Positions 1-64,000 of a DNA stretch of 64,000 nt are shown piece by piece (positions within the stretch are counted from its first letter, which is position 1; each line of letters starts with the position of its first letter). The stretch is taken from contig JACQQD010000008.1 of the NCBI GenBank assembly GCA_016207165.1, positions 96,001-160,000 on the forward strand, written 5' to 3'. Source of the stretch: Candidatus Micrarchaeota archaeon (GTDB taxonomy: Archaea > Micrarchaeota > Micrarchaeia > Norongarragalinales > Norongarragalinaceae). The notes under the pieces are model-generated. The model was given only the letters and a program-made list of their open reading frames with translations. It ran no database searches and had not been told where the DNA came from. Both the position numbers and the translations under genes were made by a program.

Positions 1-2
1 AG

Positions 3-521
3 CCCTCCGAATTATCGCGTGCAATTCGCTTCAGCATCCAAACTCCTACGAGTTCTACTTCCATTGAGGATGCGTTTGACGTGCTGTATTTGAACATTTA
101 CAATCCAAAGACTGGAACGCAAAAAGCCGCGACCGCGCGAATATGCAAGACCAACACGCAATCCTACAACCTTGGCTGCGACTTGTCTGTTCAAGCTTAC
201 TCGTCTGCGTCATTTTATGCTGTGGCTACAGGAACTTGGCTCATCAACCTGGACTACATCGACAAAACCGGCAAGCTCCAGAAATCCACGACTCCGCCCA
301 GCGTAAACATCCAAGTCAAGCAAGCCACGGCCAGCAGCGAATACATTTTCTACGACCCGCAGCCGACAGAGGCTTTCCGGGTGGGACTTTCCGAAAGCGT
401 CCGTGTTCGCATTCAAGGATTTAAGTACGATTCAGCCGGTCAATTGGTTTATGAATTTACTTCCAACGAAGCCACGTACGAAATCGCAATTCCAAGTGTC
501 ACCGAGGTAAAAACATCATGA
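3..521 (+). CDS. hypothetical beta-rich (probably surface) protein, 5'-partial
   Basis: The frame of ORF 81..521 stays open back to base 3 (PSELSRAIRFSIQ...), so the gene starts before the window. Beta-strand-like sequence. Confidence 0.7.
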   Translation, partial: PSELSRAIRFSIQTPTSSTSIEDAFDVLYLNIYNPKTGTQKAATARICKTNTQSYNLGCDLSVQAYSSASFYAVATGTWLINLDYIDKTGKLQKSTTPPSVNIQVKQATASSEYIFYDPQPTEAFRVGLSESVRVRIQGFKYDSAGQLVYEFTSNEATYEIAIPSVTEVKTS

Positions 522-554
522 CCGTGTCCTTGGCTCCAAGCGAGGTATTCGTCC

Positions 555-3005
555 GTGCCCTCCAATAACGTTTTTCTGGGTTTCGCCTTCGTCGTCTTGG
601 TTGGAGCCGCATTCTTTGTGGCGGGCCCCGACCGCGTGATTTCGGGCTTGGTCGTCGGCAAGGAACTGAACTTTGACGGCCCTACGTTGGTCAAACCCGA
701 CAACGTTTTTCCCCCAGGAAAAAACGACGTTTGCGATGGTGGCCTTTACTATCTTTTCGGGACGTATGATTCACTGGTGAATACGCCAGACGGGCGAGTC
801 TTTAGCCGCGTTGGTGACGTGGACGGAACCAAGCTGGGCAGCTGTTACCAACTGGCTTCCAGTGGCTCGTCCTCCACCCAATTGGAAGAAGCGGCTCCTG
901 CCCCCGCACCCGCTGCTGCCGGTACAGTTGCAACCGATTCAACCACTGCTGCCAAAGTCTCCACTTCCGGCTTGACGCTGTACACCATGAACAAGTACGG
1001 GTTTTACCAGCGGGGCGGGGACCAAGTCCAACCCTCCAAAGACCTTGAAGGTTTTGCCGCGTTTTTGAATGAAAAGCGGGGCGGCGACGCATCCATCAAG
1101 GAAGATATTTTGGTTACCAGTTCGGCGGGGTGCGAGGCTTCGTCCACCGGTGCGTGCCAGCACACCAAGGGCGCCGGTTTCACCCTCAAGTTGATTCCAG
1201 GCCAGGGCGGTGCGTCCGGCGAATTGTTCATCGCCATCCACAATCCGGTGGCCAAAGCGACTTCAGCAAAGACTGAAGCGGAAACAACCATTCAGTTGAG
1301 TCCTGTCGCTGAGGACCTTGAATTCGCAGAACAACCCTGCGGAGGATTGTATAATCGACCTGGACTAACCGAACTTACGGGACCTGATTATTGCAGCGGC
1401 ATTAACGTAGGGAATCAGTGTACTCGCACGGATGGACAACCGGGAATCTGCATAAATCAAAACGCCGAACTTGATTCTCAGTCACGCGCTTTCTGCATAT
1501 GCGATGCTATTGGTTTGCAGTCCATCGGTGCATCTGGGAATCCTGCTTCCGGCGGTTCGGGAGCGGCTTCAGCACCGGCTGAACCCGTTGAAGTGCAAGC
1601 AGACAAGACTCCCGATTTTTCTTCCGCCGTGATGCTGGTCTTGCAGTCCTTGATGCGCGAGGAAACGGACTTGAAGCCGCTCAAGGCCGCGTTTGACCAG
1701 AAGAAATGCGAGGTCAAGTCCAGCACGCCGCTGGAACTCTCCGTCACGTGTACGGCGGACTTCAAGTTGTCCACCGCGGCCACGCCTCCCGCCAATCCCG
1801 TGGAACAAGGCAAGGGCGTGCGCATCGACAAGCTGTACTCGCCGGGCTCCTCCTTTGAAACCAATCTCGAGGTTGATGCGAAGACTGGAAAACTTTACTT
1901 GGAGTTTTCGTTGGAGCAGGCCTGCGCGAAAAAAGACGAGTGCCAGTATTCTTTGAAGATTGGAACGGTGGACGTCATCGTGAAAAAGGCGTTGCCGGAA
2001 AGTGCGAACCTGGTCCGCAAAATCGTTTACGTTGATTCGAAAGGCAAGGAAGCCGTGCAAAAACTCAAGGAAACCGACACCAAAGCCGTTCTGACCGTCT
2101 ACCGCAAGGACGCCGAAAACAAGGACGTCCAGTTTGAAGCGGAAGCCACCGTGAAAGTCTTGCCGAAACCAAAGCCTGAAACGCCACAGCCTCCTGTTGG
2201 AACCGAGCCTCCCGCTCTCGCAAACCCCCAGCCGCCTCCGACGGGTGGCGGCCCTGGAACCGCGGGGTTGACGGGTGACTCGTTGTGCACGGGTGGCACT
2301 CCAGCGGGCGTTTGCATTGACACCAACACGCAAACGTGTTCCACCACTTTGCTAGACAACCGTTGTTCAGGCGGAAACAACAAGAAGTGTTGCACGGGCA
2401 CGGTTTCATCCAAGGCCGGTGGCGGGGGTCCTCAGACGGCGAACGCCTGCAAAGACGGCGGTAATCAATGCGTTGCGGCTTCAAGCGTTCAAAGTGGCGC
2501 AGTAACTTGTTCTAGCCAACCGGCGCTTTCAGGTTGTGCAAGGGGCGAACTTTGTTGCAAAGTGGAATCCGCTCCGGGGGCCCCTGCGCCTAAGCCTGCA
2601 ATTGAAGGTCAGGCGTGCGTGGGTGGTTCTACCGGGACTACAGGTACGTGCGTTCAATGGAATCTCTGCGATCAATCAACTTACAAACGGGAATTGGCAG
2701 GTTCTGGCACGTCTTGTAGCGCGAATTACGTTTGTTGCACTCTTTTGGAGAGCCAATCTTGCCCCCAATATGGCAGATCTGCTTGCTTAGCTCTCGCAAC
2801 GAAGGGTGTTTGCACTTGGCACCCATACTATGAATGCAAATGCACGAACGAAATTCGTACTAGTTCTTTTGGTTTTGGTACTTCCGAATGGTGTGAATCC
2901 AGATCCAGTTGGGGTCTTTCGTGTCAGGCAGTGCTTGTCGATCCAACTGGTGCAGGCGTTTGTGGCCCGCCTGGAGTTGCTGTAGTTCAAGCCAAACCCG
3001 GTTAG
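555..3005 (+). CDS. secreted or membrane-anchored Cys-rich protein (816 aa)
   Basis: N-terminal hydrophobic segment (VFLGFAFVVLVGAAFFVA), Pro/Ala linkers, and three C-terminal C..C..C..C..CC modules. Confidence 0.85.
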   Translation: MPSNNVFLGFAFVVLVGAAFFVAGPDRVISGLVVGKELNFDGPTLVKPDNVFPPGKNDVCDGGLYYLFGTYDSLVNTPDGRVFSRVGDVDGTKLGSCYQLASSGSSSTQLEEAAPAPAPAAAGTVATDSTTAAKVSTSGLTLYTMNKYGFYQRGGDQVQPSKDLEGFAAFLNEKRGGDASIKEDILVTSSAGCEASSTGACQHTKGAGFTLKLIPGQGGASGELFIAIHNPVAKATSAKTEAETTIQLSPVAEDLEFAEQPCGGLYNRPGLTELTGPDYCSGINVGNQCTRTDGQPGICINQNAELDSQSRAFCICDAIGLQSIGASGNPASGGSGAASAPAEPVEVQADKTPDFSSAVMLVLQSLMREETDLKPLKAAFDQKKCEVKSSTPLELSVTCTADFKLSTAATPPANPVEQGKGVRIDKLYSPGSSFETNLEVDAKTGKLYLEFSLEQACAKKDECQYSLKIGTVDVIVKKALPESANLVRKIVYVDSKGKEAVQKLKETDTKAVLTVYRKDAENKDVQFEAEATVKVLPKPKPETPQPPVGTEPPALANPQPPPTGGGPGTAGLTGDSLCTGGTPAGVCIDTNTQTCSTTLLDNRCSGGNNKKCCTGTVSSKAGGGGPQTANACKDGGNQCVAASSVQSGAVTCSSQPALSGCARGELCCKVESAPGAPAPKPAIEGQACVGGSTGTTGTCVQWNLCDQSTYKRELAGSGTSCSANYVCCTLLESQSCPQYGRSACLALATKGVCTWHPYYECKCTNEIRTSSFGFGTSEWCESRSSWGLSCQAVLVDPTGAGVCGPPGVAVVQAKPG

Positions 3006-3042
3006 AGTCCTGGTTTTGGATGACGGGGTTGGACGGGTTTTC

Positions 3043-3070
3043 GGATTTCGCTGACGAGCACGGCTTGCCG
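3043..3070 (+). repeat. 28-bp direct repeat, decayed copy of the start of the 3276-aa gene
   Basis: GGATTTCGCTGACGAGCACGGCTTGCCG is identical to 4593-4620. Confidence 0.9.
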
Positions 3071-3113
3071 GCTGAATTTCCTGGGTGCGGAGCTCGTTTT
3101 TTGGGAAGGGTGG

Positions 3114-3740
3114 TCAGGCGCTCTGTTTTTTGATTTTTTCGAGGGATTGGGCCTTGAATTTCTTGAAGGAGTGCACGTTTTGGCCGACGTATTTCAGGTC
3201 GTCGGGGTCAAAGGTTTTCACGAGGGAAACCAAGTCTCTTTGGAAATCGTCGAGCCCGTTTTTCTTCAATTGTTTTTTGTAGGTTTGAAGGTCAAAGGGC
3301 GCGTGCATCAAGAGCGTGAGGATGTCGATTTCGTCTTTGCGGCCTTTGACGGAGTCTTTCCGGTCTCGCCAGGCGCCAAGCTTTAGGATGAGGAGGGTTT
3401 CGGGTGAGGCCACAGAAAAGCCCTCGATTTTTTGGGCGTGGCGGGTGATGGTAGTCGGAGGCAACGTCAGCGTGGAGTAGTGCGCCACGTAGATGTCGAT
3501 GTCGAAGAATTCGTGCTTGATTTCGTATTTCTTGAGTCGGTCGTTCTTTTGGATGGGATGCGTTTTTTTGAGTTGGTAAATAGTTTCGTCGCTGACGACG
3601 ATGTCGATGTCCTTGGATTTGTGTTGGCGCGTCCACAAGTACACGGCCCAGCCGCCAATCAGGGTGAACGCGAATTGTTTCTGGATTTTTTGGAGGGCGG
3701 TCCAGGACGCGTCGGTGGCGGTTTCAGGCCAGAATTCCAT
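3114..3740 (-). CDS. nucleotidyltransferase-fold protein, putative type IV TA (AbiEii-like) toxin
   Basis: LIGGWAV...SKDIDIV motif of Pol-beta-like NTases and a C-terminal K...RKDxxDI. Overlaps the upstream HTH gene. Confidence 0.75.
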   Translation of the reverse strand: MEFWPETATDASWTALQKIQKQFAFTLIGGWAVYLWTRQHKSKDIDIVVSDETIYQLKKTHPIQKNDRLKKYEIKHEFFDIDIYVAHYSTLTLPPTTITRHAQKIEGFSVASPETLLILKLGAWRDRKDSVKGRKDEIDILTLLMHAPFDLQTYKKQLKKNGLDDFQRDLVSLVKTFDPDDLKYVGQNVHSFKKFKAQSLEKIKKQSA

Positions 3741-4332
3741 GCAGTTTCCCCTCCAAGGCGTTCAGAAAGTCTTTGGCGTACCAGTGGGGCAGGTTCCACA
3801 CGTCGGCGTAGAGGTGCGGGAGGCTGACGGCGTTTTTAGCGGCGGGGATTCCCGAAGGTTTTTCCATGACGAACAAGTTTTTTGGGCCTTGGGCCGGCGG
3901 AAAACGCTTTCTGACTTCGTTTGCGTCCTCTACGTACGCGTAGACTTCGCTGTAATCGGCGGGGACTTGTCCGAAGTGAAGCTTGAATCCCGTGTAGCCG
4001 GTGAAAAGCGTTCCGGCGGGCATGTTTTTCTCGATGTCGCGGGGATTCATGGCGCCGGCCCGCGTACTGTACGCGACGTCTTTTTCGAGGTTGCGGTGGC
4101 TGCACCAGTACCAGAGGATTTTTTTGGCGTCCTGGACGTGGAAGCCTCGGGGACGGATTTGGATGGCGCCGACGCGTTCCAAGGGTTTGAGGGCCGCGTT
4201 GACGGTGGAAAGCGACGCCGGAGAGCGCCGGGCCAGTTCGGCTTGGGTGCCGGTGCTCCGCCCGTTCAACGCATCCTGAAGCAACCATGCCCACGCGCAT
4301 TCGATTCTTTTCATCTTTCTAATTTTAAGCAC
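3724..4332 (-). CDS. winged-HTH protein, putative cognate antitoxin/regulator
   Basis: TQAELARRSPASLSTVNAALKPL HTH and C-terminal VSLPHLYADVWNL. Operonic with the NTase. Confidence 0.75.
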   Translation of the reverse strand: MLKIRKMKRIECAWAWLLQDALNGRSTGTQAELARRSPASLSTVNAALKPLERVGAIQIRPRGFHVQDAKKILWYWCSHRNLEKDVAYSTRAGAMNPRDIEKNMPAGTLFTGYTGFKLHFGQVPADYSEVYAYVEDANEVRKRFPPAQGPKNLFVMEKPSGIPAAKNAVSLPHLYADVWNLPHWYAKDFLNALEGKLHGILA

Positions 4333-4347
4333 CTTAGTATATAAATA

Positions 4348-4365
4348 TTTCGATAATAGTCGAAA
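4348..4365. promoter_or_regulatory. inverted repeat, putative autoregulatory operator
   Basis: TTTCGA-N6-TCGAAA in the AT-rich promoter just upstream of the HTH gene. Confidence 0.4.
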
Positions 4366-4572
4366 GATTTAATTTTCCTGTTTTTTTTCGTCAAAAGTGG
4401 TCTCAGCGGGCCGGATGCGTGACCGTCAACATGCCGTGGGAGGTGCCGTGTTGGTGATGTTGGACCGAATGCTTGCCAAAGACGCGAAGCTCCACGTGGA
4501 TCTTCTTTTGCTGGATTCTGAGTTAGACGGCTGGCTAACGCCTTTTTATCCGTTTGACGCCTTCTTTTTGCA

Positions 4573-7500
4573 ATGGTTTTCGACTCGTTTTTGGATTTCG
4601 CTGACGAGCACGGCTTGCCGTTTCGGTCGTGGGCGGAGGCGTTGGAGGAAAAAGGGATTCCTTCCTTTGTGCTGCTTCTCATTCCGATTCTGGTTTTGGG
4701 TGCCGCGGCGTTCGTGCTGTTAAGCCAGGCGCCGTCCACGGGAACCGTAAAGATTTACGCCCAAAGCCAGGACGGGCAAGTTTTGGAAGGCGTTTCCGTG
4801 TCGCTGGTGGGGCCTAACGGCTTCAAAAAAGAGGTTGCGACGAATGCGGGGGGCTTGGCGGCGTTTAGCGACGTGCCGGCGGGCACCATTCGCGTGCAGG
4901 CGTTCTCCAGTCAAGTGGTTTTGAAGGAACCGGCGTTTGACGTCGTCGTGAAGGCCGGTCAAGTGGCCACGGGCACCGTGTTTTCGGAGGTTTCCACGCG
5001 GCAAAGCGTGGTTTTGACCGTGGATGTGCGCAATGCTGCGGAGGCGACGATTCGCGTGTTTGATTCTAAGGACGGCTTGGTTGACATGGCGTCCGGCGTG
5101 ACGAGCAATCCGTTTGCCGTGGCTCCGGAGAACACGTACCGCGTGGTGGCGGAAAGCGACGGGTTTTTGCCGGCGGAACAGGACGTCACCGTGGCGCGGG
5201 ACGCCGTGTTCGTGGAACTGATTCTCCAGGAAAAAGACAAGCCCACGCAAAGCCAGGTCCACGTCAACGTGTTCCAGCAGGGCTTGGAGGAAGTGCCGGT
5301 TGAAAACGCGTCGGTTCGCATCGTTTCCGGGGATCAGGTGTTGGCGGTTCGCGAGTCCTCGCAAGACGGCTCGATTGTTCCTGTGGGAGTGCCGTTGGGC
5401 GCGAACGTGACGGTTTTGGTGTCCAAGGAGGGCTTTGCGGAGGGCGTGCGGAACTTCAACGCGTCGCGCCTCGAGGAAGTCGTGGTCGTGGAATTGCAGA
5501 AGGGGGTTGCGGCCACGGCGGGAGTGACGATTCGCGTGCGGGATTCGGCGGGTAACCCGGTGTTTTCGCCGATTGTGCGGCTTTTTGAGAAAGGGCTCTT
5601 GAAGGAGGACGTGTTCGCGTCGGACGGCGTCGCTCAATTCGACGTTTCTTCTCTTTCGGATTTGTCGGCGGAAGTCTACAAGTCCGGTTTCCTGCCCAAA
5701 CGCGTGGAGTCCTTGCAGCGCGACAATGCCGTGGTGTTGGAACGCGCGTCGGCGAACAATTCGGGGCGCGTGCGCGTGTTGGTGTTGGACCGCAACGGTT
5801 TGGAGGTCTCCGGCGCCGCGGTGCAATTGTTGTCCGAAGGCCAAAAGCCGCTTGGAATCCCGCCCCGGCTTTCCGGAACCGATGGCGAGCAAGTCTTTGA
5901 CGACGTGCCGCTGGGGTTGGCTGTGGCGCAAGCCGTTTTGGGTCCGCGCGTGGCGCAAAGCAGTCCGGTGTTGGTCGTGCCTTTGAACCAATCCAACGAG
6001 ACGCGGGCGACGGTCCAGTTTGAGCCGGTGGCAGTTGACGTGCCGGTCCGCGTGACGGACAAATTCAGTTCCTCGCCCATTCGCGGTGCGAAAGTCGTGG
6101 TGGCAGACGGGTCGTGCACTACGGCGGCCGATGGCGCGTGTTTGTTGAAGTCGTTGGAAAGCGATGACGCGGTTTTAAGTGCGACTGCCAACGGCTTTGA
6201 GTCCTTTGAGTCCGCCGCGTTTTCGGTGTACCCCGGCATGCAAGTCGTGCCTGTGGAATTGGTGTCGGCGTCGGTGGCCCGCGACGTCAAGTTGTCGTTT
6301 GACGGTGTTTTTGATTCGGCGGGAAGGAAAGTCAATTTCCTGGATCCGGTGACGTCGTACGAGGCGCGTTACACCATTTTCCAGCCCAACGTGTCGTTTT
6401 CCAAGGCCGAGGCGTTCATTTCAATTCAAGGCGGCGCCGTGTTGCTTGGCGGCCAGTCCCAAAAAGCGCGGGTGACGAAAGGCGGGCAGAACGATTTCCA
6501 GGAACAGTTCGCGTCCCAGGAAGTCGCCATTACCCCCGAAGGGTTGTTTCCAGCCACCGTGGACGTGCCGGCCGGCGGTCAAGTCGTTTTCTCCAACGAG
6601 GACAACGCCACGCACGTGTTGGCGTTTGACGACGGACAAAGCCTGTCGTTGAATCCCGGCGACAAGCGGTCCCTGGCCTTTAACGCGGTGGGTTCCTTCG
6701 GCTTCAAGTCGCTTCGCTCCGAAACCCTGTCGGGTTTCGTAACGGTCACGGAGCAAGCCGTTTTCGAGGTGGATGACGCGTCGTCTGTTTTGTTCGAGTA
6801 TCCTTCCTTTAACGGCTCCAAGCAACTCACCGTGCGCTTCAAAACAAGTCGCGAGGGCGACGTGGTCTTGTCGCACCGATCGGCGTTTTTCACTCCCGTT
6901 GAAGCTTTGCGCGACCCGTTGGAGGGCGTCAAGCAAAGCGGTTCGCTTTCGATTCGGTTCCAGGGCACGTGCGCGGAAAACCTTTGCGTACAGCACTACT
7001 TCGAGTTTGGTGGCAGAACGCACAGGGAATTGGAGTTGCCGTTGGGCGAGCCGGCGGAATTGGTTTTCAACGTGGTGGGCTTGGAAAAACCGGGTGAAAT
7101 TCGGTTGGACGCGTCGCCGGGATTGGTTCTGCTTTCCGGCCGCACCGAGACGTCGTCGCTTCAAATCCGTTCCAACGAGTCCTCAACCATTCGCATTCCA
7201 GCCGGCCGTTCTGAAGTCCGCATTCAATTTGAGGCGCGCCGCCTGGCGGAGGATGCCTCCATTGGCTTTGCCGTGGCCTCGGACAACGCGGTTCTGTTCG
7301 AGGGTGACGCGTTCCTTCATGTTTTCGCCAAGACGCAGCCCGCGTTGGTCGTGTCGGTTCGGCCCAGCAAGGTGTTGGCGTTGGAGCAAAGTGCCGTGAC
7401 GTTTTCCGTCAAGGACGGCTTTGGCGAGCCGGTTTCCGACGCGTTGGTTGTTCTAGGCGATGCGGAGGCCAACCCGTCCAGTCAAGTAGGCCAGTACGTC

Positions 7501-10500
7501 GTGGAATCCCTTCAACCGGAGTCCTTGCAGCCGGTTTCCTTTGAAGTGCGGAAAGAGGGGTTCAAGGTGTTCCGCGGCTCGCTTTCCGTGGAGGCCCCGG
7601 ATTTTGTTTTGGAGGTCTCGCCGAGTCTGGTGTCGTTGTCTGTGGATTCCCGCGAAAAACAATCGGCTCCGGTTCAAGTGACGAACTTGTTGGGCGACGC
7701 CCTTCGCCTCGCCGTTTCCGTGAACGTGGAGTCCGGCGGGGAGTTGACGGACGTTGACGTGTCCACGTCGTCTCTTCGCTTGAAGGGCCACGAATCGGGT
7801 TCCTTTGACGTGTTGGCTTCTTTGAAGGAAGAAGTCATGCAAGTCGCGCGCCGCTCCGGGGCGCTGACCGAGGACGTGCGAGGCATCGTGCGCATTCGTT
7901 CAACGGCCAAAGGCTTTTCCGACGCCCAGGAAGTCCGCTTCCAAGTCCAAGCCACGCAAAGCCAGCAAAGCCTGGATGACGTGTGGCTTTTGTCCCCGGA
8001 TTCCTTGTCGTATTCCTTGGAGCCGCCGCGCACCAAGGCGGAATCGCAGGAGGTCACGGTGTCCAACAACGGGCCGTACCCGTTGGTCTTCAACGTGGAA
8101 CAAACGCTGGGGGGGCTTTCCGTTCAACCCGCGTCCTTGGTGATTCCTTCCAACCAAGAAGACGTGTTCACCGTGCGCGCGTCCACTCCCAACGAACTCA
8201 ATTGCTTCAGCGACGACGTGCAACGCCAGGGAGCCATGACGGTTTATGCGTCCTTCCAAGGCATCACGTCCAAGAAAACCGCGCAAATCAACGTCGACGT
8301 TCTGACGTCAAGTCTCGTGTGCGCGCCTCCCAACGGCTACCGCGTCACGCTTCCCGTGGACGCCCGAATGATGTTCCAAAGCGTGGTGAAGACCAAAGTA
8401 AACCCCGACGGCTCGACGGCCGTTTTGTTGCCCGGCGGGCAATTGATGTGGTTTGAATCCGGGGCTTCCGTGACACCCGTGGAAGCGCAGGTGCCGCCCT
8501 CCACCGGCTTCATGTTGGACCGGTCCTTGGTGCAACCGCTTCCGGAAGGCGGTTGGACGGTCCGGTTCCCCGTCCAAGTCGTTTTAAGCATTCCGGATGA
8601 CGCGGACCGCCAGCCGTTCGGCGGAGGCCAAACCATCATCACGATTGAGAACGCCCAAATCATTTTGCCGCCGGGAGTCCAATCCGCCCTGCCGCAGTTG
8701 ACGCGCCAAGCCTCCAACGAAGTTGTCATTCCACCGCTTTCGCCCGTCACGTTCCGCCGCGTGCCGTTCAACTACGACGCGTACGCCAACTTGCTGCCTG
8801 CGGACTCCGTGGAAGTGCATTTGCCGGCGGACGCGGTGTTGGACTTGCCAGCCGGAACCGTGGAACGCAAGTTGCCCAAGCAGGCCTCCACCTACGATTA
8901 TCTTTCGTCGCGGCAATCCACGGAGAATTTGTACAACATCAAGGCCATCCAGTTGCCGGGCGGCGAGCGCTTGGCCTTCGGGGACCAAGCCGCGATTTTG
9001 ATTAACCCAAGTTCCCTTCAAAACAATCCTTCGCAGGTGCGCCTGCCGGCGGATGCGGCGTTGTTTGTTTCACGGCATCGCGTGGCGCAAGTGGAAAACC
9101 GCGACGTTTCCGAGGCGTTTACGTTGACCATGCCGGTACCGTATTCCTTGACTGTTCAAGGCGAGCCGGTGCCTTTTCAAACCGAAGGCGGGCTTTGGGG
9201 GTTGAAAGTCAACGAGAAAGCGACTGTCGAGGCGTCCTGGAAGCCGTCGGTGACCAAGACTTCCTCTCAAAACGTCGTGCGCGTGGTGCGCGAGAATAGT
9301 TTGACGTATCTTTCCGGCGCGTCGGCGCGCATTCCAGTGGACCCCGCTTCTTTGGCTAAGTGCTCGTTCTCGTACGAACACGAGCAATCGGTGTCGTTCT
9401 TGATTCCGCAAGGCGCGTCGCTGTCCAAGAAAGCCGGACGCTATGAAGTCGTTTTGCCTCGGTGCGACGAGACGTCCAAACTCACGTTCCACGTGTCGGA
9501 TTCCGCTCTGGGAACCGCTGACGTGCTGGAGACGCCTGCCATCCGCAAGATCACTTTTCCCGATTCCGCCGAAGTGCTTGGCGACTTGTCTGCTTCCGAA
9601 GAAAAGCAGGTGACCGTCAAGGGAACCATTGAGTTTGTGGCGTGCCTCAAGGACGAGCAAGGCAAAGACGTGACGGAGACGCTCAAAACCATGCGCGTGG
9701 GCTTCAACGAGAAATCCCTGGTTTCCGTTCCCGAACGCGCGATTCTGGGTTTGTCCAAAGACCAACGGGAAATGGATTTTGAAGTGTTGACTCCGGTGAC
9801 TCTCAAACCCGAAGGCGTCACGTCGACTTCCTTGGGAAGTACCAAGAAAATGACGATGGAGCGCCAGGGCCGTCCCGTCACGTTCGTGGGCCCTCCGGAC
9901 TACGACCGCACCGGCATCGTCATGGAGCCCGGCTCCGAATTGTTGTTCGTCCCTGTTTGCCAGAAGGGAACCGGTCGCTTGGACATCACGGCCACCGCCG
10001 AAGACGTCGTGGTCCGCGAAAAAGACAAGACCGAGAAAGCGCCACTGGAAGTGACGTTTTCCAACAAGAACTTCAAGAAATCCGAGTCCCGCGAGCTGGT
10101 GTTGATCAACTCCGGCACGCAGGCCGTGAACTTGGACGGCGTGTCCTCGGAGGCCGACGCTTCGCTTGACCAACGGTACCGGACGTATTTGACGTCGATT
10201 CTGCGCACCGACACGGACCACGCGTTCCTTCAAAGTCCAGGCGTGTTCGGCCAAAAACAGAAACTCCGTTTGGAGGGCCGCGCGCCGTCGGAAGAACCCC
10301 GCCAACACGTGTTCGTCGTGAAACTGGAATTGCCGGATGACATGGTCATCCAAAACCAGTGCATCAAGTCCGAGTTCGACGGCGTGGCCATGAACGGCGC
10401 CTACGTGTTTTCCTTGACGGATTTGAACGGCGACGCGATTTCCGAAAGCCAGAACCACCGCATGCCCGTTATCGTCCGCTTTGACGCCAAGGCCGAGGAC

Positions 10501-13500
10501 TGCCAACTCATCAAAGACCAGGAGCAATTCCAGGATTTGGCGACTTTTTCGGTGAACTACGACGCCGAAGAACTGGCGAAACTCGGTGACTTCAACCCCG
10601 AGGGATTGTTCTACAAGAATACGGGCCATTACCGGTACTTTGCCGTAATCAACAACGAGGAAAACCCCATTGAATTAAGCAAAATCTCCGGCGACGGCGC
10701 GGGACTGGTTTCATGCCAAATCCTTGACTCCAGCGGCCAGGTTTTGGCCGGGTTGCAGGTGGGCCACCGCATCAACCCCGGCGACGTGCGCATCGTGAAA
10801 TGCACGTCGGTTAAACCGGGGGCGGGGTCCATGATTTTGGACTTTTCCGGCGCCGCCTTTGCCAGGACCAAGACCGTGCACGTGGAAGTTTTCCAGCCTG
10901 ACTCGTCCGTCTCCAAATTGTATCAAGCGTCCCCCATCGGCCAAGTCTTTCCCTTCTTCTCGCCCAAGGACTCGTCGCTTGCCGAGAAAGCCAAGGTCTT
11001 GCAGCAAGCCGGTTCTGAAAAGTTGGAGTTCGCCGAGCAACAACCGCTGTTGGGCCAGGCGTCACCCACTCCAACTTCCATTCCCTCCCCTTCCCCAGCG
11101 CCCCAGACAGACGAAGAGAAAAAGAAACAAAAGGAAGAATTGGCTGCCGCCATCCAGAACGTCCGCGACTTTAGGTTCTGCAAGTCGTACTTCTGCACCT
11201 TCAGCCGGGGCCAGGAAGCCCTGTACTCGTTTGCCGACGCGTTCCAGAAAATCGTGAAACAAAAAACCGATGGCGAAGGTGGAGCGCCCACCATTCAGTC
11301 GCTTTCCAAGTTCTGTGACTCGCTTCAAGGCCTCTCCACGTACCGCAAATCCATGGTGCTCCAGTTGGCCAACGTTCAGTTGACCGGCGACGAGTCCTCC
11401 AGCGCCGTTTCGTCCCTTCGCAACGAAATCCAGGCGCAAGTCTTCGGCGGCGACGTGTCCACCGTGGAAATCAAGGCATCGGATGGAAGCGACGTTTTGT
11501 TCAAAGGCTGCGGAATCTACCAAGTCGAAGCCGTATTGAACCCCATGTGCGGCTCCGGGGCCGCCACTCCGGAGGCTTGGAAGAAATCCATGCGCGTGGA
11601 GTTCCGCGTCAACAAAATCGTTTCCTGTGAAGAGAATTTGGCCAACGCCGCACTGCTTACAGCTCAGGATGACGGCGGCATGTCGGCGTACACCGGCAAC
11701 CAACTCGGCCACGGCGTGGTCAACGCCATCCGCTCCGCCTTCTCGCGAAAAACCTTTTCCGCTTTGGCGGCCATTCCCCAAGCCGCGTTCAACGACAAGT
11801 CCGAAAGCCGGCTGAAAGACGTGTTGGAAAGCGTGGGCCGCGTGCGGCAAGGCGTACTCGGCCAATACGGCGTGGAGACGAATGAGAAAGACGAGGCTAC
11901 AGTCAAAGCGCTTTACCACGCGCTTTACAACGTGAACGTGCAAGAAAAGAAAGTCAAGTTGTGTCCCCGCCTTGGAAGCGGCTTGGCGTACACGGCGTGC
12001 CCCGCGAAACCCTACGAGGACGCAGGATTCTGCTGGCGCACCGGTTTTGGCGCTTACTCCACCATTCTAGGCACGTCGGTGGCCTTGTTTGCCGCGCAAA
12101 CCGCGTACGTGGCCAGCGGCGCAGGCGGCGCCGTGGCGCCTCTGGCTTGGTCGCGCGCCATTGCCAGCAATTACCGCCTCATTTCCGCGTACTCGGGTTG
12201 CTTGGCTGGCGCTGGGGCGGAAGTCTTCCAAGGACGCTCGGCCGCCTCATGCCGCGCGCTGGATGTCTGCACGGGGTCTGTGTTGTCTGGCATCGTGGAA
12301 ACCGGCATGCCGTTCTTCGGAAATTGGCGGCTTTTGAGGCCCCAAATCCAGGCCGCACAGGCCTCATCCCAGCTGTCGGCTGGGTCATCCGCCGTGGCGT
12401 CCTTCTTCCTGGAAGGATTGCTGGGCGCCGGAGTTTTGGCTGGACTGGAGGAAGCCGCTGGCTTGCAGGAGGCGCCGCCGGTGCCGGCCATGCCTGTGAC
12501 GTTCATCGTCCGCCAATTTGCTTCGCCAACAGCGTTGGAGCGGGAACTGGGTGCCACGCGCCGGTTCGTCTTCAACATGGCGCCGTATGCCCAAGTGCGT
12601 GGCTCGCCGGCGCACCGCCGCGCGCAAGTGGAACTTTTGAACCGGCAACTCGAAGCACAAGGCATCTACAACCGGCGCGCGTCGGCCGACGCCATCCGTG
12701 CGTTGTACGATGCAGGCGGTGGCGACGTACGTGGCGCGTTCCAGAACAGCCGATTGGTTCGCGCCCTGGCGGCCATGGATGACGGGCAAGTCAACCATTT
12801 GCGTGATTTGCTTGAGGCAGGGGGTCCGGGTCCAGTCCAGGAGCAGGAGATTCTCAATTACTTGGCAGAGTCATTCATCGACAGCAACCCGCAGAACGCG
12901 GTGTACACCCGAAACCAGATCATCCAAGGTCTGGGTTTGACTACGCCGGATGCCACCGGACGTCATGCGCGGCTCGCAGAGTTCATTCGAGATCTTCCGT
13001 TTTCCTCTCAGCACAATTTGTTCACGCGTCCAGGACTGAATTCGTACTTTACGAGAACTCAGTTGTCCAGTGAAGCCAGTCTACGCACTGCACTGGCGGG
13101 CAACGACGCCCGACTTTTCGGCCGTGACGCACCTTTTGCAAGGCAATTGTTGACTGAATTGACGTCGGAGGGTTCCGATGCGTTGCTTCCGTTGCCCCGT
13201 TCCGCTCGCGCGTCTCCTTGGTTTTTTGGCGTTCGCCCAATTGATCTCATGGATTTGGAGTCGCGCATTCCATTCCACGATCCGGCGGCACCAACCAACC
13301 GGTTCACTGCCGTGCAGTACAACACGTTTTTGAACGCATTGGGTGTGCCTCCGGGAGCGGCGCCAAGGGACGTGGCTACATCCATTTACACGGAGTTCCA
13401 GCGAGGCCGCATTCAATTGACCCAAATTGATCAAGCGCTGGCCGCTGCTGGCCAGGATCCGCTACCGAACGGCTTTGGCGGTCTTCGTTCACTACTTCAC

Positions 13501-14403
13501 CGCGACCTGCGGACGCTTCAAGGTCCCTCGTTCCAAGGCCTAGACGACGGCGTCGAACGCTTCCGGCGGCTCTTCCAGATGCACCAAGTCAACGACATTA
13601 CTGGCGCCCACACTTCAATCCGCCCCACTCAGTTCGCCGATCTGACGCCCGACGAACTCAAGGCGGCAAGGCAATTGTTGGAGGCCGAACGCCACATGCG
13701 CATCTTCCGCGGCGTGTCGTTCGTCACCGCTTTCCTAACCAGCTTTTTGTTCAACACGGATTTCCGGCCGGTGCAAGTGGAAGTGGATGCCGGTCGCGAC
13801 GGCCACGTCATTGCCTTGCACGCCGAAGACGGAAAATACACGGCGGAAAGCATTTGCGTGAAAGGCATCGCGGGTTCCACCAGCTTGGATTGCAAGCCCC
13901 CGGCATCCAACGTGCTGTCGCCGCAACAGCTTTGCGGTTCTTCCCCGTTGTGCATGCGTCTCTTGAAGTGGTCCAACGGCAAGGTGACGTCGTACGCGTT
14001 GGTGGTCGGCTTTAATGATGCCGCTCCAACTGATCCCGAGTACTTGAATTCCTTGTTCATTCCCAAAGAAAAGCCGGTGAACAAACCCTACATGACGTCG
14101 GCCAGAGTCCAGTTTGACCCCATTTCTGCCGCCGGCTTTTCCCAGTATCAGGCGGACGTGACTGACCCCAAGACGGCCACCCGCACCGCCCAAATCGAGG
14201 TGGCAAAAGCCATCATTTCCGACATGAACGACCAAAATTCCAGGGCCGCGTTCCCGGCGGACAAGCGTGACGCCGTCAAGAAACTCGCACAGGACGCCAT
14301 CAACGCCTTCAAGCTAGAGCACGACACCACGGGTTCAGCGCTTCTGGCCAAAGCCCAGCAAGCCGAGACCGCGCTTCGCGCCGGCACCACGGAGGGACGC
14401 TGA
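4573..14403 (+). CDS. giant membrane-anchored surface protein (3276 aa) with carboxypeptidase-regulatory/Ig-like repeats
   Basis: N-terminal TM; repeated V.V.D..G.pv.gA.V....G..T...G motifs; cupredoxin-like segment at ~6520-6760; Cys pairs; Gly/Ala-rich hydrophobic block at ~12040-12520. Confidence 0.9.
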   Translation: MVFDSFLDFADEHGLPFRSWAEALEEKGIPSFVLLLIPILVLGAAAFVLLSQAPSTGTVKIYAQSQDGQVLEGVSVSLVGPNGFKKEVATNAGGLAAFSDVPAGTIRVQAFSSQVVLKEPAFDVVVKAGQVATGTVFSEVSTRQSVVLTVDVRNAAEATIRVFDSKDGLVDMASGVTSNPFAVAPENTYRVVAESDGFLPAEQDVTVARDAVFVELILQEKDKPTQSQVHVNVFQQGLEEVPVENASVRIVSGDQVLAVRESSQDGSIVPVGVPLGANVTVLVSKEGFAEGVRNFNASRLEEVVVVELQKGVAATAGVTIRVRDSAGNPVFSPIVRLFEKGLLKEDVFASDGVAQFDVSSLSDLSAEVYKSGFLPKRVESLQRDNAVVLERASANNSGRVRVLVLDRNGLEVSGAAVQLLSEGQKPLGIPPRLSGTDGEQVFDDVPLGLAVAQAVLGPRVAQSSPVLVVPLNQSNETRATVQFEPVAVDVPVRVTDKFSSSPIRGAKVVVADGSCTTAADGACLLKSLESDDAVLSATANGFESFESAAFSVYPGMQVVPVELVSASVARDVKLSFDGVFDSAGRKVNFLDPVTSYEARYTIFQPNVSFSKAEAFISIQGGAVLLGGQSQKARVTKGGQNDFQEQFASQEVAITPEGLFPATVDVPAGGQVVFSNEDNATHVLAFDDGQSLSLNPGDKRSLAFNAVGSFGFKSLRSETLSGFVTVTEQAVFEVDDASSVLFEYPSFNGSKQLTVRFKTSREGDVVLSHRSAFFTPVEALRDPLEGVKQSGSLSIRFQGTCAENLCVQHYFEFGGRTHRELELPLGEPAELVFNVVGLEKPGEIRLDASPGLVLLSGRTETSSLQIRSNESSTIRIPAGRSEVRIQFEARRLAEDASIGFAVASDNAVLFEGDAFLHVFAKTQPALVVSVRPSKVLALEQSAVTFSVKDGFGEPVSDALVVLGDAEANPSSQVGQYVVESLQPESLQPVSFEVRKEGFKVFRGSLSVEAPDFVLEVSPSLVSLSVDSREKQSAPVQVTNLLGDALRLAVSVNVESGGELTDVDVSTSSLRLKGHESGSFDVLASLKEEVMQVARRSGALTEDVRGIVRIRSTAKGFSDAQEVRFQVQATQSQQSLDDVWLLSPDSLSYSLEPPRTKAESQEVTVSNNGPYPLVFNVEQTLGGLSVQPASLVIPSNQEDVFTVRASTPNELNCFSDDVQRQGAMTVYASFQGITSKKTAQINVDVLTSSLVCAPPNGYRVTLPVDARMMFQSVVKTKVNPDGSTAVLLPGGQLMWFESGASVTPVEAQVPPSTGFMLDRSLVQPLPEGGWTVRFPVQVVLSIPDDADRQPFGGGQTIITIENAQIILPPGVQSALPQLTRQASNEVVIPPLSPVTFRRVPFNYDAYANLLPADSVEVHLPADAVLDLPAGTVERKLPKQASTYDYLSSRQSTENLYNIKAIQLPGGERLAFGDQAAILINPSSLQNNPSQVRLPADAALFVSRHRVAQVENRDVSEAFTLTMPVPYSLTVQGEPVPFQTEGGLWGLKVNEKATVEASWKPSVTKTSSQNVVRVVRENSLTYLSGASARIPVDPASLAKCSFSYEHEQSVSFLIPQGASLSKKAGRYEVVLPRCDETSKLTFHVSDSALGTADVLETPAIRKITFPDSAEVLGDLSASEEKQVTVKGTIEFVACLKDEQGKDVTETLKTMRVGFNEKSLVSVPERAILGLSKDQREMDFEVLTPVTLKPEGVTSTSLGSTKKMTMERQGRPVTFVGPPDYDRTGIVMEPGSELLFVPVCQKGTGRLDITATAEDVVVREKDKTEKAPLEVTFSNKNFKKSESRELVLINSGTQAVNLDGVSSEADASLDQRYRTYLTSILRTDTDHAFLQSPGVFGQKQKLRLEGRAPSEEPRQHVFVVKLELPDDMVIQNQCIKSEFDGVAMNGAYVFSLTDLNGDAISESQNHRMPVIVRFDAKAEDCQLIKDQEQFQDLATFSVNYDAEELAKLGDFNPEGLFYKNTGHYRYFAVINNEENPIELSKISGDGAGLVSCQILDSSGQVLAGLQVGHRINPGDVRIVKCTSVKPGAGSMILDFSGAAFARTKTVHVEVFQPDSSVSKLYQASPIGQVFPFFSPKDSSLAEKAKVLQQAGSEKLEFAEQQPLLGQASPTPTSIPSPSPAPQTDEEKKKQKEELAAAIQNVRDFRFCKSYFCTFSRGQEALYSFADAFQKIVKQKTDGEGGAPTIQSLSKFCDSLQGLSTYRKSMVLQLANVQLTGDESSSAVSSLRNEIQAQVFGGDVSTVEIKASDGSDVLFKGCGIYQVEAVLNPMCGSGAATPEAWKKSMRVEFRVNKIVSCEENLANAALLTAQDDGGMSAYTGNQLGHGVVNAIRSAFSRKTFSALAAIPQAAFNDKSESRLKDVLESVGRVRQGVLGQYGVETNEKDEATVKALYHALYNVNVQEKKVKLCPRLGSGLAYTACPAKPYEDAGFCWRTGFGAYSTILGTSVALFAAQTAYVASGAGGAVAPLAWSRAIASNYRLISAYSGCLAGAGAEVFQGRSAASCRALDVCTGSVLSGIVETGMPFFGNWRLLRPQIQAAQASSQLSAGSSAVASFFLEGLLGAGVLAGLEEAAGLQEAPPVPAMPVTFIVRQFASPTALERELGATRRFVFNMAPYAQVRGSPAHRRAQVELLNRQLEAQGIYNRRASADAIRALYDAGGGDVRGAFQNSRLVRALAAMDDGQVNHLRDLLEAGGPGPVQEQEILNYLAESFIDSNPQNAVYTRNQIIQGLGLTTPDATGRHARLAEFIRDLPFSSQHNLFTRPGLNSYFTRTQLSSEASLRTALAGNDARLFGRDAPFARQLLTELTSEGSDALLPLPRSARASPWFFGVRPIDLMDLESRIPFHDPAAPTNRFTAVQYNTFLNALGVPPGAAPRDVATSIYTEFQRGRIQLTQIDQALAAAGQDPLPNGFGGLRSLLHRDLRTLQGPSFQGLDDGVERFRRLFQMHQVNDITGAHTSIRPTQFADLTPDELKAARQLLEAERHMRIFRGVSFVTAFLTSFLFNTDFRPVQVEVDAGRDGHVIALHAEDGKYTAESICVKGIAGSTSLDCKPPASNVLSPQQLCGSSPLCMRLLKWSNGKVTSYALVVGFNDAAPTDPEYLNSLFIPKEKPVNKPYMTSARVQFDPISAAGFSQYQADVTDPKTATRTAQIEVAKAIISDMNDQNSRAAFPADKRDAVKKLAQDAINAFKLEHDTTGSALLAKAQQAETALRAGTTEGR

Positions 14404-14406
14404 AGC

Positions 14407-14970
14407 ATGAACAAGTGGGTTTTGGTGTTGGTTTTGTTGGGCGGCGTTTTGGCGTTGTGGGTGCTTGGCTTCGGCCAGTCGTTGGGGTTCAACGCGTTGA
14501 CGGGGCCTTCAACCAAGCCGCTTTCCCCAGAATCCGTGGCGACGTACGAGCCCTTGACCATCCAATACATCGATTCGGAGCTTGGTTTTTCCGTGCGCCA
14601 CCCCATTGGATACATTGTGGACGCCATTCCCGGCGAACACGTCCACTTTTTCGCTTCAAGCCCATCCGGTTTTTCCGAAGACTACTTGTTCAAGACCACC
14701 AATGAAACGCTTTCGTTCAAAGACCTGCGCGAGATTGCCGTCGAGCTTGAAGCCAAACCCGTTCGCGAAGACCAAGTCAACGTGAACGGAAAAACCGCGT
14801 TGCGCCTGCAAGCCGTCTTGCCTGGAGACGAACTCTTGGAATCCGAGACCCTTGTTTTGGGCGTGATTCCCTGTCCAGGGTATCGACTGTACTTTACCGC
14901 CGTGATTCCCGACTCGCTTTCCGACGACGTGGCGTTGGCCGACTACGTGTTGCAGACCGCCCAATGCTGA
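14407..14970 (+). CDS. secreted protein, PsbP/DcrB-like
   Basis: Signal or anchor segment, YIDSELGFSVRHPIGY, VNVNGKTAL. Starts 3 bp after the giant gene. Confidence 0.65.
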   Translation: MNKWVLVLVLLGGVLALWVLGFGQSLGFNALTGPSTKPLSPESVATYEPLTIQYIDSELGFSVRHPIGYIVDAIPGEHVHFFASSPSGFSEDYLFKTTNETLSFKDLREIAVELEAKPVREDQVNVNGKTALRLQAVLPGDELLESETLVLGVIPCPGYRLYFTAVIPDSLSDDVALADYVLQTAQC

Positions 14971-15026
14971 CCTCTTTCTTCGTCCCTTGAAAAGGGTATT
15001 TAAGCGGGAAATGCCAGTGTGTTGAC

Positions 15027-16625
15027 ATGTCGGAACACGGTGGCCGTCGTCGGCGTGCTGCAGCCCATCCCGCTGAACCCGAACGCCCACCGGAACGCCC
15101 GCCAGACCCCAATGAACGTGTTGTCATTCGGTTGTCCGATTCTTCGCCCCGTCCAGGTCAAAGCATTCATCAAATGGAACACGAGAAAATCCATAGCTTT
15201 TTTGACGGCATGCCTTTTCTTCTTCCTTGCGGAGTCCAAGGCGGTCAGGGCGTTGTACATGGTCAAGTCGCGTACCGCAAGCTTCCCGGCAGACCCGACT
15301 TGCCCCGTGCTCAAGCCAACCCCATTGAGCGCTCCCATGTGCTGGCCGCTTTGCTTGCAGAACGCATCTACCATCACCCCACCGCAGGCGCTTTCGTAGC
15401 CAGCCAATTAGGGAATGATTGGCATGAGAACATTTCCGAATTAATCAACGTGCTGCGCGGCGAAGCTCACCACGCATTTGCATCCGGCCTGGGTTTGGAC
15501 CATCGTTCGGAATGGCACGACGTGCTAGACTTGATACCCGATGTCGTGAATTTGTGGCCACAAACCCAAGAGCACGGCGGCCGCCCGCCGGGAGGCGGCG
15601 GACCCGGCGGAGGCGATGGAGGGGGCGGTCACCGTTCAGGCGTTCCGCCCATCAACATCAACATCCAAAACAACCCAGTCAACGAATTCAATCCGCAATT
15701 CAATCCCAGCAATTTTGGCAACGCCAGCATTAGTGACGCGAACAAAATCACCGACTCGAACAAAATTCAAGATGCATTGAACCCGCTTTCCAGTGGCCGC
15801 AACCGAATCCGAGTGGAAGGAGGCCGACAACGCCGGCGCAGACGCGATGCGCCTCCGCAAGCCGGACCCCAGCCGCCGGAACAGCAAGTCATTGAACCGC
15901 TCATCGTTGACGCGGACTTCCGCGTCCAGCCGCCCCAACGCCGGGCATTCCCGTTGGACTCAAGACGAGCCGCTCTTCCTTTGCCGCTCCGCGCGTTTCC
16001 AGGTCCTCAACGCGCGTTGCCACTCCAGTCACAAATCGCGTTGCCGGAGTCCACGCCCACCCACGACCACGGCCCCCAACAAGCGCAAGCCATTGACCCC
16101 AATGCCCCGGCGCCCTTGGCGCAACCGCATACGCCGGAACACGAATTTGAACGTCATCTTGGTTCTCTTCTGGCCTACTATGCTCATGTTCCGCATCGGT
16201 CGGCCCGCCTCGACGTTGTCCAACATGTTTGGGGTGATCCTGCCCTGCGCACGTTTCTTCACGAGCGCCCGGTCCCGCCAACTCCGTCAATGACGGACGA
16301 ACGCGTGCGTGAGTATTACCAAAATGTCGTTGGGGTATACCACGCACTGCCTACAAACAGTCCTTTTAAGGAGCAGTTGGGTCGCCGCCTGCTTCACGGT
16401 TTGGTCACGCATGTTTCGCAACAGGAGCAATGGCGGCGGGAAGACTTGACACAACTTTTGCGCCATCACCTCCACGACACGAATCTCGCGCCACACATTC
16501 AAGAGATGAGCGTGCATCGGATGCTGCCGGTTCTGCACATGAACTGGCCCCAATCCCGTGCCTTGGCGCACGACTTGGCCCGATACTTGGTTTGGCTCGG
16601 GTTTAATGGCCCGCTTCCCCGGTGA
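15027..16625 (+). CDS. hypothetical protein with long Pro/Gly/Gln-rich disordered centre (532 aa)
   Basis: Long ORF with a TATTTAA box ~30 bp upstream. No recognisable family. Confidence 0.7.
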   Translation: MSEHGGRRRRAAAHPAEPERPPERPPDPNERVVIRLSDSSPRPGQSIHQMEHEKIHSFFDGMPFLLPCGVQGGQGVVHGQVAYRKLPGRPDLPRAQANPIERSHVLAALLAERIYHHPTAGAFVASQLGNDWHENISELINVLRGEAHHAFASGLGLDHRSEWHDVLDLIPDVVNLWPQTQEHGGRPPGGGGPGGGDGGGGHRSGVPPININIQNNPVNEFNPQFNPSNFGNASISDANKITDSNKIQDALNPLSSGRNRIRVEGGRQRRRRRDAPPQAGPQPPEQQVIEPLIVDADFRVQPPQRRAFPLDSRRAALPLPLRAFPGPQRALPLQSQIALPESTPTHDHGPQQAQAIDPNAPAPLAQPHTPEHEFERHLGSLLAYYAHVPHRSARLDVVQHVWGDPALRTFLHERPVPPTPSMTDERVREYYQNVVGVYHALPTNSPFKEQLGRRLLHGLVTHVSQQEQWRREDLTQLLRHHLHDTNLAPHIQEMSVHRMLPVLHMNWPQSRALAHDLARYLVWLGFNGPLPR

Positions 16626-16631
16626 TTTGTT

Positions 16632-17084
16632 TTGGCCTCTCTTTTGACTTCCTTGAAAAAAGTCGTTTCCGCGTCCAAGAACGATCCGGTTCTGCGCCAG
16701 CGCCTCATCGCGCAAGCCATGTTGTTGGGCCAACTCAAGTACATCAAAAACAAGGTCTCGGCTCCGGCCAACGCGTGGCACGACGCGGACGCCTTCGAGA
16801 AATTCATGTTTTCCGTTTTGAAGCCTTCCCGATTTGCCAAAGGCTGGACCCAGCGCATTCTGCACTCGTTTGTTTTGTCCATGGTCTTGGCGCACGGCGA
16901 CTCCAAGAAACTGCGGGCCAAAGCCGGCGCATTCTTGCAGAAGTTTGACAAGCGGTACCACAAGCTCTCCGCGTTTTTCGCGAAATCCCCAGGGTTCTTC
17001 GCCGCGTACCTTTCGGGGTTGAAGTTCCAGAAAGACGTTGTGACGGTTGGGTTGCTGCGGTGCCTCGCGACGCCGCGTCATTGA
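16632..17084 (+). CDS. hypothetical basic protein (150 aa), target gene of the TA cassettes
   Basis: ORF follows the 532-aa gene. Its 3' end recurs twice downstream with mostly synonymous or conservative changes, which supports coding status. Confidence 0.8.
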   Translation: MASLLTSLKKVVSASKNDPVLRQRLIAQAMLLGQLKYIKNKVSAPANAWHDADAFEKFMFSVLKPSRFAKGWTQRILHSFVLSMVLAHGDSKKLRAKAGAFLQKFDKRYHKLSAFFAKSPGFFAAYLSGLKFQKDVVTVGLLRCLATPRH

Positions 17085-17092
17085 CTCTTTGG

Positions 17093-17614
17093 CTATTCGT
17101 CTTTCAGGTGCTTTCGGCAAAGGTATTCCAATACACCGTCTTGCCAGCCCCGCGAATCAATCATTCTTAAAATCGCGTCATTGCCTTGGTTTTTTGACCA
17201 CGTGCCTTGCTTGACCAATTCCACGATCACGGCCGCACTAATCACGATGCGGATGCCCTCGGCTTGGGCCAAGCCGTCCAGTCTGTAGCCGGCTTCCACG
17301 TCATCGCATACCAGCAGTGGAATTTTTTCCCGAATGCACAGTGTGAATGCGCTTGCTTCGCCCACGTCCACAAGTCCCGTCACCGACGGCAAAACTCGGA
17401 CGGGGGCCGCATCCATTTTTCCCGACTTGATTAAGGCGAGGATTTTTTTGGCTGCTTGACCGACTCGGTCGTCAAAACCAGCCAATTCCTTGAGCTCGTC
17501 AACCACGGCCCTTGCAATCTTCCAGGAGACGATGGAAAACGAGGGTGTCAGAGCGCCAGCAAGTTCCAGGGAAACCAGGGCCGAAGTGTCCCCCGCCGCT
17601 GTTTTTAGTGCCAT
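17093..17614 (-). CDS. PIN-domain toxin (DUF3368/VapC-like)
   Basis: DTSAL...GEASA...LLVCDD acidic PIN motifs. Confidence 0.75.
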   Translation of the reverse strand: MALKTAAGDTSALVSLELAGALTPSFSIVSWKIARAVVDELKELAGFDDRVGQAAKKILALIKSGKMDAAPVRVLPSVTGLVDVGEASAFTLCIREKIPLLVCDDVEAGYRLDGLAQAEGIRIVISAAVIVELVKQGTWSKNQGNDAILRMIDSRGWQDGVLEYLCRKHLKDE

Positions 17615-17620
17615 GCCGGT

Positions 17621-17932
17621 TTATCCCAAGCCTTGTTCAAACGACTTTTTGGCCGTGGAAACGAAAAAGGCGACTTTACGAGCTTCCTCGTATCCCAGCA
17701 CTCGCACCAAGTCGTCAAAGAGGATTTGGCCTTCCGCAAATTTTTTCGCAACGATTTTCTTCATTTCGTTCAGCGACTGCTCCCGCGCGTAATATTCTTC
17801 GACGGCTTTCCGTACGATGGCCGAACGAACCTGCCGTTTGCCTTTGGCCAATATCTCGAGTTTCTTCTCCGTTTCAGGCTCCACGCGAACGTGAATGACG
17901 GATTCATGCGCCACGGCAACCCACCTCCACAT
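17621..17932 (-). CDS. RHH/CopG-type antitoxin
   Basis: VIHVRVEPETEKKLEILAK...RSAIVRKAVEEY. Lies upstream of the PIN gene. Exact start uncertain. Confidence 0.75.
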   Translation of the reverse strand: MWRWVAVAHESVIHVRVEPETEKKLEILAKGKRQVRSAIVRKAVEEYYAREQSLNEMKKIVAKKFAEGQILFDDLVRVLGYEEARKVAFFVSTAKKSFEQGLG

Positions 17933-17935
17933 CCA

Positions 17936-17956
17936 ATGTAATACTTTGTATCACAT
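17936..17956. promoter_or_regulatory. palindromic operator of TA operon
   Basis: ATGTAATAC-TTT-GTATCACAT (8 of 9 paired), directly upstream of the antitoxin. Confidence 0.55.
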
Positions 17957-18017
17957 ATTAATGTTTCGGCGAATTGTCCATCCGAAAAAGGGCTGACAAG
18001 CCACGGCTGGCTTGCCT

Positions 18018-18121
18018 CGTTTTTCGCCAAGTCCCCGGAGTTTTTCGCCGCGTACTTGACGGGGTTGAAGTTCAAGAAAGACGCCGTCACGGCCGGGTTG
18101 CTGCGGTGCGTGGCCCGTTGA
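18018..18121 (+). repeat. second copy of the 3' end of gene 16632..17084
   Basis: Translates FFAKSPEFFAAYLTGLKFKKDAVTAGLLRCVAR*, versus FFAKSPGFFAAYLSGLKFQKDVVTVGLLRCLATPRH* in the gene. Confidence 0.92.
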
Positions 18122-18251
18122 TTTCCGTCGGCGTCAAGTACCTGTTGGCAATTGCTTTTCGGTTGCTTTGCAGAGGCTTGGAAAACGGCTTAGTCTTTTC
18201 TTCGATCTGTTTTTGCCGTGGTTGCACTGCCAACGCGGTTTGTTTCTTTCC

Positions 18252-18554
18252 CTACTTTCCTTTGAGTAGCCGGGCGAGCGTTTTTTCCTCCTCGTCGTCC
18301 TCTCCGTAAAGCGCTTCGTCAACGCCCGTGTTTCTGAGGGCTTCCAGGACTTGGCGCGTGGAGACGTTGAGGCTCTCCGCAATTTTTCGAATCGAGTATC
18401 CTTTTTTCCGGAGGTCAGCCACGGTTTCATCCAGGAGCGCCTTGAGGAGGTATTGGCGGGCCACATCCACGCGTTTGAGGTAGTTTTGCTTGGCTTTGGC
18501 GTCCAGCACGTCCACGGCTTCCTTGGGCAAGCCCAAGTGAATGTATTTTGTCAT
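18252..18554 (-). CDS. RHH+HTH antitoxin-like protein (~100 aa)
   Basis: Likely start MTKYIHLGLPKE with an ATGA overlap on the PIN stop. YSIRKIAESLNVSTRQV HTH. Confidence 0.75.
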   Translation of the reverse strand: MTKYIHLGLPKEAVDVLDAKAKQNYLKRVDVARQYLLKALLDETVADLRKKGYSIRKIAESLNVSTRQVLEALRNTGVDEALYGEDDEEEKTLARLLKGK

Positions 18555-19027
18555 GATTTGATTCCCTCCAAGTTCTTCAACGCGGTTTCGACTTTTTTTG
18601 TCCTCGGGTACGTGACGGAAAGTTTTTCCAGCCACGCAACCGCCGTCCGTCGTTCCACCACATCTTTTTTCGCCAGAAATTCGATGAATGCCGGCGTGGA
18701 AAGAACGGCGATGTGCCGATTTCTTGCCGCCGCCATCAAAAGCCCGTCGTCGGTGACCAGAACGCATTCCCGTTTGCGTTGCGTGCACGTTTCCAGGAGG
18801 CTTGCATCGACGGGCGAGAGGTTGCGAAACGCGGAATCCGTCTTGGCGGCTTTGCTTTCAAGGATGGCCACGCATTCCGCCATCCTGACGCTTTTGATTT
18901 CGTCTTTCAGGTTGTGTCGCGCCTCGTCCAATACCGCCTGGATGCTGGCGGGGCGGACGATTCCCAGTGCCTGGACGTCAATTTCGGCCATGAACGTGAG
19001 GAACGTTGCATCCGCAACGTACAACAT
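18551..19027 (-). CDS. PIN-domain toxin
   Basis: YVADATFL...LSPVDASLL...LVTDDGLL. Confidence 0.8.
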   Translation of the reverse strand: MLYVADATFLTFMAEIDVQALGIVRPASIQAVLDEARHNLKDEIKSVRMAECVAILESKAAKTDSAFRNLSPVDASLLETCTQRKRECVLVTDDGLLMAAARNRHIAVLSTPAFIEFLAKKDVVERRTAVAWLEKLSVTYPRTKKVETALKNLEGIKS

Positions 19028-19035
19028 GGCATTTT

Positions 19036-19050
19036 ATTACAATTTGTAAT
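19036..19050. promoter_or_regulatory. perfect palindrome, putative TA operator
   Basis: ATTACAA-T-TTGTAAT, 8 bp upstream of the PIN start. Confidence 0.55.
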
Positions 19051-19097
19051 TCTTAACCTTTTTGGTTTCCGGTCCTATTACTCCGTTGCGGATTCTT

Positions 19098-19205
19098 TTG
19101 TTCGCCAAGTCCCCGGAGTTCTTCGCCGCGTACCTTTCGGGATTGAAGTTCCAGAAGGACACCGTCACAACCGGGCTTCTGCGTTGCTTGGCTGTGGCCC
19201 GATAG
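19098..19205 (+). repeat. third copy of the 3' end of gene 16632..17084
   Basis: Translates LFAKSPEFFAAYLSGLKFQKDTVTTGLLRCLAVAR*. Confidence 0.92.
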
Positions 19206-19298
19206 TTTTCAAGCGTTTTTCTTTGGCTTTTTGTTGCTACTGCGGGGTGTACTCGCGGCCCGCAGTGTTTAAATAACCGGCTTGTTCTACTAAGAGTC

Positions 19299-20735
19299 AT
19301 GGCTTTCAGGGGTCTTTCCCGGCTTCACTGGGTCGTCTTGGCCATTGTTTTCGTTGCTGGCGCCTTATGGTATCTTTCTTCCACTTCTTCCGCTCCGGTC
19401 CGCGATTTAGGCGGTTCTGCCTCTCCAACCCCTTTGGCTGTTTCCGACCAGACGCTTTCCGGAACCCCAACGCGCATTTCGTATGAGGGTTCCACGGTTT
19501 CGCTTGAACGACACGTTTCCGAGGACGGCAAGACGCATACGTCGGTAGTTGAGAATTTGGGTGAGTCCACGGTGAGCGTGGGCATCATCACGGTTGTTCC
19601 CAAGTCGCTGGCTTCCTCGGCTTCGCAACTGGGGCTTTCAAAAGATGTCGACGTTCTGGAGGACGACCCCATCGTTCTTCGCCTCGTTGACTTGGGTTCC
19701 GGTCAGAACGCGGCTCACAGCATTGTTTTGAAGTCAACGGCTGGACGTGACCGGGGCGTGTACCACATTTTTGTTTTGAATGCTAAGATGTGGTTGAACC
19801 AGTACACGGAGCAATTCGCGGAATTGGTGCAATTGCTGAAGACCTTGCCGGACAACGTTTCCAACGATGAGGCGAACCAGGTTTCGGATGCCTTCAGCCG
19901 TATTCTGAACGGAGACGGTGATCCCGCAGCCCGCATTGTTTCTGCGAAAGAGTACTTGGCGTCCAAGTCCACCGGCGCTGTCACGTTTGCGGTGGACGAG
20001 GACCAGCCGTTCGGCGACGTCCAAATGCAATTGTCTATTGACAACCCCGTTTCCTTGTATGCTTTGCCTTTGTCCAATGAGTTCACCTCGGTGCTGGGTT
20101 TGGGTACGCACTTGGGCGTCCGCCAGGGTTATGCTCACGTGCAAGGCCAAGATTCCGCTTTCGGCGGTCTTGAACCTTCCTATTTGCAGGACTACGTCAA
20201 GTTGGTTCAGACTAAGGACGGCGGTTATGCGTTGTTGGCGGACTTGCAGGCTCCGGCGCGCCAATCCCTGCCGGAATTCTCGGTTTCCGGACGCGCGGAA
20301 CTGTTCTTCTCTGGCCGGCCCAACACGGCTATTTTGGTTCCCATTCGCGTGGACTTGCTGCCGGCCGAGCACTTCGGCGACTCCAGCCTAGACACGCCAT
20401 TTGACTTGATTGCGTACGATTGCGGCGACTTGCAAAACGAGTTGGGCATTGCGGAACACGCGCTTTTGACCAAGGCCGCGCAGGTGGACGAAGTCAACGA
20501 CCAACTGCTTTCAGGAGACCAAGTCACGCTGGTTAGTTCCTTGCGCGTGAACTTGGAGCGTTTTGACGGCTTTCCCGAGGAATGCCAAGGCTTGCCGGAG
20601 ATTTTTGAAGGAATTCCGTTCAAGGCCAGAAAAATCAACGTGGTGACTTACTCTTACAAGGAGGGCGAGGCCACGTGGGAGTTGGTGGAAGAAGAACCAC
20701 CTACTTTTCGGGAAATCGAGGTTTCGGATTCATGA
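19299..20735 (+). CDS. membrane-anchored surface protein (478 aa), paralog of 21814..23574
   Basis: N-terminal TM; PVRDLG, VVPKSLASSASQL and VLEDDPIV are shared with the paralog. Confidence 0.85.
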   Translation: MAFRGLSRLHWVVLAIVFVAGALWYLSSTSSAPVRDLGGSASPTPLAVSDQTLSGTPTRISYEGSTVSLERHVSEDGKTHTSVVENLGESTVSVGIITVVPKSLASSASQLGLSKDVDVLEDDPIVLRLVDLGSGQNAAHSIVLKSTAGRDRGVYHIFVLNAKMWLNQYTEQFAELVQLLKTLPDNVSNDEANQVSDAFSRILNGDGDPAARIVSAKEYLASKSTGAVTFAVDEDQPFGDVQMQLSIDNPVSLYALPLSNEFTSVLGLGTHLGVRQGYAHVQGQDSAFGGLEPSYLQDYVKLVQTKDGGYALLADLQAPARQSLPEFSVSGRAELFFSGRPNTAILVPIRVDLLPAEHFGDSSLDTPFDLIAYDCGDLQNELGIAEHALLTKAAQVDEVNDQLLSGDQVTLVSSLRVNLERFDGFPEECQGLPEIFEGIPFKARKINVVTYSYKEGEATWELVEEEPPTFREIEVSDS

Positions 20736-20772
20736 GTATCTTTTGTAACGAGGGGTTTGGAGGTTGTCGGGT

Positions 20773-21657
20773 ATGACTTGGAAAACGTTTGGAGTATTGG
20801 GTTTGGCTGCCGCACTTTTCTTGACGTTGGGAGCCTTTGTCGTAGGCGCGCCGGGAGGGACGCCCGCGGGCGGTCCTGCGACTCCGAAAATTATCTACTG
20901 TGCGTACAAAAGCCAGTCTTGGCTTCTTGACTCCTCTTTGTTGCAGAAGTATCCAGACGCCTGGTTGGTGGCGAACAACTACATTCGCTATCTGATGAAA
21001 GAAGGTGTCATTGCCGACGGTTCGGTGGGCACTTCGACGTCCGGCGGCGTGTACCATAAGGCTGATTACAACCCGGCTTTTGAAAACCTGTATATTGATT
21101 TGTGTTACCGTTCGGGCGTGACTCAAAATAAACTTAGCCTTATTTCCAGTGAGGAATATGCTGAGCGGGCTTTGGCTGACTTGAAGTCCTTTGCCAAGTC
21201 GAACGTTCGGTCGCAAGCGCTTGATGACGCTTTGACGGATTTCCGCGTATGGGTCAACGATAATTTGGGAAAGGCCAAGACCAAAGTGGTTCGGGGGGCG
21301 CGGGATTTCTGGAATGATTGGTTGGATGCCCAAAAGCGGCTTGCCACTGAGACGAACGAGCAGGCTAAGCGCGTGTTGACCTTGGCTGTCCAAGTCAATA
21401 AAGAAATTGGTGCCAACGAGATGCTGTCTGATAAAGAACAAACCGAAAAGAAGACGCGTGTTGTCGTTATTACCGGTTTGATGACTGAACTTATTAAGAG
21501 CAACCCAGGCATCACGGCTTCAGTAAAGGGCAAGTCGGACAAAGAAATCAAGGACATTTTCTACCGATATTTGCGGGATGAATCGGCCCCGGTAGATTCT
21601 GAAACCGTAAAGTCGCAGTTGCTCGCCCGTCTTACGGGCGGCCTAGTAGCGACTTAG
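20773..21657 (+). CDS. secreted helical hypothetical protein
   Basis: Signal peptide MTWKTFGVLGLAAALFLTLGAFVV. ATG at 20773. Confidence 0.8.
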   Translation: MTWKTFGVLGLAAALFLTLGAFVVGAPGGTPAGGPATPKIIYCAYKSQSWLLDSSLLQKYPDAWLVANNYIRYLMKEGVIADGSVGTSTSGGVYHKADYNPAFENLYIDLCYRSGVTQNKLSLISSEEYAERALADLKSFAKSNVRSQALDDALTDFRVWVNDNLGKAKTKVVRGARDFWNDWLDAQKRLATETNEQAKRVLTLAVQVNKEIGANEMLSDKEQTEKKTRVVVITGLMTELIKSNPGITASVKGKSDKEIKDIFYRYLRDESAPVDSETVKSQLLARLTGGLVAT

Positions 21658-21659
21658 CC

Positions 21660-21692
21660 TTTTCTTTCTTTTTTTCTTTTTCCTTCTTTTTC
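21660..21692 (+). terminator. oligo-T archaeal terminator
   Basis: Long T-rich tract right after the stop codon. Confidence 0.5.
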
Positions 21693-21813
21693 TGATTGGG
21701 TGCGAGCGTAGGCTTTGACTGGTTTCGGTTTGGGGGTTTGAACGGCAGTGGGGGGCGGGAATGCTTGCCGCGTTTGGAACTGTTTTTATTCAGGTTGCGC
21801 CTACTTTTAGCAC

Positions 21814-23574
21814 ATGTCGGACGCCTCTTTTTCGGTTGCATCGGACGGCGAAAAACCGTCGTTGCCGTTAATTGGTTTGGCGGTGTTGGTGGTGTTGGCT
21901 GGCGCCGTAATCTTTTTGTCGCAAAATTCCACCACCCCGTTTCGTGACTTGGGTTCTCCGGCGCCCCCGCAAGCCGCTTCGGTTTCTGGCGTTGTTTCTT
22001 CCACGGAGTCTTTTTCGCTTTCCGGTGCCCAAGTCCGAGTCGATTCCGAGGTCTTCGTGGTTGGCGAACGCATGACGGAAAAAGTGGCTCTTGAAAGTTC
22101 CAGTGCTTGGACGGGTTACTTCGTGGAAGTGATTCCCAAAGAGTTTGCGGCTTCGGCTTCAAAATTGGATTTGAATGGATATTCGGACGTCCAAGTTCTG
22201 GAGGATGACCCCGTGATTGCCGTTCCCATCGTGCTTTCGCCTGGTAGCCCGGTTTCGTTGTCGAAAACCGGTTCCAGCACCAATCTCCGCTTGCTTCACT
22301 TCCTGGTTTCGGACGACGCGCTGTCGTCGGATGCGTCCGAGCGGAAAGAACAGCTCAGGCAAATTGCGGCGGCGTTTGGCGCGTTGGACTTCGAGCAGTT
22401 GCTGGTGTTCACCGGAAGTGACATTGAGGCGTTTCAAGGGGATGTTTCGGGTTTGTTGAGCGATTCGTCGAAGACTTTTCCGGAGCGCGTGGCCGCGTTG
22501 AAAGGGAAAGTCTCGGCGCAGACGTCGTCGGAGAACGTGGAAGCTGCTTTGAAGAGAAGCGAGAACAAGATTTACTTGGAACTCAATCCGTATGCGCCTT
22601 CTTCGACGTACCGGTTGCCCGTGGTTTCGACGCGAGGCTCTGTCGAATTGACCCGCAATGCGTTTGCGCCTTTGTTGAAAGTGTCTGGGTTGGACGTGCC
22701 CCGGCTTGAGACGAACGTCGGTTTTTCCCAAAGCGTTGAGACCGATCCGTGGCTTGTCGAGGTGGCCGTCGACGCGTCTCGGGTTGAAACTTCAGGGGGC
22801 AAACTGGTTCTGGACGGCGAGCCATTGATCAACGCATTGGGGTCTTTGGATGTGCAATTCACCCAGGAATTGGACGTCAAGCAAAGCATTCCGTTTTTGG
22901 TTGAGTTCACGCAGCCGCCGGTTGCCGATTACTTGGCGTTTTATGTTCCCGCCATTTATTACGGGTCCACTGACGTGCCCTTCTTGATGAGAAACGACGC
23001 ATCCATGGATTTCCAAGTCAGCGTGTGCGGTCAAGAACAAATTTTGTCTGCTGAAACTTGGCAAGTTCTTTACGTGTCTCCGGAAAAAATCGACGACTGC
23101 CAAATCACGCAGGGAACGGAAACCCTGGTCTTGGGCGGAAAGACGGGGTTGACGGCGATGCCGGTTCGCGTGGATTTGTCCAAAGAGGATTATTCGCCGG
23201 ATGTCAAGGCGGCTTTGTCTGGGAATGGATACTTGTTCCACCGGTATGCCGTGCCGCTTTCCGAGTCGCCGTCGGATTACTGCTCCAACCGCTTGTGTAC
23301 CTGCGATGCGGCCGTTGAATCGACCAAGAATTTGGTTCTTCGGGCAACGGAATTGAACCGCCTTTACCAGGCAACGCATGCTTCGACTTTGGTGCTTTTG
23401 GATTCGACGGAAGCCGGTTGTGAATACGAATTTTCGGAGGATGGGCGACTTTCGCTTGAACCCGGTCTAAATGTCGTCCAAGCCACTTTTTCCGAATCCA
23501 ATGCGCACGACCAGCCATTCACCGTCGTGGTTTCAACTGAAAAAATAAAGGGCGGGTTCTTCGGGGCGGACTAA
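21814..23574 (+). CDS. membrane-anchored surface protein (586 aa)
   Basis: N-terminal TM; PFRDLG, VIPKEFAASASKL, VLEDDPVI; C-terminal CSNRLCTCD. Confidence 0.85.
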   Translation: MSDASFSVASDGEKPSLPLIGLAVLVVLAGAVIFLSQNSTTPFRDLGSPAPPQAASVSGVVSSTESFSLSGAQVRVDSEVFVVGERMTEKVALESSSAWTGYFVEVIPKEFAASASKLDLNGYSDVQVLEDDPVIAVPIVLSPGSPVSLSKTGSSTNLRLLHFLVSDDALSSDASERKEQLRQIAAAFGALDFEQLLVFTGSDIEAFQGDVSGLLSDSSKTFPERVAALKGKVSAQTSSENVEAALKRSENKIYLELNPYAPSSTYRLPVVSTRGSVELTRNAFAPLLKVSGLDVPRLETNVGFSQSVETDPWLVEVAVDASRVETSGGKLVLDGEPLINALGSLDVQFTQELDVKQSIPFLVEFTQPPVADYLAFYVPAIYYGSTDVPFLMRNDASMDFQVSVCGQEQILSAETWQVLYVSPEKIDDCQITQGTETLVLGGKTGLTAMPVRVDLSKEDYSPDVKAALSGNGYLFHRYAVPLSESPSDYCSNRLCTCDAAVESTKNLVLRATELNRLYQATHASTLVLLDSTEAGCEYEFSEDGRLSLEPGLNVVQATFSESNAHDQPFTVVVSTEKIKGGFFGAD

Positions 23575-23577
23575 TCC

Positions 23578-26500
23578 ATGCGTTTTTTTGTCTTCATTGT
23601 TTTCCTGGTGTTGGCGGGTTTGGCTTCATCCGCCGCCTTTGACTTGGCCAACCAACCCAAAGTCAGCGTATACATCGGCTCGGATGCGTCCGTTCCCCAT
23701 GCTTCCGGCGGGGCTTCGTACGCGTTTCGTTTGGCCGGCCCCGCCGTGGTCGGACCCAAGGGGATTGAGGCCAAAATCCAGGCCACGCGTTCCGGCCAAG
23801 CCGAGTGTCCCGGTACAATCAAGGTCAACACGCAGGAGCAATACGCGTGCAACACGGTGTGCATTCGGTTGATTGGCTACCGGACGCAAGCCGCCATTGA
23901 TGCGGACAGCGCTTCCGGTCAACAACCTCTTTCCCAAGAGGACGCCATCGGCGAGCACGCTTTCATGCAAATAGGTTTGAAGTCATCGGATGGCTCGTGT
24001 AATGTCGCGCCGACGGCCGCGGATGTCCAGGCCCTCGCGCAATCGTCGTCGAAAATGACTCCTGAAGAGCAGGCCCGCGCAAGCCAATCCATTTCCGGCG
24101 GCTATCACCGCTTCCTGAAAGACGTTTCAATCGATGTGGCGTTGCTGGCTGGCATCCGCTTCAAGCGGGCGACGCCGCAATACTTGGAGCACCCCCGTGA
24201 ATTGACGGACTTGATGGCCAGCTTACACAAAGTGGAATACCTCGTCTTTCATGCCCCGACGTTTTTGGGCGTCCGCGATACCGTGGAACAATCCCAACTC
24301 GCGATTCGCGCGAATTCCGTGGAGTTGGCGTCAAGCGCCATTGCCTCCTGCGGCGCTCATCCCGCCTTTTTGGAGGAGTTTTCCGTGAATGGTTATGGGC
24401 CCAGTTCACTGTTTTCCGTTGGCCCCTCCGATGAATGGATTCGCTCGTCGTACAAGACGGCGGCTTCCTTGGATGAAGCCAAACAATTTCTTTCCTGCAT
24501 CGGGCAAATCAAGGGCGAAAAGGGGTACTTCTTTTTCGACCGGAAAATTGACCCCAAGACCATCACGCGCGCCTTGGAGGATCCAGGGTACACGTTTTTG
24601 ACGGAGTACGACAAGTCCCGCCGGCAGGAAGGCAACCTGGATGTGACGCAAGCGGACCGCGTGGTTTTCGCCTACGAATTTGGCAAGTACCTGTATACGC
24701 AGAAAGAGGACGCCGACGCCATCAACGTGCTTTCCGCCGCGATTCTGGAAGCCGAGCGGTTGCGCATTCCCAACGTGGTTCACCCTCAAAGCGGTTTGGG
24801 ACTCCAGAAAGACGCGTTTGACACCATCAACGCCGTTTTGGCGCGGCAGGGCCGGGAACCCATGGCGACGCTGGGCGGTTGCCTCAACGGCTTCTTGAAT
24901 CCGCTTATCATCCTAAAACCTCTTCAGTTGCTCAAGATAGGTGCCAAGACCGGCGCCGTCATGTCTGCGGGCGGCCGCGTCATCCACTTGGGCTTTGCTT
25001 TACAAGGCGGTCAGCAACTCATTGGCGCGGCCCAAACCGCGCAGGAGTCGGCTTTGGACTCCACCATTTCGGGTGTGTGCGGGACGGTCATGTTTTTTGG
25101 CGGCCTGAAAGCGGGTCTGACGCGAGCCCCCGCGGCGTCTACGGAAATGGTTCGAACGCCTGAGACAGGCAAATGGGTGTCGCGTCCGGTCATTGGAGGC
25201 TCCAAGGCGGCGTCGGCGCGTGCCTTGGTCTTGAACAAGGAATTGGCGGATACCCCGGTTGAGTTGGTTGTACAACGCTTCACCAAGTTTTCAAGCCAGC
25301 TTAAACCCGGTGAATCCGCTGGAGAGTTTTTTGTGCGGTTGACGGTGAAAGGCAAAGAATTGACTATTCGCGTCACGCCCGAAAACCATCGAGCCGTTTT
25401 GGCGGACGTGTTGCACATAAAGGCGACGCTGGCCATGGAAAAAGCAGACGCCGCCCAGTTTTCTCCCAGTTCCATCAAGGAGTTCCAGCAGGCGCTCTCG
25501 GAATTGTCGAAAGTGGATTCGGAGAAGGCATCATTCTACAACGAGTTCAATTTCCAGTTGAATGAACTGCTGAACGCCAAATCGAAGGAGGCCAAGCAGT
25601 CCATCCAGGAAAAACTCATCGGTTTGGTCTTCCAGCTATCCAAGCCTGAAAATAATCCCGCCAAGCAGCGCATCACGTTCTTGCAAGCGTTGCCTTCCGG
25701 CAAAGCCCAGACTCTGGATGGCTTGACCCCTGCCCAACCCCCTGGAACCGCTCAGCCCAGCGATCGCCGGACCCTCACGGAGCGCTTGCAAGCCGCGACG
25801 GAACTCTTCAAGAAGGCGAAAGAAAAGTTCGGCCGCAGCCTTTCGCGCGTGAAACAGTTCTTTTCGTTCAAGGACGGCCGGAGGATTGAAGTTCCGGAAG
25901 AGGCGTCCAGCCAAATCGCGGACGCCCACGTGGCGGCGTCGGCGACCGGCGAAGCCCAACAAGTCGTTGTTGAGGTTTTGGTGAACGGAAAGAAGCAGAA
26001 CATGCCGGTGTTTGTTCGCCCTGGCGGAAAATTTTTGTCGATTGAGGAAATCAAGCAAGTGGCCAAAGACGGGAAAACCACGATTGCGGGAGTAGTTCGA
26101 CTCGGGGAATTGGTCGTTTTTGATACCCGCCCCCAGAACCTGCGCTTTTTGCAAACTATTCGCCTCAATGACCTGCTTTCCGACTCCAGGCCCCTGCCTG
26201 CTCTTCGTGAATCGGTTACGGCGTTGGCGGATGCCGAAACCCTGTCAACTGATCCTTCAAGCGCCGGCAAGTCAACTCGTCCAGGTGACGCCGTCCAATT
26301 GCCTGAAACCCGCTGGAAGGATGCGTTGACGCGTCTGGGGTTAAGGCGAAATGGAAAATATGATGCCTACTACTTGGTTGAAGGTGCGGCGTTGCGGAAT
26401 GGGGTTCCCCTCCGTTTCGAAGTGACTGGATCCGACAACCACGTCGGTTTTCTGGTTTTGAAAATCATCCGGAACAAAATTCCGGAAAGCATTCGCGACG

Positions 26501-29160
26501 CGACCATTGAAACGCTCAAGAAGGAGGGTTTCACGGAGCACTCCGACGGCACCGTGTTCTCGAAGGAAGTCGACGTCCGGGGCCAGCAGGTGCTCTTGGT
26601 TCCAAAGCCGGGAGCCACAGGCTTGGCCACCCCGATCTTGGATACCGTGGCACCGGAGTTCCAGGCCTTGATTAAAGAACTTTTGCCAAACGAAGGCCGC
26701 GCCCAACGCGTTGCAACCGTGGAGGAAGCCGAAGCCCTGCTTGGGGAAAAAGGTTTGCTGGCGGATCCAACCGCCAAGACCCAGGAAGGCGGCAACCCAT
26801 TTGACCCCGGCAAACTTATTGAAGATCAAGCCGCCAAGGCCGAGCCCAATGCTCGTGAAGTGGCCGAGGAACAACGCCGGCTTGCGGAAGAGCAATCCAA
26901 AGTCGAACCGGTGCGCGCTCCAGTGCAAACCCAGGATGGGGTGTGGGAGGTTTCGGAAGGCCGTGGGTTGACTGTCGGTCGACTGACCGCCAACCGAGTC
27001 GTTCTTCCATCCGAGTCCATTGCCCGCCGGCAAGGAACCTTTTCCGCGGATTCAAAGGACGGCGTCTTTTACGTCAACACTGGTTCAACGAGCGGATACA
27101 GGGTTATTCGGGGCCGCAACGAGCAGGAGTATCCGGGGAGCCACACGGAACCCGTTTCGCTTAAGGCGGGGGACTCCGTTGTATTCGCGGACGGTTCCCG
27201 CGTCGTCGTGGACTCTTATTCGCCGAAATCCGGTTCCGGGCCTGCGGTGGCCCGCTTCCGCGTTGAACCCGCGGAAACGTCTACGTCGCCCACCCTGGAA
27301 ACTCTTCCGAGGACGAAAGGTGGTTCGTATTCGATTACGGGTTGCGCCGTTTGCCTGACGCAAAATCCGTTGGCCAGGGATTTCCTGGTTGACGAGGGCC
27401 AGAAGGCTTCGGTCGGACGCCAGGAAGGCAACACGATCATGTTTGAAAATGCGCATGTTAGCCGCGAGCAAGGAAGGTTCGACGTGGGCGCGCTGGGCGT
27501 TACTTACACGAACTTGGGCAGGTCGAACTTCTTTGCCGCTGTAATCGGGGGCCGCCGCCATGATTTTCCTCCGACGCACGGCGAGCCCATTTTGCTTGGC
27601 CCGTTTGATTCCATTCTTTACTTGAACGGCGAAAAAATCGTCGGCAGCATTACCGTTCAAGAGTTCGCGAAAGCCGCGTCGACGGGCAGTTCCCGGCTTT
27701 TGTTGCGCGTGGAGCGCGCTGGCTTCACTTCAACTCCGGAAACAGAGGGGGGGCCCGCAGTGACTCCGGAAAAAGCCGAGGCCAACCGCGAGGCGTTTGA
27801 AAAGCCACCGGCGCGTGCGTCCGGCGCCAAGCCCAAACTTGAAGTGAAAAAAGCCGGAGTGGCCGAACAGGCCAAAGTGGGGGAAACGGTATCCCAAGAT
27901 TCTCTTTTGAGCATAGAACAAGGTGACCGGTCGGTGGATGTCGTCGCAGATGGCGTAGGCGGCGCGCTTGGAGGCAGAGTCGCGTCGCAAGCCTTTGTAA
28001 ATGGGATTAATACCCGCTTTCCAGAAATGACGGATCAACTTTCGTTGGAAGAAGCCTTTAATGGAGCTGCAGGAGACACCGTCAGCGCGTTACGCCCTGT
28101 TTTAGAAGCAAACAAGTTTGACCGTGAGACTGGCGAGCCGTTGAATCCGCAGGGCGGCACCACGGCGTTGGTTCTTCTGATCAACGGACGTAAAGCGCAC
28201 CTCGCGGGCATCGGGGATGGTGCGTTGTTTATGATTCGCGGCGGTAATATTGAACTGTTATCGGAAATACACAACGACGCGTACGGCGCCCGCGGTCAGG
28301 TTGCGGGTTTGAGACCTGAGGACGCTTTCGTTGACAGAACCGAAGCCGGCGTAAATACGATGCGTAACTCCATTACCCGATCGATTGACGCCGGGATATA
28401 CGACGGGGAGTTCGAATCCTCTCAAGGCATCCCTCGGGGTCAGCATTTCTCTCGTGAATTCTCCGTACAAGACGGCGACCGGTTTATTCTCGTTTCAGAT
28501 GGCGTGGCGGATGTGGTCACGCCGACCGAGATTCGCGAGATTGGCAGACGGGGTACGCCGGAACAAGCCGCCCAAGCAATCTTGGCCTTGGCCCGACAGC
28601 GCATCTCCGGCCGGCATGAAGGCAACTTTGAAGGTCGCAAAATTCCCATCGACGGCAAGAACGACGACATTTCCGTCATCGTGCGGGATGTCGGCGAGCG
28701 GCCGGCTTCTGAGGAATCCTCTTCGGAGCCTTCGCGGTCCGAACCTGCGGTGGCGCGTTCGGCTCCTCCGGCAAGCATGGATTTGGAGCCGTTTACCCGG
28801 CTGATGCCTGCTGGGCCGACTTATTCCATTCGCATTGGCCGCGACGCCGTAAATGATGTGGTGTTGCCCAATGACTTCGTCAGCCGCTATCAGGGGGTGT
28901 TGCATTCGGATTCCTCCGGTCGGTTGTTTTACGAAAACGAAGGCGGATCCAATTCGTTTTGGCTTGGTCGTGGAGGCAGTTTGACGGAGTTGTCGGGTCG
29001 CCGAACCATTGAACTGCGTGTTTTAGACTCGATTTTCTTTGCCGATGGAAGCCGAGTGTACTTCCGTCACCTTAACCCCGCTTACCCCGGTTCGCTGCCA
29101 AGCGCGGTTTTCGACTTTTTCCCGAAATCCGTGGATGCCCCCGAATTTCAACCGACGTGA
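23578..29160 (+). CDS. signal-peptide protein with three FHA-like domains and a PP2C-family phosphatase (1860 aa)
   Basis: MRFFVFIVFLVLAGLASSA; three [VI]GR...[SA]RxQG...N repeats; PP2C motifs QD, VADGVGG, GTTA, GIGDG, LVSDGVAD, DDIS. Confidence 0.85.
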   Translation: MRFFVFIVFLVLAGLASSAAFDLANQPKVSVYIGSDASVPHASGGASYAFRLAGPAVVGPKGIEAKIQATRSGQAECPGTIKVNTQEQYACNTVCIRLIGYRTQAAIDADSASGQQPLSQEDAIGEHAFMQIGLKSSDGSCNVAPTAADVQALAQSSSKMTPEEQARASQSISGGYHRFLKDVSIDVALLAGIRFKRATPQYLEHPRELTDLMASLHKVEYLVFHAPTFLGVRDTVEQSQLAIRANSVELASSAIASCGAHPAFLEEFSVNGYGPSSLFSVGPSDEWIRSSYKTAASLDEAKQFLSCIGQIKGEKGYFFFDRKIDPKTITRALEDPGYTFLTEYDKSRRQEGNLDVTQADRVVFAYEFGKYLYTQKEDADAINVLSAAILEAERLRIPNVVHPQSGLGLQKDAFDTINAVLARQGREPMATLGGCLNGFLNPLIILKPLQLLKIGAKTGAVMSAGGRVIHLGFALQGGQQLIGAAQTAQESALDSTISGVCGTVMFFGGLKAGLTRAPAASTEMVRTPETGKWVSRPVIGGSKAASARALVLNKELADTPVELVVQRFTKFSSQLKPGESAGEFFVRLTVKGKELTIRVTPENHRAVLADVLHIKATLAMEKADAAQFSPSSIKEFQQALSELSKVDSEKASFYNEFNFQLNELLNAKSKEAKQSIQEKLIGLVFQLSKPENNPAKQRITFLQALPSGKAQTLDGLTPAQPPGTAQPSDRRTLTERLQAATELFKKAKEKFGRSLSRVKQFFSFKDGRRIEVPEEASSQIADAHVAASATGEAQQVVVEVLVNGKKQNMPVFVRPGGKFLSIEEIKQVAKDGKTTIAGVVRLGELVVFDTRPQNLRFLQTIRLNDLLSDSRPLPALRESVTALADAETLSTDPSSAGKSTRPGDAVQLPETRWKDALTRLGLRRNGKYDAYYLVEGAALRNGVPLRFEVTGSDNHVGFLVLKIIRNKIPESIRDATIETLKKEGFTEHSDGTVFSKEVDVRGQQVLLVPKPGATGLATPILDTVAPEFQALIKELLPNEGRAQRVATVEEAEALLGEKGLLADPTAKTQEGGNPFDPGKLIEDQAAKAEPNAREVAEEQRRLAEEQSKVEPVRAPVQTQDGVWEVSEGRGLTVGRLTANRVVLPSESIARRQGTFSADSKDGVFYVNTGSTSGYRVIRGRNEQEYPGSHTEPVSLKAGDSVVFADGSRVVVDSYSPKSGSGPAVARFRVEPAETSTSPTLETLPRTKGGSYSITGCAVCLTQNPLARDFLVDEGQKASVGRQEGNTIMFENAHVSREQGRFDVGALGVTYTNLGRSNFFAAVIGGRRHDFPPTHGEPILLGPFDSILYLNGEKIVGSITVQEFAKAASTGSSRLLLRVERAGFTSTPETEGGPAVTPEKAEANREAFEKPPARASGAKPKLEVKKAGVAEQAKVGETVSQDSLLSIEQGDRSVDVVADGVGGALGGRVASQAFVNGINTRFPEMTDQLSLEEAFNGAAGDTVSALRPVLEANKFDRETGEPLNPQGGTTALVLLINGRKAHLAGIGDGALFMIRGGNIELLSEIHNDAYGARGQVAGLRPEDAFVDRTEAGVNTMRNSITRSIDAGIYDGEFESSQGIPRGQHFSREFSVQDGDRFILVSDGVADVVTPTEIREIGRRGTPEQAAQAILALARQRISGRHEGNFEGRKIPIDGKNDDISVIVRDVGERPASEESSSEPSRSEPAVARSAPPASMDLEPFTRLMPAGPTYSIRIGRDAVNDVVLPNDFVSRYQGVLHSDSSGRLFYENEGGSNSFWLGRGGSLTELSGRRTIELRVLDSIFFADGSRVYFRHLNPAYPGSLPSAVFDFFPKSVDAPEFQPT

Positions 29161-29290
29161 ATTCCTGAGGGGTAGAAGCGTTCCGGTTCATTTTGTGATA
29201 ATGAACGAGTATAATTCGAGCCAATTCAGCTTTTTTGTATGATTCAAGATATCAAAAATGATGTCTTTTTCCGTTTGGGTCGCCGCGACG

Positions 29291-30040
29291 TCATTTCGGC
29301 ATTTTCTGGATGGCGAGGCGGGCGGCGTCATCAAAATCCACGGGGTTGGGGCTCAAGGCGTTCATTTCCGTTTTCCAGATTTTTTCGGTTTGCCGTACGC
29401 GTTTTTGGAATTCATTGGCGTTGAAGGTTTTTTCGTAGTACGTCAGTTTGCCGTTGACGAGTTCTTTGTCGGGGACGGCGTTTCTTCGTAAAAGAAAGTA
29501 GAGGTCGTACAGGTCGCGGGCGGATTGGCGGGTGAGGATGGCGCGGATTTTTTCGGCGGCGATTTCCGTTGCGTCCATGGTCTTGAGTGCGTAGGGGAAC
29601 ACGTCGGGATACGGCGGTTGAATGCTGGTGATGACGGGTTCCAGACGCGTTTTTTCGCGTAGGCTGAATTCAAGTTGCACCGTGCATTCGCTGATGGGTT
29701 TTCCCATGTAAAGCGGGCCGCGGACGCGCAGTTTGGCGGTTTTCGAAACGGGGGTTTGACTGGTTTTCCACGTGGGTTCGGAAAAGCCCGCTGAAGCCAA
29801 AAACGCGGAGGCATTATCTGCGTCGGGTTGTTCTTCCTGGTCCGCCAGCGTAAAGTCCAAGTCCTCGGAGTAGCGGGGAAGCTGGAAGGCTTTCTGGAGG
29901 CAGGTGCCTCCCTTGAAGACGCCGGCAAACCCGGTGCGCGACAAGTACGACAAAAGCCAGTGCTGGACGTAGTCTTTCTCTTTTTGGCCTAATGTGAATC
30001 CCGGCGGCCCGTATTGGTCGAGTCCTTTCCGGTCAAGCAT
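29291..30040 (-). CDS. AbiEii-family nucleotidyltransferase toxin (type IV TA)
   Basis: EKDY...FKGGTCLQK...RYSEDLDF...EKIRAILTR..ARDLYDL. Confidence 0.9.
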   Translation of the reverse strand: MLDRKGLDQYGPPGFTLGQKEKDYVQHWLLSYLSRTGFAGVFKGGTCLQKAFQLPRYSEDLDFTLADQEEQPDADNASAFLASAGFSEPTWKTSQTPVSKTAKLRVRGPLYMGKPISECTVQLEFSLREKTRLEPVITSIQPPYPDVFPYALKTMDATEIAAEKIRAILTRQSARDLYDLYFLLRRNAVPDKELVNGKLTYYEKTFNANEFQKRVRQTEKIWKTEMNALSPNPVDFDDAARLAIQKMPK

Positions 30041-30593
30041 GGCGCATCAGGTTTTTCAGGCGTTTGTTGGCGGCGGCGCTGGACAAGTAAGGCGGAATTT
30101 TTCCGGCTTTGACGTGGGCCAGTGCTTCCATGATGATGGCCGCCGGACAGCTTTTGGGGATGCTGATGGCGTCGGCCACGGCTTTTTCGGGTGTGGCCAG
30201 GAACAGGTTGTCTTTTTTCTCGTAGGCCCGGAACTGGTTTTTAGGGACGCGGTATTCCTGGACGGGTGTTCCAAGGACCTGATACTTTTTTGCGTTGCGC
30301 GTGACGGCAAGCTGGATGGTGCGGTGGGGTTGTGTGGTCAATCCGTGCAAGTGCAATGCGGTGTGGAAAGACACGTAGGCGGGGGTTGAAATCTCGCAGG
30401 CAACGGCTTCATGCATGGCATCGGAAAACGCCCACCAACCGCGATGGACCAAAAAAAGGACGCCTTTTTTGTGGAGGCGATGCAGGTGCAGACGCGCGTA
30501 CGCCGGGTTTTGGGCCAAGGCGACGAATTCTTTGGTGCGGAAGGCGGCGCGCCCGGAACCCCGAAGAATTTCTATGATTTTATTGCTTTTCAT
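30033..30593 (-). CDS. AbiEi-family antitoxin
   Basis: RGWWA...PAYVSFHTALHLHGL...ATPEKAVAD. ATG at 30593. Confidence 0.85.
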   Translation of the reverse strand: MKSNKIIEILRGSGRAAFRTKEFVALAQNPAYARLHLHRLHKKGVLFLVHRGWWAFSDAMHEAVACEISTPAYVSFHTALHLHGLTTQPHRTIQLAVTRNAKKYQVLGTPVQEYRVPKNQFRAYEKKDNLFLATPEKAVADAISIPKSCPAAIIMEALAHVKAGKIPPYLSSAAANKRLKNLMRHA

Positions 30594-30613
30594 TATCAAA
30601 AATGATAACGAAA
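30588..30613. promoter_or_regulatory. inverted repeat operator overlapping the abiEi start
   Basis: TTTCATTATCA-N4-TGATAACGAAA (10 of 11 paired). AbiEi proteins are known to autorepress via inverted repeats. Confidence 0.6.
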
Positions 30614-30705
30614 TAGTATAAAAACGTTTTCATGGGGGTTTGGTGTGGGAATCGGCTTCCGACGCCCTTTCCGCCTGATGCGGGCTTGGCCGTCCATGGC
30701 CTGCT

Positions 30706-31818
30706 TCAGGGTAAGTAGATTTTTTCGTAGGCTTTCGTGGTGTTATCCCAGTTGAATTGCTTGAGGACTTTCTTTCGGCCGTTTCGACCGAATTTCTTGG
30801 AGGTTTTCGGGTCGGCCAAAAGTTCGTTGGTTTTTTGGGCCAGGAGCTTCGGGTTTTTCGGTGGAACCAAGAAGCCGTTTTGGTTTTGGTCCACGACTTC
30901 GGGAATGCCGCCGGTTGTGGTTGAAACTACGGGTTTTCCGGAGGCCATGGCTTCAAGCAAAACCATGCCGAAGGGCTCCCACAGTGAGGGAAGGACGAAG
31001 ACGTCGCAGGCGGCGTAGTATTGGGCGATCACGTCTTCGGACAGCTCGTCGGTGATGAAGGTGACGGGCGCCTTCTTTTTTTTCGCGTATTTTTTCAGGG
31101 TTTTTTCAAGGGGCCCGCGTCCAATGATGACGGTGTCGGCGTTGATTTCCAGGGAGGCGTCGATGAGGTATTTGAGGCCTTTTTGTTTGACGAGGCGTGC
31201 GACGCACAAGACGAATGGTTTTTCGTGGGGTGCGTTTGGGGTTTGTTTTCTCGGTTTGAAGACGTGGGCGTCAACTCCGTTGTAGGCCACGGCCTTTTTT
31301 CCGTGGAATTTTTTGGGGAGGGTGATGTCCAGCGTGTTTTGGCTGACTCCGAGGATTCCGGTGCACGCGTTCATTACAGTTGAACCTATGGTGTCGTCAA
31401 AGGCTTGGCCCCAAAAGTCGGTGGCCACGTCAATGCCTGTGGTTCGGGCGTTGTGCAGGGTCAAGTACAAGGGAACGCCGTATTTTTTGGAGGCGGCCAC
31501 TAGGTCCAGTCCATAAAAGAATCGGTTGTGGGCGTGGACGAGGTCCATGTGCGGCAAAAGTTTGGCGAGGTCTTTGGCGTGGTCCGGCATGATGGGGATG
31601 GGTGGGACGAGGGGTTGGGGTAAGTCTTCCAGGACCCAGGCGTTGGAGCGTACTAAGTGCATGCCGTGAAGGTCCTCTTTTTTTGGGGTGTTGGGCAGCT
31701 TTGCGGTCAGGACCGTGACGTCGTGGTTCTTGGAGAGCCGTTTGCCGACTTCCAGGACGTGTTTTTCGGTGCCGCCTTGGTAGGGGGAAAAAAAGGGGTT
31801 GAGCATGAGGATGCGCAT
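30706..31818 (-). CDS. GT4 family glycosyltransferase
   Basis: Start MRILMLNPFF...GGTEKH; EPFGMVLLEAMASGKPVV. Confidence 0.9.
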   Translation of the reverse strand: MRILMLNPFFSPYQGGTEKHVLEVGKRLSKNHDVTVLTAKLPNTPKKEDLHGMHLVRSNAWVLEDLPQPLVPPIPIMPDHAKDLAKLLPHMDLVHAHNRFFYGLDLVAASKKYGVPLYLTLHNARTTGIDVATDFWGQAFDDTIGSTVMNACTGILGVSQNTLDITLPKKFHGKKAVAYNGVDAHVFKPRKQTPNAPHEKPFVLCVARLVKQKGLKYLIDASLEINADTVIIGRGPLEKTLKKYAKKKKAPVTFITDELSEDVIAQYYAACDVFVLPSLWEPFGMVLLEAMASGKPVVSTTTGGIPEVVDQNQNGFLVPPKNPKLLAQKTNELLADPKTSKKFGRNGRKKVLKQFNWDNTTKAYEKIYLP

Positions 31819-31883
31819 GCTAATGGTGACGGTGGAATTGGATTTAAAGCGTGACGGCTGACACGGGAAGAATTGTTTGTTGG

Positions 31884-32000
31884 TTATGTTTTCGTTCGTC
31901 GGTTCCATTCGCGTCGTATTCGCTTGACGTATTTACTTCCGCTTCCTTTTTCATTTTTCCAAAGTCCCGCGGCGTTGTCCATGACTTTTTTTCTGAGTTT
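31884..32000 (-). pseudogene. possible C-terminal fragment of an archaeal antitoxin
   Basis: Reads KLRKKVMDNAAGLWKNEKGSGSKYVKRIRREWNRRTKT*, resembling VapB-type tails. Abuts structured element A. Confidence 0.4.
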
Positions 32001-32213
32001 TATAGCAAGACCGGCAAATGAAACAAACCGCTTGGCGGTTTGTTGCATGCTGCAAGCCGTTATCGGCTTGCATCATTTCACGACGAATAGGCCGGTCTTG
32101 CTAGACAGCACAGCACAAATTGCTATGGCAATTTGTGTGGCCTTGCAAATCTTAGCGATTTGCAAGAAACCAAGACTATTGGCTTGGGAAACTTTCTTGG
32201 TTTGCTGTATTGA
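32001..32213. repeat. structured repeat copy A (inverted hairpin doublet plus two 57-nt double-hairpin inserts)
   Basis: 13-bp stem 32003-32015/32091-32103; second stem closing at 32195-32208; four internal hairpins; homologous to 42339-42435 and 54022-54074. Confidence 0.9.
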
Positions 32214-32267
32214 TGCCATCGATGTCATTTCGCGTCAAGTTCTGATGTTTTCTTCGATTTATTCGTT

Positions 32268-33521
32268 TCACACGGTGACGGTTTTTCCTTCGGTTGGAGC
32301 CGATGCGTCGAAGCCTTCGGCTTTGAGGTCCGCGACGAGGGCTTTGGCGGCGGATTCGTCGCCGTGCACGCAGAAGACGTGTTTGGGGTTGACGGCTTTC
32401 GCGTAGGCCACCAGCTCGGGGCCGGAGGCGTGCGCCGAGAACTCGAATTGGCTTACCGGGAGGTTGACTTTGTCGGAGTAGCCGTTGAACCGCACTTTTT
32501 GGCCGTTTAGAAGCGCGTAGCCGTTGGATCCAGGGGCTTGGTAGCCGGTTAACAAAACGACGCCGTTTTGGCGGTGGTTCAGAGCCTTCAAATAGGATAA
32601 TGCGGGTCCGCCGTCAAGCATTCCGGCGGTGGCGATGATGACTCCGGGTTTTTTGACGGCGGCTTGGCGTTGCGTGTGGGATTCCATGAAGCGCGTGCGT
32701 TTTACGGCGTCGCGCAAGAGGTTTGGGTTCTTGATGTAGGAGGGAAAATCCAGCATGATGTCGGTCACGGTTTTGGCCATGCCGTCCAAGTAGAAATCGG
32801 CTTGAACGCCTCTAGCTTGTAAAATGCAGAGGATTTCCTGCGCTCGGCCGATGGCGAAAGCGGGAACCAAGACGGTTTGGTTGTGGTCGACGGCGTCTTG
32901 GACTTGGTCGCAGAAGCGTTTTTCGAGTTCGTTTCGGTCGGGGTGGTCGGCTCCGCCGTACGTGCTTTCCGTGACCAGCACGTCGACGTCGCTTTTGGGT
33001 GGCTTGGCGCCGGCGTGAAGCCGCGTGGGTTCGGGTTTGAAGTCGCCGGTGTACAAGAGCGTTTTCTTGTTTTGGATGAGGACTTGCGCGGCGCCCAGGA
33101 TGTGGCCGGCGTCGAAGAACTCGAAGCGGGTGTCTTCGTAGAACGCGTATTGGGCGTTGTAGGGAAGCGGAATGGCGTGTTTGAGCAGGGTCTTGACGTC
33201 TTTGCGGTTGTAGGGTAGCGCTTTCTTGTTTAAAATCGCGATTTTTTCGGAGTCTTCCCACAACAAGTTCACCAAGGGCAATGTGGGAAAGGTGGCGAAG
33301 GCGGGGATGGGGTGGTGTTTGTAGAGGGAGGGCGCGGCGCCGGAGTGGTCCAAGTGGGCGTGGGAGAGAATGAATGCGTCGGCTCTGATTTTCGAGAAAT
33401 CCGGCATGCTGTCTTCTTCCCGGATTTTCATGCCCGCGTCCAAGACGATTTTGACGTCGGATTCGACGAGAAACGCGCTTTTGCCGACTTCTTGGCAGGC
33501 GCCGATGAAGGTGAGCTTCAT
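32268..33521 (-). CDS. MBL-fold beta-CASP ribonuclease (aCPSF2-like)
   Basis: GACQEVGKS, SHAHLDHSG, AGHILG, YTGD, ESTYG, FSAH, VHGD. Confidence 0.92.
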   Translation of the reverse strand: MKLTFIGACQEVGKSAFLVESDVKIVLDAGMKIREEDSMPDFSKIRADAFILSHAHLDHSGAAPSLYKHHPIPAFATFPTLPLVNLLWEDSEKIAILNKKALPYNRKDVKTLLKHAIPLPYNAQYAFYEDTRFEFFDAGHILGAAQVLIQNKKTLLYTGDFKPEPTRLHAGAKPPKSDVDVLVTESTYGGADHPDRNELEKRFCDQVQDAVDHNQTVLVPAFAIGRAQEILCILQARGVQADFYLDGMAKTVTDIMLDFPSYIKNPNLLRDAVKRTRFMESHTQRQAAVKKPGVIIATAGMLDGGPALSYLKALNHRQNGVVLLTGYQAPGSNGYALLNGQKVRFNGYSDKVNLPVSQFEFSAHASGPELVAYAKAVNPKHVFCVHGDESAAKALVADLKAEGFDASAPTEGKTVTV

Positions 33522-33576
33522 TCGATTTCCAGAACGGCGGGACTGTATTTAATGCATTGCACGGTTCGTGCCCTTG

Positions 33577-33876
33577 TCAGAGGGGTGTGGCGTGTTGGAG
33601 GACGTCCTTGATGATGACTGAGGTTTTCGATACTTTTTGGAATTCGTCGGGGGTATAGCACAGCAAGTCCGCCACAATGGGCACATCGGTGTGGCGCCAA
33701 ATAAGGCCTCCCCGGTTCACGAATGGTGTTGCCTTGAATTTTTGGCTGATGATGATCAAGTCGTAGTCGGATTGGGCTTTGGCGGTGCCTTTGGCCCGGC
33801 TTCCGAACAAGTAGATTTTGGCGTCGGAAAAAAGGAGGCGTATGTCCTTCAGTAAGGCGCTTAGTTTTTCATCCAT
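33577..33876 (-). CDS. minimal nucleotidyltransferase (MNT, HEPN-MNT antitoxin type)
   Basis: YLFGSRAKG...SDYDLII...DLLCYTPDEF. Confidence 0.88.
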   Translation of the reverse strand: MDEKLSALLKDIRLLFSDAKIYLFGSRAKGTAKAQSDYDLIIISQKFKATPFVNRGGLIWRHTDVPIVADLLCYTPDEFQKVSKTSVIIKDVLQHATPL

Positions 33877-33930
33877 GTCTCAATCAGTTCCAGGCCTTCT
33901 TGTGCGTCGGCCTTTTTTTAGTAGGTTGTT
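33861..33930 (-). pseudogene. probable HEPN toxin 3' remnant
   Basis: Reads TTY*KKADAQEGLELIETWMKN*, like HEPN C-terminal helices, and overlaps the MNT start. Confidence 0.4.
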
Positions 33931-34114
33931 GCCGGATGGCTTTTGTTTTTTCCGGTGCGCGCCTTCCAACCGTCTCTTCGTCGTTTGTCGAATTGGGTTG
34001 GCGTTTAAAGGAGGTGTCCGCGTTGTTTTCTTAAAGAGCCTTAGGCGTTTCCATGCCCGTCTTGCGGGGTTCATGGAAGGCGGTTTGGGTTTTTTTTGAA
34101 GAGGTGTTAAGGAA

Positions 34115-34483
34115 ATGGCTGGAAAAAGCATGTGGCCGATGTTGGGCGCGTACGCGTTCATCGTGGGCGTAGTGTTGGCAATCGTGTTGGGTGTATTGAT
34201 TCCGCCGAACGCGTGGTTGTTGGCGGGCTTGTCCATCTTGGGGTTGCTCGTGGCGCTTTTGAACGTCACGGAAAAGGAAGTCCACGACTACTTGTTGGCC
34301 AACGTTACGGTGATCATTGGCGCGAACGCGTTTAACGTCATGGTCACGTCTTTGGCGTCGCCGTTGGGCTTGGGTGCCATGGCGACGACGCTGCAGACGA
34401 TTACGTCGAACCTGGTGTTCTTCGTGGCTCCAGGCGCCGTTTTGGTGGCCCTCAAGGAAATCTATCAGTTGGCCCGCAACTAA
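34115..34483 (+). CDS. small 4-TM membrane protein
   Basis: Hydrophobic throughout; GAGGTG SD-like motif upstream. Confidence 0.85.
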   Translation: MAGKSMWPMLGAYAFIVGVVLAIVLGVLIPPNAWLLAGLSILGLLVALLNVTEKEVHDYLLANVTVIIGANAFNVMVTSLASPLGLGAMATTLQTITSNLVFFVAPGAVLVALKEIYQLARN

Positions 34484-34536
34484 GAAAACCGTTTGGGGGG
34501 CGTTTTGCCCCCGATTCTCTTTTTTCCGTTCTTTTT

Positions 34537-35529
34537 CTATTTCAATAGTTCGGCTTTCTTCAAGGCGTTGAGGTCTTTGGATCGCGTCAGAAACATTGTG
34601 GTTTTCAGTTCGTGCTTGTATTTCTGGATGGCTTGCCGCACGCCCGAAACGCCGGCGTGTTGTTGGGCTTTGATGAAGGGGGACGCGGCGCCAGCCAGGG
34701 TGGCGCCCAATCGGATGGCTTTGGCGGCTTCCAACCCGGAGCGAATGCCGCCGGAGGCAATTAATGGGACTTTGACGGCTTTGGCGCATTGGGCTAGGGC
34801 TGAAGCGGTGGGGATGCCAAAGTCCCAGAACACGTCTCCGCTTAATCCGTGGCGGTGGTGTTCCACGGCGGACCAGGACGTACCGCCGGTGCCGGACACG
34901 TCGATGGCTTTCACGCCGGCTTTTTGGAGTTCCTTGGCGATGGTGACGTTGATGCCGGCTCCGACTTCTTTGGCGATGACTGGCACCCGGAGGGCGTCAC
35001 AGGTGTCCGCGATTTTTGCGAGGATTCCGTTCCAGTTCTTGTCGCCTTCGGGTTGCACGGCTTCCTGCAAGGGATTCAGGTGGATGCAGAGCGCGTCGGC
35101 ATTAATGGCGTCCACGAGCCACTGGATTTGCTTGAGGGAGTATTGCTTGAGTTGGTAGGCTCCGATGTTGCCGCATAGGAAGAGGCCTTTCTGTTTGACG
35201 GCGTAGGTTTTGGAAAGCGTGGGGTCCTCCAGCATGGCGCGTTGGCTGCCGACGGCGAAAACGATGCCTTCTTGGGCGCAGGCTTGCGCGATTTCGGAAT
35301 TGATTTTTTGGGCGTCGGTATATCCTCCAGTCATGCCGGTGACCATGAATGGCGCTTTGAGGGCGTGGCCTAAAAACGTGGTTTCCAAGTTGACGGCGTG
35401 GAAGTCTTGTTCCGGCAAGGCATAGTAATTGAATCGGATGGCGTCAAAGCCGTTGCTTTGGTGGCCTTGGACGTCTTGGTTCAAGACGATGTCGACGTGT
35501 TCGCCTTTGCGTTTCTGGGTTTGCTTCAT
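34537..35529 (-). CDS. fni: type 2 isopentenyl-diphosphate isomerase
   Basis: RKGEHV, GMTGG, GSQRA, HLNPLQE, KEVGAG, GGTSW. Start reassigned to ATG 35529. Confidence 0.95.
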   Translation of the reverse strand: MKQTQKRKGEHVDIVLNQDVQGHQSNGFDAIRFNYYALPEQDFHAVNLETTFLGHALKAPFMVTGMTGGYTDAQKINSEIAQACAQEGIVFAVGSQRAMLEDPTLSKTYAVKQKGLFLCGNIGAYQLKQYSLKQIQWLVDAINADALCIHLNPLQEAVQPEGDKNWNGILAKIADTCDALRVPVIAKEVGAGINVTIAKELQKAGVKAIDVSGTGGTSWSAVEHHRHGLSGDVFWDFGIPTASALAQCAKAVKVPLIASGGIRSGLEAAKAIRLGATLAGAASPFIKAQQHAGVSGVRQAIQKYKHELKTTMFLTRSKDLNALKKAELLK

Positions 35530-35545
35530 ATGACGGTTTACTCCT

Positions 35546-36634
35546 TCAGGCTTTTTCAAGGCGTAGGCCGGCGTTGTCGATGGCCAAGTCAAATACGGCG
35601 AGGCCTTGTTCAAGTAAGTGGCTTTTGAGGTTCTCGGCTTTTTCGGTGGATAGGCACAAGGCGGCGATGGAGTCCAGGCCCCCGGCTCCGGGGCCTTTGG
35701 CGACGAAGGCGCCGTGTTTTGGGGCGCCTGAAAGGATTTTTTCAAGTGGCGGGGGTTGGATGGGGGCCCCGCTTTCTTCTCCGAGTTTTGTGGTGAGGCT
35801 CCATCCTTCGTTGAACCACTTCTTGAATTCGTTGAGGTTTTCCGGCGAGAAATCGGTTTGCAGTTCGTCGAGGTACCCCATGGCGTTGACGTTGGCTTCG
35901 TTTAAGCGTTTGACGAGGTCGTGGTATTGTTCGGCGTGCATTTTTTTCCAGGCGTTCACGGTTTTGACCATGGACGTCGTGGACGCGCTGTCTTTGGGGA
36001 AGGTGGCAAAAACGAGTTGGAACAGATCGGGTGTAGCCAACGGCCTAACCAGGTAGTCCCAGGTTTCATCCGCGTTTTTTGGGAAGGATTCCAGGGTTTC
36101 GGGGGTGAAGCGCTGGTATTCGCAGGAGCCGAAACACGCCGCCGCCACGTCGTAGCCTGACCCGATTTTGCCTTGGGCCTGCGCGTGCGCGGCTTGCGCC
36201 ACGTGGTGCGTGGTTTTGAGGTCGGAAATGTCGTGGAACGCCAGCAGCCCGTGGGTCATGGCGGCGGTGGCGGCGGCGGAAGAACCCAACCCGCTTTTTC
36301 CGGCGGTGACGTTGAAGGCCGCATCCGTTCGGGTGTTGAGGTGGAATGGTTTTGGCGTGATGCCTCTGCGTTCCAGGTATTGGAATGTTTTTTCGATGGC
36401 GGATTGAGCGAACTTGGTTTCCGGCGCGCCGCGTTCCAGTTCCAGTCGCCCGTTTTTCCACTGGGCGTGCGTGTCGACGTGGAATTGGGGGATTTGGATG
36501 CGGATGGTTTCCGCGGAACTGACTTCCGCGTGCACGCGGGCGGAAACGGTGGACAAGTAACTGGTGTTGCCTTTTTCCAGGACGCTGTAGCCGCCAAGCC
36601 AACCGATTTTTCCGGGGGCGGAAGCTGAAATCAT
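35546..36634 (-). CDS. phosphomevalonate kinase, ERG8-like GHMP kinase
   Basis: SAPGK..LGGY.VL, KSGLGSSAA, AHAQAQGKIGSGYDVAAA, PGAGG.D. Confidence 0.88.
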   Translation of the reverse strand: MISASAPGKIGWLGGYSVLEKGNTSYLSTVSARVHAEVSSAETIRIQIPQFHVDTHAQWKNGRLELERGAPETKFAQSAIEKTFQYLERRGITPKPFHLNTRTDAAFNVTAGKSGLGSSAAATAAMTHGLLAFHDISDLKTTHHVAQAAHAQAQGKIGSGYDVAAACFGSCEYQRFTPETLESFPKNADETWDYLVRPLATPDLFQLVFATFPKDSASTTSMVKTVNAWKKMHAEQYHDLVKRLNEANVNAMGYLDELQTDFSPENLNEFKKWFNEGWSLTTKLGEESGAPIQPPPLEKILSGAPKHGAFVAKGPGAGGLDSIAALCLSTEKAENLKSHLLEQGLAVFDLAIDNAGLRLEKA

Positions 36635-36651
36635 GTGGTTGGAACCTTGGT

Positions 36652-37716
36652 TCACGTAAAGACGATTCCTTTTGATTGGTTGAAGGCGTGGGGGATGACG
36701 TTTCCGGATTCATCGAGCAGGTGGCCGGTTTCAAGGCGTTTGGGGCCGTTTCCAACGCCGCAGACCAGCGTCTCGGTGACCCCTGGAATTTCTTCCAGCA
36801 TTTTTTGGACGGCTCCGGCTTGGTTTTTCGTGGTGTAGACGTGGGCGTTGGGTCCGGCGTCAAAGGTGTACGCCGCCTGGATGCCGTTGGCGTTAAACTC
36901 GTTCACGGCGTGCATGACGTCTTTGGAGTGGTCGTTGAGGTACAAAATCGGGGGCCACGTGTCAAGCATCACGGCGTGCATGTTGCTGGACTCGCGCATG
37001 GTTAATTCGCCGAAGGTTTCAAAGTCTTTGGCTAGAACGGCTTTTTTCATGTCGTGGATGAGTCCGGGCAAGTACGCCAGGCGGGCTTTGTAGAGCTGGC
37101 TTGTGGCCACAGTCTGTTTCATGCCGGCTCGTGACGAGACTTTCTTTTTGGTGGCGTCAACGACGGCAATGACGTTGCGGATTTCCGGCCAATGCGTTGC
37201 CGGAGCGACTTGTTCGGCAAACGAGTCCGAGCCGTCGGCTTTGACGCCTTTCTTCCATTCCACGAATCCTCCCAGAACGGAGCGGCAGGCGGATCCGGAG
37301 CCCAGGCGCGCGAGCATGGAGGTTTCCCGGGGATTTAGTTTTAGTCCGGCGGCCATGGACGCGGCGCAGGAAAGCGCGGCAAGTCCTGCGGCGCTGGAGG
37401 CAAAGCCGGCGGCGGTGGGGAAACAGTTCAACGACGCGATGTGGGCTTTGTCTTGGATTCCGGCTTTTCGGCGGATGACGTCTAAAAGCTGTAGGCGTTC
37501 CGCGGTTTCCTTGTCTGAAAGATCGATTTTTTGGCCGTTGAGCCAGAACGAGTCGGCCTTGAATTTTTTCGAGTAGACGACCGTGGTGCGGGTCTTGAGG
37601 GTCTCGTCCATGGTAAAGGAAAGCGATCCTTCGGTGGGCAGGATGAGTTTCTCGTCGCGTTTGCCCCAGTACTTGACCACGGCAATGTTGGGCGTGGCTT
37701 CAAAAGTGGCTCTCAT
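36652..37716 (-). CDS. mvaD: diphosphomevalonate decarboxylase
   Basis: NIAVVKYWGKRD, FPTAAGFASSAAG, GSGSACRS, YTFDAGPN. Start ATG 37716. Confidence 0.92.
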   Translation of the reverse strand: MRATFEATPNIAVVKYWGKRDEKLILPTEGSLSFTMDETLKTRTTVVYSKKFKADSFWLNGQKIDLSDKETAERLQLLDVIRRKAGIQDKAHIASLNCFPTAAGFASSAAGLAALSCAASMAAGLKLNPRETSMLARLGSGSACRSVLGGFVEWKKGVKADGSDSFAEQVAPATHWPEIRNVIAVVDATKKKVSSRAGMKQTVATSQLYKARLAYLPGLIHDMKKAVLAKDFETFGELTMRESSNMHAVMLDTWPPILYLNDHSKDVMHAVNEFNANGIQAAYTFDAGPNAHVYTTKNQAGAVQKMLEEIPGVTETLVCGVGNGPKRLETGHLLDESGNVIPHAFNQSKGIVFT

Positions 37717-38399
37717 GGCGTCTTCACGTAGGATAGGATGTCTTGCGGCTTTTTTAAGGTCGTCACGTCTTCGTCGGGAGTCGGCGGCAATCCGTAGCCC
37801 CACTCCGCAAAAAACAATCGGGCGCGGCCTTGCAGGCTTTTCAGGACGCGGGGCATGTCGTCGACGAACCACACGGTTTCTTCCTTGAGGCTTTCCACTT
37901 GCCGTTTTTTGAGTTCGTCGCTGGAGGCCGAGAAGCGGCTGGAGCCTACCACGCGGTCAAAGTAAGGGAACAATTGCTTGGCGGCGAGGTATTTTTTTAG
38001 GCTGGAGTCGTCGCGCGCCGAGACCACGGCCATGCGTGGGCCTTGGTTTTTGAGTTGTTTCAGGGTATCGATGATGCCGGGATAAACGGGGTTGTGGGGG
38101 AACTGTTTTTCCAGAAGCAAGTCGCGGTGCTTGTGGTAGAGTTCGCGAAGCTCCAGAACGCCGTTTTTTCGCTCCAGGCCGACGCGGTGGAGGTTTTCGC
38201 GGGTGTACGGAACGTGTTGTTGCCGGGCGAAGTACTGGATGAAGAAGTCGGTGGCTTGCACCGCGGTTTTTCGTTCGACTCGGAATTGTTTCAGGCTCAA
38301 GGGTTCAAGGCCGAATTCTTCCAGCGCCGCGTTGTAGCTGGCAAAGCATTCGTGGACGGTGTCCACCAAGACGCCGTCAAAATCCCAGGCTAAAAGCAT
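37713..38399 (-). CDS. HAD-superfamily hydrolase
   Basis: WDFDGVLVD, VVSAR, FVDD, WGYG. 4-bp overlap with mvaD. Confidence 0.85.
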   Translation of the reverse strand: MLLAWDFDGVLVDTVHECFASYNAALEEFGLEPLSLKQFRVERKTAVQATDFFIQYFARQQHVPYTRENLHRVGLERKNGVLELRELYHKHRDLLLEKQFPHNPVYPGIIDTLKQLKNQGPRMAVVSARDDSSLKKYLAAKQLFPYFDRVVGSSRFSASSDELKKRQVESLKEETVWFVDDMPRVLKSLQGRARLFFAEWGYGLPPTPDEDVTTLKKPQDILSYVKTP

Positions 38400-38466
38400 T
38401 TGCAAAAACCCTTAAACCTTTGCGTACAGTTTTCCGTAATTGGTTTGTGGGGGTTGGATTGTTTTT

Positions 38467-39486
38467 ATGGTTCTGGTTTCCGCGTCGGCGCCAAGCAAGG
38501 TTCATTTGGCGGGCGAGCACAGCGTGGTGTACGGGGGTTGGGCGTTGGTGGCGCCGGTGGAAGTGGGTGGCAAACGCAACGCCGTTTCCCTGGAGAAACG
38601 CGGTGGCGGGTTTTGGTTTGGAGGCGACTTGGGTGCTGCTTGGCTTGAAGGCGGGGCCAAGAAGGGCGACGAAGTCTATCACCCCTTGTTGGACGTGGCC
38701 TTGCATGTGGCCGGCAAAACAGGCCGTAGCCTGGACGGATTGAAAGCCACGCTTTCTTGGGCCGGCGCCCCAAGGGGCACGGCGAATTCCGCGTCGATTT
38801 CCGTGGCGTTGGCTTTGGCGTTGTTCAAGCACTTCGGGAAAAACCCAGGCCAATCCGAGTTGTACGACGCGGGGTTCGTGGGCGACAACGCGTACCACGG
38901 CGGAAAGAGTTCGGGCGGCGACGTGGCCGCCGTTGTTTCCGATAAGGCCAAGAAGTTCCGGCGCGTGTTCAAGGACGGTGCCGTGGTGCCGGAGTCGTTG
39001 GACGTGGAACTTCACATGCCTCGCGGTACGCAGTTGGTGCTGGCTTCCACCCAAAAAGAAGGCCAGGAACGCTCCTCTACGGCCGCGCTCATCGAACAGT
39101 TTGCCAAGGCGCATGGCGTGTCCAAGAAGCCGGCGGAAATGTCGGATGCCGAACGCCATGCGCTGTTTGACGCGTTTGATGTCGTGGTGGAGAAAATCGC
39201 TTCCTTGTGCGGGAGGGACGCGTCGCCGGAGGCGTTGGGAGCGGCGTTGGATGAAAACCATTCCTTGTTGGAAAGCGTGTCCACGCCCGCCATTGACCAA
39301 ACCCTTTCCGTGGCGAAGCAGGCGGGGGCGTTGGGTGGGAAACTCATTGGCGCCGGGGGCGCGGGTAGCGCGTTGATCGTCTTGGTGCCGGACGAGAAGC
39401 TGAAAACCGTCCAGTCGGCGGTGTCGGATCTTGGCTTTGAGTCGTGGCCCGTTGGCTTGGCGAAGCGCGGGCCGGCCTTGGATTAA
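38467..39486 (+). CDS. mvk: mevalonate kinase (divergent motif II)
   Basis: SAPSKVHLAGEHSVVYG, SSGGD, KLIGAGGAG; pathway context. Confidence 0.85.
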   Translation: MVLVSASAPSKVHLAGEHSVVYGGWALVAPVEVGGKRNAVSLEKRGGGFWFGGDLGAAWLEGGAKKGDEVYHPLLDVALHVAGKTGRSLDGLKATLSWAGAPRGTANSASISVALALALFKHFGKNPGQSELYDAGFVGDNAYHGGKSSGGDVAAVVSDKAKKFRRVFKDGAVVPESLDVELHMPRGTQLVLASTQKEGQERSSTAALIEQFAKAHGVSKKPAEMSDAERHALFDAFDVVVEKIASLCGRDASPEALGAALDENHSLLESVSTPAIDQTLSVAKQAGALGGKLIGAGGAGSALIVLVPDEKLKTVQSAVSDLGFESWPVGLAKRGPALD

Positions 39487-39502
39487 CTTTTTTTGGGTTG
39501 GC

Positions 39503-39901
39503 TTAGTGAACGCGTTGAATGCGTTCGACGTGGTCAAAGTCCGAGTCAAACGAGAGGATTTCTCGGAGGCCTCGTTTGTTGGTGGCATGGACGCTGAGGG
39601 CGTCGGAGAGGCTGAATCGGCCGTATTTCTTCATCAGTTTGCCGGCGGCTTCCAGGTCTTGGACGCTTACAGATTCAATGGCGATGTTTTTCGCGTTCAG
39701 AAATGCCTGCAGTCCTTCGTGGGCGGCTTGCGGCCCGTCCCGGCTGAAAAGATACGTTACGGCTTCTTCGATGACGTGCGTGGTGACGACGAGGCGTTCA
39801 TTGTCTTTGACGATGTCCTCGATGAGTTCTTTTGCTCGGTCATGATGGGCGTCGCTTTTCCGGAACAATGCGATGAAAAGCGATGCATCGGCGGTCTTCA
39901 T
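39503..39901 (-). CDS. vapC: VapC PIN-domain toxin
   Basis: DASLFIA...DAHH...VIEEA...SLSDA...SFDSDFD. Confidence 0.9.
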   Translation of the reverse strand: MKTADASLFIALFRKSDAHHDRAKELIEDIVKDNERLVVTTHVIEEAVTYLFSRDGPQAAHEGLQAFLNAKNIAIESVSVQDLEAAGKLMKKYGRFSLSDALSVHATNKRGLREILSFDSDFDHVERIQRVH

Positions 39902-40180
39902 TTAATCCCCGTAAAGCACCTGATGTAGATCTTCCGCGGCATTGGAGGGCGGCCCGCTCTTGACGATGCCTGCAAAGTCCCTCAAGGTTTTTTTCTTTCC
40001 AGCGGTCAACCCCTGGTTTTCAAGGGTGAACGCCAATGCCTCCCCCACGACTTCCGCGTCGGAGACCTTGGCTTCCCGCTGAAGAATCATTTTAGCCTTT
40101 AATTGATGCAGCTTGCGCATGACGGGCTCCGGCACGCGAAGTGAAACGAGGTGACCCAAGAGAAAACCACCACGAGTCAT
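39902..40180 (-). CDS. VapB-like antitoxin
   Basis: Small protein adjacent to and upstream of vapC; VSLRVPE N-terminus, LRDFAG tail. Confidence 0.7.
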   Translation of the reverse strand: MTRGGFLLGHLVSLRVPEPVMRKLHQLKAKMILQREAKVSDAEVVGEALAFTLENQGLTAGKKKTLRDFAGIVKSGPPSNAAEDLHQVLYGD

Positions 40181-40196
40181 ATATTTTTTATACTTT

Positions 40197-40457
40197 TTAT
40201 ACTTTTTGGTATTTTTGACGCGCCGTTTTCAGGTCGTATCGTTTGCCGAAACCCGGTACCCGAACGGCTTTGGTCTTTCGGATTTTTTCCAGTTTTTTTA
40301 GGTATTCCGGCCGGATTTCCCGTTCCATGAGGGTTTGCCCGTATTCGGCCACCACGTAATTGAGTGCTTCGTCTTTCCGCTTGAAGCCATGCAAGGCCTT
40401 GACGACGTTCAACACGCGATCTGTTTTTTCATCCAAATGGACGACGGCTTGTTTCAT
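40197..40457 (-). CDS. DUF2683-like orphan antitoxin
   Basis: RVLNVVKALHGFKRKDEALNYVV...EIRPEYLKKLEKI. Confidence 0.75.
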   Translation of the reverse strand: MKQAVVHLDEKTDRVLNVVKALHGFKRKDEALNYVVAEYGQTLMEREIRPEYLKKLEKIRKTKAVRVPGFGKRYDLKTARQKYQKV

Positions 40458-40492
40458 GTTATTTCACGTAATCTCATTTTATTTCATGTAAT
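40451..40492. promoter_or_regulatory. four 10-bp-phased repeats, putative operator
   Basis: gTTTCATgtt aTTTCACgta aTCTCATttt aTTTCATgta, overlapping the start codon. Confidence 0.55.
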
Positions 40493-40593
40493 AAAACGGT
40501 TTCGGTGGCTGGTGGATGGGGTGGTGGAACGGTTGTCGAAACGCGTTCCGCCGCTGGATAACGTTTATTTTAGCCAATGTCTTGAATGGTTTC

Positions 40594-40947
40594 ATGGACT
40601 GTGTCTTGTGTTCGGAGGTTCAGGCCGTCGTTGCTGCCGGCGACCATTACTGGGAGCCCCTGCCGGATTGCGTCAATGCGTTGGATGTTTTCGGGTATTT
40701 CGGCGATGACTTGGATTGCGTTTATCTTAAGAAGTGTCCGGCGTGCAAGACGTATTTCGCGGAGTACCACGCGGACCATTTTGAGTCCGGTGGCGCGGTA
40801 AGCCAACGCATTGAAAAAATCGATGCCGAGAAAGCCCTCGAAATCATCAAGAAAGTGATGACGAAGGTTGAGGGTGCAGAGTGGCTTAAGTCTAAGTATT
40901 CGTTGGCCAAGCTGCAAAAAGAATTGAGGAGTTTAGAGAAGTCGTAG
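40594..40947 (+). CDS. small Zn-finger-like hypothetical protein
   Basis: CVLC and CPAC motifs. ATG at 40594. Confidence 0.65.
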   Translation: MDCVLCSEVQAVVAAGDHYWEPLPDCVNALDVFGYFGDDLDCVYLKKCPACKTYFAEYHADHFESGGAVSQRIEKIDAEKALEIIKKVMTKVEGAEWLKSKYSLAKLQKELRSLEKS

Positions 40948-40964
40948 CACACGTCGTGGTGGGT

Positions 40965-42230
40965 TTAACCGTCCAAGAGTTCTTTGGCGCGCTTTACGTT
41001 GACGTTTTTCTCTTTGGCCATGATGGCGGCGATGCGGTCAATGTCGTCGCCGGTTGCCCCGGCTTGCACGGCAATGTTGGCGGCGTGCAACTTCATGTGA
41101 CCTTGCTGGATACCTGTCGTCGCCAAAGCGCGCATGGCCGCAAAGTTCTGCGCCAATCCAACGGATGCCAGGATTTCGCCGAGTTCTTTTGCGCTTGAAA
41201 CCCCCAGAATCTTGAGGTTGGTTTTGGCCATGGGGTGGGTGCGCGTCGCGCCGCCGACGACTCCAACGGCCATGGGCAACTCGATTTCTCCGGTCAAGTC
41301 GCCGTCCTTGGTTTTCCAGTATCGCGTGAGGGTAGTGTATTGGCCGGTTTTCATGGCGTACACGTGTCCGCCGGCTTCCATGGCGCGCCAGTCGTTGCCT
41401 GTCGCCAAAACGACGGCGTCCATGCCGTTGAAGATGCCTTTGTTGGCGGTGCAGGCGCGGTACGCGTCGTTGGCGGCGAAGGCGTAGGCGTCAAGCATCG
41501 CTTCCACGATGGCTTCTCCGTTGAAAGCGCCTTTGGTGCTTTCCGCAAGGGCTTCTTTCGTCCAAGTGGCATGCGCTTTGGCGGTGCGGTGCACGGCCAA
41601 ATTCGAGAGGATGCGGAGGCGGGCTTTGGCGCCGGTGATTTGCTCGATTTTGGGGCTGATGGCTTCGCACATGGTGTTCACGGCGTTGGCGCCCATGGCG
41701 TCCTGGACGTTGACCAGCAAATGCAAGATGAGCATGTCGCCGCGGCTGGTTTTAATCACCCGGCTTTCCAGGTCCACGGCTCCACCGCCGCGGGAGACCA
41801 TGACGGGGTCTTTTTCGTTGGCGGTTTCAAGCAATTCGCCCTTGTGTTTTTTGACGGCGGCTTGGGCTTTACGGAAATCCGGGACGTGCACCAACTGGAT
41901 TTGGCCGATCATGATGGGTTGCGTGGTGGATGCCGTGAATCCTTTTGGGAGGCACAATTTGGCGGCGTGGCTGGCGGCCGCCACTACCGAGGGCTCTTCG
42001 ACGACCATGGGGACGAGGCGTTCTTTGCCGTTGACTTTGAAGTGGTCGGCGATTCCCAACGGCAAAGGGTAGGCGCCCACCACGTTTTCGATCATGCGGT
42101 TGGCCGTGGATTCGTCCAATCCCCCAAACGTCTTGAGGCGCGCGAGGTCCTCGGCGTCCAATTTCGCCAGTGTGGCGACTTCCTCGGCGCGTTCTTGGGG
42201 TGACTTGTTCCTAAACTCTTTGGAGAGCAT
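40965..42230 (-). CDS. mvaA: HMG-CoA reductase, class II
   Basis: MIENVVG, EEPSVVAA, DAMGAN, RILSN, NKGIFNG, GIQQGHMKLH. Confidence 0.95.
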   Translation of the reverse strand: MLSKEFRNKSPQERAEEVATLAKLDAEDLARLKTFGGLDESTANRMIENVVGAYPLPLGIADHFKVNGKERLVPMVVEEPSVVAAASHAAKLCLPKGFTASTTQPIMIGQIQLVHVPDFRKAQAAVKKHKGELLETANEKDPVMVSRGGGAVDLESRVIKTSRGDMLILHLLVNVQDAMGANAVNTMCEAISPKIEQITGAKARLRILSNLAVHRTAKAHATWTKEALAESTKGAFNGEAIVEAMLDAYAFAANDAYRACTANKGIFNGMDAVVLATGNDWRAMEAGGHVYAMKTGQYTTLTRYWKTKDGDLTGEIELPMAVGVVGGATRTHPMAKTNLKILGVSSAKELGEILASVGLAQNFAAMRALATTGIQQGHMKLHAANIAVQAGATGDDIDRIAAIMAKEKNVNVKRAKELLDG

Positions 42231-42338
42231 GAAACCGTATTGGAGTCCTGGGGTTTCAAAAGGCTGCCGGGTGTTGGGCGATTGACGAAGGGTCTACGGG
42301 TTTTTATACGCGGATTGTCCAGAAAACGCTTGAACTGA

Positions 42339-42435
42339 ATTACAGTAAACCACGAATGTTTCCCGACAAAATAGTCGTGGTTTACTGTCTAGCAAACTCC
42401 GCCTATTCGTCGTGAAATTTGCGGGGTTTGCTATA
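42339..42435. repeat. structured repeat copy B (intact inverted hairpin doublet)
   Basis: Perfect 14-bp stem 42342-42355/42375-42388, then 13-bp stem 42390-42402/42421-42433 (one T-G pair). Ends ~20 nt before the HMG-CoA synthase ATG. Confidence 0.9.
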
Positions 42436-42454
42436 CTGGAAGGTTTATTGTTCA

Positions 42455-43492
42455 ATGGCAGGCATCATCGGCTACGGCGTCTCCATTCCGCGCTTCCGCA
42501 TCAAGACCGAGGAAATCGCGCGGGTGTGGGGCAAAAACGGGGCGCACATCACCTCGGGTTTGGGCGTCAAAGAGAAAGCCGTAGCCAGCATCGACGAGGA
42601 CTCCGCTACTCTGGCGGTGGAGGCCTCCCGGCGGGCCGTCCTTATGGCGGGCATTGACCCGCAGAAAATTGGCGCGGTGTACGTGGGCTCGGAATCCAAG
42701 CCGTATGCCGTCAAGCCCACGGCGTCCATTGTCGCGGATGCGTTGATGGCTGGACCGGACCTCATGGCCGCCGACTATGAATTTGCGTGCAAGGCGGGAA
42801 CGGCTGGAATGCAGAACTGCCTGGGTTTGGTGTTAAGTGGAATGGTGGACGTGGGACTGGCGGTAGGCGCCGACACCGCTCAGGGAAGGCCGGGGGATGC
42901 ATTGGAGTTTTCGGCGGCCTCCGGCGGCGCCGCGTTTTTGGTGGGGTCCAAAAACGTGATCGCGGAAATCAATTGCACGTACTCGTTCACCACGGACACG
43001 CCGGACTTTTGGCGGCGCCAACACGCCGAGTTTCCGCAGCACGCCGGAAGGTTTACCGGCGAGCCCGCGTATTTTCGTCACGTGGTTTCCGGGGCCAAGG
43101 GCGTGATGAAAAAGGCGAAGACGAAACCCGAGGACTACCAGCATGCCGTGTTTCACCAGCCCAACGGGAAATTCCCTGAACGCGCGGGCCACATGCTGGG
43201 CTTTTCCAAGGAACAACTCCAAACCGGCTTGGTCACGCCGTCCATTGGCAACACGTATTCCGGCGCGTCCTTGATTGGCTTGGCGGCGGTGTTGGATGAA
43301 GCCAAACCCGGCGACCGCATCTTGTGCGTGTCGTATGGTTCGGGGGCGGGAAGCGACGGGTTTGACATCACGGTAACGCCGGAAATCAAGAACAAAAAGC
43401 CGGTGGTGTCCGTCAAGCAGTTGGTGGCGGATAAGCAGTACATCGATTACGGGCTGTACGTCAAGCACCGGAGAAAACTCAAGAGTTTGTGA
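42455..43492 (+). CDS. hmgB: HMG-CoA synthase, archaeal type
   Basis: [43 protein letters not shown]. Confidence 0.95.
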
Positions 43493-43497
43493 GATTG

Positions 43498-44664
43498 ATG
43501 CGATCCGTTTCCGTTATTGGCGTGGGGCAAACCAAGTTCGGCGAGCACTGGAACGATTCGCTTAGGGACTTGGTTACCGACGCGGGCGTGGCCGCCATTT
43601 CCGATGCGAACGTGGAAGGAAAGGACGTTCAAGCCGTTTTCGGCGGCTGCATGGCCGCCGGCCGCTTCATCGGCCAGGAGCACATCGGCGCGCTGTTGGC
43701 CGACCAAATGGGGTTGAACCCACTGCCGGCTGTACGCGTCGAGGCGGCGTGCGCGTCCGGCGGCGTGGCGCTTCGCATGGGGTACTTGGCTGTTGCTTCC
43801 GGCATGTACGACGTGGTGGCGGTGGCGGGTGTAGAGAAGATGACGGATGTGTCCACCGAGGACGCCGCCGTGGCGTTGGCGGGCGCCGGCGACCAGGAGT
43901 GGGAGTTGTTCAATGGCGCGACGTTTCCCGCGATTTACGCGTTGATGGCGCAGCGCCACATGCTTGATTTTGGGACGACGGAGGAGCAGATGGCGTTGTG
44001 TGCGGTCAAGAACCACGGCCATGCCGTGTCCAACCCGTATGCCCAGTTTCGTAAAGCCGTTTCCTTGGAGCAAGTCATGGATTCGGGGTACATTGCTTCT
44101 CCCCTCAAGTTGTTGGATTGCTCGCCGCTGACCGACGGCGCCGCCGCGTTGGTGTTGTGTGCATCCGAAAAAGCCAGTAAATTCACGGACAAGCCCGTGG
44201 ACGTCATGGCTTCAACCCAGGCTTCCGACACGCTGGCTCTCCACGAACGCGAGACGCTGACGGGGTTGAAGGCCACGCAGGTGGCCGGCAGGGACGCCTT
44301 CAAGCAAGCCGGCATTTCGCAGAAAGACGTGGATGTTTTGGAGTGCCATGACTGTTTCTCCATCGCGCAAATCATGGCGTTGGAGGACTTGGGTTTCTGC
44401 AGGAAGGGAACCGGCGGGAAATTCGTGGAAGAAGGCCGTTCGGACAAAGACGGCGAGATTCCGACGAATTTGTCCGGTGGGTTGAAAGCCGTCGGCCACC
44501 CGGTGGGCGCGTCGGGGGTTCGGGAAGCCATTGACGTGGTCCGGCAGTTGCGTGGCGACGCGCCGAAGGAAGTCCAATTGAAGGATGCAAAAATCGGTGT
44601 GTCGCACAACGTGGGCGGTTCCGGTGCCACGGTGGTCGTTCACGCATTCAAGAGAGGATTTTGA
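43498..44664 (+). CDS. acetoacetyl-CoA thiolase (archaeal)
   Basis: EAACASGG, GVEKM, HDCF, GHPVGASG, HNVGGSG. Confidence 0.93.
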   Translation: MRSVSVIGVGQTKFGEHWNDSLRDLVTDAGVAAISDANVEGKDVQAVFGGCMAAGRFIGQEHIGALLADQMGLNPLPAVRVEAACASGGVALRMGYLAVASGMYDVVAVAGVEKMTDVSTEDAAVALAGAGDQEWELFNGATFPAIYALMAQRHMLDFGTTEEQMALCAVKNHGHAVSNPYAQFRKAVSLEQVMDSGYIASPLKLLDCSPLTDGAAALVLCASEKASKFTDKPVDVMASTQASDTLALHERETLTGLKATQVAGRDAFKQAGISQKDVDVLECHDCFSIAQIMALEDLGFCRKGTGGKFVEEGRSDKDGEIPTNLSGGLKAVGHPVGASGVREAIDVVRQLRGDAPKEVQLKDAKIGVSHNVGGSGATVVVHAFKRGF

Positions 44665-44691
44665 TATGGTTGCGCGAGACGGGGTTTTGGC

Positions 44692-45102
44692 ATGAGGGAA
44701 GCCTTGCCTTTGATGTGGCGGAACATTGCGGAACGCTATAATTTGATTGGCACGCACTGCGCCACCTGCGGCTCGAATTACTATCCCCAGCGAAAAGTCT
44801 GTCCCAAGTGCCGTCGGAAAGGTCAGCTTGAGGGCCGCGTGTTCCCTGGAAAAGGCGTGATTTTGTCGTCAAGCCAGGTCTTCGTTTCTCCGAAGGGCTT
44901 CGAGCACGAAACGCCGTATTGGCTGGCCGTCGTTGAATTGGACAACCACGCTAAATTGTTGACGCAAGTCGTGGATTCCGCGGATGACCAAGTCAAGGCC
45001 GGCGCGCGGGTGGAAGTGGTTTTCCGCAAGATCTACGAAGACAGCCACGAGGGAGCCATTGCCTACGGCTACAAATTCAAAGTCGTGCCCGGCGGCAAGT
45101 AG
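44692..45102 (+). CDS. DUF35 Zn-ribbon/OB-fold scaffold protein
   Basis: CATC...CPKC and a GYKF tail. Known partner of archaeal thiolase and HMG-CoA synthase. Confidence 0.92.
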   Translation: MREALPLMWRNIAERYNLIGTHCATCGSNYYPQRKVCPKCRRKGQLEGRVFPGKGVILSSSQVFVSPKGFEHETPYWLAVVELDNHAKLLTQVVDSADDQVKAGARVEVVFRKIYEDSHEGAIAYGYKFKVVPGGK

Positions 45103-45124
45103 TTTTTCATTCGGGTGCTTTTGA

Positions 45125-45412
45125 GTGTCGCAGGAACCCCACTTGTACTACTTTTTTGGGAGGGAATGCAGTTGGTGCGAGAAAATGCATCCGTTGGTGG
45201 ATCTTTTTGAACACAAGGAAAACGTGAAATTCGTGCAACTGGAAGTCTGGCACAACACGCAAAACCAGGAGAAACTCAAGGAGTTCGCCGAAGCGATTCG
45301 GCCCGCGTGCGGGGGACGGTTGGCGGTTCCCGCGTTTTACAATTTGGAAACCAGAAAAGCCTTGTGCGGGTACGTGGACTACGAGGCGTTGAAAAAGTGG
45401 GCGTTGGGTTGA
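45125..45412 (+). CDS. thioredoxin/glutaredoxin-like protein
   Basis: CSWC motif, EVWHN, VPAF. Confidence 0.8.
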   Translation: MSQEPHLYYFFGRECSWCEKMHPLVDLFEHKENVKFVQLEVWHNTQNQEKLKEFAEAIRPACGGRLAVPAFYNLETRKALCGYVDYEALKKWALG

Positions 45413-45418
45413 ATTGCT

Positions 45419-45856
45419 TCAGCCTTCCACGATGACGGTGCCTTTCACGCCGGAATCAAGTTCTTCAAACGAGTACTCGCCGGGTTCGGTGAACTGTTTT
45501 TCGAATTTTTCTTTGTAATTGAGCGGTTCGGAGAGCTCTTCTTCCAGTGAAATTATTTTTTGCTTTTGGCTGTCGTAATTGATCCATTGCACGATGGTTC
45601 CTGTTTTGACGGTGGTGGTTTCCGGCGTCAATCCGTTTTCGGAGAGCAGGATTTGCCGGGCCAGGGTTTGCGGGTCCGGCGCGCTTTCAAGTTCGGAGGG
45701 TGGTTGGGCATCCAGGTTTTCTCCGGGGGTTATTTGGTCAACGGTTTGACTGATTCGGTTATCCAAGTCCCGGAACGAGGGCGAGTCGGAAATGGGTTGC
45801 GTCTGGACGCATCCCAGAAGAGCCAAACCCAAAACAAGCAGCATCCATTTCATCAA
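45419..45856 (-). CDS. lipoprotein with cupredoxin-like domain
   Basis: LLGC lipobox; P....VKTGTIVQWIN...FTEPGEY...KGTVIV. Copper ligands absent. Confidence 0.75.
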   Translation of the reverse strand: MMKWMLLVLGLALLGCVQTQPISDSPSFRDLDNRISQTVDQITPGENLDAQPPSELESAPDPQTLARQILLSENGLTPETTTVKTGTIVQWINYDSQKQKIISLEEELSEPLNYKEKFEKQFTEPGEYSFEELDSGVKGTVIVEG

Positions 45857-45862
45857 AAACGC

Positions 45863-46780
45863 TCACCTGGATAACGCTTGCAAGTCAAGATATTGGTCGT
45901 TGACCGTGCACCCTCGGCCGTCCACCCACTTGCAGAAATTGATTCCCAACGCGCCTCCTTGTCCGGTGCTACGGCATTGGGCCTCCGGAATTTTCTGGCA
46001 TTGCTTCTCCAGTTGCGCAATGGCGGGATCGTTGTTGCGCACGGTTTCCGGAGTTGCAGCGTATGCGCCGGGGTTGGTGCAACATACTTCTTGGGGCGAC
46101 TGGCAACTTTGGAATCCGTTGAATGCCTGAGCGATGGCTGGCACGATGTACGCGTCGCTTCCGCCGAATTGGCGAGCCAGTTTCTTGACTTTCTCTTGGA
46201 ATTGCCCGTCCCTGACGATGTCCTTGGCTTCCGTCATTTTCCTCCAGCCTGGTTCTTGAGAGGAAGTGGGGCATTGGGTGACGAAGCACTGCCCGCTTCT
46301 GTGTTCCAGCGTTACGTCAACAATGCCGCGGTAGGGCCACGTTTTTGGGTTATTGGAGTCATACAATCGGGGCTCGTAGCCGCGGTGCGTGATGACGTGG
46401 CCTGTGGACAATAGGTTCAGGTCGCCCACGCAAGCCCCTCGGCCTCGAATGGCGGGCGGAGCCGGCTGGGGTTTGGGTGGCGCCCCTTTCACGGTGACGA
46501 CTTGGTTGTTCGTGCCCAAAATTTTTCGTTCGTCGTCTTGCTGGTAGGCTACGGTGGTAATAACGAAATATTTGCCTGGAGTTACCTGCAAATTCACTTG
46601 CTTTGCCGGTGGGCCTCGCTCCGAATATTGTCGTTTATACTCGGCATCCGCAAAATAGGGCACGTTAAACTTGTTGGCCACGGTTTGGCGGTCGCTGAAT
46701 CGCTGGACGACGATGTCGATGGTTGGGGCAACCGGGCCGGTGTAGTCGATGCGTGTGGTGACTACAACTATAGTCTCCAC
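45863..46780 (-). CDS. Cys-containing hypothetical protein, possibly the C-terminal part of a frameshifted gene
   Basis: Overlaps the upstream ORF by 116 nt. No signal peptide despite an extracellular-type Cys pattern. Confidence 0.6.
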   Translation of the reverse strand: METIVVVTTRIDYTGPVAPTIDIVVQRFSDRQTVANKFNVPYFADAEYKRQYSERGPPAKQVNLQVTPGKYFVITTVAYQQDDERKILGTNNQVVTVKGAPPKPQPAPPAIRGRGACVGDLNLLSTGHVITHRGYEPRLYDSNNPKTWPYRGIVDVTLEHRSGQCFVTQCPTSSQEPGWRKMTEAKDIVRDGQFQEKVKKLARQFGGSDAYIVPAIAQAFNGFQSCQSPQEVCCTNPGAYAATPETVRNNDPAIAQLEKQCQKIPEAQCRSTGQGGALGINFCKWVDGRGCTVNDQYLDLQALSR

Positions 46781-48257
46781 TGGATTTTACGCTAACACTT
46801 CGGAGTCGGCCTTCGCCTGGCAGCGACGACGCAGGTTCGGGTTCTTGAGGACCGGAAACCTGAACTTCCTTGGGCGTTTCGGTGGCCTCTTTGGGCGTTG
46901 TGGCCGGCGGCTCCGGCAAGTCCAGGTCCGCGGTTTGGCGGATGGTCAAGACCACGTATTGTTTGGGGATGCGTTCCAGCCATGGCGCGTCCAAGGGGTT
47001 GTCACCGTTTTTGACTTGGTCTTTGTAGGCGGCCGCAATTTGTTCACGGGTGGGCCGGCTGAACATGAATTGGAGGGCGATTTTTTCCTTGGCTTCTTTT
47101 TCGCCAAGCTTAGCGCCGGCGGCCAAGCGGTCGGCGCTGGGAAGCGTCGACGTTTTTCCGTTGGAAAGCGCGACTTGAGAGACGATGTCGTTGCCTTGGA
47201 ACGTGTTTTGCCCGCCGACGTTGAACGAATGGCCCCAAAAGTCCTTGAGCTTGAACCGGATGCCTCCGTCCTGCGAGGCGTCAATGATTTCAATGCGGTA
47301 ACCTTGGCCGAATGTCAACGTCACCGGCGCGTTGGCGATTTGGCTGACGTCCAGCAAGTATTGGGCGGTTTGTTGGGGTTTCACGTGGTGGGCGACGGCG
47401 GCCAGTTCCGGTGCGGCAAAGCGCTTGGGCGTTGGCTGGTAGCCCTTGGATTCGCCGCGGAAGACTTCCGGGTACGCGTCCATGAACACGGCGTAGTCGC
47501 CGTTGGGCGCGTATTGGAGTTGCGTTCGGCCACTCCACGAGAAAGCGGGCGACGTTCCCGTCGGTCTTCGGAGTCGTCCGGGGTTGACGCTGCGCCGGAT
47601 TTCCAGCGAGTCGAAACGCGGAGCGGATCCGGCTATGGACTGGAAAGCGGCTTCGTCGAAAATCACGGGTTTGGCCATGGCCACGATTTTGGCGTTGTCG
47701 GCTTGGGCGTCAAGCCACCCGCCGCGGACCACGTCCGTGCTGTCGTAGCGGAGCGCAACCGAAGGGATGTGAAACAAAGGGTAGAACTGGCCATACGCCT
47801 TGGTGACTTCCTGTTTCAGTTGGGCGTCCGTTTTCGCGTTTAGTTCTTTGTCGATTCGCTCGGATTTGACGAAGTCGCTTGGGAAAGAGAGGGCGGTTTT
47901 CGGGGTCTTGGATTGCCAGACGCTGGCGTCGTTGCCGGCGGCACGGATTTCAATGACTACGACGAATTCACTGCTTTTCGGGGACGCCAAAGGGGTGGCC
48001 TTGATCAGTTCGTCTTTGGATGCGTAGTTTTCCAAGGACAAGTCGGCTTGGATGTTCACGAAGTTTCTTTGTTCCGCCGACGTTTTTTCAACCAAAACGA
48101 ATGCGCCATCGGTTTTTTCGACGGCGTCCACCGAATCCAGGGTGTAGGTTCCCCCGTCTGAAAGCGGGTGGAACGAGATGCTGACCGGCGCCGCGGATGC
48201 GGCGGACGCAAAAAGAATGAGGACGGCCAGGATGTGCCAAGCGGACCGATCGTGCAT
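46665..48257 (-). CDS. secreted hypothetical protein
   Basis: Signal peptide ending ASAASA. The last ~37 aa look out of frame. Confidence 0.75.
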   Translation of the reverse strand: MHDRSAWHILAVLILFASAASAAPVSISFHPLSDGGTYTLDSVDAVEKTDGAFVLVEKTSAEQRNFVNIQADLSLENYASKDELIKATPLASPKSSEFVVVIEIRAAGNDASVWQSKTPKTALSFPSDFVKSERIDKELNAKTDAQLKQEVTKAYGQFYPLFHIPSVALRYDSTDVVRGGWLDAQADNAKIVAMAKPVIFDEAAFQSIAGSAPRFDSLEIRRSVNPGRLRRPTGTSPAFSWSGRTQLQYAPNGDYAVFMDAYPEVFRGESKGYQPTPKRFAAPELAAVAHHVKPQQTAQYLLDVSQIANAPVTLTFGQGYRIEIIDASQDGGIRFKLKDFWGHSFNVGGQNTFQGNDIVSQVALSNGKTSTLPSADRLAAGAKLGEKEAKEKIALQFMFSRPTREQIAAAYKDQVKNGDNPLDAPWLERIPKQYVVLTIRQTADLDLPEPPATTPKEATETPKEVQVSGPQEPEPASSLPGEGRLRSVSVKSSGDYSCSHHTHRLHRPGCPNHRHRRPAIQRPPNRGQQV

Positions 48258-48381
48258 GGTGTGTTATACGCGTTGAAAGCGCTTAAAAGGGTTTTGGGGT
48301 TTCCAGGTTCCGGCTTCGGAATCTTTTTAACCGCCCGAAGCCTGCTTGTTGTTCGGAAGGCCTTTTTCGGGCGGTTTTTTC

Positions 48382-49215
48382 ATGATCGGCATTTACTCGA
48401 ATTTTGAAGAGTTTTCGAAAGTCGCCGAACAAATGGGCGTCAAGGACGACTTGCGGGCGTTGTTGACGCTGAACCTCATCTTTTTCGAGCGGTACGAGGA
48501 TTACTCGATTGTCAGCGTGAGGGATTACTCGGATTCGCCCAACAACATTCTGGTTTTGTCCAAGGACAAGACGGTTTTGTATTCGGAGAAGCAGATCACG
48601 CAACGCGATTTCCGGTTGTTCAAGTACACGGTGCAGAAGACGTACGGCGAGTCCACGGCCTTGACGCTTCTGGTTTTAAAGGAAGTGTTGCGGTCGTACA
48701 CGAAGCATTTCGACAAGATCAATGCCGAGATCGACACGTATTCCGGGGTCAAGGACCTCGACAAAATCGAGTTGACCACCGTCAACTTGCGTAAACTCAC
48801 GGTGGACGTGGAGGACTTCCAGAACTTGTTGTATACGTTGGAGGACCGAAAAGTCCGGGAATTCCGCACCGAGTACTTGGAGTACGACTACGACTTGGTG
48901 TTGGCGCGCACCCAGCACTTGTTGGACCGGTGCCGGAACCACTTGCAGGAACTGCGCGACTTGCGGTCGGAAGTCGAGGTGCGGGCCACCGCCGACTTGA
49001 ACCGGAGCATCAAGAGCTTGACGGTGGTCATGATGTTTTTGACCATCATCACCGTGGTGTTGTCGGTTCCCAACACCGTGGCCACCGTGTTCGGCGTGCC
49101 TCCGATTGCCGCGTTGTACGACCCCCAGACGATTTTGGCCATCGTGGTTTTGTCCATGGTTGTGGCGGCGGCTTGGGGCGTGCATTACTGGACGAAAAAA
49201 AAGCTGGAGTTGTAG
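48382..49215 (+). CDS. CorA-like divalent cation transporter
   Basis: Helical soluble domain, LNRSIKSLTVV, two C-terminal TMs. GMN is replaced by GVP. Confidence 0.75.
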   Translation: MIGIYSNFEEFSKVAEQMGVKDDLRALLTLNLIFFERYEDYSIVSVRDYSDSPNNILVLSKDKTVLYSEKQITQRDFRLFKYTVQKTYGESTALTLLVLKEVLRSYTKHFDKINAEIDTYSGVKDLDKIELTTVNLRKLTVDVEDFQNLLYTLEDRKVREFRTEYLEYDYDLVLARTQHLLDRCRNHLQELRDLRSEVEVRATADLNRSIKSLTVVMMFLTIITVVLSVPNTVATVFGVPPIAALYDPQTILAIVVLSMVVAAAWGVHYWTKKKLEL

Positions 49216-49219
49216 CCGA

Positions 49220-49645
49220 ATGGAATCCTGGATTGTTTACGCGTTGGTCGCCGTCTTGTTGTTGGGCGTGTCGAACTTCTTGTTTAAAACAGTGGTCAAC
49301 GCCGTTGAATCCGAGGACTTGAAGTTGGAGGCCGCGTGGCCGGTTTTGGCCGTTTTTTTTGGGGCGGCATTGCTGGTGGCGTTGGCTTACGTCTACTTCG
49401 TCATCCAGCCGCCCGCGACGCTGCTTTTGTCCGTGGCGGCGTTGGCGGTTCTGTCCATGGTCGCGGTGGGCTTCATCTTTTTGTCGCTCAAGACGGGCAA
49501 GGTGGCGGTGGTCACCGCTTTGCTTGGTTTGAGCGCCGTGGTCGTCGGCGTTTTGTCTTATGCCTTCTTGGGCGACCGGTTTTCGGCCAAGGAATTGGTG
49601 GGAATGGGTTTGGCGTTGGCGGCCGTGTGGGCGCTTGCCGCGTAA
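49220..49645 (+). CDS. EamA/DMT single-domain transporter
   Basis: Five TMs; SLKTGKVAVVTAL...FLGDRFS..ELVG. Confidence 0.8.
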   Translation: MESWIVYALVAVLLLGVSNFLFKTVVNAVESEDLKLEAAWPVLAVFFGAALLVALAYVYFVIQPPATLLLSVAALAVLSMVAVGFIFLSLKTGKVAVVTALLGLSAVVVGVLSYAFLGDRFSAKELVGMGLALAAVWALAA

Positions 49646-49652
49646 GGGGCGT

Positions 49653-50774
49653 TCAGTCTTTTTGGAGTTTGAGGACGTCGACTTTCCTGCCGTTCTCGAA
49701 TTGGCGGAGTTTTCGGCGCGTGTGTCCGGGGTTGGGGTATCTTTTTTCGAGTTGTTTTCGCCGTTCCTGGAGTTGTCGGACGCGGTCGTCGCCTAAGGCG
49801 TTGGCCCCAATTTCAAGGGCGTTGTGGATTTGCTCCAATTCGTCCAAGTCGAGGTGGACTTCCATGTATTTTTCGTATTCGCGGCGGTCGTTGGCCAACC
49901 GGTTTTGCAGTTCCAGCCACTCGTCTTCTTTCCCTGGTTCCGGGGGCTCGTCGGCCAGCCGCGCCGTGCTTTGTTTGAAATAGGAGAACAGCCGTTCATG
50001 GCGTTCTTCGGGAGTTGCGGGAGCCTTTTGAGTTCGGGATGTCGCGGGAAGCGTTTTTTCAAGGACGTGCCAGACGCGTCCGCCGGTGGCCCTGGAAAGC
50101 ATGCGATCGCCCCACAAGCGCAGGGCGTCTTGTTCGGTGCGGGGTCGCTTGGGCTGGGAAACCAATTCGCGCAAGGCGTCCAGCATCCGCAGCGTGATGG
50201 CCAGTCCCTGGAAGTTCTTCTCGATTTTCTGGCTTTCCTTGTGCAGGTGCTCCATGTTTTCTCGAATCTGTTCTTGGGTCAGCAAGCCGTCGTCGGGGCG
50301 CGGGTGCCGGACTAAATTCTTGGCTTTATAGAACAAGGGGTAGCGTTGCCTGCCGAGTTTTTCGTGCCACCTTCGCCGTACCAGCGTGCGGGCGGGTAAA
50401 AACAGGCCGCTGGCCGCGGAGTAGAAGAACATGTGTTCGGGGTCTCCCACGGCGTGCGAGAAGGCCGCTCCCAAAGCCGAGGCGTGAAGCACGTCGCTGA
50501 GTTTTACGGATTCGGCTTTTCCGGTGTCCGTGGGGATGGGCAGCGGGTTTTCGCCGCGGACGATGGACAGCCGCGTTTCCGGGTTCGCGACGATGGCTTT
50601 CAGCGCCAGGTGGACGTAGTATTCTTGTTCGACGTCGCGGATGCGGCTTTCCACGATTTTTCGGGCCCGATTCGCATCCCAGTCTTTCAGGCGCAACGCG
50701 TATTCCTTGAGCATCTGGTTGGAAATGGTCCGGAAGCGGGAGGGCAAAGGCGAGCGGAAGGGTTTTTCACGCAT
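49653..50774 (-). CDS. hypothetical Arg/Glu-rich helical protein
   Basis: 373-aa ORF filling the gap between convergent and divergent neighbours. Confidence 0.7.
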   Translation of the reverse strand: MREKPFRSPLPSRFRTISNQMLKEYALRLKDWDANRARKIVESRIRDVEQEYYVHLALKAIVANPETRLSIVRGENPLPIPTDTGKAESVKLSDVLHASALGAAFSHAVGDPEHMFFYSAASGLFLPARTLVRRRWHEKLGRQRYPLFYKAKNLVRHPRPDDGLLTQEQIRENMEHLHKESQKIEKNFQGLAITLRMLDALRELVSQPKRPRTEQDALRLWGDRMLSRATGGRVWHVLEKTLPATSRTQKAPATPEERHERLFSYFKQSTARLADEPPEPGKEDEWLELQNRLANDRREYEKYMEVHLDLDELEQIHNALEIGANALGDDRVRQLQERRKQLEKRYPNPGHTRRKLRQFENGRKVDVLKLQKD

Positions 50775-50927
50775 ATGGCTTTCCTGGTGTTCCCTCCAAT
50801 ATTAGGCTTTTTTCTGGGGTCAAACCCAAGAAATAAAAGCCACCGCGGCAAAAATTTTTTCACGTTTCTTGGGCGGTGAAGCCGTTTATTGGTACGCGGC
50901 CCAATTGGTTTTCGAGGGATTTACTTT

Positions 50928-51878
50928 ATGGACTTTGATTTTGACGTGTTGATTGTCGGCGCGGGCGCCGCGGGCTTGACGGCGGCTTTGTACACGTGCC
51001 GGAAAAACCTCAAGACGGCCATCGTCTCCATTGACGTGGGGGGGCAGACGAATTTGACGTCCAACATCGAGAACTATCCTGGGGTTGAACCCATGCATGG
51101 CGCGGTTTTGATGCAGAAGTTCCTCAAGCAAGCGCAGGGCGTGGGCGCCCAACTGATTTCCGGCAAAGTCGGCAGGATTGAAAAAATCGAGAACGGTTTT
51201 CGCGTCAACCTCAAGGACGGCCAAGCGTTTACGTCCAAATGCGTGCTGTTGGCTTTTGGCAAAGTCCCGCGCACCCTGGGCATTCCTGGGGAGGACCACT
51301 TTTTTGGGAAAGGCGTGTCGACTTGCGTCACGTGCGACGGGCCCCTGTTTCGGGGTAAGGACGTCGTGGTGGTGGGCGGCGGCAATTCCGCCATTGAAGG
51401 CGCTTTGGAACTGGCGGAAATCGCGAACAAGGTTTATTTGGTGCACCGCCGGGACGCGTTTAGGGCGGACGAAATCACGGTGCAGAAGCTGAAGTCCCAC
51501 AAGAACATGGAGTTGGTCTTGAATTCGGCGGCGGTGGAAGTCAGAGGCCAAAAATTCATTGACACGGTGGTCGTTCAAGACGTCAACACCAAGGCCACGC
51601 GCGACTTGGCCGTCAAAGGCATGTTTTTGGAGATTGGCTTCATCATGGACATTTCCATGCTGGAGGGGTTGAACGTGAACGTCAACGCCAAGAAGGAGAT
51701 CTTATCGGATTCCGTGACGTGCCACACCAACGTTCCTGGATTGTTTGCCGCCGGGGACTGCACGGCGATTCCTTTCAAGCAGACCGTCATTTCGGCGGGC
51801 GAGGGCGCCAAGGCGGCGTTGGAAATCCATCGTCACATGACTGGAGCGAAAGGCATTGCCCTGGATTGGGACCATTAA
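50928..51878 (+). CDS. trxB: thioredoxin reductase
   Basis: GAGAAG, IENYPG, GVSTCVTCDG, GGGNSA, VHRRD, FAAGD. Confidence 0.93.
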   Translation: MDFDFDVLIVGAGAAGLTAALYTCRKNLKTAIVSIDVGGQTNLTSNIENYPGVEPMHGAVLMQKFLKQAQGVGAQLISGKVGRIEKIENGFRVNLKDGQAFTSKCVLLAFGKVPRTLGIPGEDHFFGKGVSTCVTCDGPLFRGKDVVVVGGGNSAIEGALELAEIANKVYLVHRRDAFRADEITVQKLKSHKNMELVLNSAAVEVRGQKFIDTVVVQDVNTKATRDLAVKGMFLEIGFIMDISMLEGLNVNVNAKKEILSDSVTCHTNVPGLFAAGDCTAIPFKQTVISAGEGAKAALEIHRHMTGAKGIALDWDH

Positions 51879-53695
51879 GCGGCTTCGTGGTGCAGGGCTT
51901 TTGGCAGTAAAAGCGTCAGGGCGGCGTCTTTTCCGTGATCCAGTTCCCGTGCCATGTGTTCCAACACCGTTCGCGGGTCGTCCTTATCGGTACGGAGGTT
52001 TCGCCAGTGCCGGCGCCAGCCTTTACCCAGTTTGAGTTGGACGGCGTTTTCCTGCAGTTCTTGCGCGGTCAGGTTGACGCCGGAACGCCTTGTCAATTCT
52101 GTTGCCAGAAATTCGTAGGCCTGTTCCCTGCTTTGGGGGAGCTTGGGCACCGGTAAACTTGCCGCTTTAGCTCCGGCGAGGTCCTTGTACTGGCTTTGCA
52201 GGCGCTCCCGTTCGCTCTGACCGGAAATGCCGAGGCTGTACAGCAGCTTGTTGAGGTTGTGCCATGTATCGGCTTTTGCGCCGGGACCCTTGGGCGGTTT
52301 TCTCACCCGGTTTCCAAGAGAGTCAATCCACCAGTCTTTGTCTTCGAGGATCAGGTTGCCGGTGTTGTTGACCACGGCTTTGGCGACGTGTTGCGCAAAG
52401 CCGTCCAGTCTGTCTTGGGTGAAGTGGGGGTCCACCTGGGCTTTGCGGCGAAGCAATAGTTCGGTGACTTTGATGAAGTCGTAGCCGGCGTTGGGGTGGT
52501 GTTCATGGACTTGGGCAAGCGGGACGCCCAATTCGGCGGCCACGGCTTTTTGGGCGGCGGCTTGGAACGCGTTGGTGGGCGGCGCTGGCGTTTTTGCGGG
52601 GGCCGGGCCGGGCGTCAACGTGATTTGAGGCGGCTTGCCGCCGGTGGTGTGCGTGAACAGTGGCGTCGGGGCTTCAGCCCCGGTCGCGACTGCGGCTGGC
52701 GTGGGCTTGGCAAAAGATTGTTCGATTTGGTCCGCGATGAAGCCAGGGGTTTTCAGCGCACCCAGCATGATGACGGCGCCGATGGCGGCGGCTTTGGCTC
52801 GTTCTTTCCAGAGAAACGGCGCCGGTTTTTCCGCGAAGCGTCGCATGGCTGTGTGTTTGTCTTTTCGGCGCAAAAGCTTGAGTTCCTCGATGCCGTGGAG
52901 CATCTGGCGCGGGGTGGCGGTGGCTTTGGAAAGGATGTCGTTCGTCATTTGGGCAGGAAAGTGCGAGAGCATGTATTCCCTCACCAAAAACTCGTTCACG
53001 TCGCCTTGGACGCGCCGCAGTTCTTGTTTGTACTCGTCCAAGGCGGCGCCTTTGACTTCAGGACTCCAGTTCGGCTCGGCGCGTATGGCGTGGCTCAGCT
53101 TGTTTTGTGCGGTGTCGCCTTGCTCGGCGGCTTTCAGGTGTCCTTGAGCGACGTGGAGTTGTTGTTCCAGGAGGCGTTTCATCTCGTCGGGATGAACGTC
53201 GCTGGGTAATCTCCATTCCCGGTTGCCTACGCGGATGAAGTTGCCTCCCAGAAGCACTAGCGGGTCTTTTCTTCCGCTGATTCTCCTCTGGCGCTCCATG
53301 AAGGCGCTGAGCCTTGCCAGAAATCCGCGGAACATGAAGTTCGGTCCCAAGTCTCGGAATTGGTGCTGCAAGCGATTTTCGATGTCGGCGTCAACTTTTT
53401 CTTGGAGCTCAGCTTCAAGCGCTCGCGTTTTTTCCTCGAATTCCAGGAGTTTCGGGTTGGTGCGCCGCAATGCGTTTTCATGTTCTCTTTCGACCGCCGG
53501 CGCGTACCCGTCGCCCAGCATGGTTTGAACCCGGGTTTGGATTTCTTCGTGAAGGGCGCGTTCTTCGTGGGCGCTCAGCCGTGTTTTGATGCCTAAGACG
53601 GCGGGAGTCCACGTCTGCTCTCCCGCCCATCGCATGAGTTTCCTAGCGTGGTTTCGGAATGCTTCCAGGAACGTCATTTTTTCTTCCTCGGCCAC
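51875..53695 (-). CDS. hypothetical single-pass membrane protein (606 aa)
   Basis: Helical N-terminus, central hydrophobic AAAIGAVIMLGAL, Pro/Thr linker. Confidence 0.75.
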   Translation of the reverse strand: MAEEEKMTFLEAFRNHARKLMRWAGEQTWTPAVLGIKTRLSAHEERALHEEIQTRVQTMLGDGYAPAVEREHENALRRTNPKLLEFEEKTRALEAELQEKVDADIENRLQHQFRDLGPNFMFRGFLARLSAFMERQRRISGRKDPLVLLGGNFIRVGNREWRLPSDVHPDEMKRLLEQQLHVAQGHLKAAEQGDTAQNKLSHAIRAEPNWSPEVKGAALDEYKQELRRVQGDVNEFLVREYMLSHFPAQMTNDILSKATATPRQMLHGIEELKLLRRKDKHTAMRRFAEKPAPFLWKERAKAAAIGAVIMLGALKTPGFIADQIEQSFAKPTPAAVATGAEAPTPLFTHTTGGKPPQITLTPGPAPAKTPAPPTNAFQAAAQKAVAAELGVPLAQVHEHHPNAGYDFIKVTELLLRRKAQVDPHFTQDRLDGFAQHVAKAVVNNTGNLILEDKDWWIDSLGNRVRKPPKGPGAKADTWHNLNKLLYSLGISGQSERERLQSQYKDLAGAKAASLPVPKLPQSREQAYEFLATELTRRSGVNLTAQELQENAVQLKLGKGWRRHWRNLRTDKDDPRTVLEHMARELDHGKDAALTLLLPKALHHEAA

Positions 53696-53991
53696 CGGCT
53701 AGCGATTTCATCGGATTGGGCAATCAATTGCCTGACTTCGTTTTGGAGTCTTATCACTTCCTTTTCTTGCTCTACTTGGGCCTGGACACTCGTTTTTGCC
53801 AACTCCATCATGCGGCGGATTTCAAGGCCTGTATGGTCGTTTCCCGCTTGTTTGCGGATGTCTTGGCACACGGCTTCTGCGATTTGTCGAGCCGTTTCAG
53901 GATGGATGTGGTGTCTTTCGGGCAATTTTTTCTCGAGGAATGCCTGCAGGCCCGTCAGGCTTGCTTCCAACCGTTGCCTCGTTGTTTCCAT
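53674..53991 (-). CDS. small helical hypothetical protein
   Basis: Overlaps the start of the 606-aa gene. TATAAAA ~30 nt upstream. Confidence 0.65.
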   Translation of the reverse strand: METTRQRLEASLTGLQAFLEKKLPERHHIHPETARQIAEAVCQDIRKQAGNDHTGLEIRRMMELAKTSVQAQVEQEKEVIRLQNEVRQLIAQSDEIASRWPRKKK

Positions 53992-54021
53992 GATAGCAGA
54001 TATTTAGGGAAACGACTTTTT

Positions 54022-54074
54022 TATAGCAATCCCCGACTATTTTGTCGGGTCACTTTCTTGGTTTGCTGTATTGA
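54022..54074. repeat. structured repeat copy C (internally deleted)
   Basis: Begins TATAGCAA; 16-bp exact match to copy B (54034-54049 vs reverse complement of 42362-42377); 23-bp exact match to copy A (54052-54074 vs 32191-32213). Confidence 0.85.
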
Positions 54075-54089
54075 CTTTCGTTTTTTTCC

Positions 54090-55850
54090 TTATTTTTTGG
54101 GTGTGCGCGGGCTTTTGGTTCGCGTGCGGCCGAGTTCGTCTTCGTAGGTGGACGCGCTTCCGTCTTGTTTCCAGCCGCCTTGGGATACCGGGATTTCCTT
54201 CATGCGTTGGTGGTAGCGTTGCATCACGGTTTGGACGTCGGCGTCTTTCCATAGTCCGCCGCCGTCCATGCCCCAGGGAACGGCCCAATTCCAGCTTTTC
54301 AGGATGGCGCGCAGGTTTTGGTCGACGTCGGCTTTCGTCTTGTTCTCGTCCAGCCACGTGATGGATCCGTCTTTGACGCCTTGGTCGCGGGCCAAGAGGA
54401 TTTTGGTGTGCCAGTTTCGGCCCCATAACTTCAAGTCGCCGACGTGGAGCGCCTTTTCTTTCTCGGCTTTGCGTTCCATGAGCACTTCCAAGAGGATGCG
54501 GTCGTTGACGCCGGTGTTCTTGTCCGTGACGTTGGCCTGGCCTTTTTTGGCCGCGGATTGGAAGGCGTCCACGATTTGGTTGGCGTACTGGGCAAACAGG
54601 CTTGGTTCCGGGGGTGGCGTGGGTCCGCCGCCCGTTACTTCAGGCGCCGGAGTCTTGGGCGACGGCGTTTTCGGCGAATCGGGGGCTGTGGGTGAAGGCG
54701 TGACGGCGACTGAAGTTGGCGTCGCGCTTCTCCGGATGGCTGGCGGCTCGGCTTGTTGGGCGAAGTATTGTTCGGTTGCTGGCGCCACGACTTTGGGCCC
54801 GCTTACGCCCGCCAGCATGGTGGCCATGACGCCGACGGCCGCCCAGTTTTGAGCTTTGGCGGATTGGGAGAGTCTTTTGACCCAGGATTCGGCTTGCCCT
54901 GGGGTTTGGATGCCTTGCAGGGCCTTGTCCACGCCTTGCTCTTCGATGATGTGGACGATGAACGCGTGGTTGATGTCTCTGCGCAATGCCAAGTTTTCGG
55001 CCAGGTCGTATCCGTAGCGCGAGCCGATGTGGTGTTTGAACAAAAGCTCCGCGATTTTGCGTTCGGCGTGTCCGCGGCCAAAGAGGCCTTGGACTTGGAA
55101 CATGTCGCTCAGGTGCTGGGGTCCTCCGCCTTGTTTGTAAAACACTTTTCCGAGTGCGCGCTTCGTTTTGCCCCAGCCTTGCTTGACGCCGTGCTTGAAT
55201 TTGTTCAAGCGTCCTTCGGCAGGCAGGGCTTCTTGGGGTGCGGGTTCTGGGTGTTCTGAGAACTGTTCGAGAGCGGCTTGGTATTGGGCCAGCATTTGTT
55301 GGGGTGCGGCGTCGCGGTCCCATTCCAGGTTGCCGATGGTGGGGTGGTTTCCGCCGGTCAGTTCGTGCACGTCGTCGAGGTATTGTTGAAAGCTGAAGTG
55401 TTGTCCGAGGCCGAATCGGGCTCGGAATCTCTCGGATAAGTCGTCTTCGACGAATTGCTTGAGGCGGCGCGCGGTGGCTTGTTCTTGGGATTGTTTGCGT
55501 TGGGGGTGGCGTTCTTCTTCGCGTTCATGGCGGGCTTGCAGGCGAGCCGCTTTTTTCAAGATTTCTTGGACGGCGGATTCCAATTCGGCGTCGGCGTTGG
55601 CCACTCCCCGGGCGGTGGCCTCGGTGACGGCGTCATAGAAGTCTCGAGTCGTGTGGTCCTTGACTTCTCTTTCGATGGCGGCCTGGTACCTTTCCGCCAA
55701 GCCGTCCAGGGCGTGTTCGGTTTGCAGTCGAGCAAAGTCGTGGGCGGCTTCCCGGCTGGCGGAAAACTCGCCGAAGAATCTGGGCCAGTTGATGTTTTTG
55801 AGGTTTTCCCGGAACCGGTTCACGCTTTCCCGAATTTTTCGTAGGATCAT
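54090..55850 (-). CDS. hypothetical single-pass membrane protein (586 aa), likely paralog of the 606-aa protein
   Basis: Same architecture: WAAVGVMATMLAGV followed by a Pro/Thr linker. Confidence 0.75.
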   Translation of the reverse strand: MILRKIRESVNRFRENLKNINWPRFFGEFSASREAAHDFARLQTEHALDGLAERYQAAIEREVKDHTTRDFYDAVTEATARGVANADAELESAVQEILKKAARLQARHEREEERHPQRKQSQEQATARRLKQFVEDDLSERFRARFGLGQHFSFQQYLDDVHELTGGNHPTIGNLEWDRDAAPQQMLAQYQAALEQFSEHPEPAPQEALPAEGRLNKFKHGVKQGWGKTKRALGKVFYKQGGGPQHLSDMFQVQGLFGRGHAERKIAELLFKHHIGSRYGYDLAENLALRRDINHAFIVHIIEEQGVDKALQGIQTPGQAESWVKRLSQSAKAQNWAAVGVMATMLAGVSGPKVVAPATEQYFAQQAEPPAIRRSATPTSVAVTPSPTAPDSPKTPSPKTPAPEVTGGGPTPPPEPSLFAQYANQIVDAFQSAAKKGQANVTDKNTGVNDRILLEVLMERKAEKEKALHVGDLKLWGRNWHTKILLARDQGVKDGSITWLDENKTKADVDQNLRAILKSWNWAVPWGMDGGGLWKDADVQTVMQRYHQRMKEIPVSQGGWKQDGSASTYEDELGRTRTKSPRTPKK

Positions 55851-56437
55851 GGTTTGGACTCCTGATGTCGGTCGTGCAACGCTTTTGCCGCGAGCATGAC
55901 TTCTTTTTCATCTGCGGTAAGTTCTTCCAGCTCTTGTTTCCGGCGTCGTTCCGCTTTGGCCCATTCCCGGATTATCGCTTTGAGTCCTTCAGCGGTTCCA
56001 CGCAGTTTTTGGCGTCGGGCGTATTCGGCGTCGTCCTCCGCATTTTTCACTCCTTGTTCGGCTTGGGCGAGGTGTTCCCGGATGCGGGTTTCGGCTTCTT
56101 CTCGATGTTCTTCCACTTGCTGCATGACGTGCTTCACAGCGGCCTGCGTCATTGGAGTAATGTGTTCTTCTTCCACTCCGGCTTTTCGGAGGGCGGCTTC
56201 GACTTCGGTCCACACGTGTTCGCCGTTTTCGCCGAAGATGTCTTCCAAGTGGCGGGCCGCAGCGGTTTGCAGTTGTCCGAACCGGTTGAAGTGGATGCCT
56301 TGCACGTCTGCGAAGGCGACGCGCATGCCGATGCGTCGCTGGAGCGTGAGCAGTTTTCTTCGGTTTTTCAACAGTTTTTCTCGGGTTAGCGCGTTGTCCA
56401 AGTCTTGGGGTGTTGTGCGGCGTCGTTCTTCTGGCAT
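55847..56437 (-). CDS. coiled-coil hypothetical protein
   Basis: ATGA overlap with the downstream gene. Confidence 0.7.
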   Translation of the reverse strand: MPEERRRTTPQDLDNALTREKLLKNRRKLLTLQRRIGMRVAFADVQGIHFNRFGQLQTAAARHLEDIFGENGEHVWTEVEAALRKAGVEEEHITPMTQAAVKHVMQQVEEHREEAETRIREHLAQAEQGVKNAEDDAEYARRQKLRGTAEGLKAIIREWAKAERRRKQELEELTADEKEVMLAAKALHDRHQESKP

Positions 56438-56484
56438 TGAAGTGTCTTAGGCATTTTTAGACTTAAAAAGGTGGCTTGTAGGTT

Positions 56485-56967
56485 TTAGAACAAGCGGTGG
56501 CTGTCGTCTTTGAGGAAGTCTTGGACTTCTTCCTCTTCTTGGCCTTGCGGGCTGGTCTGAGGCATGGAGAACATGTCCATGCCGCCGCCGGTGGCTGGAG
56601 GTGGAGTGGGTGGGGCGTGTTCCAGGGCCTCCAAAAGCGCGCGGTCCAAGTCGTTTTTGAGTTGCTGGTCCAAGACGTTGATGTCTTCTATAACCAGAAA
56701 TACGTATTTGCCTTCCGCGATTTCCACGTCGGCGATCTTGTCTCTTAAGAAACTCATTTCGTGTTCGTTGTCGGATTCCGTGGTCACTACGGCTACAATG
56801 GCGTCGACTTGTCGGCCGAAGAGCTTCTTGCAGGCGGCGGGAACCTTGAAGGGGTTGGGGCACGTGAATTTCTCGATTTGGACGTCGGCCTGCAAGTCGG
56901 CCAATTCGCTGAAAGCGGGGTAGGCGTCTTTGGAGTTGGTTTTGCAGTCAAGAAACCCGATGCGCAT
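56485..56967 (-). CDS. archaeal riboflavin synthase/lumazine synthase-fold protein (divergent)
   Basis: MRIG..D...T.P....VPAACKKL....D.IVA resembles archaeal RibC. Has an acidic tail. Confidence 0.6.
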   Translation of the reverse strand: MRIGFLDCKTNSKDAYPAFSELADLQADVQIEKFTCPNPFKVPAACKKLFGRQVDAIVAVVTTESDNEHEMSFLRDKIADVEIAEGKYVFLVIEDINVLDQQLKNDLDRALLEALEHAPPTPPPATGGGMDMFSMPQTSPQGQEEEEVQDFLKDDSHRLF

Positions 56968-57181
56968 GGTGTATGGAGCAAACGGCGTGCAGGCTAATTA
57001 ATGTTTTTGAGGTCTTTTGGACTCATGTAGCTTTGGGGGGTTTGCTTTCGTGAACTTAACGGCCCCTGCGTTGCGGAAGCGGCTGGAACCGCGTGGGTGG
57101 TCCGGGCCGAGCCGGACGCGGGAGGCAGGCGTTTTTATTCATGGGGCGTCCTTAGTGGCTTGTCTTTGGAGGTGGGCGTGA

Positions 57182-57517
57182 GTGCCTGGATTGTTGGCCG
57201 AGGCGTTGCATCGGCGTTTGGAAAAAATGGGTTTCAAGGATGTGGAGTTGAACAAGCGAGGGGGAGTAGTTCATGTTCCCTTGGACGTCAATACGCGTTC
57301 AACCCGGCTTTTTGAGCACGTTGGCGGCGAGGGTTCCCGCGCGGAACGCCTCAAGCAAGCGTTGCATCAGCACGTTGGGGTTATCCGGGAGGCTTTGGGC
57401 GGGGGAAGTTTTACGTTGGAGGATGTGACTTCCCAGCCGCGTCGGCTCGGCGGCCCGCGTGAGGCTCAATACGATGTGAGCCACGTCTTGGGTTACAAAA
57501 TTACTTTCCATGCTTAG
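57182..57517 (+). CDS. hypothetical protein
   Basis: GGAGGTG SD upstream. The stop overlaps the convergent nmd3 stop. Confidence 0.6.
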   Translation: MPGLLAEALHRRLEKMGFKDVELNKRGGVVHVPLDVNTRSTRLFEHVGGEGSRAERLKQALHQHVGVIREALGGGSFTLEDVTSQPRRLGGPREAQYDVSHVLGYKITFHA

Positions 57518-58170
57518 AGTCGCACGCAGGCGGTGGTGCGGTACAAGCGTTTTCCTTCGCGTTCGCCGATGAGTTTGCGGGTGTACGTGGCGTCCAGGCG
57601 TAGCTGGGTCAACGCCTCAAGGCCGGGGCGTTTTTTGCCGACTTGGATATCGACGCCTTCTTTTTGTTGGACCACCTTGGTGACGAACGTCTTTTTCTCG
57701 ATGAGGCGGACCAGTTGCGCCGAAATTTTCTGGGTTTTTTCCTTGGGTCCGCGGATTTGGATGACGGCTTCGTGGTAGCCTCCTGACCGCAGGGAACAGT
57801 CGGGGCACATTTTCTTTTCCAGGGGCATGGCCAGGGAATATTTTTCGGCGACGGCTTGGCCGTCTACATTGAATTCCATGTCGATTCTTGCCTCGACGTG
57901 CTTTTTGTCGGGCTGGTGGAATTGAATGCGGCAGTGCGTGAGGGCGTATTTGGACTGGATTTTTTCGCGGATGTGCGCGTGGAGAAAGTCGGAGGCAACC
58001 CACTCGCCTTTCAAGCGGATTCGCTCGCATTTTGGGCATTGCAGTAAGGAGATTTCCGGCAGGCTGAAGATGCGGTTGCGTTGGATGAAGCAGTTCCTGC
58101 AAAACGATGCGAGGAAGGGCGTGTCGCGGCTTGACGCGCCGCATTGGGGGCAGATTCTTTCCATGTCCAT
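57514..58170 (-). CDS. nmd3: NMD3 family ribosome biogenesis protein
   Basis: Four CxxC pairs, SGGYHEAVIQIRG, GVDI, YRTT. Confidence 0.9.
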   Translation of the reverse strand: MDMERICPQCGASSRDTPFLASFCRNCFIQRNRIFSLPEISLLQCPKCERIRLKGEWVASDFLHAHIREKIQSKYALTHCRIQFHQPDKKHVEARIDMEFNVDGQAVAEKYSLAMPLEKKMCPDCSLRSGGYHEAVIQIRGPKEKTQKISAQLVRLIEKKTFVTKVVQQKEGVDIQVGKKRPGLEALTQLRLDATYTRKLIGEREGKRLYRTTACVRL

Positions 58171-58276
58171 TGGGTCTTTGGGGCGTTGACTGGTTTTAAG
58201 CCATTGGGCTCGGGGTGGGGGGGCGGGCGTCGCTTGGCGTATTTTATATGCCGTTGCCGTAGAACTTCTCTATTGC

Positions 58277-60070
58277 ATGAAGCAGGATTTGCGGGGCAAG
58301 TTCGTGCACTTGTCCGACGTGTTGGTGGAGTTGCCGTCCGTCAAGAGGCTCTTGGCGTATTTGGTGGTTGCCGCGTTTTTCGCCGGATTTCTCATCCGCT
58401 TCAGTCACGGGCGCAGCCTGTTTGACGCGGCGCTGTTTGGGGGCCTGGAGGGGTTTTGGCTGTTGTTTTTGCCGGCGGTGCTGGCCGCCGCGCTGGCGTC
58501 GTCGCTTTACCACAACAAGTTTTTCCAGTACTTTCTGTCCACCTCCCTGGTTTCGGCCGTCGTCGTGGGCCTCTCGTACGTGTTGAGTGTCCTGGTTTTC
58601 AACCAGTTCAAGTTGGGTTTGAGTTTTCTGGCGTTGCTGGGCAACGCGTTCGGCTTGGTCATTTGGTTTGTGGCCGCGTACGTGATTTTGTCTTCGCGGC
58701 CGGTCAAGGCGCTCGTCGTTTCCGTCGTCTACCCCGTGTTCAACATTGCGTTTCTGGTATCGTGGAACTTGCTGGGCGTGGCGGAGTCGTCGCTTCCCTT
58801 GGACGTGTCTTTCGTGACGTTGTTCAAGTTTGCCGTGGCCGCCGGCATCTTGTTGTTGTCGTTGGGCGCGCTTTTTTACGTGATCAATGCGCCGTCGCGC
58901 CGCAACTTCGGCGTGTCGACCATGCAGGCCCTCACGCTTTTTTTTGCGCAGTGGATTCAGGGGGACAAAGGATTGGAGGAGTTCTTGGGCCGGTTCGGTG
59001 AGCAAGTAACGACTCTGATTGGGGCTGTGGCTTTTAAGGCAAAATCCGGGAGGCTGAAAGCCGTTTTTTTGGTGCCGCACGTGCATTTCGGTCCTTTCGG
59101 CAATTTGGGCGGCAGCGCGTTTCCGGCCGTGCTCTCGAAACGCTTGAAGCGGGTCTTTGGCGCGGAGACGTTTGTGTTCCATCCGCTGGTCACGCATGAC
59201 TTGAATCCCGTGCACTCCAACCAGGCCACCCACTTGGGGAAAGAATGCGAGGCGCTGGTCTCGTCCTTGGCGTCGTTTTCTCCGAAGGGCTTCATCGCCG
59301 AAAGCCAGGTCCGGGAGAACCAAGTGGGCGTGATGGGTTTTGGAAGGAAAGCGTTTTTTTCCATTACGCGGGCGCCGCATTCCACGGAGGACTTCGAGTT
59401 GTCCGTGGGCGTGGCGTTGCGCAACTTGGCGCTTCGGCGCTTTGACGACGCGTTGGTCGTCGACCGGCACAACAGTTTGACGGATGGGGAGATGTATGAC
59501 GTGGGCTCGGACGTGTACTACGCGTACGCCGACGCGCTTTCCGCCTTGGAACCCGAAGCCGAAGGGGTCTTGTCTCTGGGCGTTTCTTCGGATGCGTTGG
59601 AGGATTTCTCGTTGGAGCAGGGCCACGGGGCCGGTGGAATGAAAGTCGCGGTTTTGGGTTTCGGAAGGAAAAAGGCGTGCGTGGTGTGGGTGGACGCCAA
59701 CAATGCGTTGCCGTCGTTTCGGGACGCCGTGCGGGAGCGCTTGAAAGAATTTGGCTTCGTGGACTTGTTCACGTCCGACACGCATTCCGTCAACACCGTG
59801 GGCGGCATTCACAACCCGTTGGGCGCGCACCCGCGCCACCAGGAATTATTGGACCGGATTTCGGCGTGCGTGGCGCGTGCCGAAAAAGACGTGGAGCCGG
59901 TGTCCGCCGCCTTGTCGTCGCGGCGCGTGTCGTTGTCGGTGCTGGGCATCCAGCGGCAAGCCGAATTGGTCACCACCGTCAACGCCATTGTTTCCGTGGC
60001 GAAAATCGTGGCTCCGGTCATGTTCTTTTTGGCGTTGGTGTTGGTCTTCTTCGCGTTTCTGGTGCTCTGA
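58277..60070 (+). CDS. DUF2070 family membrane protein
   Basis: Multi-TM N-terminus; PHVHFGPFGNLGGS, HDLN, DRHN, DANN, TSDTH. Confidence 0.85.
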   Translation: MKQDLRGKFVHLSDVLVELPSVKRLLAYLVVAAFFAGFLIRFSHGRSLFDAALFGGLEGFWLLFLPAVLAAALASSLYHNKFFQYFLSTSLVSAVVVGLSYVLSVLVFNQFKLGLSFLALLGNAFGLVIWFVAAYVILSSRPVKALVVSVVYPVFNIAFLVSWNLLGVAESSLPLDVSFVTLFKFAVAAGILLLSLGALFYVINAPSRRNFGVSTMQALTLFFAQWIQGDKGLEEFLGRFGEQVTTLIGAVAFKAKSGRLKAVFLVPHVHFGPFGNLGGSAFPAVLSKRLKRVFGAETFVFHPLVTHDLNPVHSNQATHLGKECEALVSSLASFSPKGFIAESQVRENQVGVMGFGRKAFFSITRAPHSTEDFELSVGVALRNLALRRFDDALVVDRHNSLTDGEMYDVGSDVYYAYADALSALEPEAEGVLSLGVSSDALEDFSLEQGHGAGGMKVAVLGFGRKKACVVWVDANNALPSFRDAVRERLKEFGFVDLFTSDTHSVNTVGGIHNPLGAHPRHQELLDRISACVARAEKDVEPVSAALSSRRVSLSVLGIQRQAELVTTVNAIVSVAKIVAPVMFFLALVLVFFAFLVL

Positions 60071-60074
60071 GTTT

Positions 60075-61229
60075 ATGCGGATTGGTTTTTTTACGGATAC
60101 GTTTTTGCCGAACATCGACGGCGTGGTCACGTCCATTCAGAACGCGCGCGGGTTTTTGACGCGCCACGGGCACGACGTGTACGTGTTTTCGGCGGGAAGC
60201 AAAAGCGACGCGGCTCAGAACGCGGACGAAAACGTGTTTTTCTTCCGTTCCATCGCGTTTCCGCCGTACCCCATGTACAAGCTGGCCTTGTTTCCGTATT
60301 TGGGTGCGGTAAGCAAGGCCAGGGAAAAGAAGTTGGATGTCGTGCACTGTCACGCCATCACGTCCATGGGATTGGCGGCTCGGCGGGTGGCTGGGCAATT
60401 GGACTTGCCTTTGGTGGGCACGTTTCACACCATGATTACCGACGCGACGCAGTACGTTACGCGCAACCAGTGGATCAAGTCGCGGGCGTCGAAAGTCGTG
60501 TGGAGGGGCATCTCGCTTTTCTACAAGCCGTTTGACGCGGTGACGGCGCCCTCGCAGGTGACCGCCGACTTGTTGGAAAAGCACGGCGTTGCGCGCGTCA
60601 GGGTGGTGCCCAACGGCGTGGACGTGCACCGTTTTTCGCCGGACTTGGATTCCAGGGTGGTGCGGAGCCTTTTGGGGTTGGAAGACGACGAGGCCATGGT
60701 GTTGGTGGCCGGCCGGTTGGGTTTTGAAAAGAACGTGGACGTCGTCATCCAGGCCGCCCAGCGCGTGCTGAAAAAAAGGAAGGCGCGGTTCGTGGTGACG
60801 GGCGACGGGCCGGCTCGGCCGTCGCTTCAGGCGTTGGCGAAAAAAGCCGGGGTTCGTGACGCGTTCGAGTTCGAGGGTTTCGTGAACTCCAAGGCGTTGC
60901 CGTATTATTATGCGGCGGCGGACGTGTTGGTTTCCGCGTCGGCATTTGAGACGCAGGGCTTATCGATTTTGGAGGCCATGGCGGCCGGCTGTCCGGCGGT
61001 TGGAGCCAACGCGTTGGCGATTCCGGAGGCCATTGCCGACGGTCGAAACGGGTTCTTGTTTGAGCCGTTCAACGCAAGCGATTGCGCGGACAAGGTTTTG
61101 GCGGTGTTGGACGCCGATTCGAGGCAGTCGTCCAACTTGTCGAGGGCCGCCCGCAGGACGGCGGAAGGCTATTCCTTGGAGAAAACGGGCGGGGAATGGT
61201 TGGACGTGTATGAATCCGTGATGGGTTAG
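60075..61229 (+). CDS. GT4 glycosyltransferase (diacylglycerol glucosyltransferase-like)
   Basis: MRIGFFTDTFLPNIDGVVTS, EKN, ETQGLSILEAMAAG. Confidence 0.92.
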   Translation: MRIGFFTDTFLPNIDGVVTSIQNARGFLTRHGHDVYVFSAGSKSDAAQNADENVFFFRSIAFPPYPMYKLALFPYLGAVSKAREKKLDVVHCHAITSMGLAARRVAGQLDLPLVGTFHTMITDATQYVTRNQWIKSRASKVVWRGISLFYKPFDAVTAPSQVTADLLEKHGVARVRVVPNGVDVHRFSPDLDSRVVRSLLGLEDDEAMVLVAGRLGFEKNVDVVIQAAQRVLKKRKARFVVTGDGPARPSLQALAKKAGVRDAFEFEGFVNSKALPYYYAAADVLVSASAFETQGLSILEAMAAGCPAVGANALAIPEAIADGRNGFLFEPFNASDCADKVLAVLDADSRQSSNLSRAARRTAEGYSLEKTGGEWLDVYESVMG

Positions 61230-61870
61230 GCGTCCAGCCGGCTTTCGATTTGTTCTTTGGAGTGGAATCCTTCGAGTTTTTCGGCGTTTAAAACCAGGGT
61301 GGGGTACCGCGTGACTTGGTGGATTTCTTTTAGGGCGTTGACTGCCGGCATGTTCAAGCTGGAGTCCAGGGCGTAAATCAAGAGTTCGGGGCGGTCTTTT
61401 TTCAGGGGCGGGCCTACCAGGCCTTGTTTGAGGCATTCGGCGCAGTCTTTCGTGTAGAAATACAAGAGGGTCTGCGTCTTGGCTCCGCATTCCTCTTTGA
61501 TTTTTTGGGTCAACAGGTAGTCGCGGACTTGTTTGAGGGTGTACTCGCGTTTGAGTTTCAAGACGTTTTCGTCGCTGGGGCCTTGGCTGTGCTCAAGGGC
61601 GTCGATTTTGACGCCGAATGCCGTGGTTTCCAAGTCAAATTCCGAAAGCGTGGATTGGTAGAAGGGGCACAGCGTGGTGGTGGAGTTGGGGTTGAACAGC
61701 AACAGCACTTCCAGTTCTCCGGTGCGGCTTTGCAAAAGCGAGAGCTCCGAGGCCAGCTGGTTGGAGGCGTCCTCTGCAATGAAGGCGCCGGTGAGGATGC
61801 CGACGGCGAACAAAAACGCGGAGATGGCAAACGCCGCGGCGTAGGTTTTCCAGGAAATGCTTCGCATCAA
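61226..61870 (-). CDS. membrane-anchored protein with thioredoxin-like C-terminus
   Basis: N-terminal TM; LYFY..CAEC..QG...YPTLV. Confidence 0.8.
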   Translation of the reverse strand: MMRSISWKTYAAAFAISAFLFAVGILTGAFIAEDASNQLASELSLLQSRTGELEVLLLFNPNSTTTLCPFYQSTLSEFDLETTAFGVKIDALEHSQGPSDENVLKLKREYTLKQVRDYLLTQKIKEECGAKTQTLLYFYTKDCAECLKQGLVGPPLKKDRPELLIYALDSSLNMPAVNALKEIHQVTRYPTLVLNAEKLEGFHSKEQIESRLDA

Positions 61871-61914
61871 TGGTTTGAACCCCTTTTACCGTTTTAAGTG
61901 CTTTGGGCAACCGC

Positions 61915-63108
61915 CTACCACTTGAGTTTTTCTCTCCGAAGTTCGCGAAAGGCGGTGACCAGCCAGAAAAACGTGATGAGCGGCGTGTAGATCAACAGGT
62001 ACAGCGCCAGGACGGGGGTGGAGAGGCGTTCGCCTTGCATTTGACGGATGCCCAGGTACGCCCACGCGACGGTGGCCGTGAAGATCAAAACGCCAAGGAC
62101 GTGTAGGGGAGTGAGGCCAAGGTAGATGTTTTCCAAGCCGTAGGCGAAGAGTTCCCCGACGGTTCCGCTGAATACGGCGTACAGCATGAGCAAGAAGACG
62201 ATGAATACGGCGAAGATGCTTAAAATCGCCAGGGGCATGACCAGCAAGCCAAAGTCTCCGTACTTGGGGGAGACCAAGTACCAATGTTTGATGATGTTTC
62301 GGATGCCGCCGCGGTGCCAGCGCACGCGTTGGTTGACCAGGGCGTTGAGGGTTTTTGGCACGCGCGTGTACACTACGGCGTCAAGGCTGGAGGCGATTTG
62401 GTATTGGTGGCCTTGGATGCGGTACGCCATTTCTTGGTCTTCCAAAATGTTGCCTTCGTCGTAGCCGCCCACTTCGTCAAAGACGTTTCGGCGGAACATG
62501 CTGAGCGGCCCTGGGGTGACGGTGACGGAGTGGATGAAGGACTGGAGTTTTCTTGAAAAAACGGTGAGCAGGTACTCGACGCGCTGGAGTTTTTCCAACA
62601 CGGTCTTGGGTTGGTACACTTTCATCAGGGGCGTGACGGCCGCGACTTTCGGGTCGGAAAAGTATCCCACCATGTGAAGGAGAGCGTCTTTTTGAATGAA
62701 GGAGTCCGCGTCCAAGGTGGCCACGAGTTCGGTCTTGGTTTTGGACAAGGCGTTGTTCAGGGCCCGGGCTTTGCCCGCGTTTTTCTGGCGGATCAACGTC
62801 ACGTTCTTGTGTTTTTCGGCGAACGGCCGTGCAATCATTGGGGTTCTGTCTTTGGAGCCGTCGTCCACCACGATGATGTTCTTGACCCCTTTTTTGTAGT
62901 CCACGTCCAAGACGGATTGGATGGTTTGCGCGAGGCCGTCTTCTTCGTTGTACGCGGGAATGATGATGGTCAAGGACGGGAGTTTCTTGGGTGGTTTTGG
63001 GGATTCGCGGACGCGTTCGCGGTTTTCCAGGTACACCAAGATAAAAAATACGGTGGCAAACAGCGTCAAAAAAGACAGTCCGTAGGCCAAAAGCAACCGG
63101 ATTTCCAT
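61915..63108 (-). CDS. GT2 processive glycosyltransferase (membrane)
   Basis: PAYNEE, DDGS, GKA, DAD, ED, QRVRW motifs. Confidence 0.92.
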   Translation of the reverse strand: MEIRLLLAYGLSFLTLFATVFFILVYLENRERVRESPKPPKKLPSLTIIIPAYNEEDGLAQTIQSVLDVDYKKGVKNIIVVDDGSKDRTPMIARPFAEKHKNVTLIRQKNAGKARALNNALSKTKTELVATLDADSFIQKDALLHMVGYFSDPKVAAVTPLMKVYQPKTVLEKLQRVEYLLTVFSRKLQSFIHSVTVTPGPLSMFRRNVFDEVGGYDEGNILEDQEMAYRIQGHQYQIASSLDAVVYTRVPKTLNALVNQRVRWHRGGIRNIIKHWYLVSPKYGDFGLLVMPLAILSIFAVFIVFLLMLYAVFSGTVGELFAYGLENIYLGLTPLHVLGVLIFTATVAWAYLGIRQMQGERLSTPVLALYLLIYTPLITFFWLVTAFRELRREKLKW

Positions 63109-63133
63109 ATGGATTTTTTTTGTTTTCCTGGCT

Positions 63134-63421
63134 TTAAGAGCCCGCGTGGTGCGCTTTTTCCCAGTGCTTTCCTAGGTATTCGAACATCTCGTGAAAGGTT
63201 TCCAGTTCCCGGCGAAACTGGGGGACGTACATTCGCGCGCTTTCGCGTGGGTCGCCTTCCAGTTTTTCGATTTTTTCACCGTGGTCTCGAATGTATCGTT
63301 TGAGTCTTTCTTCCAACTGCGGGTAGTCAACGGTGCCCTCGTCGCTCATGAGCCTGAATCCGATGTGTAGTTCCGGCTTTTTTTCCTTGACGTATTCCAG
63401 GAAACGTTTGATGTGACTCAC
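63134..63421 (-). CDS. hypothetical protein
   Basis: 95-aa ORF with a 4-bp overlap on the upstream GT2. Confidence 0.55.
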   Translation of the reverse strand: MSHIKRFLEYVKEKKPELHIGFRLMSDEGTVDYPQLEERLKRYIRDHGEKIEKLEGDPRESARMYVPQFRRELETFHEMFEYLGKHWEKAHHAGS

Positions 63422-64000
63422 CGCACGATGGCGTAGCGCTTCGTCTTTTTCCCCAAGAGGAAGTTGACGGTGGTGTGGCCCCAGTCCAACAACAACCCCA
63501 TCCAGCCTTCTTTTTGGAGGCGGCGGTTGGATGTGTACGCCGTGTATTGGTTCAAAAGAACGACTCGGCCGAACTTCGAGATGCGGAGGGACAAGTCTTG
63601 GTCTTCGGAGGCGTGCATTTGCTCGTCAAATCCATGCACTTTCCACAAGGTTTTTGCCCGGTAGAACACGCAGTTGCCGGCAATGACCGGTTTTCCGAAT
63701 GCGGTGGAAACGCGGACGATGGCGTTGAGCAACGTAAAGAACAGTTGCGTGTTCCAATCCGTCACGCTCGGCCGGATTTCGCAGCCCACGCTGACGACGT
63801 CGGGCTGCATGTCCAGGATTTCCAGGGCTTCCTCTACGAATTCTTTTTGGGGTTTCGTGTCCGCGTCGCAGAAAAGCAGGACGTCGCCGTTGGCTTTTTT
63901 CGCGCCGGCGTTGCGGCCCGCGGCGATGCTGGCGTTCTTCCAGTCTTTTCCGCGTTCGCGCACCACGTTCGCGTATTTTTTGGCGATGGCGCGTGTGGCG
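63418..64000 (-). CDS. GT2 family glycosyltransferase, 5'-partial
   Basis: GRNAGA, FCDAD, GFDE...ED.D, TSNRR. The frame appears to extend past the window end. Confidence 0.88.
   Translation of the reverse strand, partial: ATRAIAKKYANVVRERGKDWKNASIAAGRNAGAKKANGDVLLFCDADTKPQKEFVEEALEILDMQPDVVSVGCEIRPSVTDWNTQLFFTLLNAIVRVSTAFGKPVIAGNCVFYRAKTLWKVHGFDEQMHASEDQDLSLRISKFGRVVLLNQYTAYTSNRRLQKEGWMGLLLDWGHTTVNFLLGKKTKRYAIVR

What the first reader, a model, noticed from the sequence alone, without database searches (positions are those of the whole stretch)
16972..19205. Tandem ~1-kb TA cassettes, each bounded by a diverged in-frame copy of the host gene's 3' end
Seen: the last ~105 bp of gene 16632..17084 recur at 18018-18121 and 19098-19205, with periods of 1046 and 1078 bp. 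All three copies keep frame and stop codon (FAKSP[GE]FFAAYL[ST]GLKF[QK]KD.VT.GLLRC) and differ largely at synonymous or conservative sites. Between copies lies one complete PIN toxin/antitoxin operon on the opposite strand with its own palindromic operator. The two operons differ in sequence and have opposite gene order. No integrase or transposase was seen in the 64 kb. Known: integrative elements that target a gene's 3' end carry a replacement end and leave such duplicates. Inference: these are minimal circles (TA pair plus an orthologous gene tail from related strains) stacked by successive Campbell-type integration, either homology-driven or by a recombinase in trans. The result is an integron-like TA array that also swaps the target protein's C-terminus.
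Basis: partly seen in the sequence, partly recalled or inferred. Interest (0 to 1): 0.88.

Follow-up and report, generated by a model that had tools for sequence, protein, structure and literature searches.

The report
Stacked toxin-antitoxin cassettes at a gene end
Two small toxin-antitoxin cassettes sit one after the other at the end of a gene in a tiny groundwater archaeon, each apparently having brought its own spare copy of that gene's last 35 codons, which shows one way such selfish gene pairs can move without breaking their target.

Summary
The last ~105-120 nt of gene 16632-17084 recur at 18010-18121 and 19088-19205, at 82% and 73% identity. These are the only three copies in the 1.27-Mb genome. 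All three keep frame and stop codon, with dN/dS 0.10-0.22. Each interval holds one complete PIN-type toxin-antitoxin operon on the opposite strand. Contigs from three other samples of the same study confirm most junctions.

The repeats are not integron attC sites, and no recombinase lies in the window. Three Xer-like tyrosine recombinases and one serine recombinase lie elsewhere in the genome.

Best reading: integrase-less cassettes accreted in tandem by Campbell-type recombination at a 20-33-nt core at the left edge of the repeat. Each brought a replacement gene end, as e14 does at icd and as CIME accretion does in bacteria. Circles were not seen, and no recombinase is linked to the site.

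The same build recurs. A one-gene cassette follows a tRNA-synthetase tail in this genome. Two of 73 PIN loci scanned across this genome and its family are TA-only cassettes that duplicate a gene end, and sister genomes show the sites without them.

This is a new variant of a known kind, of moderate interest.

The parts
16632..17084 (+). Target gene, 150 aa, no known family. Conserved in related Micrarchaeota MAGs.
   Evidence: ORF. No Pfam or NCBIfam hit. Orthologs at 83% (P0003) and 36-39% identity, aligned to the C-terminus.
16964..17084 (+). Tail copy 1, the 3' end now in use. Inferred to have come with cassette 1.
17093..17614 (-). Toxin 1, a PIN-fold protein of 173 aa (precomputed PF11848).
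   Evidence: AlphaFold pLDDT 92.5. Foldseek top hits are PIN domains and VapC4, prob 1.00, TM 0.5-0.67. Four relatives at 45-63% identity; D9, E86, D104 and D105 are invariant.
17621..17932 (-). Antitoxin 1, a ribbon-helix-helix protein of 103 aa.
   Evidence: RHH_1 E 0.0029, below the cut-off. RelB-like and aCcr1 hits are also weak and below cut-off. The reading rests on weak hits plus position.
17937..17955 (.). Imperfect palindrome TGTAATAC-N3-GTATCACA just upstream of antitoxin 1. Operator-like (inferred).
17995..18016 (.). 9-bp hairpin followed by T-runs on both strands, at the left edge of copy 2. Possible terminator between the cassettes (inferred).
18010..18121 (+). Tail copy 2, a displaced in-frame end with a stop. 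Inferred to have come with cassette 2.
18023..18055 (+). Candidate recombination core in copy 2. It matches copy 3 at 32 of 33 nt, and the first 20 nt are identical.
   Evidence: These are the only 2 hits with up to 3 mismatches in 68 genomes of the order.
18252..18554 (-). Antitoxin 2, 100 aa, with an RHH-like N-terminus and an HTH.
   Evidence: HTH_7 E 1.4e-4. BrnA and VapB N-terminal hits are weak. Its residues 51-97 are predicted to cover the active-site face of toxin 2.
18551..19027 (-). Toxin 2, a divergent PIN protein of 158 aa, overlapping antitoxin 2 by 4 nt.
   Evidence: 28 relatives among 1.84 billion representatives. The family profile hits PIN structure 1o4w at E 3.9e-5. 5 of 26 members hit Pfam PIN. 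pLDDT 95.3. Foldseek hits are PIN domains, best E 2.6e-3.
19036..19050 (.). Perfect palindrome ATTACAA-T-TTGTAAT upstream of toxin 2. Operator-like (inferred).
19088..19205 (+). Tail copy 3, a displaced end. Inferred to be the original host tail because it runs on into the native intergenic region and the next gene (19299-20735).
   Evidence: The assignment rests on topology only.

Best explanation
The locus is a tandem pair of small, integrase-less integrative cassettes. Each is a VapBC-type (PIN) toxin-antitoxin operon with promoter-like sequence and a short palindrome upstream. They lie at the 3' end of a genus-level, uncharacterised 150-aa gene of a Micrarchaeota (DPANN) archaeon.

Each cassette entered as a circle by Campbell-type recombination at a short core at the left edge of the repeat (TTCGCCAAGTCCCCGGAGTT...). 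Each carried its own version of the last 35-37 codons. The gene therefore stays whole, and the previous tail is pushed downstream. On this reading copy 1 came with cassette 1, copy 2 came with cassette 2, and copy 3 is the original tail.

The recombinase is most likely a tyrosine recombinase acting in trans, since the genome has three. The TA pairs then act as addiction modules that resist loss.

Shown: the anatomy, selection on the tails, the PIN folds, a predicted toxin-antitoxin contact for cassette 2, and the absence of a recombinase in the cassettes and in the window.

Inferred: the circular intermediate, the crossover point, the order of events, and the identity of the recombinase.
For: 1. 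Three in-frame tails with dS 0.48-1.03 but dN/dS 0.10-0.22. They spent most of their divergence as working gene ends.
2. A sharp common left edge, with no significant similarity upstream (187, 192 and 1738 of 2000 shuffles reach the score). Similarity after the stop is only weak (20, 62 and 574 of 2000).
3. Copies 2 and 3, which flank cassette 2, share a perfect 20-nt stretch at that edge (32 of 33 nt).
4. The cassettes are clean. Apart from about 130 nt after copy 2, everything between the tails is TA operon plus promoter region.
5. Orthologous loci in four related MAGs (36-39% identity) have one tail and no TA.
6. The same genome has a 1.47-kb cassette holding one AAA_14/DUF4143 gene. It is flanked by a perfect 25-nt direct repeat inside a duplicated tRNA-synthetase tail and has no recombinase inside.
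7. A tRNA gene 3.8 kb beyond the window is followed by repeated tRNA-end remnants that bound small cassettes, one with a MazE/PIN_3 pair.
8. In a scan of 73 PF01850 loci across this genome and its family, 2 are TA-only units flanked by direct repeats that duplicate a gene end. L066 is 734 nt, at a PEPCK 3' end. L100 is 914 nt, at a GT2 5' end.
9. Sister genomes show those sites without the TA cassette. In L100 the displaced copy keeps the 'KLSVI' shared by the three orthologs, while the copy in use reads 'KISVI'.
10. Three tyrosine recombinases and one serine recombinase lie elsewhere in the genome.
11. The known precedents fit: e14 at icd with the icdC fragment (PMC13626634, passages read) and CIME/tandem accretion (PMC5704250, passages read). 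In Thaumarchaeota, 14 of 68 integrated elements sit in 3'-distal parts of protein genes, and arrays at one site are known (PMC6563490, passages read).
Against: - No circle junction and no variant with 0 or 1 cassette was seen. The four runs gave contigs only, no joints, and the same sequence with 0 differences.
- No recombinase is linked to this core. No repeats were found flanking the three recombinase genes.
- The core was not found in any of the other 67 genomes of the order, nor in viral contigs.
- Copy 1 differs from copy 2 at 5 of 33 core positions, so cassette 1 has no perfect core pair.
- The tRNA-synthetase locus also holds a 98-nt unit that is only a tail. This shows that elements here can decay to nothing, which favours the decay rival.
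- The tails do not tell which copy is the original. Against the 83% ortholog P0003 I count by eye 7 of 35 mismatches for copy 3, 7 of 35 plus one extra residue for copy 1, and 6 plus 2 gaps for copy 2 (alignment).
- Only 2 of 73 other PIN loci show the pattern.
Confidence: 0.5

Rival explanations
1. Decayed islands (CIME type). Each cassette is what is left of a larger element that brought its own integrase, integrated at the same gene end, and was then whittled down by deletion. The TA pair survived because losing it is harmful. Integration is the same as in the best explanation, but the cassettes were never minimal or mobile as such.
For: This is the standard three-step route described for bacterial tandems (PMC5704250, passages read). 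The 98-nt tail-only unit at the tRNA-synthetase locus shows that decay to almost nothing happens in this genome. The Fic tail remnant with an internal stop shows decay in the tRNA array. No free or circular form was found.
Against: No gene debris lies in either cassette. Four TA-only units in three genomes, plus a one-gene unit with a perfect 25-nt repeat, would each need clean and recent deletions. The displaced tails show no frameshift or stop.
Confidence: 0.25
2. Homology-driven Campbell insertion. DNA from related strains that already carried tail-TA-tail circularised by recombination between its repeats. It then entered through RadA-type homologous recombination within the tail, with no site-specific recombinase.
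For: The tails differ at the level of orthologs from sister species: 83% protein identity to P0003 over the whole gene. Cassette GC (0.524, 0.530) is close to the window's 0.564. The longest identical stretch between copies 2 and 3 is where a homologous crossover would be expected.
Against: Identity is only 73-84% over ~105 nt, and the longest shared perfect runs are 20-24 nt, read by eye from the sequences. This is a poor substrate. All copies share one left edge. The perfect 25-nt and the 29-34-nt repeats at the other loci look like att sites. This route also does not explain how the first tail-TA unit arose.
Confidence: 0.15
3. In-place duplication. The copies are remnants of tandem duplications of the gene or its end, into which TA pairs later inserted.
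For: Direct repeats in register with similar periods.
Against: dS of 0.48-1.03 with dN/dS of 0.10-0.22 cannot arise in dead copies. There is no similarity upstream of the shared left edge. The two cargos are unrelated.
Confidence: 0.04
4. Assembly artefact. A chimera of strains that differ in the gene tail.
For: This is a metagenome-assembled genome. The stretch 19032-19075 is bridged only by the probable source run among the records listed.
Against: Contigs of three other samples bridge the other junctions with 0 differences. The repeats share no run of 31 nt or more that could mislead a k = 31 graph, read by eye.
Confidence: 0.02

Closest known systems
e14 (and phage 21) at the E. coli icd gene, with the icdC fragment
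   Same: The element integrates inside the 3' end of a protein gene and supplies a replacement end. A displaced C-terminal fragment is left at the far side. The differences are mostly synonymous or conservative (PMC13626634, passages read; the phage 21 detail is recalled).
   Different: e14 is a 15-kb prophage with its own integrase, present as one element. Here there are two ~1-kb units with no recombinase, in an archaeon.
CIMEs and tandem accretion of ICEs/IMEs (ICESt1-type elements at fda in Streptococcus)
   Same: Integrase-less units that keep attL and attR, stacked at the end of one target gene with att copies between them (PMC5704250, passages read).
   Different: Those are bacterial, many kilobases long, tied to conjugation, and have short att repeats. 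Here the cargo is a TA pair only, and the repeat is a ~105-nt diverged coding tail.
Archaeal integrated elements in 3'-distal parts of protein genes (Thaumarchaeota)
   Same: Archaeal, targeting the 3' ends of protein genes. Arrays at one site are known (PMC6563490, passages read).
   Different: Those elements are proviruses, casposons or cryptic elements with recombinases and short repeats. I saw no TA-only unit in the passages read. Supplementary tables were not available.
Chromosomal integrons with TA cassettes (Vibrio; archaeal integrons)
   Same: Arrays of small cassettes. TA cassettes are common and carry their own promoters. TA systems make up 10.5% of the archaeal cassette proteins that received a functional prediction (PMC9668308, passages read).
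   Different: There are no attC hairpins, no integron integrase, and the recombination site is a coding gene tail.
tRNA-gene genomic islands (Islander-type; tycheposon arrays)
   Same: The island restores the split target, and a displaced fragment marks the far end (PMC4383910, abstract in the search listing). This genome has such an array at a tRNA. Tandem tycheposon arrays are recalled, not read.
   Different: The target here is a protein gene, and the units lack integrases.

Membership tests
Integron / CALIN | attC sites: imperfect palindromes that fold as single-strand hairpins | tested here: not met
   All 3 copies, on both strands, fold no better than shuffles (z +0.43 to +0.93; 127-168 of 200 shuffles fold at least as well).
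Integron / CALIN | Integron integrase (IntI) next to the array | tested here: not met
   No PF00589 match on contig C8; the 3 matches are on C1, C3 and C5. The two scanned scored 48.4 and 22 bits against the 265-bit cut-off of TIGR02249. The C5 paralog was not scanned.
Integrative element with replacement gene end (e14/icd type) | Direct repeats made of the target gene's end, with the gene kept whole and a displaced fragment | tested here: met
Integrative element with replacement gene end (e14/icd type) | The element encodes its own integrase | tested here: not met
   Each cassette holds only two genes. No recombinase lies in the window.
Integrative element with replacement gene end (e14/icd type) | Empty site in relatives | tested here: inconclusive
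   4 of 4 related loci lack cassettes, but they are only 36-39% identical. The 83% relative's DNA could not be fetched. The analogous loci L100 and L066 do have TA-free sites in sister genomes.
CIME / tandem accretion | Units flanked by att copies, lacking recombination and transfer genes, stacked at one target | tested here: met
CIME / tandem accretion | Excision by a related element's integrase acting on the flanking att sites | not testable with these tools
   Only contigs could be laid, and no joints were seen.
Type II toxin-antitoxin, VapBC-like | PIN-fold toxin with conserved acidic residues | tested here: met
   Toxin 1. Toxin 2. Pfam itself called neither.
Type II toxin-antitoxin, VapBC-like | Adjacent small DNA-binding antitoxin that binds the toxin | tested here: met
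   Weak RHH and HTH hits. For cassette 2, ipSAE is 0.88 against a best control of 0.11. That mark was reached by 58 of 80 solved complexes and 2 of 110 mismatched pairs. Runs agree in at least 97% of contacts, and partner pLDDT is at least 88. VapBC complexes are solved, so the pass may reflect likeness. Cassette 1 was not tested.
Type II toxin-antitoxin, VapBC-like | Toxicity, and its neutralisation by the antitoxin | not testable with these tools
   Needs expression assays.

The most novel reading that the evidence does not exclude
Micrarchaeota carry a class of minimal mobile TA cassettes of 0.7-1.1 kb. Each consists of only a TA operon, its promoter and a replacement copy of a host gene end. 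They move as circles through a recombinase supplied in trans and can stack at one gene end. This would be a concrete route by which 'naked' chromosomal TA pairs move between genomes without disrupting their targets.
Probability: 0.3. Interest if true: 0.8.

Novelty: new variant of a known kind. Interest (0 to 1): 0.55.

Why it matters
Chromosomal toxin-antitoxin pairs are treated as mobile, yet most sit in genomes with no visible vehicle.

Here, and at two further loci in related genomes where sister genomes show the site without the cassette, a TA pair is the sole cargo of a unit bounded by att-like repeats. The unit rebuilds the end of the gene it entered. If these units move as such, they give a testable mechanism for TA spread in DPANN archaea, which have small genomes, and a simple system for finding the recombinase. 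If they are remnants, they show that addiction modules are what survives island decay.

Either way, the target protein's C-terminus is exchanged with each event.

Tried and rejected
Searches and tests that led nowhere:
- tRNA or known RNA in the repeats: none in the window.
- attC-like folding: rejected.
- Function of the target gene: no Pfam, NCBIfam or Atlas lead.
- Close relatives of the locus: the first metagenome scan found none. The alignment-based scans found only orthologs at 36-39% identity.
- Toxin 1 relatives: only distant hits in 5 of 68 genomes of the order. Only the genome itself among 401 phylum genomes at E <= 1e-12. None in viral contigs.
- The window core was absent from viral contigs.
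- The single viral hit to the synthetase core lies in a phage structural gene encoding 'PQDGTVT'. I rejected it as chance.
- No direct repeats flank the three tyrosine recombinase genes, apart from one 23-nt pair at E 0.008 that I did not pursue.
- A search with the tRNA-synthetase tail across 68 genomes was not sensitive enough. Even this genome's own fragment was missed.

Reads: no joints, and no variant lacking a cassette. Parts of the stretch have no cover in runs X2-X4, and contig breaks coincide with adapter sequence, so they say nothing. A 4758-nt contig in X1 matches 17751-17852 at 83 of 102 nt. It is not in this genome's assembly and could not be followed.

In the 73-locus scan, 6 further repeat pairs of 14-19 nt (E 0.002-0.035) were dropped as chance. 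That scan used PF01850, which does not detect the window's own two toxins, so it undercounts.

Closed or unavailable: the look-up of encoding contigs (closed by its description, not called), the search of earlier findings, the listing of cluster members. Supplementary files were not consulted. The supplementary tables of PMC6563490 and PMC9668308 may list small TA-bearing elements.
Full report
ORGANISM AND SETTING. The window is contig C8:96001-160000 of a 1,268,999-base, 12-contig genome, 90% complete. Mevalonate-pathway genes and DUF2070 point to a DPANN archaeon. So does the title of the one related GTDB record, 'Candidatus Micrarchaeota archaeon'. The four runs that hold the stretch are groundwater metagenomes of one study.

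THE REPEAT. The repeat finder reports three copies of 105 nt at 16964, 18010 and 19088, at 82% and 73% identity to the first, with spacings of 1046 and 1078 nt. No further copy exists in the genome. Each copy is in frame and ends in a stop codon.

The first copy is the true 3' end of a 150-aa gene. A protein 83% identical (P0003) and four orthologs at 36-39% identity align with it to the C-terminus. Upstream of the shared left edge there is no similarity. After the stop codons there is only weak similarity.

Over 31 codons, dS is 0.48-1.03 while dN/dS is 0.10-0.22. Synonymous changes are in significant excess (p = 9e-4, 1.4e-5, 9e-3). Dead copies could not diverge this way, so each tail was a working gene end for most of its history. 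The copies do not fold as hairpins and match no RNA family or tRNA.

THE CARGO. Cassette 1 (17085-18009) holds a ribbon-helix-helix protein (17621-17932; weak RHH hits) followed by a 173-aa protein (17093-17614). The latter's model (pLDDT 92.5) matches PIN domains and VapC4 at probability 1.00.

Cassette 2 (18122-19087) has the reverse order. A 158-aa protein (18551-19027) comes first. Its family profile hits the PIN structure 1o4w (E 3.9e-5), and 5 of its 26 aligned members hit Pfam PIN. A 100-aa RHH-plus-HTH protein follows (18252-18554).

A complex prediction for cassette 2 scored 0.88 against a best control of 0.11. That mark was reached by 58 of 80 solved complexes and 2 of 110 mismatched pairs. 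The runs agree in at least 97% of contacts, and partner pLDDT is at least 88. The antitoxin's C-terminal half lies over the toxin's acidic residues. VapBC complexes are solved, so this shows likeness, not proof.

The two toxins are unrelated in sequence. None of the four proteins has a paralog in the genome. Short palindromes precede each operon.

NOT AN ARTEFACT. Contigs from three other samples bridge all junctions but one, with no differences. The same call showed no joints. So there is no evidence for circles or for variants with fewer cassettes. Contigs drop rare forms, so this is not evidence against them.

HOW IT AROSE. The common left edge, the absence of gene-body remnants and the selected tails fit insertion of circles that carry a replacement tail. 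Cassette 2 is flanked by copies that share a perfect 20-nt stretch at that edge (32 of 33 nt). This is where an att core or a homologous crossover would lie. Copy 1 differs from copy 2 at 5 of these 33 positions.

The window has no recombinase. The genome has three Xer-like tyrosine recombinases: C3:309-1529, C5:32405-33694 and C1:152995-154113. The two scanned against NCBIfam score below the XerA and IntI cut-offs. There is also one serine recombinase. I could not link any of them to this site.

THE SAME BUILD ELSEWHERE.
(a) On contig C2, a class II tRNA-synthetase gene ends in a tail that recurs 1.56 kb downstream with a 6-nt deletion. Between the two lies a single AAA_14/DUF4143 gene, flanked by a perfect 25-nt direct repeat. 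A 98-nt unit that is only a tail precedes it.
(b) At C8:163778-163885, 3.8 kb past the window, an intron-bearing tRNA is followed by repeated tRNA-end remnants. These bound small cassettes with a MazE/PIN_3 pair and a Fic gene.
(c) PF01850 PIN genes number 10, 17 and 17 in the three genomes of this genus and 22 in G009, against 0-5 in the other 22 genomes of the family.
(d) Of 73 such loci scanned, two are TA-only units flanked by repeats that duplicate a coding end. L066 is 734 nt with a 29-nt repeat, covering the last 10 codons of PEPCK with two synonymous differences. L100 is 914 nt with a 34-nt repeat, covering the first 12 codons of a GT2 gene.
(e) The GT2 site is empty in this very genome: the gene starts at C8:160125, and the neighbouring gene lies 27 nt away. 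It is also empty in G009. G001 lacks the TA cassette but carries about 1 kb of unrelated sequence between the same two genes.
(f) The displaced copy in L100 keeps 'KLSVI' as in the three orthologs, while the copy in use reads 'KISVI'. This is the pattern expected if the cassette brings the new end.
(g) The PEPCK site has no TA in the 86% ortholog locus, which has a single tail copy.

WHAT IS KNOWN. Replacement of a gene's 3' end by an integrating element, with a displaced fragment, is classical: e14 at icd with icdC (PMC13626634, passages read). Stacking of elements at one att site, and integrase-less units that keep their att sites (CIMEs), are well described in bacteria (PMC5704250, passages read). 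Archaeal elements in the 3'-distal parts of protein genes, and arrays at one site, are described for Thaumarchaeota (PMC6563490, passages read). Archaeal integrons exist and often carry TA cassettes, but the word Micrarchaeota occurs 0 times in that paper's main text (PMC9668308, term search and passages). This locus fails both integron tests.

My literature searches turned up no description of TA-only units with replacement gene ends, in archaea or bacteria. The library is partial and supplements were closed.

VERDICT. The integron analogy and the minimal circles are unproven. I rank it a new variant of a known kind. What is distinctive is the reduction to a TA pair plus a long coding tail, its recurrence in this archaeal family, and the tandem stacking. 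Confidence in trans-mobilised mini-cassettes is 0.5, in decay remnants 0.25, in homology-driven entry 0.15, and under 0.1 in the remaining rivals together.

Noticed in passing
window 42340-42435; partial copies at 32075-32116, 32167-32209 and 54025-54070: A ~96-nt double-hairpin repeat family, giving about 30 BLAST rows across the genome (many places match on both strands), with stem changes that keep pairing. One copy folds at -44.4 kcal/mol, z -8.3. There is no Rfam match. Copies bound two ~6.8-kb stretches (C2:27070/33849 and C9:46793/53700), and one lies beside a PIN gene at C8:84249-84575.
   Followed up: partly
G000:C2:16017-17639 (L027 2018-3640): A class II tRNA-synthetase tail is duplicated around a 1.47-kb AAA_14/DUF4143 cassette flanked by a perfect 25-nt direct repeat. 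A 98-nt tail-only unit lies before it.
   Followed up: yes
G000:C8:163778-168046 (L026 3778-8046), 3.8 kb beyond the window end: An intron-bearing tRNA is followed by repeated tRNA-end remnants bounding small cassettes: a MazE/PIN_3 pair, a Fic gene, and a Fic tail remnant with an internal stop. The same downstream sequence follows tRNA-Gly(TCC) on C12:131064-131139.
   Followed up: partly
window 63418-64000 (G000:C8:159421-160125): This GT2 gene is the empty-site counterpart of a TA-cassette insertion at the gene's 5' end in sister genome G002 (L100). G001 has a different ~1-kb insert at the same spot.
   Followed up: yes
G000:C3:309-1529, C5:32405-33694, C1:152995-154113, C1:163156-163587: Three Xer-like tyrosine recombinases. 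Two are paralogs with a C-terminal zinc ribbon near contig ends. One lies beside a HicAB-like pair (read by eye) and virus-like genes. There is also one serine recombinase. Of the two tyrosine recombinases scanned against NCBIfam, neither reaches the XerA cut-off; the C5 paralog was not scanned.
   Followed up: partly
window 17751-17852: A 4758-nt contig in run X1, at nearly the same depth as this genome (22.5 vs 23.1), matches the RHH antitoxin gene at 83 of 102 nt. It is absent from the genome assembly. It may be a related cassette in unbinned DNA or in a co-resident relative.
   Followed up: no
window 4573-14403, 21814-23574 and 23578-29160: The target gene sits among very large ORFs (3276, 586 and 1860 aa). 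The flanking ORFs that were scanned have no Pfam family; the large ones were not scanned. N-terminal hydrophobic segments suggest surface proteins, read by eye.
   Followed up: no
G000 contig ends: Exact overlaps of 116-141 nt link C4 to C3, C3 to C1 and C1 to C5, so these contigs could probably be joined.
   Followed up: no

Follow-up and report, generated by a model that had tools for sequence, protein, structure and literature searches.

A genome-wide family of small intergenic hairpin repeats with covarying stems in a Micrarchaeota archaeon

Three hairpin copies in the window

The window, a 64-kb stretch of DNA analysed as a whole, contains three copies of a short structured repeat (A, B and C), which are the only ones found in it by a covariance model scan. 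All three are intergenic and lie between open reading frames, and the sequences that an initial annotation of this DNA had quoted for them were all found in place.

Copy B reads TACAG...GCTATA across 42341-42435 and was rightly described as two homologous units placed tail to tail. Unit 1 occupies 42341-42388 on the plus strand (stem ACAGTAAACCACGA, loop ATGTTTCCCGACAAAATAG; 68.6 bits), and unit 2, which is inverted, 42389-42435 on the minus strand (stem TAGCAAACCCCGC/GCGGAGTTTGCTA, loop AAATTTCACGACGAATAG; 61.9 bits). A conserved spacer motif, GATTGACGAAG-N9-GTTTTTATA, is found outside the repeat at 42280-42308.

Copy A (32001-32209, minus strand) is a composite doublet, the minus strand of which reads TACAG...GCTATA in the same order as in copy B, with two blocks of about 56 nt nested within the closing stems, each block consisting of two mini-hairpins. 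Its CACGACG-loop type unit (32001-32104, plus strand; stems TAGCAAGACCGGC / GCCGGTCTTGCTA) matches model positions 1-48 across an insert with 35.1 bits; this insert, at about 32020-32075, interrupts the loop, and the nested mini-hairpins (32022-32072) are located at 32022-32044 and 32051-32072. The CCCAAG-loop type unit (32105-32209, minus strand) has its core match to the covariance model at 32162-32209 (43.9 bits). Here an insert at 32110-32166 separates the 5' foot ACAGC (32105-32109, plus strand) from AAACCAAGA (32167-32175), with the mini-hairpins of this unit (32114-32166) at 32114-32137 and 32142-32166. Copy C (54022-54070, minus strand; 59.7 bits) is a single chimeric unit, as its 5' arm (ACAGCAAACCAAGA) and its 3' arm (TCGGGGATTGCTAT) belong to two different stem types. 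Folded as single-stranded DNA, copy A reached a z of -12.9, copy B -8.0 and -7.9 and copy C -4.1 and -3.6, and only 0-1 of 200 shuffles folded as well as A, B or C.

Anatomy, pairing and placement of the repeat family

These three copies are members of a real, genome-wide repeat family of small paired hairpins. In the study genome (G000, 1.27 Mb) 44 non-overlapping unit matches at about 32 (29-32) loci were obtained, and further copies were found in numbers both there and in relatives (see below). The unit is a hairpin of 46-48 nt with conserved feet of 8 bp, in which TAYAGCAA pairs with TTGCTRTA, an inner stem of 6-7 bp that is free in sequence but keeps its pairing, and a loop, likewise conserved, of roughly 19 nt (GAAAGTTTCCCGAC..AATAG). 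At least nine types of inner stem exist, all of them still complementary and with the conserved loop between the arms; conservation within the unit stem is highest over the terminal 8 bp. Most commonly the units form an inverted doublet, joined tail to tail through a single intervening base. The elements measure about 50-210 bp, are non-coding and intergenic, and occur on every contig, scattered in both orientations among housekeeping genes.

The pairing itself is under selection in the unit stems. In the study genome 93.3% of the stem cells were paired compared with 77.5% after shuffling, and 7 of 14 pairs, with 69 cells, had changed on both sides, which none of 500 shuffles reached. For the units of other genomes, which had stayed outside the model although their alignment was fitted to it, the corresponding values were 92.7% against 72.8% paired cells and 12 of 14 pairs with 138 cells changed on both sides (0 of 500 shuffles). 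These double-sided changes bear out the initial description of the repeat as dispersed and structured, its stems covarying. In all nine doublets compared, 4-6 of the 14 arm positions are different between the two units, but mismatches within a unit number only 0-2. Because the halves pair internally and not with each other, the doublet is best seen as two hairpins, and the alternative of one long rod is disfavoured. Among the stem mismatches, G:T/T:G (6) were not commoner than C:A/A:C (5), so there is no sign of strand-specific RNA selection; this balance weakly favours DNA over RNA as the form in which the hairpin is selected.

Since the feet are TAYAGCAA and TTGCTRTA, nearly all copies carry TA at both ends. 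TA...TA bounds 23 of the 32 printed locus spans of the study genome, and 8 further spans are one base off with TA in the flank (C6_112, C7_6, C8_17, C8_76, C8_150, C9_27, C11_20 and C12_105). The truncated loci C3_102 and C4_3 have kept TA at one end only, and C8_67, the feet of which have diverged, has it at neither. In many cases the 5' flank is rich in T and the 3' flank in A. Such ends and flanks, together with the well-conserved terminal 8 bp, the element size and the intergenic placement, would suit an ordinary MITE moved by double-strand cut and paste, with the feet serving as terminal inverted repeats for a DDE transposase of the IS630/Tc1-mariner kind, the TA as target duplication and the hairpin as a by-product. 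A transposase that reads ends needs neither variable yet complementary inner stems nor a conserved loop, however, and the self-pairing of each doublet half is not what this explanation would lead one to expect.

According to our own crude ORF scoring, 30 of the 32 locus midpoints fall outside confident ORFs in a genome that is 83% coding (P about 2e-21). The spacers concerned are tandem in 19, convergent in 7 and divergent in 4 cases, which matches the shares expected from spacer length (0.55, 0.23 and 0.22), so that the placement of the loci does not depend on promoters. No class of neighbour gene common to the loci was found. The orientation relative to the next downstream gene, noted as uniform in the initial annotation, is indeed shared by A, B and C but cannot be called a rule of the family, as the trend is not significant (7/8 or 7/9 tandem loci in the study genome, 1/3 in other genomes). 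These observations bear on the suggestion that each copy serves the host and is selected as such, either as RNA (a UTR stabiliser, a processing site or a small RNA) or as a DNA target of a conserved host protein, with mobility being secondary or past. The covariation of the stems would agree with this, and copy B would be placed between the conserved spacer motif, which looks promoter-like, and the beginning of an HMG-CoA synthase-like gene. On the other hand, spacers of all types, including the 7 convergent ones, are used in proportion to their length, and a shared neighbour class, a significant orientation to genes and a strand bias in G:U-type mismatches are all missing.

Distribution among relatives and signs of mobility

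Within the Micrarchaeota order concerned, 11 of 68 genomes gave matches in a patchy pattern, the carriers being tiny archaea of groundwater; within the family 5 of 26 did, with copy numbers ranging from none to dozens. The 21 family genomes without copies do not allow for a core function. Foot and loop are conserved across four families of the order.

Copy B has three near-twins of 96-98% identity in the study genome, located on other contigs or far off. In addition, doublets of the study genome are 92-94% identical to copies at non-orthologous places in the relatives G001 and G002, whereas coding DNA is only 65-77% identical between these genomes and the spacers cannot be aligned. The near-twins point to recent spread, and the similarity across species is a further sign of mobility; identity above that of coding DNA could also reflect functional constraint on every copy.

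Two spacers occupied in the study genome were compared at sequence level, and a G001 doublet is present in both. In the HMG-CoA reductase/synthase spacer the doublet of the study genome (copy B) stands to the right of the conserved motif and that of G001 to the left, and G002, L012 and L013 have none; in the spacer at C9:46796 the doublets of the study genome and of G001 differ in unit type, and G002 lacks one. The doublets in these shared spacers could be old, persistent elements or mark hot spots rather than result from free transposition. An empty site at base resolution, and hence a TA duplication as expected for a MITE, was seen neither in the compared spacers nor in Logan contigs, those of four runs stopping at the repeats without a joint across an element. 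The repeats break short-read assembly graphs.

A role for the host would account for the high identity between species, for the maintenance of foot and loop across four families and for doublets in the same orthologous spacers; with most genomes of the family lacking copies and no Rfam match at E up to 1, we regard it as quite unlikely all the same.

Search for a mover and comparison with known systems

The study genome has no match to PF01797 (Y1), PF07282, PF13358, PF01609, PF01548, PF00665 or PF00078, and thus no gene for Y1/RAYT, TnpB, IS630, IS4/5, IS110, rve or RT was found in it. None of these seven transposase/RT families is common to all element-rich genomes, the genomes searched being 71-90% complete. 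A six-frame search for PF01797, which gave matches in control genomes, also returned none in G001, G002, G009 and G022, so that all five element-bearing genomes searched are negative. PF13358 (IS630 DDE_3) had no match in any of the 26 genomes of the family. Of the six IS4/5-like genes in G009, only one lies close to a doublet, and no IS end is in common. TnpB is absent from the study genome and G001, and the TnpB loci of G002 and G009 showed no unit beyond noise at E up to 10. The proposal that copies might flank a Y1/RAYT, TnpB or IS110 gene is accordingly not supported, for IS110 as far as the study genome is concerned; an IS110 locus does occur among the relatives. No IS with ends like those of the element was found and Rfam 15 gave no match at the copies over 31800-54300 at E up to 1, so that the comparisons with Rfam and IS ends were negative either way. 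With further copies and covariation present and these matches missing, the initial reading as a distinct structured repeat stands. The study genome also has one serine recombinase gene, which lies near no unit and is absent from the four other element-bearing genomes searched.

Bacterial REP/REPINs are mobilised by RAYT, a Y1 HUH transposase, the gene of which is usually flanked by REPs. The present family resembles them in several ways: short hairpins occupy intergenic DNA in tens of copies, often as inverted doublets, with compensatory stem changes, several subfamilies in one genome and persistence in related lineages. It differs in its archaeal host, in the longer unit (46-48 nt) with a large conserved loop and TA bounds, and in that a Y1 gene was found in none of five element-bearing genomes.

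PATEs, derivatives of IS200-IS605 in haloarchaea, are likewise archaeal, palindrome-associated and non-autonomous, but a link of our repeat with TnpB/TnpA genes was found neither in sequence nor in position. Integron attC sites share the folded imperfect palindrome between genes and a structure conserved above sequence; the copies described here are instead dispersed over all contigs in both orientations, not in one array, and the unit consensus as we read it lacks the RYYYAAC/GTTRRRY core.

The REP hairpin foot carries a conserved GTAG or CGTC tetranucleotide, as stated in PMC3733652, whereas our feet, TAYAGCAA and TTGCTRTA, contain neither. A true REPIN/RAYT or IS200/IS605-derived (PATE-like) system with a missed Y1 HUH transposase would explain the hairpin units, inverted doublets and covarying stems, and the incomplete assemblies leave some room for it. 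Five negative genomes, TnpB loci devoid of units, the missing tetranucleotide and a complete-genome survey that records no Y1 proteins for Archaea other than the IS200 subclass (PMC6006769) make it very improbable, and the REPIN/RAYT mechanism raised in the initial annotation finds no support.

MITEs in general are likewise small, non-coding elements with terminal inverted repeats and many copies, but no autonomous IS with matching termini was found here. Correia/NEMIS elements of Neisseria and IS630-derived MITEs are MITEs with TA target duplication, and we know of no transposase for Correia elements. Our elements share with this group the conserved inverted termini beginning with TATAG... 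and the TA at both ends, and with Correia elements the orphan status, but are modular, each half being a hairpin of its own in which the inner stem covaries and the loop is conserved; they are also set apart by the lack of an IS630-type transposase in 26 genomes. An automated census does report high-density MITEs in some DPANN genomes (PMC11602168), which lends the cut-and-paste explanation some credit and renders the earlier statement that DPANN archaea have no described equivalent too strong. With PF13358 missing throughout the family and the hairpin modules to be explained in addition, we consider a conventional MITE unlikely.

We therefore favour as probable a lineage-restricted, non-autonomous mobile DNA repeat family with a REP/REPIN-like build and MITE-like bounds. 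The anatomy of the family, the selection for pairing, its intergenic restriction, the near-identical unlinked copies, the differing insertion points and the patchy spread within one order are direct observations. Of the initial suggestion of a mobile element of single-stranded DNA hairpins, the structured, dispersed and covarying repeat is retained and the REPIN/RAYT mechanism is not supported. A trans-acting protein may read the loop and the foot in DNA that is folded as a single strand or in cruciform state, and may copy or move the element into AT-rich (TA) sites; if only well-paired copies were propagated, the stems would stay complementary. Such a mover might belong to an unknown or very divergent family, have its gene in the 10% of the genome missing from the assembly or have a source outside the cell. 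More tentatively, the family might be an archaeal counterpart of REPIN replicators, read by structure and long kept in one order, which would depend on a new enzyme other than Y1 HUH, TnpB or known DDE transposases or on supply in trans by a host or mobile partner of these episymbionts, with loop and foot as recognition code and the inner stem as subfamily tag.

Small, reduced DPANN genomes would be expected to offer poor ground for selfish repeats, yet about 30 spacers are occupied in 1.27 Mb by a hairpin repeat that is better conserved between species than genes are, in a genome where the seven transposase/RT families searched are absent. If mobile, the repeat would point to a means of moving structured DNA that has not been described in archaea, and the conserved loop and foot would offer a handle to fish for the enzyme; should it serve the host, Micrarchaeota would have in it a regulatory or architectural element not yet annotated. 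Finally, several repeats are overrun by long ORF calls, so the starts of the adjoining genes need checking.

Anatomy and paired changes of the repeat unit

The positions and sequences quoted in the initial annotation for three copies of the repeat (A, B and C) proved correct, and the covariance model detected no further copy in the 64-kb window. Copy B (42341-42435), reading TACAG...GCTATA, consists of two 47-48-nt hairpins placed tail to tail with a single C in between; it occupies a spacer of 224 nt that separates two divergent genes, one encoding HMG-CoA reductase (40965..42230, minus strand) and the other an HMG-CoA synthase-like protein (42455..43492, plus strand). Copy A (32001-32209, minus strand), which is flanked by the genes of a beta-CASP nuclease and a GT4 glycosyltransferase, is arranged like copy B, except that each of its two closing stems encloses an additional block with two mini-hairpins, about 56 nt in all. 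Copy C (54022-54070, minus strand) is a single unit whose arms belong to two different stem types, in agreement with its earlier description as a deleted copy; it is a product of deletion or recombination. On folding, copy A as a whole forms two multibranched hairpins (z -12.9), copy B adopts the two-hairpin fold on both strands (z -8.0 and -7.9) and copy C folds more weakly than B (z -4.1 and -3.6).

Mini-hairpins nested in units, found at 32022-32072 and 32114-32166 of the window and also at C1:46980-47183 and C12:35215-35369 of the same assembly, have stems of 9-11 bp with tetraloops; the stems resemble those of the units, without the unit loop. Such composites are multi-copy (C7:5929 and C7:33179), with relatives in both congeners, G001 and G002. 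The flanks of copy C show no conservation in the congeners. The genes on either side of it (53674-53991 and 54090-55850, both minus strand) are without a Pfam match and without a DNA-level counterpart in either congener; the window is variable in that part.

In the whole assembly (1.27 Mb in 12 contigs, 56% G+C, 90% complete), of which the window is the stretch C8:96001-160000, short-word BLAST and iterated nhmmer identified 44 non-overlapping units at 29 loci, or 32 loci once diverged or interrupted ones were added by eye. According to the alignment of the 34 full units, a unit opens with the foot TAYAGCAA and closes with the foot TTGCTRT(A); in between, seven variable bases and their complement enclose a loop with the consensus AAAGTTTCCCGAC.AAATAG or the second form AAATTTCACGACGAATAG. 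The inner stems are of at least nine types, each occurring with its complement, including ACCAAGA, ACCACGA, ACCCCGC, GACCGGC, TCCCCGA, TCCCGGA, GCCAAGA, ACCATGA and ACCGCGA. TA is found at both ends of the elements except at three of the 32 loci, of which two are truncated and one is diverged; in many cases the 5' flank is rich in T and the 3' flank in A.

The claim that the stems covary was borne out in two sets of units. For the 14-bp stem that we specified, 93.3% of the cells of the alignment pair, against 77.5% after shuffling and only 26-43% in slid registers; changes on both sides were found in 7 of the 14 pairs (69 cells), a score reached by none of 500 shuffles. For the second set, matches were taken from outside the data used to build the model: 67 in all, 54 of them distinct, found in eight further genomes and in titled MAG contigs that possibly overlap these. 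Here 92.7% of the cells pair, against 72.8% after shuffling, and 12 of the 14 pairs (138 cells) changed on both sides, with 0 of 500 shuffles as good, figures to be read bearing in mind that the alignment was nevertheless fitted to the model, that related copies are not independent and that palindromic units can match both strands. Clean double changes were also seen among close copies of three species (TCCCCGA/TCGGGGA, TCCCGGA/TCCGGGA, TCCACGA/TCGTGGA).

The repeat had been proposed to fold either as two hairpins or as one long rod. The two hairpins are conserved, the rod is not: in all nine doublets each unit contains 0-2 mismatches, while the arms of the partner units differ at 4-6 of 14 positions. 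As the non-Watson-Crick cells are without strand bias (six G:T plus T:G, five C:A plus A:C), there is weak evidence that it is DNA, rather than one RNA strand, which must fold.

Occurrence in relatives and traces of movement

A scan of relatives had been proposed, and BLAST detected the doublet in each of the two congeners and, weakly, in a single further genus. When the covariance model was run against 26 genomes of the family (E <= 0.01), it gave 67 matches in the assembly under study, 79 in G001, 30 in G002, 44 in G009 and three in G022, some of them opposite-strand echoes, and none in each of the remaining 21. At the level of the order, 11 of 68 genomes matched (E <= 1e-6) with 1 to 56 copies, and seven of these lie outside the genus of the window, over four families. 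Units of the distant genomes keep foot and loop, their inner stems being new yet complementary. When 185,579 species genomes were scanned with a motif, ten stretches matched, four of them in three groundwater MAG records titled Candidatus Micrarchaeota archaeon and six as single matches in unrelated bacteria, which is about the estimated chance number; two motifs had no match in viral contigs. The four genomes rich in elements exceed all others of the family in size (1.3-1.4 Mb vs 0.7-1.1 Mb for the rest).

Copy B has three near-twins in its own genome, on C6, on C11 and elsewhere on C8, with 96-98% identity over 95-96 nt. Between species, the coding DNA around copies is 65-77% identical and the spacers are unalignable; three doublets of the assembly match G001 or G002 at 92-94%, at places with different flanks.

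The spacer of copy B contains, at 42280-42308, the motif GATTGACGAAG-N9-GTTTTTATA, which is kept in G001, G002 and the metagenome contigs L012 and L013, the rest of the spacer being unalignable, and which probably serves the mevalonate genes as a common promoter or as a site for a regulator. Our doublet lies to the right of this motif, a diverged doublet of G001 to its left (L010:1883-1978, a contig stretch of that genome), and none was detected at E up to 1 in G002, L012 or L013. From these positions we read the two doublets as separate insertions, in spacers too diverged for a base-level comparison with empty sites. Likewise, the spacer at C9:46796 contains doublets in both the assembly and G001 near the same gene end, with different unit types, and its counterpart in G002 contains none. 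Since G001 thus has a doublet in both of the occupied spacers that were compared by sequence, despite having only about 40 loci, the comparison points to hot spots, or to conversion having overwritten old elements.

The window is present in four DNA runs, all from groundwater and from a single study, with no RNA run among those listed as containing it. Their contigs show no joint removing an element, those at 32109/32167 being cross-matches that stem from other copies, and the runs weigh neither for nor against polymorphism or expression. An identical stretch of nine bases, ATGGTCCCG, follows GCTATA just 3' of the doublet at two non-orthologous sites, C9:46891-46899 and L148 (a stretch of G002:C68), and may represent a subfamily extending past the TA end or a chance match.

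Position relative to genes

According to our own crude ORF caller (1,217 calls), 83% of the genome is coding, yet the midpoints of 30 of the 32 loci fall outside the confident ORFs (binomial ~2e-21); the two exceptions are at the 5' ends of long and possibly over-extended calls. Of these spacers 19 are tandem, seven convergent and four divergent, where spacer length predicts shares of 0.55, 0.23 and 0.22; the loci have no tie to promoters. A common orientation to the downstream gene had been noted, and it does apply to copies A, B and C. It is no rule of the family, because the TATAG end points towards the downstream gene in only one of three cases in other genomes and the bias in the assembly is not significant: seven of eight tandem loci with unlike ends (p 0.07), or seven of nine under stricter gene calls (p 0.18). 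A promoter cassette, to which the TATA-like ends might point, is unsupported by spacer types or orientation.

Rfam offered no family for copies A, B and C in a scan of 31800-54300. The only hit, to the c-di-GMP-I-GGC riboswitch at 43292-43414 (plus strand), reached 27.7 bits against a gathering score of 59; it falls within the HMG-CoA synthase-like ORF and is probably due to chance. ORB/origin sites, attC sites and CRISPR were judged unlikely from anatomy alone. An RNA or protein site serving the host we regard as unlikely; the readings are not fully exclusive, since a mobile repeat can be co-opted.

Nature of the repeat and candidates for its mover

The repeat is probably a non-autonomous mobile element that is read by its structure, with a putative mover. 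Its anatomy is like that of REP/REPIN sequences, and its boundaries, TA with conserved inverted feet, are like those of MITEs. Because the inner stems change only in pairs while the loop is conserved between them, we think recognition of the folded strand likelier than plain binding to duplex ends; the mover would read foot and loop on that strand. A plain TA-duplicating DDE MITE, which the boundaries would suit, is on the same grounds unlikely.

Partners were sought by six-frame profile searches, in which control genomes were positive every time. The parallel with REPIN/RAYT systems had been drawn, and a check for copies flanking a Y1/RAYT, TnpB or IS110 gene proposed. A mover of the REPIN/RAYT kind found no support: Y1 HUH proteins (PF01797) are absent from all five element-bearing genomes searched (the assembly, G001, G002, G009 and G022), and a missed Y1 system is accordingly very improbable in spite of the REPIN-like anatomy; TnpB (PF07282) is absent from the assembly, G001 and G022, and the two copies in G002 and one in G009 have no units nearby. 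IS630 DDE_3 (PF13358) was not found in 26 genomes, IS4/5 DDE (PF01609) not in the assembly and reverse transcriptase (PF00078) not in five genomes; IS110 (PF01548) occurs in G009 only and rve (PF00665) in G001 and G009 only. The IS4/5-like genes of G009 were rejected as a source, one of six having a doublet (143 nt away), with no shared ends and no DNA in common among the copies. The single serine recombinase of the assembly (PF00239; C1:163156-163587, minus strand, 95.6 bits for the Resolvase domain) lies far away from all units and is missing in G001, G002, G009 and the further genome G064. Genes between or beside units are ordinary, and the ORFs between closely spaced units (C6, C12 and C9 of the assembly; G001/G009) are ordinary or doubtful. 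At ten loci of low-copy genomes, the only shared neighbours were epimerases and DUF2204 nucleotidyltransferases, with no transposase.

REPIN/RAYT systems have been described for bacteria, and MITEs are known in archaea. A survey of complete genomes reports only the IS200 subclass among Y1 proteins of Archaea (PMC6006769), an automated census covering 8,220 genomes of archaea reports a high MITE density in some DPANN genomes (PMC11602168) and an archaeal IS survey of 2026 includes Micrarchaeota only in counts (PMC13343696). In the literature searched on MITEs, insertion sequences and palindromes of Micrarchaeota or DPANN no description of the family was found, though the supplementary MITE lists of PMC11602168 may contain it. 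The family is a moderate surprise, given the host, the orphan status and how well it is conserved across species.

Repeats at contig ends of the assembly, considered as a hidden IS, are gene fragments or overlaps and not IS fragments. Two pairs of ends (C1:1-141 with C3:111202-111342, and C3:1-141 with C4:5156-5296) overlap by 141 nt at 100% identity, and these contigs can therefore probably be joined.

Follow-up and report, generated by a model that had tools for sequence, protein, structure and literature searches.

Two 57-nucleotide mini-hairpin modules nested in a REP/BIME-like intergenic repeat of a Candidatus Micrarchaeota archaeon

The window analysed here is a 64,000-nt stretch of a draft genome of Candidatus Micrarchaeota archaeon (GCA_016207165.1, contig JACQQD010000008.1, positions 96,001 to 160,000). 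The genome comprises 1.27 Mb in 12 contigs, is 90% complete and encodes a TATA-binding protein as well as an archaeal RNase P RNA. A palindromic element, termed copy A, and its immediate surroundings (31996-32214) lie in the spacer between two minus-strand genes (Table 1). As these genes are not adjacent in relatives, copy A is without a counterpart there; in a congener they lie about 4.4 kb apart, and no repeat element was found upstream of the glycosyltransferase gene; relatives of the beta-CASP gene were sought in metagenome contigs and none was confirmed. A 32-codon ORF that precedes the glycosyltransferase gene (31885-31983, minus strand, located by eye) begins 22-25 nt past the TATA-like end of copy A and may be spurious. 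Elsewhere the window contains an HMG-CoA reductase gene beside an HMG-CoA synthase-like gene, a plus-strand gene (23578-29160) for an 1860-residue protein in which PP2C phosphatase and FHA domains near the C-terminus are the only recognised ones, and three 105-nt direct repeats (16964-19192, about 1.05-kb spacing, 73-82% identity), which are probably tandem paralogous genes.

Table 1. Features of copy A, its neighbours and further loci discussed in the text (window positions unless a contig is named).
Feature	Position	Strand	Remarks
Glycosyltransferase family 4/group 1 gene	30706..31818	-	copy A lies ~180 nt upstream
Copy A, inverted back-to-back pair of 48-nt hairpin units	32001-32209		
Left 48-nt unit of copy A	32001..32104	-	minus-strand sense; interrupted by insert 1
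Insert 1 (module M1), 57 nt	32020..32076	.	two mini-hairpins, linker TGCATGC
Mini-hairpin AACAAACCGC-TTG-GCGGTTTGTT	32022..32044	.	from the perfect-hairpin listing
Mini-hairpin TGCAAGCCG-TTAT-CGGCTTGCA	32051..32072	.	from the perfect-hairpin listing
Right 48-nt unit of copy A	32105..32209	+	plus-strand sense; interrupted by insert 2
Insert 2 (module M2), 57 nt	32110..32166	.	two mini-hairpins, linker GTGGCC
Mini-hairpin CACAAATTGC-TATG-GCAATTTGTG	32114..32137	.	from the perfect-hairpin listing
Mini-hairpin CTTGCAAATC-TTAGC-GATTTGCAAG	32142..32166	.	from the perfect-hairpin listing
Metallo-beta-lactamase/beta-CASP nuclease gene	32268..33521	-	copy A lies ~60 nt beyond the stop codon
Uninterrupted two-unit copy	42341..42435	.	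units 42341-42388 (minus) and 42389-42435 (plus)
Single chimeric unit, probably copy B of the preliminary description	54023..54070	+	arms from different stem types
tRNA-Ser(CGA) gene	L035:1293-1496 = C11:34292-34495	-	118-nt intron at canonical position

The two hairpins of a copy are mutually reverse complementary, which reduces the repeat to a single building block of 48 nt. This unit combines a conserved foot (AYAGCAA/TTGCTRTA), a conserved 19-nt loop (consensus CTATTTYGTCGKGWWAYTT) and a variable, always complementary distal stem, with a perfect stem of 13-14 bp; its 5' start reads ATAG, ACAG or CTAG in alignment A1. Double elements carry terminal inverted repeats (TAYAGCAA...TTGCTRTA) at their outer ends. 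In copy A the outer end of the left unit reads TTGCTATAAAA on the minus strand and resembles a TATA box, and that of the right unit, which corresponds to the covariance-model match C8:128162-128209, reads TTGCTGTA. Every copy is bordered by TA on its two sides, and this dinucleotide could belong to the element itself; neither an unambiguous target-site duplication nor a clean empty site was recovered for the repeat.

Searches with the loop motif and then with profiles (nhmmer) located the repeat at 32 loci of the genome, with 47 units counted by nhmmer and 49 by a covariance model. Relative to crude gene calls made in this analysis, all 32 loci are intergenic, and divergent, tandem and convergent spacers are all represented. 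Adjacent units follow an antisense-then-sense order in 17/17 pairs of this genome and in 49/52 pairs over all genomes sampled, the three exceptions falling between neighbouring elements. On a metagenome contig (L078:483-674) four consecutive units make up two abutting double elements, and larger mosaics of the repeat thus exist. Pairing of the unit hairpin is under strong constraint. Across 83 distinct units, collected here, in three relatives and on metagenome contigs, 94.2% of the cells are paired compared to 73.2% in shuffles (0/500 as high), 11 of the 14 base pairs vary on both sides (244 cells), and the covariation score is 0.544 versus 0.155, with slid controls pairing at 42.7% or less. 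A link between the repeat and tRNA genes was considered and rejected, as about 3 of 32 loci lie within roughly 100 nt of such a gene (by eye), against a rough expectation of 2.

The preliminary description had noted two 57-nt insertions in copy A, and alignment A2, which holds copy A and five other copies of the repeat (six in total), bears this out with two gaps of exactly 57 columns at 32020-32076 and 32110-32166. Insert 1 is positioned at the 3' edge of the host unit loop (site T^TTGC) and insert 2 in the 5' arm of its host unit, directly after ACAGC. The second block is missing in 5/5 of the other copies; the first is missing in three and occupies identical columns in C7:6002 and C7:33253. 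Deleting both blocks in silico from copy A restores the consensus unit. Copy B, against which copy A had originally been compared, turned out to be unsuitable: the locus that probably represents it is a single unit whose arms pair at 9/13 positions only, and suitable copies free of inserts are found at 42341-42435 and on other contigs.

The double-hairpin layout that had been described for both inserts agrees with the sequence, each block consisting of two perfect hairpins, and the four mini-hairpins have stems of 9-10 bp and loops of 3-5 nt. Each block folds with a z-score between -4.8 and -5.8 on either strand, with 0/200 shuffles equally stable. Copy A as a whole reaches -67.9 kcal/mol compared to -27.2 +/- 3.6 in shuffles (z -11.2), and in its predicted fold the 57-nt blocks would be junction branches of two closed multi-branch domains. 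The motif might have occurred nowhere else, as the preliminary description allowed; instead it recurs. The search with the proposed hairpin descriptor gave 2 matches in the window against 0.00 expected (0/100 shuffles reach 2) and three places in the whole genome against none for a reversed control pattern. Perfect hairpins are also frequent genome-wide (234 versus 77 in a block-shuffled control). The 57-nt blocks are real, homologous in build and part of a modular mini-hairpin family nested in a REP/BIME-like repeat.

Mini-hairpin modules occur as doublets or as arrays of four or six hairpins with conserved linkers, and they are found at the same two unit sites in this genome and three relatives, in both orientations. 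In this genome they are present at 5/32 loci, plus one locus with a truncated module; as the module-bearing loci of the relatives were partly chosen by their match to copy A, the module frequency among the units of these relatives is no fair estimate. M1 lies at identical columns in three copies of this genome, all three host units belong to one common stem subtype, and it is accompanied by three different loop variants of the partner unit. An M1-like module at C12:35250 occupies a second site, in the arm of another unit type, and combines the M1 flanks and linker (GA ... GCATGC ... TCAT) with different, still complementary stems. A relative from another genus has a six-hairpin array at the M1 loop site, whose first two hairpins match those of M1. 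Arrays of the M2 type with two, four or six hairpins are present in three relatives. At the M2 site, one copy on contig C1 and two congener copies carry four-hairpin arrays of exactly 109 nt each with conserved linkers (GGTC, GGCCAC, GATGCCAC), and M2 equals such an array minus the two inner hairpins (52 nt). One congener array agrees with another array at 83/109 positions as reverse complement and at 56/109 as read, which means that the array is inverted at the same host site. Similarly, hairpin 32022-32044 matches C7:33253 at 22/23 positions when flipped versus 19/23 as read, the loops of the two being reverse complements.

Doublets of like build are also found beyond the unit, where a hairpin with a GCAA foot is joined by a GGGCCC-like linker to a hairpin with a CA(C/A)AA foot. 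The intron of the tRNA-Ser(CGA) gene holds a T-rich hairpin together with such a doublet; the exons align in three relatives, whose introns are much shorter and free of the doublet, and an 81-nt segment of it has matches elsewhere in the genomes of two relatives, at 81-83% identity. Another doublet (C6:93040-93088) lies outside the unit in the loop of a T-rich hairpin (C6:93013-93112), and a congener has a free-standing array of six hairpins with a closing outer stem (L065). The preliminary proposal of a smaller hairpin-doublet element inside the larger repeat is favoured by the doublet at the same loop site in two further copies, by the related 2-, 4- and 6-hairpin arrays that three related genomes have at the two module sites, in one case inverted, and by these occurrences outside the repeat.

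Several observations were made alongside. A homologue of the intron module in a congener (L149 ~1400-1690, C17:104330-104620) has a near-identical stretch of about 27 nt on both sides. Read by eye, it corresponds to the 5' end of a gene for a HAD-type hydrolase (MILAWDFDGV...), and the gene start is therefore duplicated around the module; the duplication could be a long target duplication. The T-rich hairpin (CTTTTCTTT-ygg-AAAGAAAAG) is present in five copies (C6:92186-92206, C6:95458-95479, C8:850-871, C8:6191-6212 and C11:34430-34452), each at most 75 nt from a tRNA gene on either side or inside a tRNA intron. A repeated motif, some 60 nt long and containing a GCGATG...CATCGC hairpin (GGTTGGAAGCGATG...; C1:179690-179770, C6:92270-92335, C8:6330-6375 and C6:117820-117860), adjoins tRNA genes or tRNA fragments, and duplicates of partial tRNA 3' ends lie close to tRNA-Pro (C8:6217-6430) and tRNA-Thr (C6:92052-92232). 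The motif copies and duplicated ends may be integration scars or split-tRNA leaders. Furthermore, the 23S rRNA gene contains a group I intron (L036:3158-3431, contig C8) and measures 3396 nt against a model of 2987 positions.

Among relatives, BLAST with one copy detected the repeat in 4/41 genomes, namely the genome itself, two congeners and one member of another genus. With the covariance model, the unit was found in 13/68 genomes of the order, patchily distributed over four families with 1-71 matches each. A first exact pattern matched none of the genome contigs scanned; an exact 21-mer of the repeat is shared by 6 contigs of three Candidatus Micrarchaeota archaeon records and by 11 metagenome contigs. 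In the spacer between the HMG-CoA reductase and synthase-like genes, the element of this genome lies at the synthase start, a different one is found close to the reductase in one congener, and the spacers of two other relatives are free of elements; repeat positions are not orthologous between genomes. Four public runs, all DNA and from one study, contain the copy A region and are labelled groundwater metagenome; no RNA run was found for it. Contigs of these runs compared with 31400-32800 break at the repeat, most pieces derive from other copies, and no filled-versus-empty polymorphism was seen at copy A. One contig joins 32109 to 32167 and skips the 57 nt; it was discarded as evidence for an empty site, since both of its sides lie within the repeat and it is uninformative on the copy A locus. 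Literature searches on archaeal palindromic repeats, MITEs, REP/RAYT and Micrarchaeota, leaving aside the supplementary MITE lists of PMC11602168, gave no description of the repeat.

The structure of copy A raises the question of whether the repeat acts as DNA or as RNA. Unit and modules together could be a multi-copy structured non-coding RNA, with the 57-nt blocks as fixed-length expansion segments that are tolerated or used in the RNA, for example as platforms for an RNA-binding protein. The strong covariation of the units would fit this, as would the two multi-branch domains predicted for copy A, the conservation of loop and single-stranded linkers next to variable stems, the doublet within a transcribed tRNA intron and the six-hairpin array with its closing outer stem. 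However, a transcribed, strand-specific RNA is expected to tolerate G·U and not A·C, and no G·U bias is seen in the 94 units counted (101 full-length units, of which 7 with fewer than 10/13 positions paired were dropped): 1170/1222 stem positions are Watson-Crick pairs, and the mismatches comprise 11 G·T and 13 A·C. The stems are long, perfect and bulge-free, array and loop are found in both orientations at one site, and the units of a pair are mutually reverse complementary, so that no single strand has a constant loop sequence. Copies in every orientation relative to neighbouring genes count further against the expansion modules of a structured RNA that the preliminary description had offered as its second reading, and Rfam gave 0 matches in the whole window at gathering score and chance-level matches only (E 0.5-4) in 31850-32350 at E<=10. 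We regard an RNA as unlikely; the mismatches, the inverted units and arrays, the flipped loop, the orientations and the Rfam result are more in line with a palindrome at the level of DNA. From the sequence alone, integron attC sites, CRISPR, C/D-box sRNAs, terminators and replication-origin boxes were also considered and rejected, as their typical motifs or arrangement were not recognised. It is less likely still that the repeats are mainly promoter or regulatory cassettes under selection, in which the adjacent gene would be driven from a TATA-like end and tuned by the hairpins, whether or not these contain modules. The unit ends read TTGCTATA(A) or TTGCTGTA(A), and 13/26 TATA-type ends point toward a gene start; in 5 of these 13 the TATA lies 23-36 nt ahead of the called start codon, close to where native TATA-like hexamers peak (-33 to -28, with 48/175 occurrences in 2/21 bins). 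The TATA-type end of 42341-42435 is located 23 nt upstream of the HMG-CoA synthase-like start codon, in the place of the TATA-like box that two relatives have of their own. Against this, the other 13/26 TATA-type ends face gene 3' ends, the contrast to the TGTA-type ends (5/16 toward gene starts) is small, the underlying gene calls are crude, the TATA end of copy A is about 180 nt from the glycosyltransferase start, and the modules are left unexplained. The positions of the unit ends suggest occasional promoter donation or replacement, and no more.

A further explanation treats the blocks as DNA and denies them a separate existence: they would have arisen in place by palindrome-driven duplication or template switching, or be remnants of a longer ancestral repeat from which they were lost through hairpin-mediated deletion, and would have spread only by copying of whole composites. 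Fixed module sites are in line with such an origin, as are the sizes of 57 and 109 nt, which differ by a step of two hairpins (52 nt), the end of M2 (TTTGTGCTGT), which mimics the interrupted host arm (TTTGCTGT), loop-deleted units that resemble mini-hairpins (C6:162903, C8:34490), and the fact that no target duplication was seen. In addition, the M1-bearing units are all of the same stem subtype. M1 would be explained equally well if it went back to one ancient event, after which the element was copied as a whole, or if a longer ancestor had been shortened by precise hairpin-mediated deletion. This origin is nevertheless improbable as a general account, since doublets of the same build occur in unrelated hosts (the tRNA intron, the T-rich hairpin loop, or alone), the M1-like module occupies another site in a unit of another type, and M1 is combined with three partner-unit loop variants. 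The best-supported reading, to which we assign a probability of roughly 0.6 on the basis of comparative anatomy, is that the 57-nt blocks are, or formerly were, independently inserting DNA. In their behaviour the inserts would resemble miniature mobile DNA and not a working RNA; for each module case we infer the direction, insertion or deletion, from comparison of the copies.

Several transposase families were screened as candidate mobilisers, and no link to the repeat emerged for Y1, TnpB, IS630 DDE_3, DDE_Tnp_1 or IS110. The Y1/HUH profile PF01797 had no match over the cut-off in 8/9 unit-bearing genomes searched and five matches in the ninth, none of them adjoined by a unit. TnpB elements of two relatives have ends unrelated to the unit, IS630 DDE_3 was detected in 0/4 genomes, and a unit lies near only one of seven DDE_Tnp_1 loci, outside the terminal repeats of the IS. 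Altogether the TnpB, DDE_3, DDE_Tnp_1 and IS110 searches returned no IS bounded by units. Multi-copy IS elements are often lost from draft bins, and with bins that are 71-90% complete the absence of a transposase is therefore weak evidence. According to one survey, IS200/IS605 elements are present in >65% of Micrarchaeota genomes (PMC13343696).

Under the reading of inserting DNA, copy A would belong to a lineage-restricted family of archaeal palindromic intergenic DNA repeats that act like bacterial REP/BIME or REPIN sequences. Its unit, with conserved foot, conserved loop and a distal stem free to vary as long as it pairs, occurs singly or as back-to-back inverted pairs, and the 57-nt blocks represent a second, smaller family of mini-hairpin modules whose doublets can grow to four or six hairpins by steps of about 52 nt. 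These modules lie at TTTGC-type sites in the unit and in dispensable places such as a tRNA intron or the loop of another hairpin. We assume that spread takes place at the DNA level via folded single-strand hairpins, perhaps mediated by a hairpin-recognising enzyme or by template switching during replication, and that loop flips and array inversions might be by-products of this process. TATA-like unit ends might sometimes serve as or replace the promoters of neighbouring genes. A bolder version is conceivable and in our view doubtful: the doublets of about 52-57 nt could be self-standing and the smallest mobile DNA of archaea, spreading as hairpin-driven single strands without a transposase, homing to TTTGC feet, tRNA introns and hairpin loops, and assembling, within a TATA-donating REP-like host, arrays that comprise two, four or six hairpins and may point either way.

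Small-genome DPANN-type archaea are thought to carry little spare DNA, and in such organisms we find a two-tier system of a constrained 48-nt unit and nested modules, which extends to a tRNA intron. If the modules are mobile, the question is what moves hairpins of 50 nt without a visible transposase, and they would provide markers for strain tracking in groundwater communities. If the unit ends act as TATA boxes, the repeats would rewire promoters in reduced genomes.

To our knowledge, REP-like palindromic repeats are known almost entirely from bacteria and organelles. The repeat described here shares with REP, BIME and REPIN sequences the short extragenic palindromes in tens of copies (here 47-49 units at 32 loci), the occurrence of units alone, in inverted pairs (here 49/52) and in mosaic clusters whose linkers are conserved, a short conserved tag at the foot of the hairpin (here AYAG/CTAG), and a recognition that apparently relies on folding and not on the sequence of the stem. 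Some REP families, the CGTC REPs among them, have been described that lack a transposase of their own (PMC3733652). The present repeat differs in its archaeal host, in its longer unit (48 nt), whose conserved loop measures 19 nt and whose perfect stem 13-14 bp, and in the mini-hairpin arrays nested in this unit. Of the GTAG or CGTC tag only YAG is common to both, and no RAYT/Y1 gene is linked to the repeat in these draft genomes (71-90% complete).

MITEs such as the Correia elements of Neisseria, as well as the modular BOX and ERIC repeats, lie between genes, are non-coding and measure about 100 nt, with inverted ends and a TA on each side; the ends of some resemble promoters, and some variants contain internal insertions or a variable number of modules. 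The terminal inverted repeats TAYAGCAA...TTGCTRTA constitute a similar feature of our repeat. According to a census across prokaryotes, 20% of archaeal genomes contain MITEs, and their density is high in some DPANN genomes (PMC11602168). In contrast to MITEs, the two terminal repeats of the present element differ in their stems and have only foot, loop and fold in common, and a partner IS with matching ends was not found.

In size and shape the modules may be compared with the double-hairpin elements of fungal mitochondria described by Paquin et al. in 2000, which reportedly are about as large as the 57-nt doublets and similarly formed. These elements and the mitochondrial GC clusters belong to organelles of eukaryotes and are unrelated in sequence. 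For the GC clusters of yeast mitochondria (GC42), short target duplications (AG, ACT) are reported and population-level turnover was demonstrated (PMC4478555), whereas no target duplication is established for the modules, which are known from sequence comparison. As portrayed in the same article, GC clusters are hairpins of 18-86 nt, sporadic, variable in copy number and without an encoded enzyme (PMC4478555), and the modules are likewise very small hairpin elements of sporadic occurrence and variable copy number with no enzyme of their own. The GC clusters are further described as spreading, merging and shuffling into larger composite hairpin clusters (PMC4478555).
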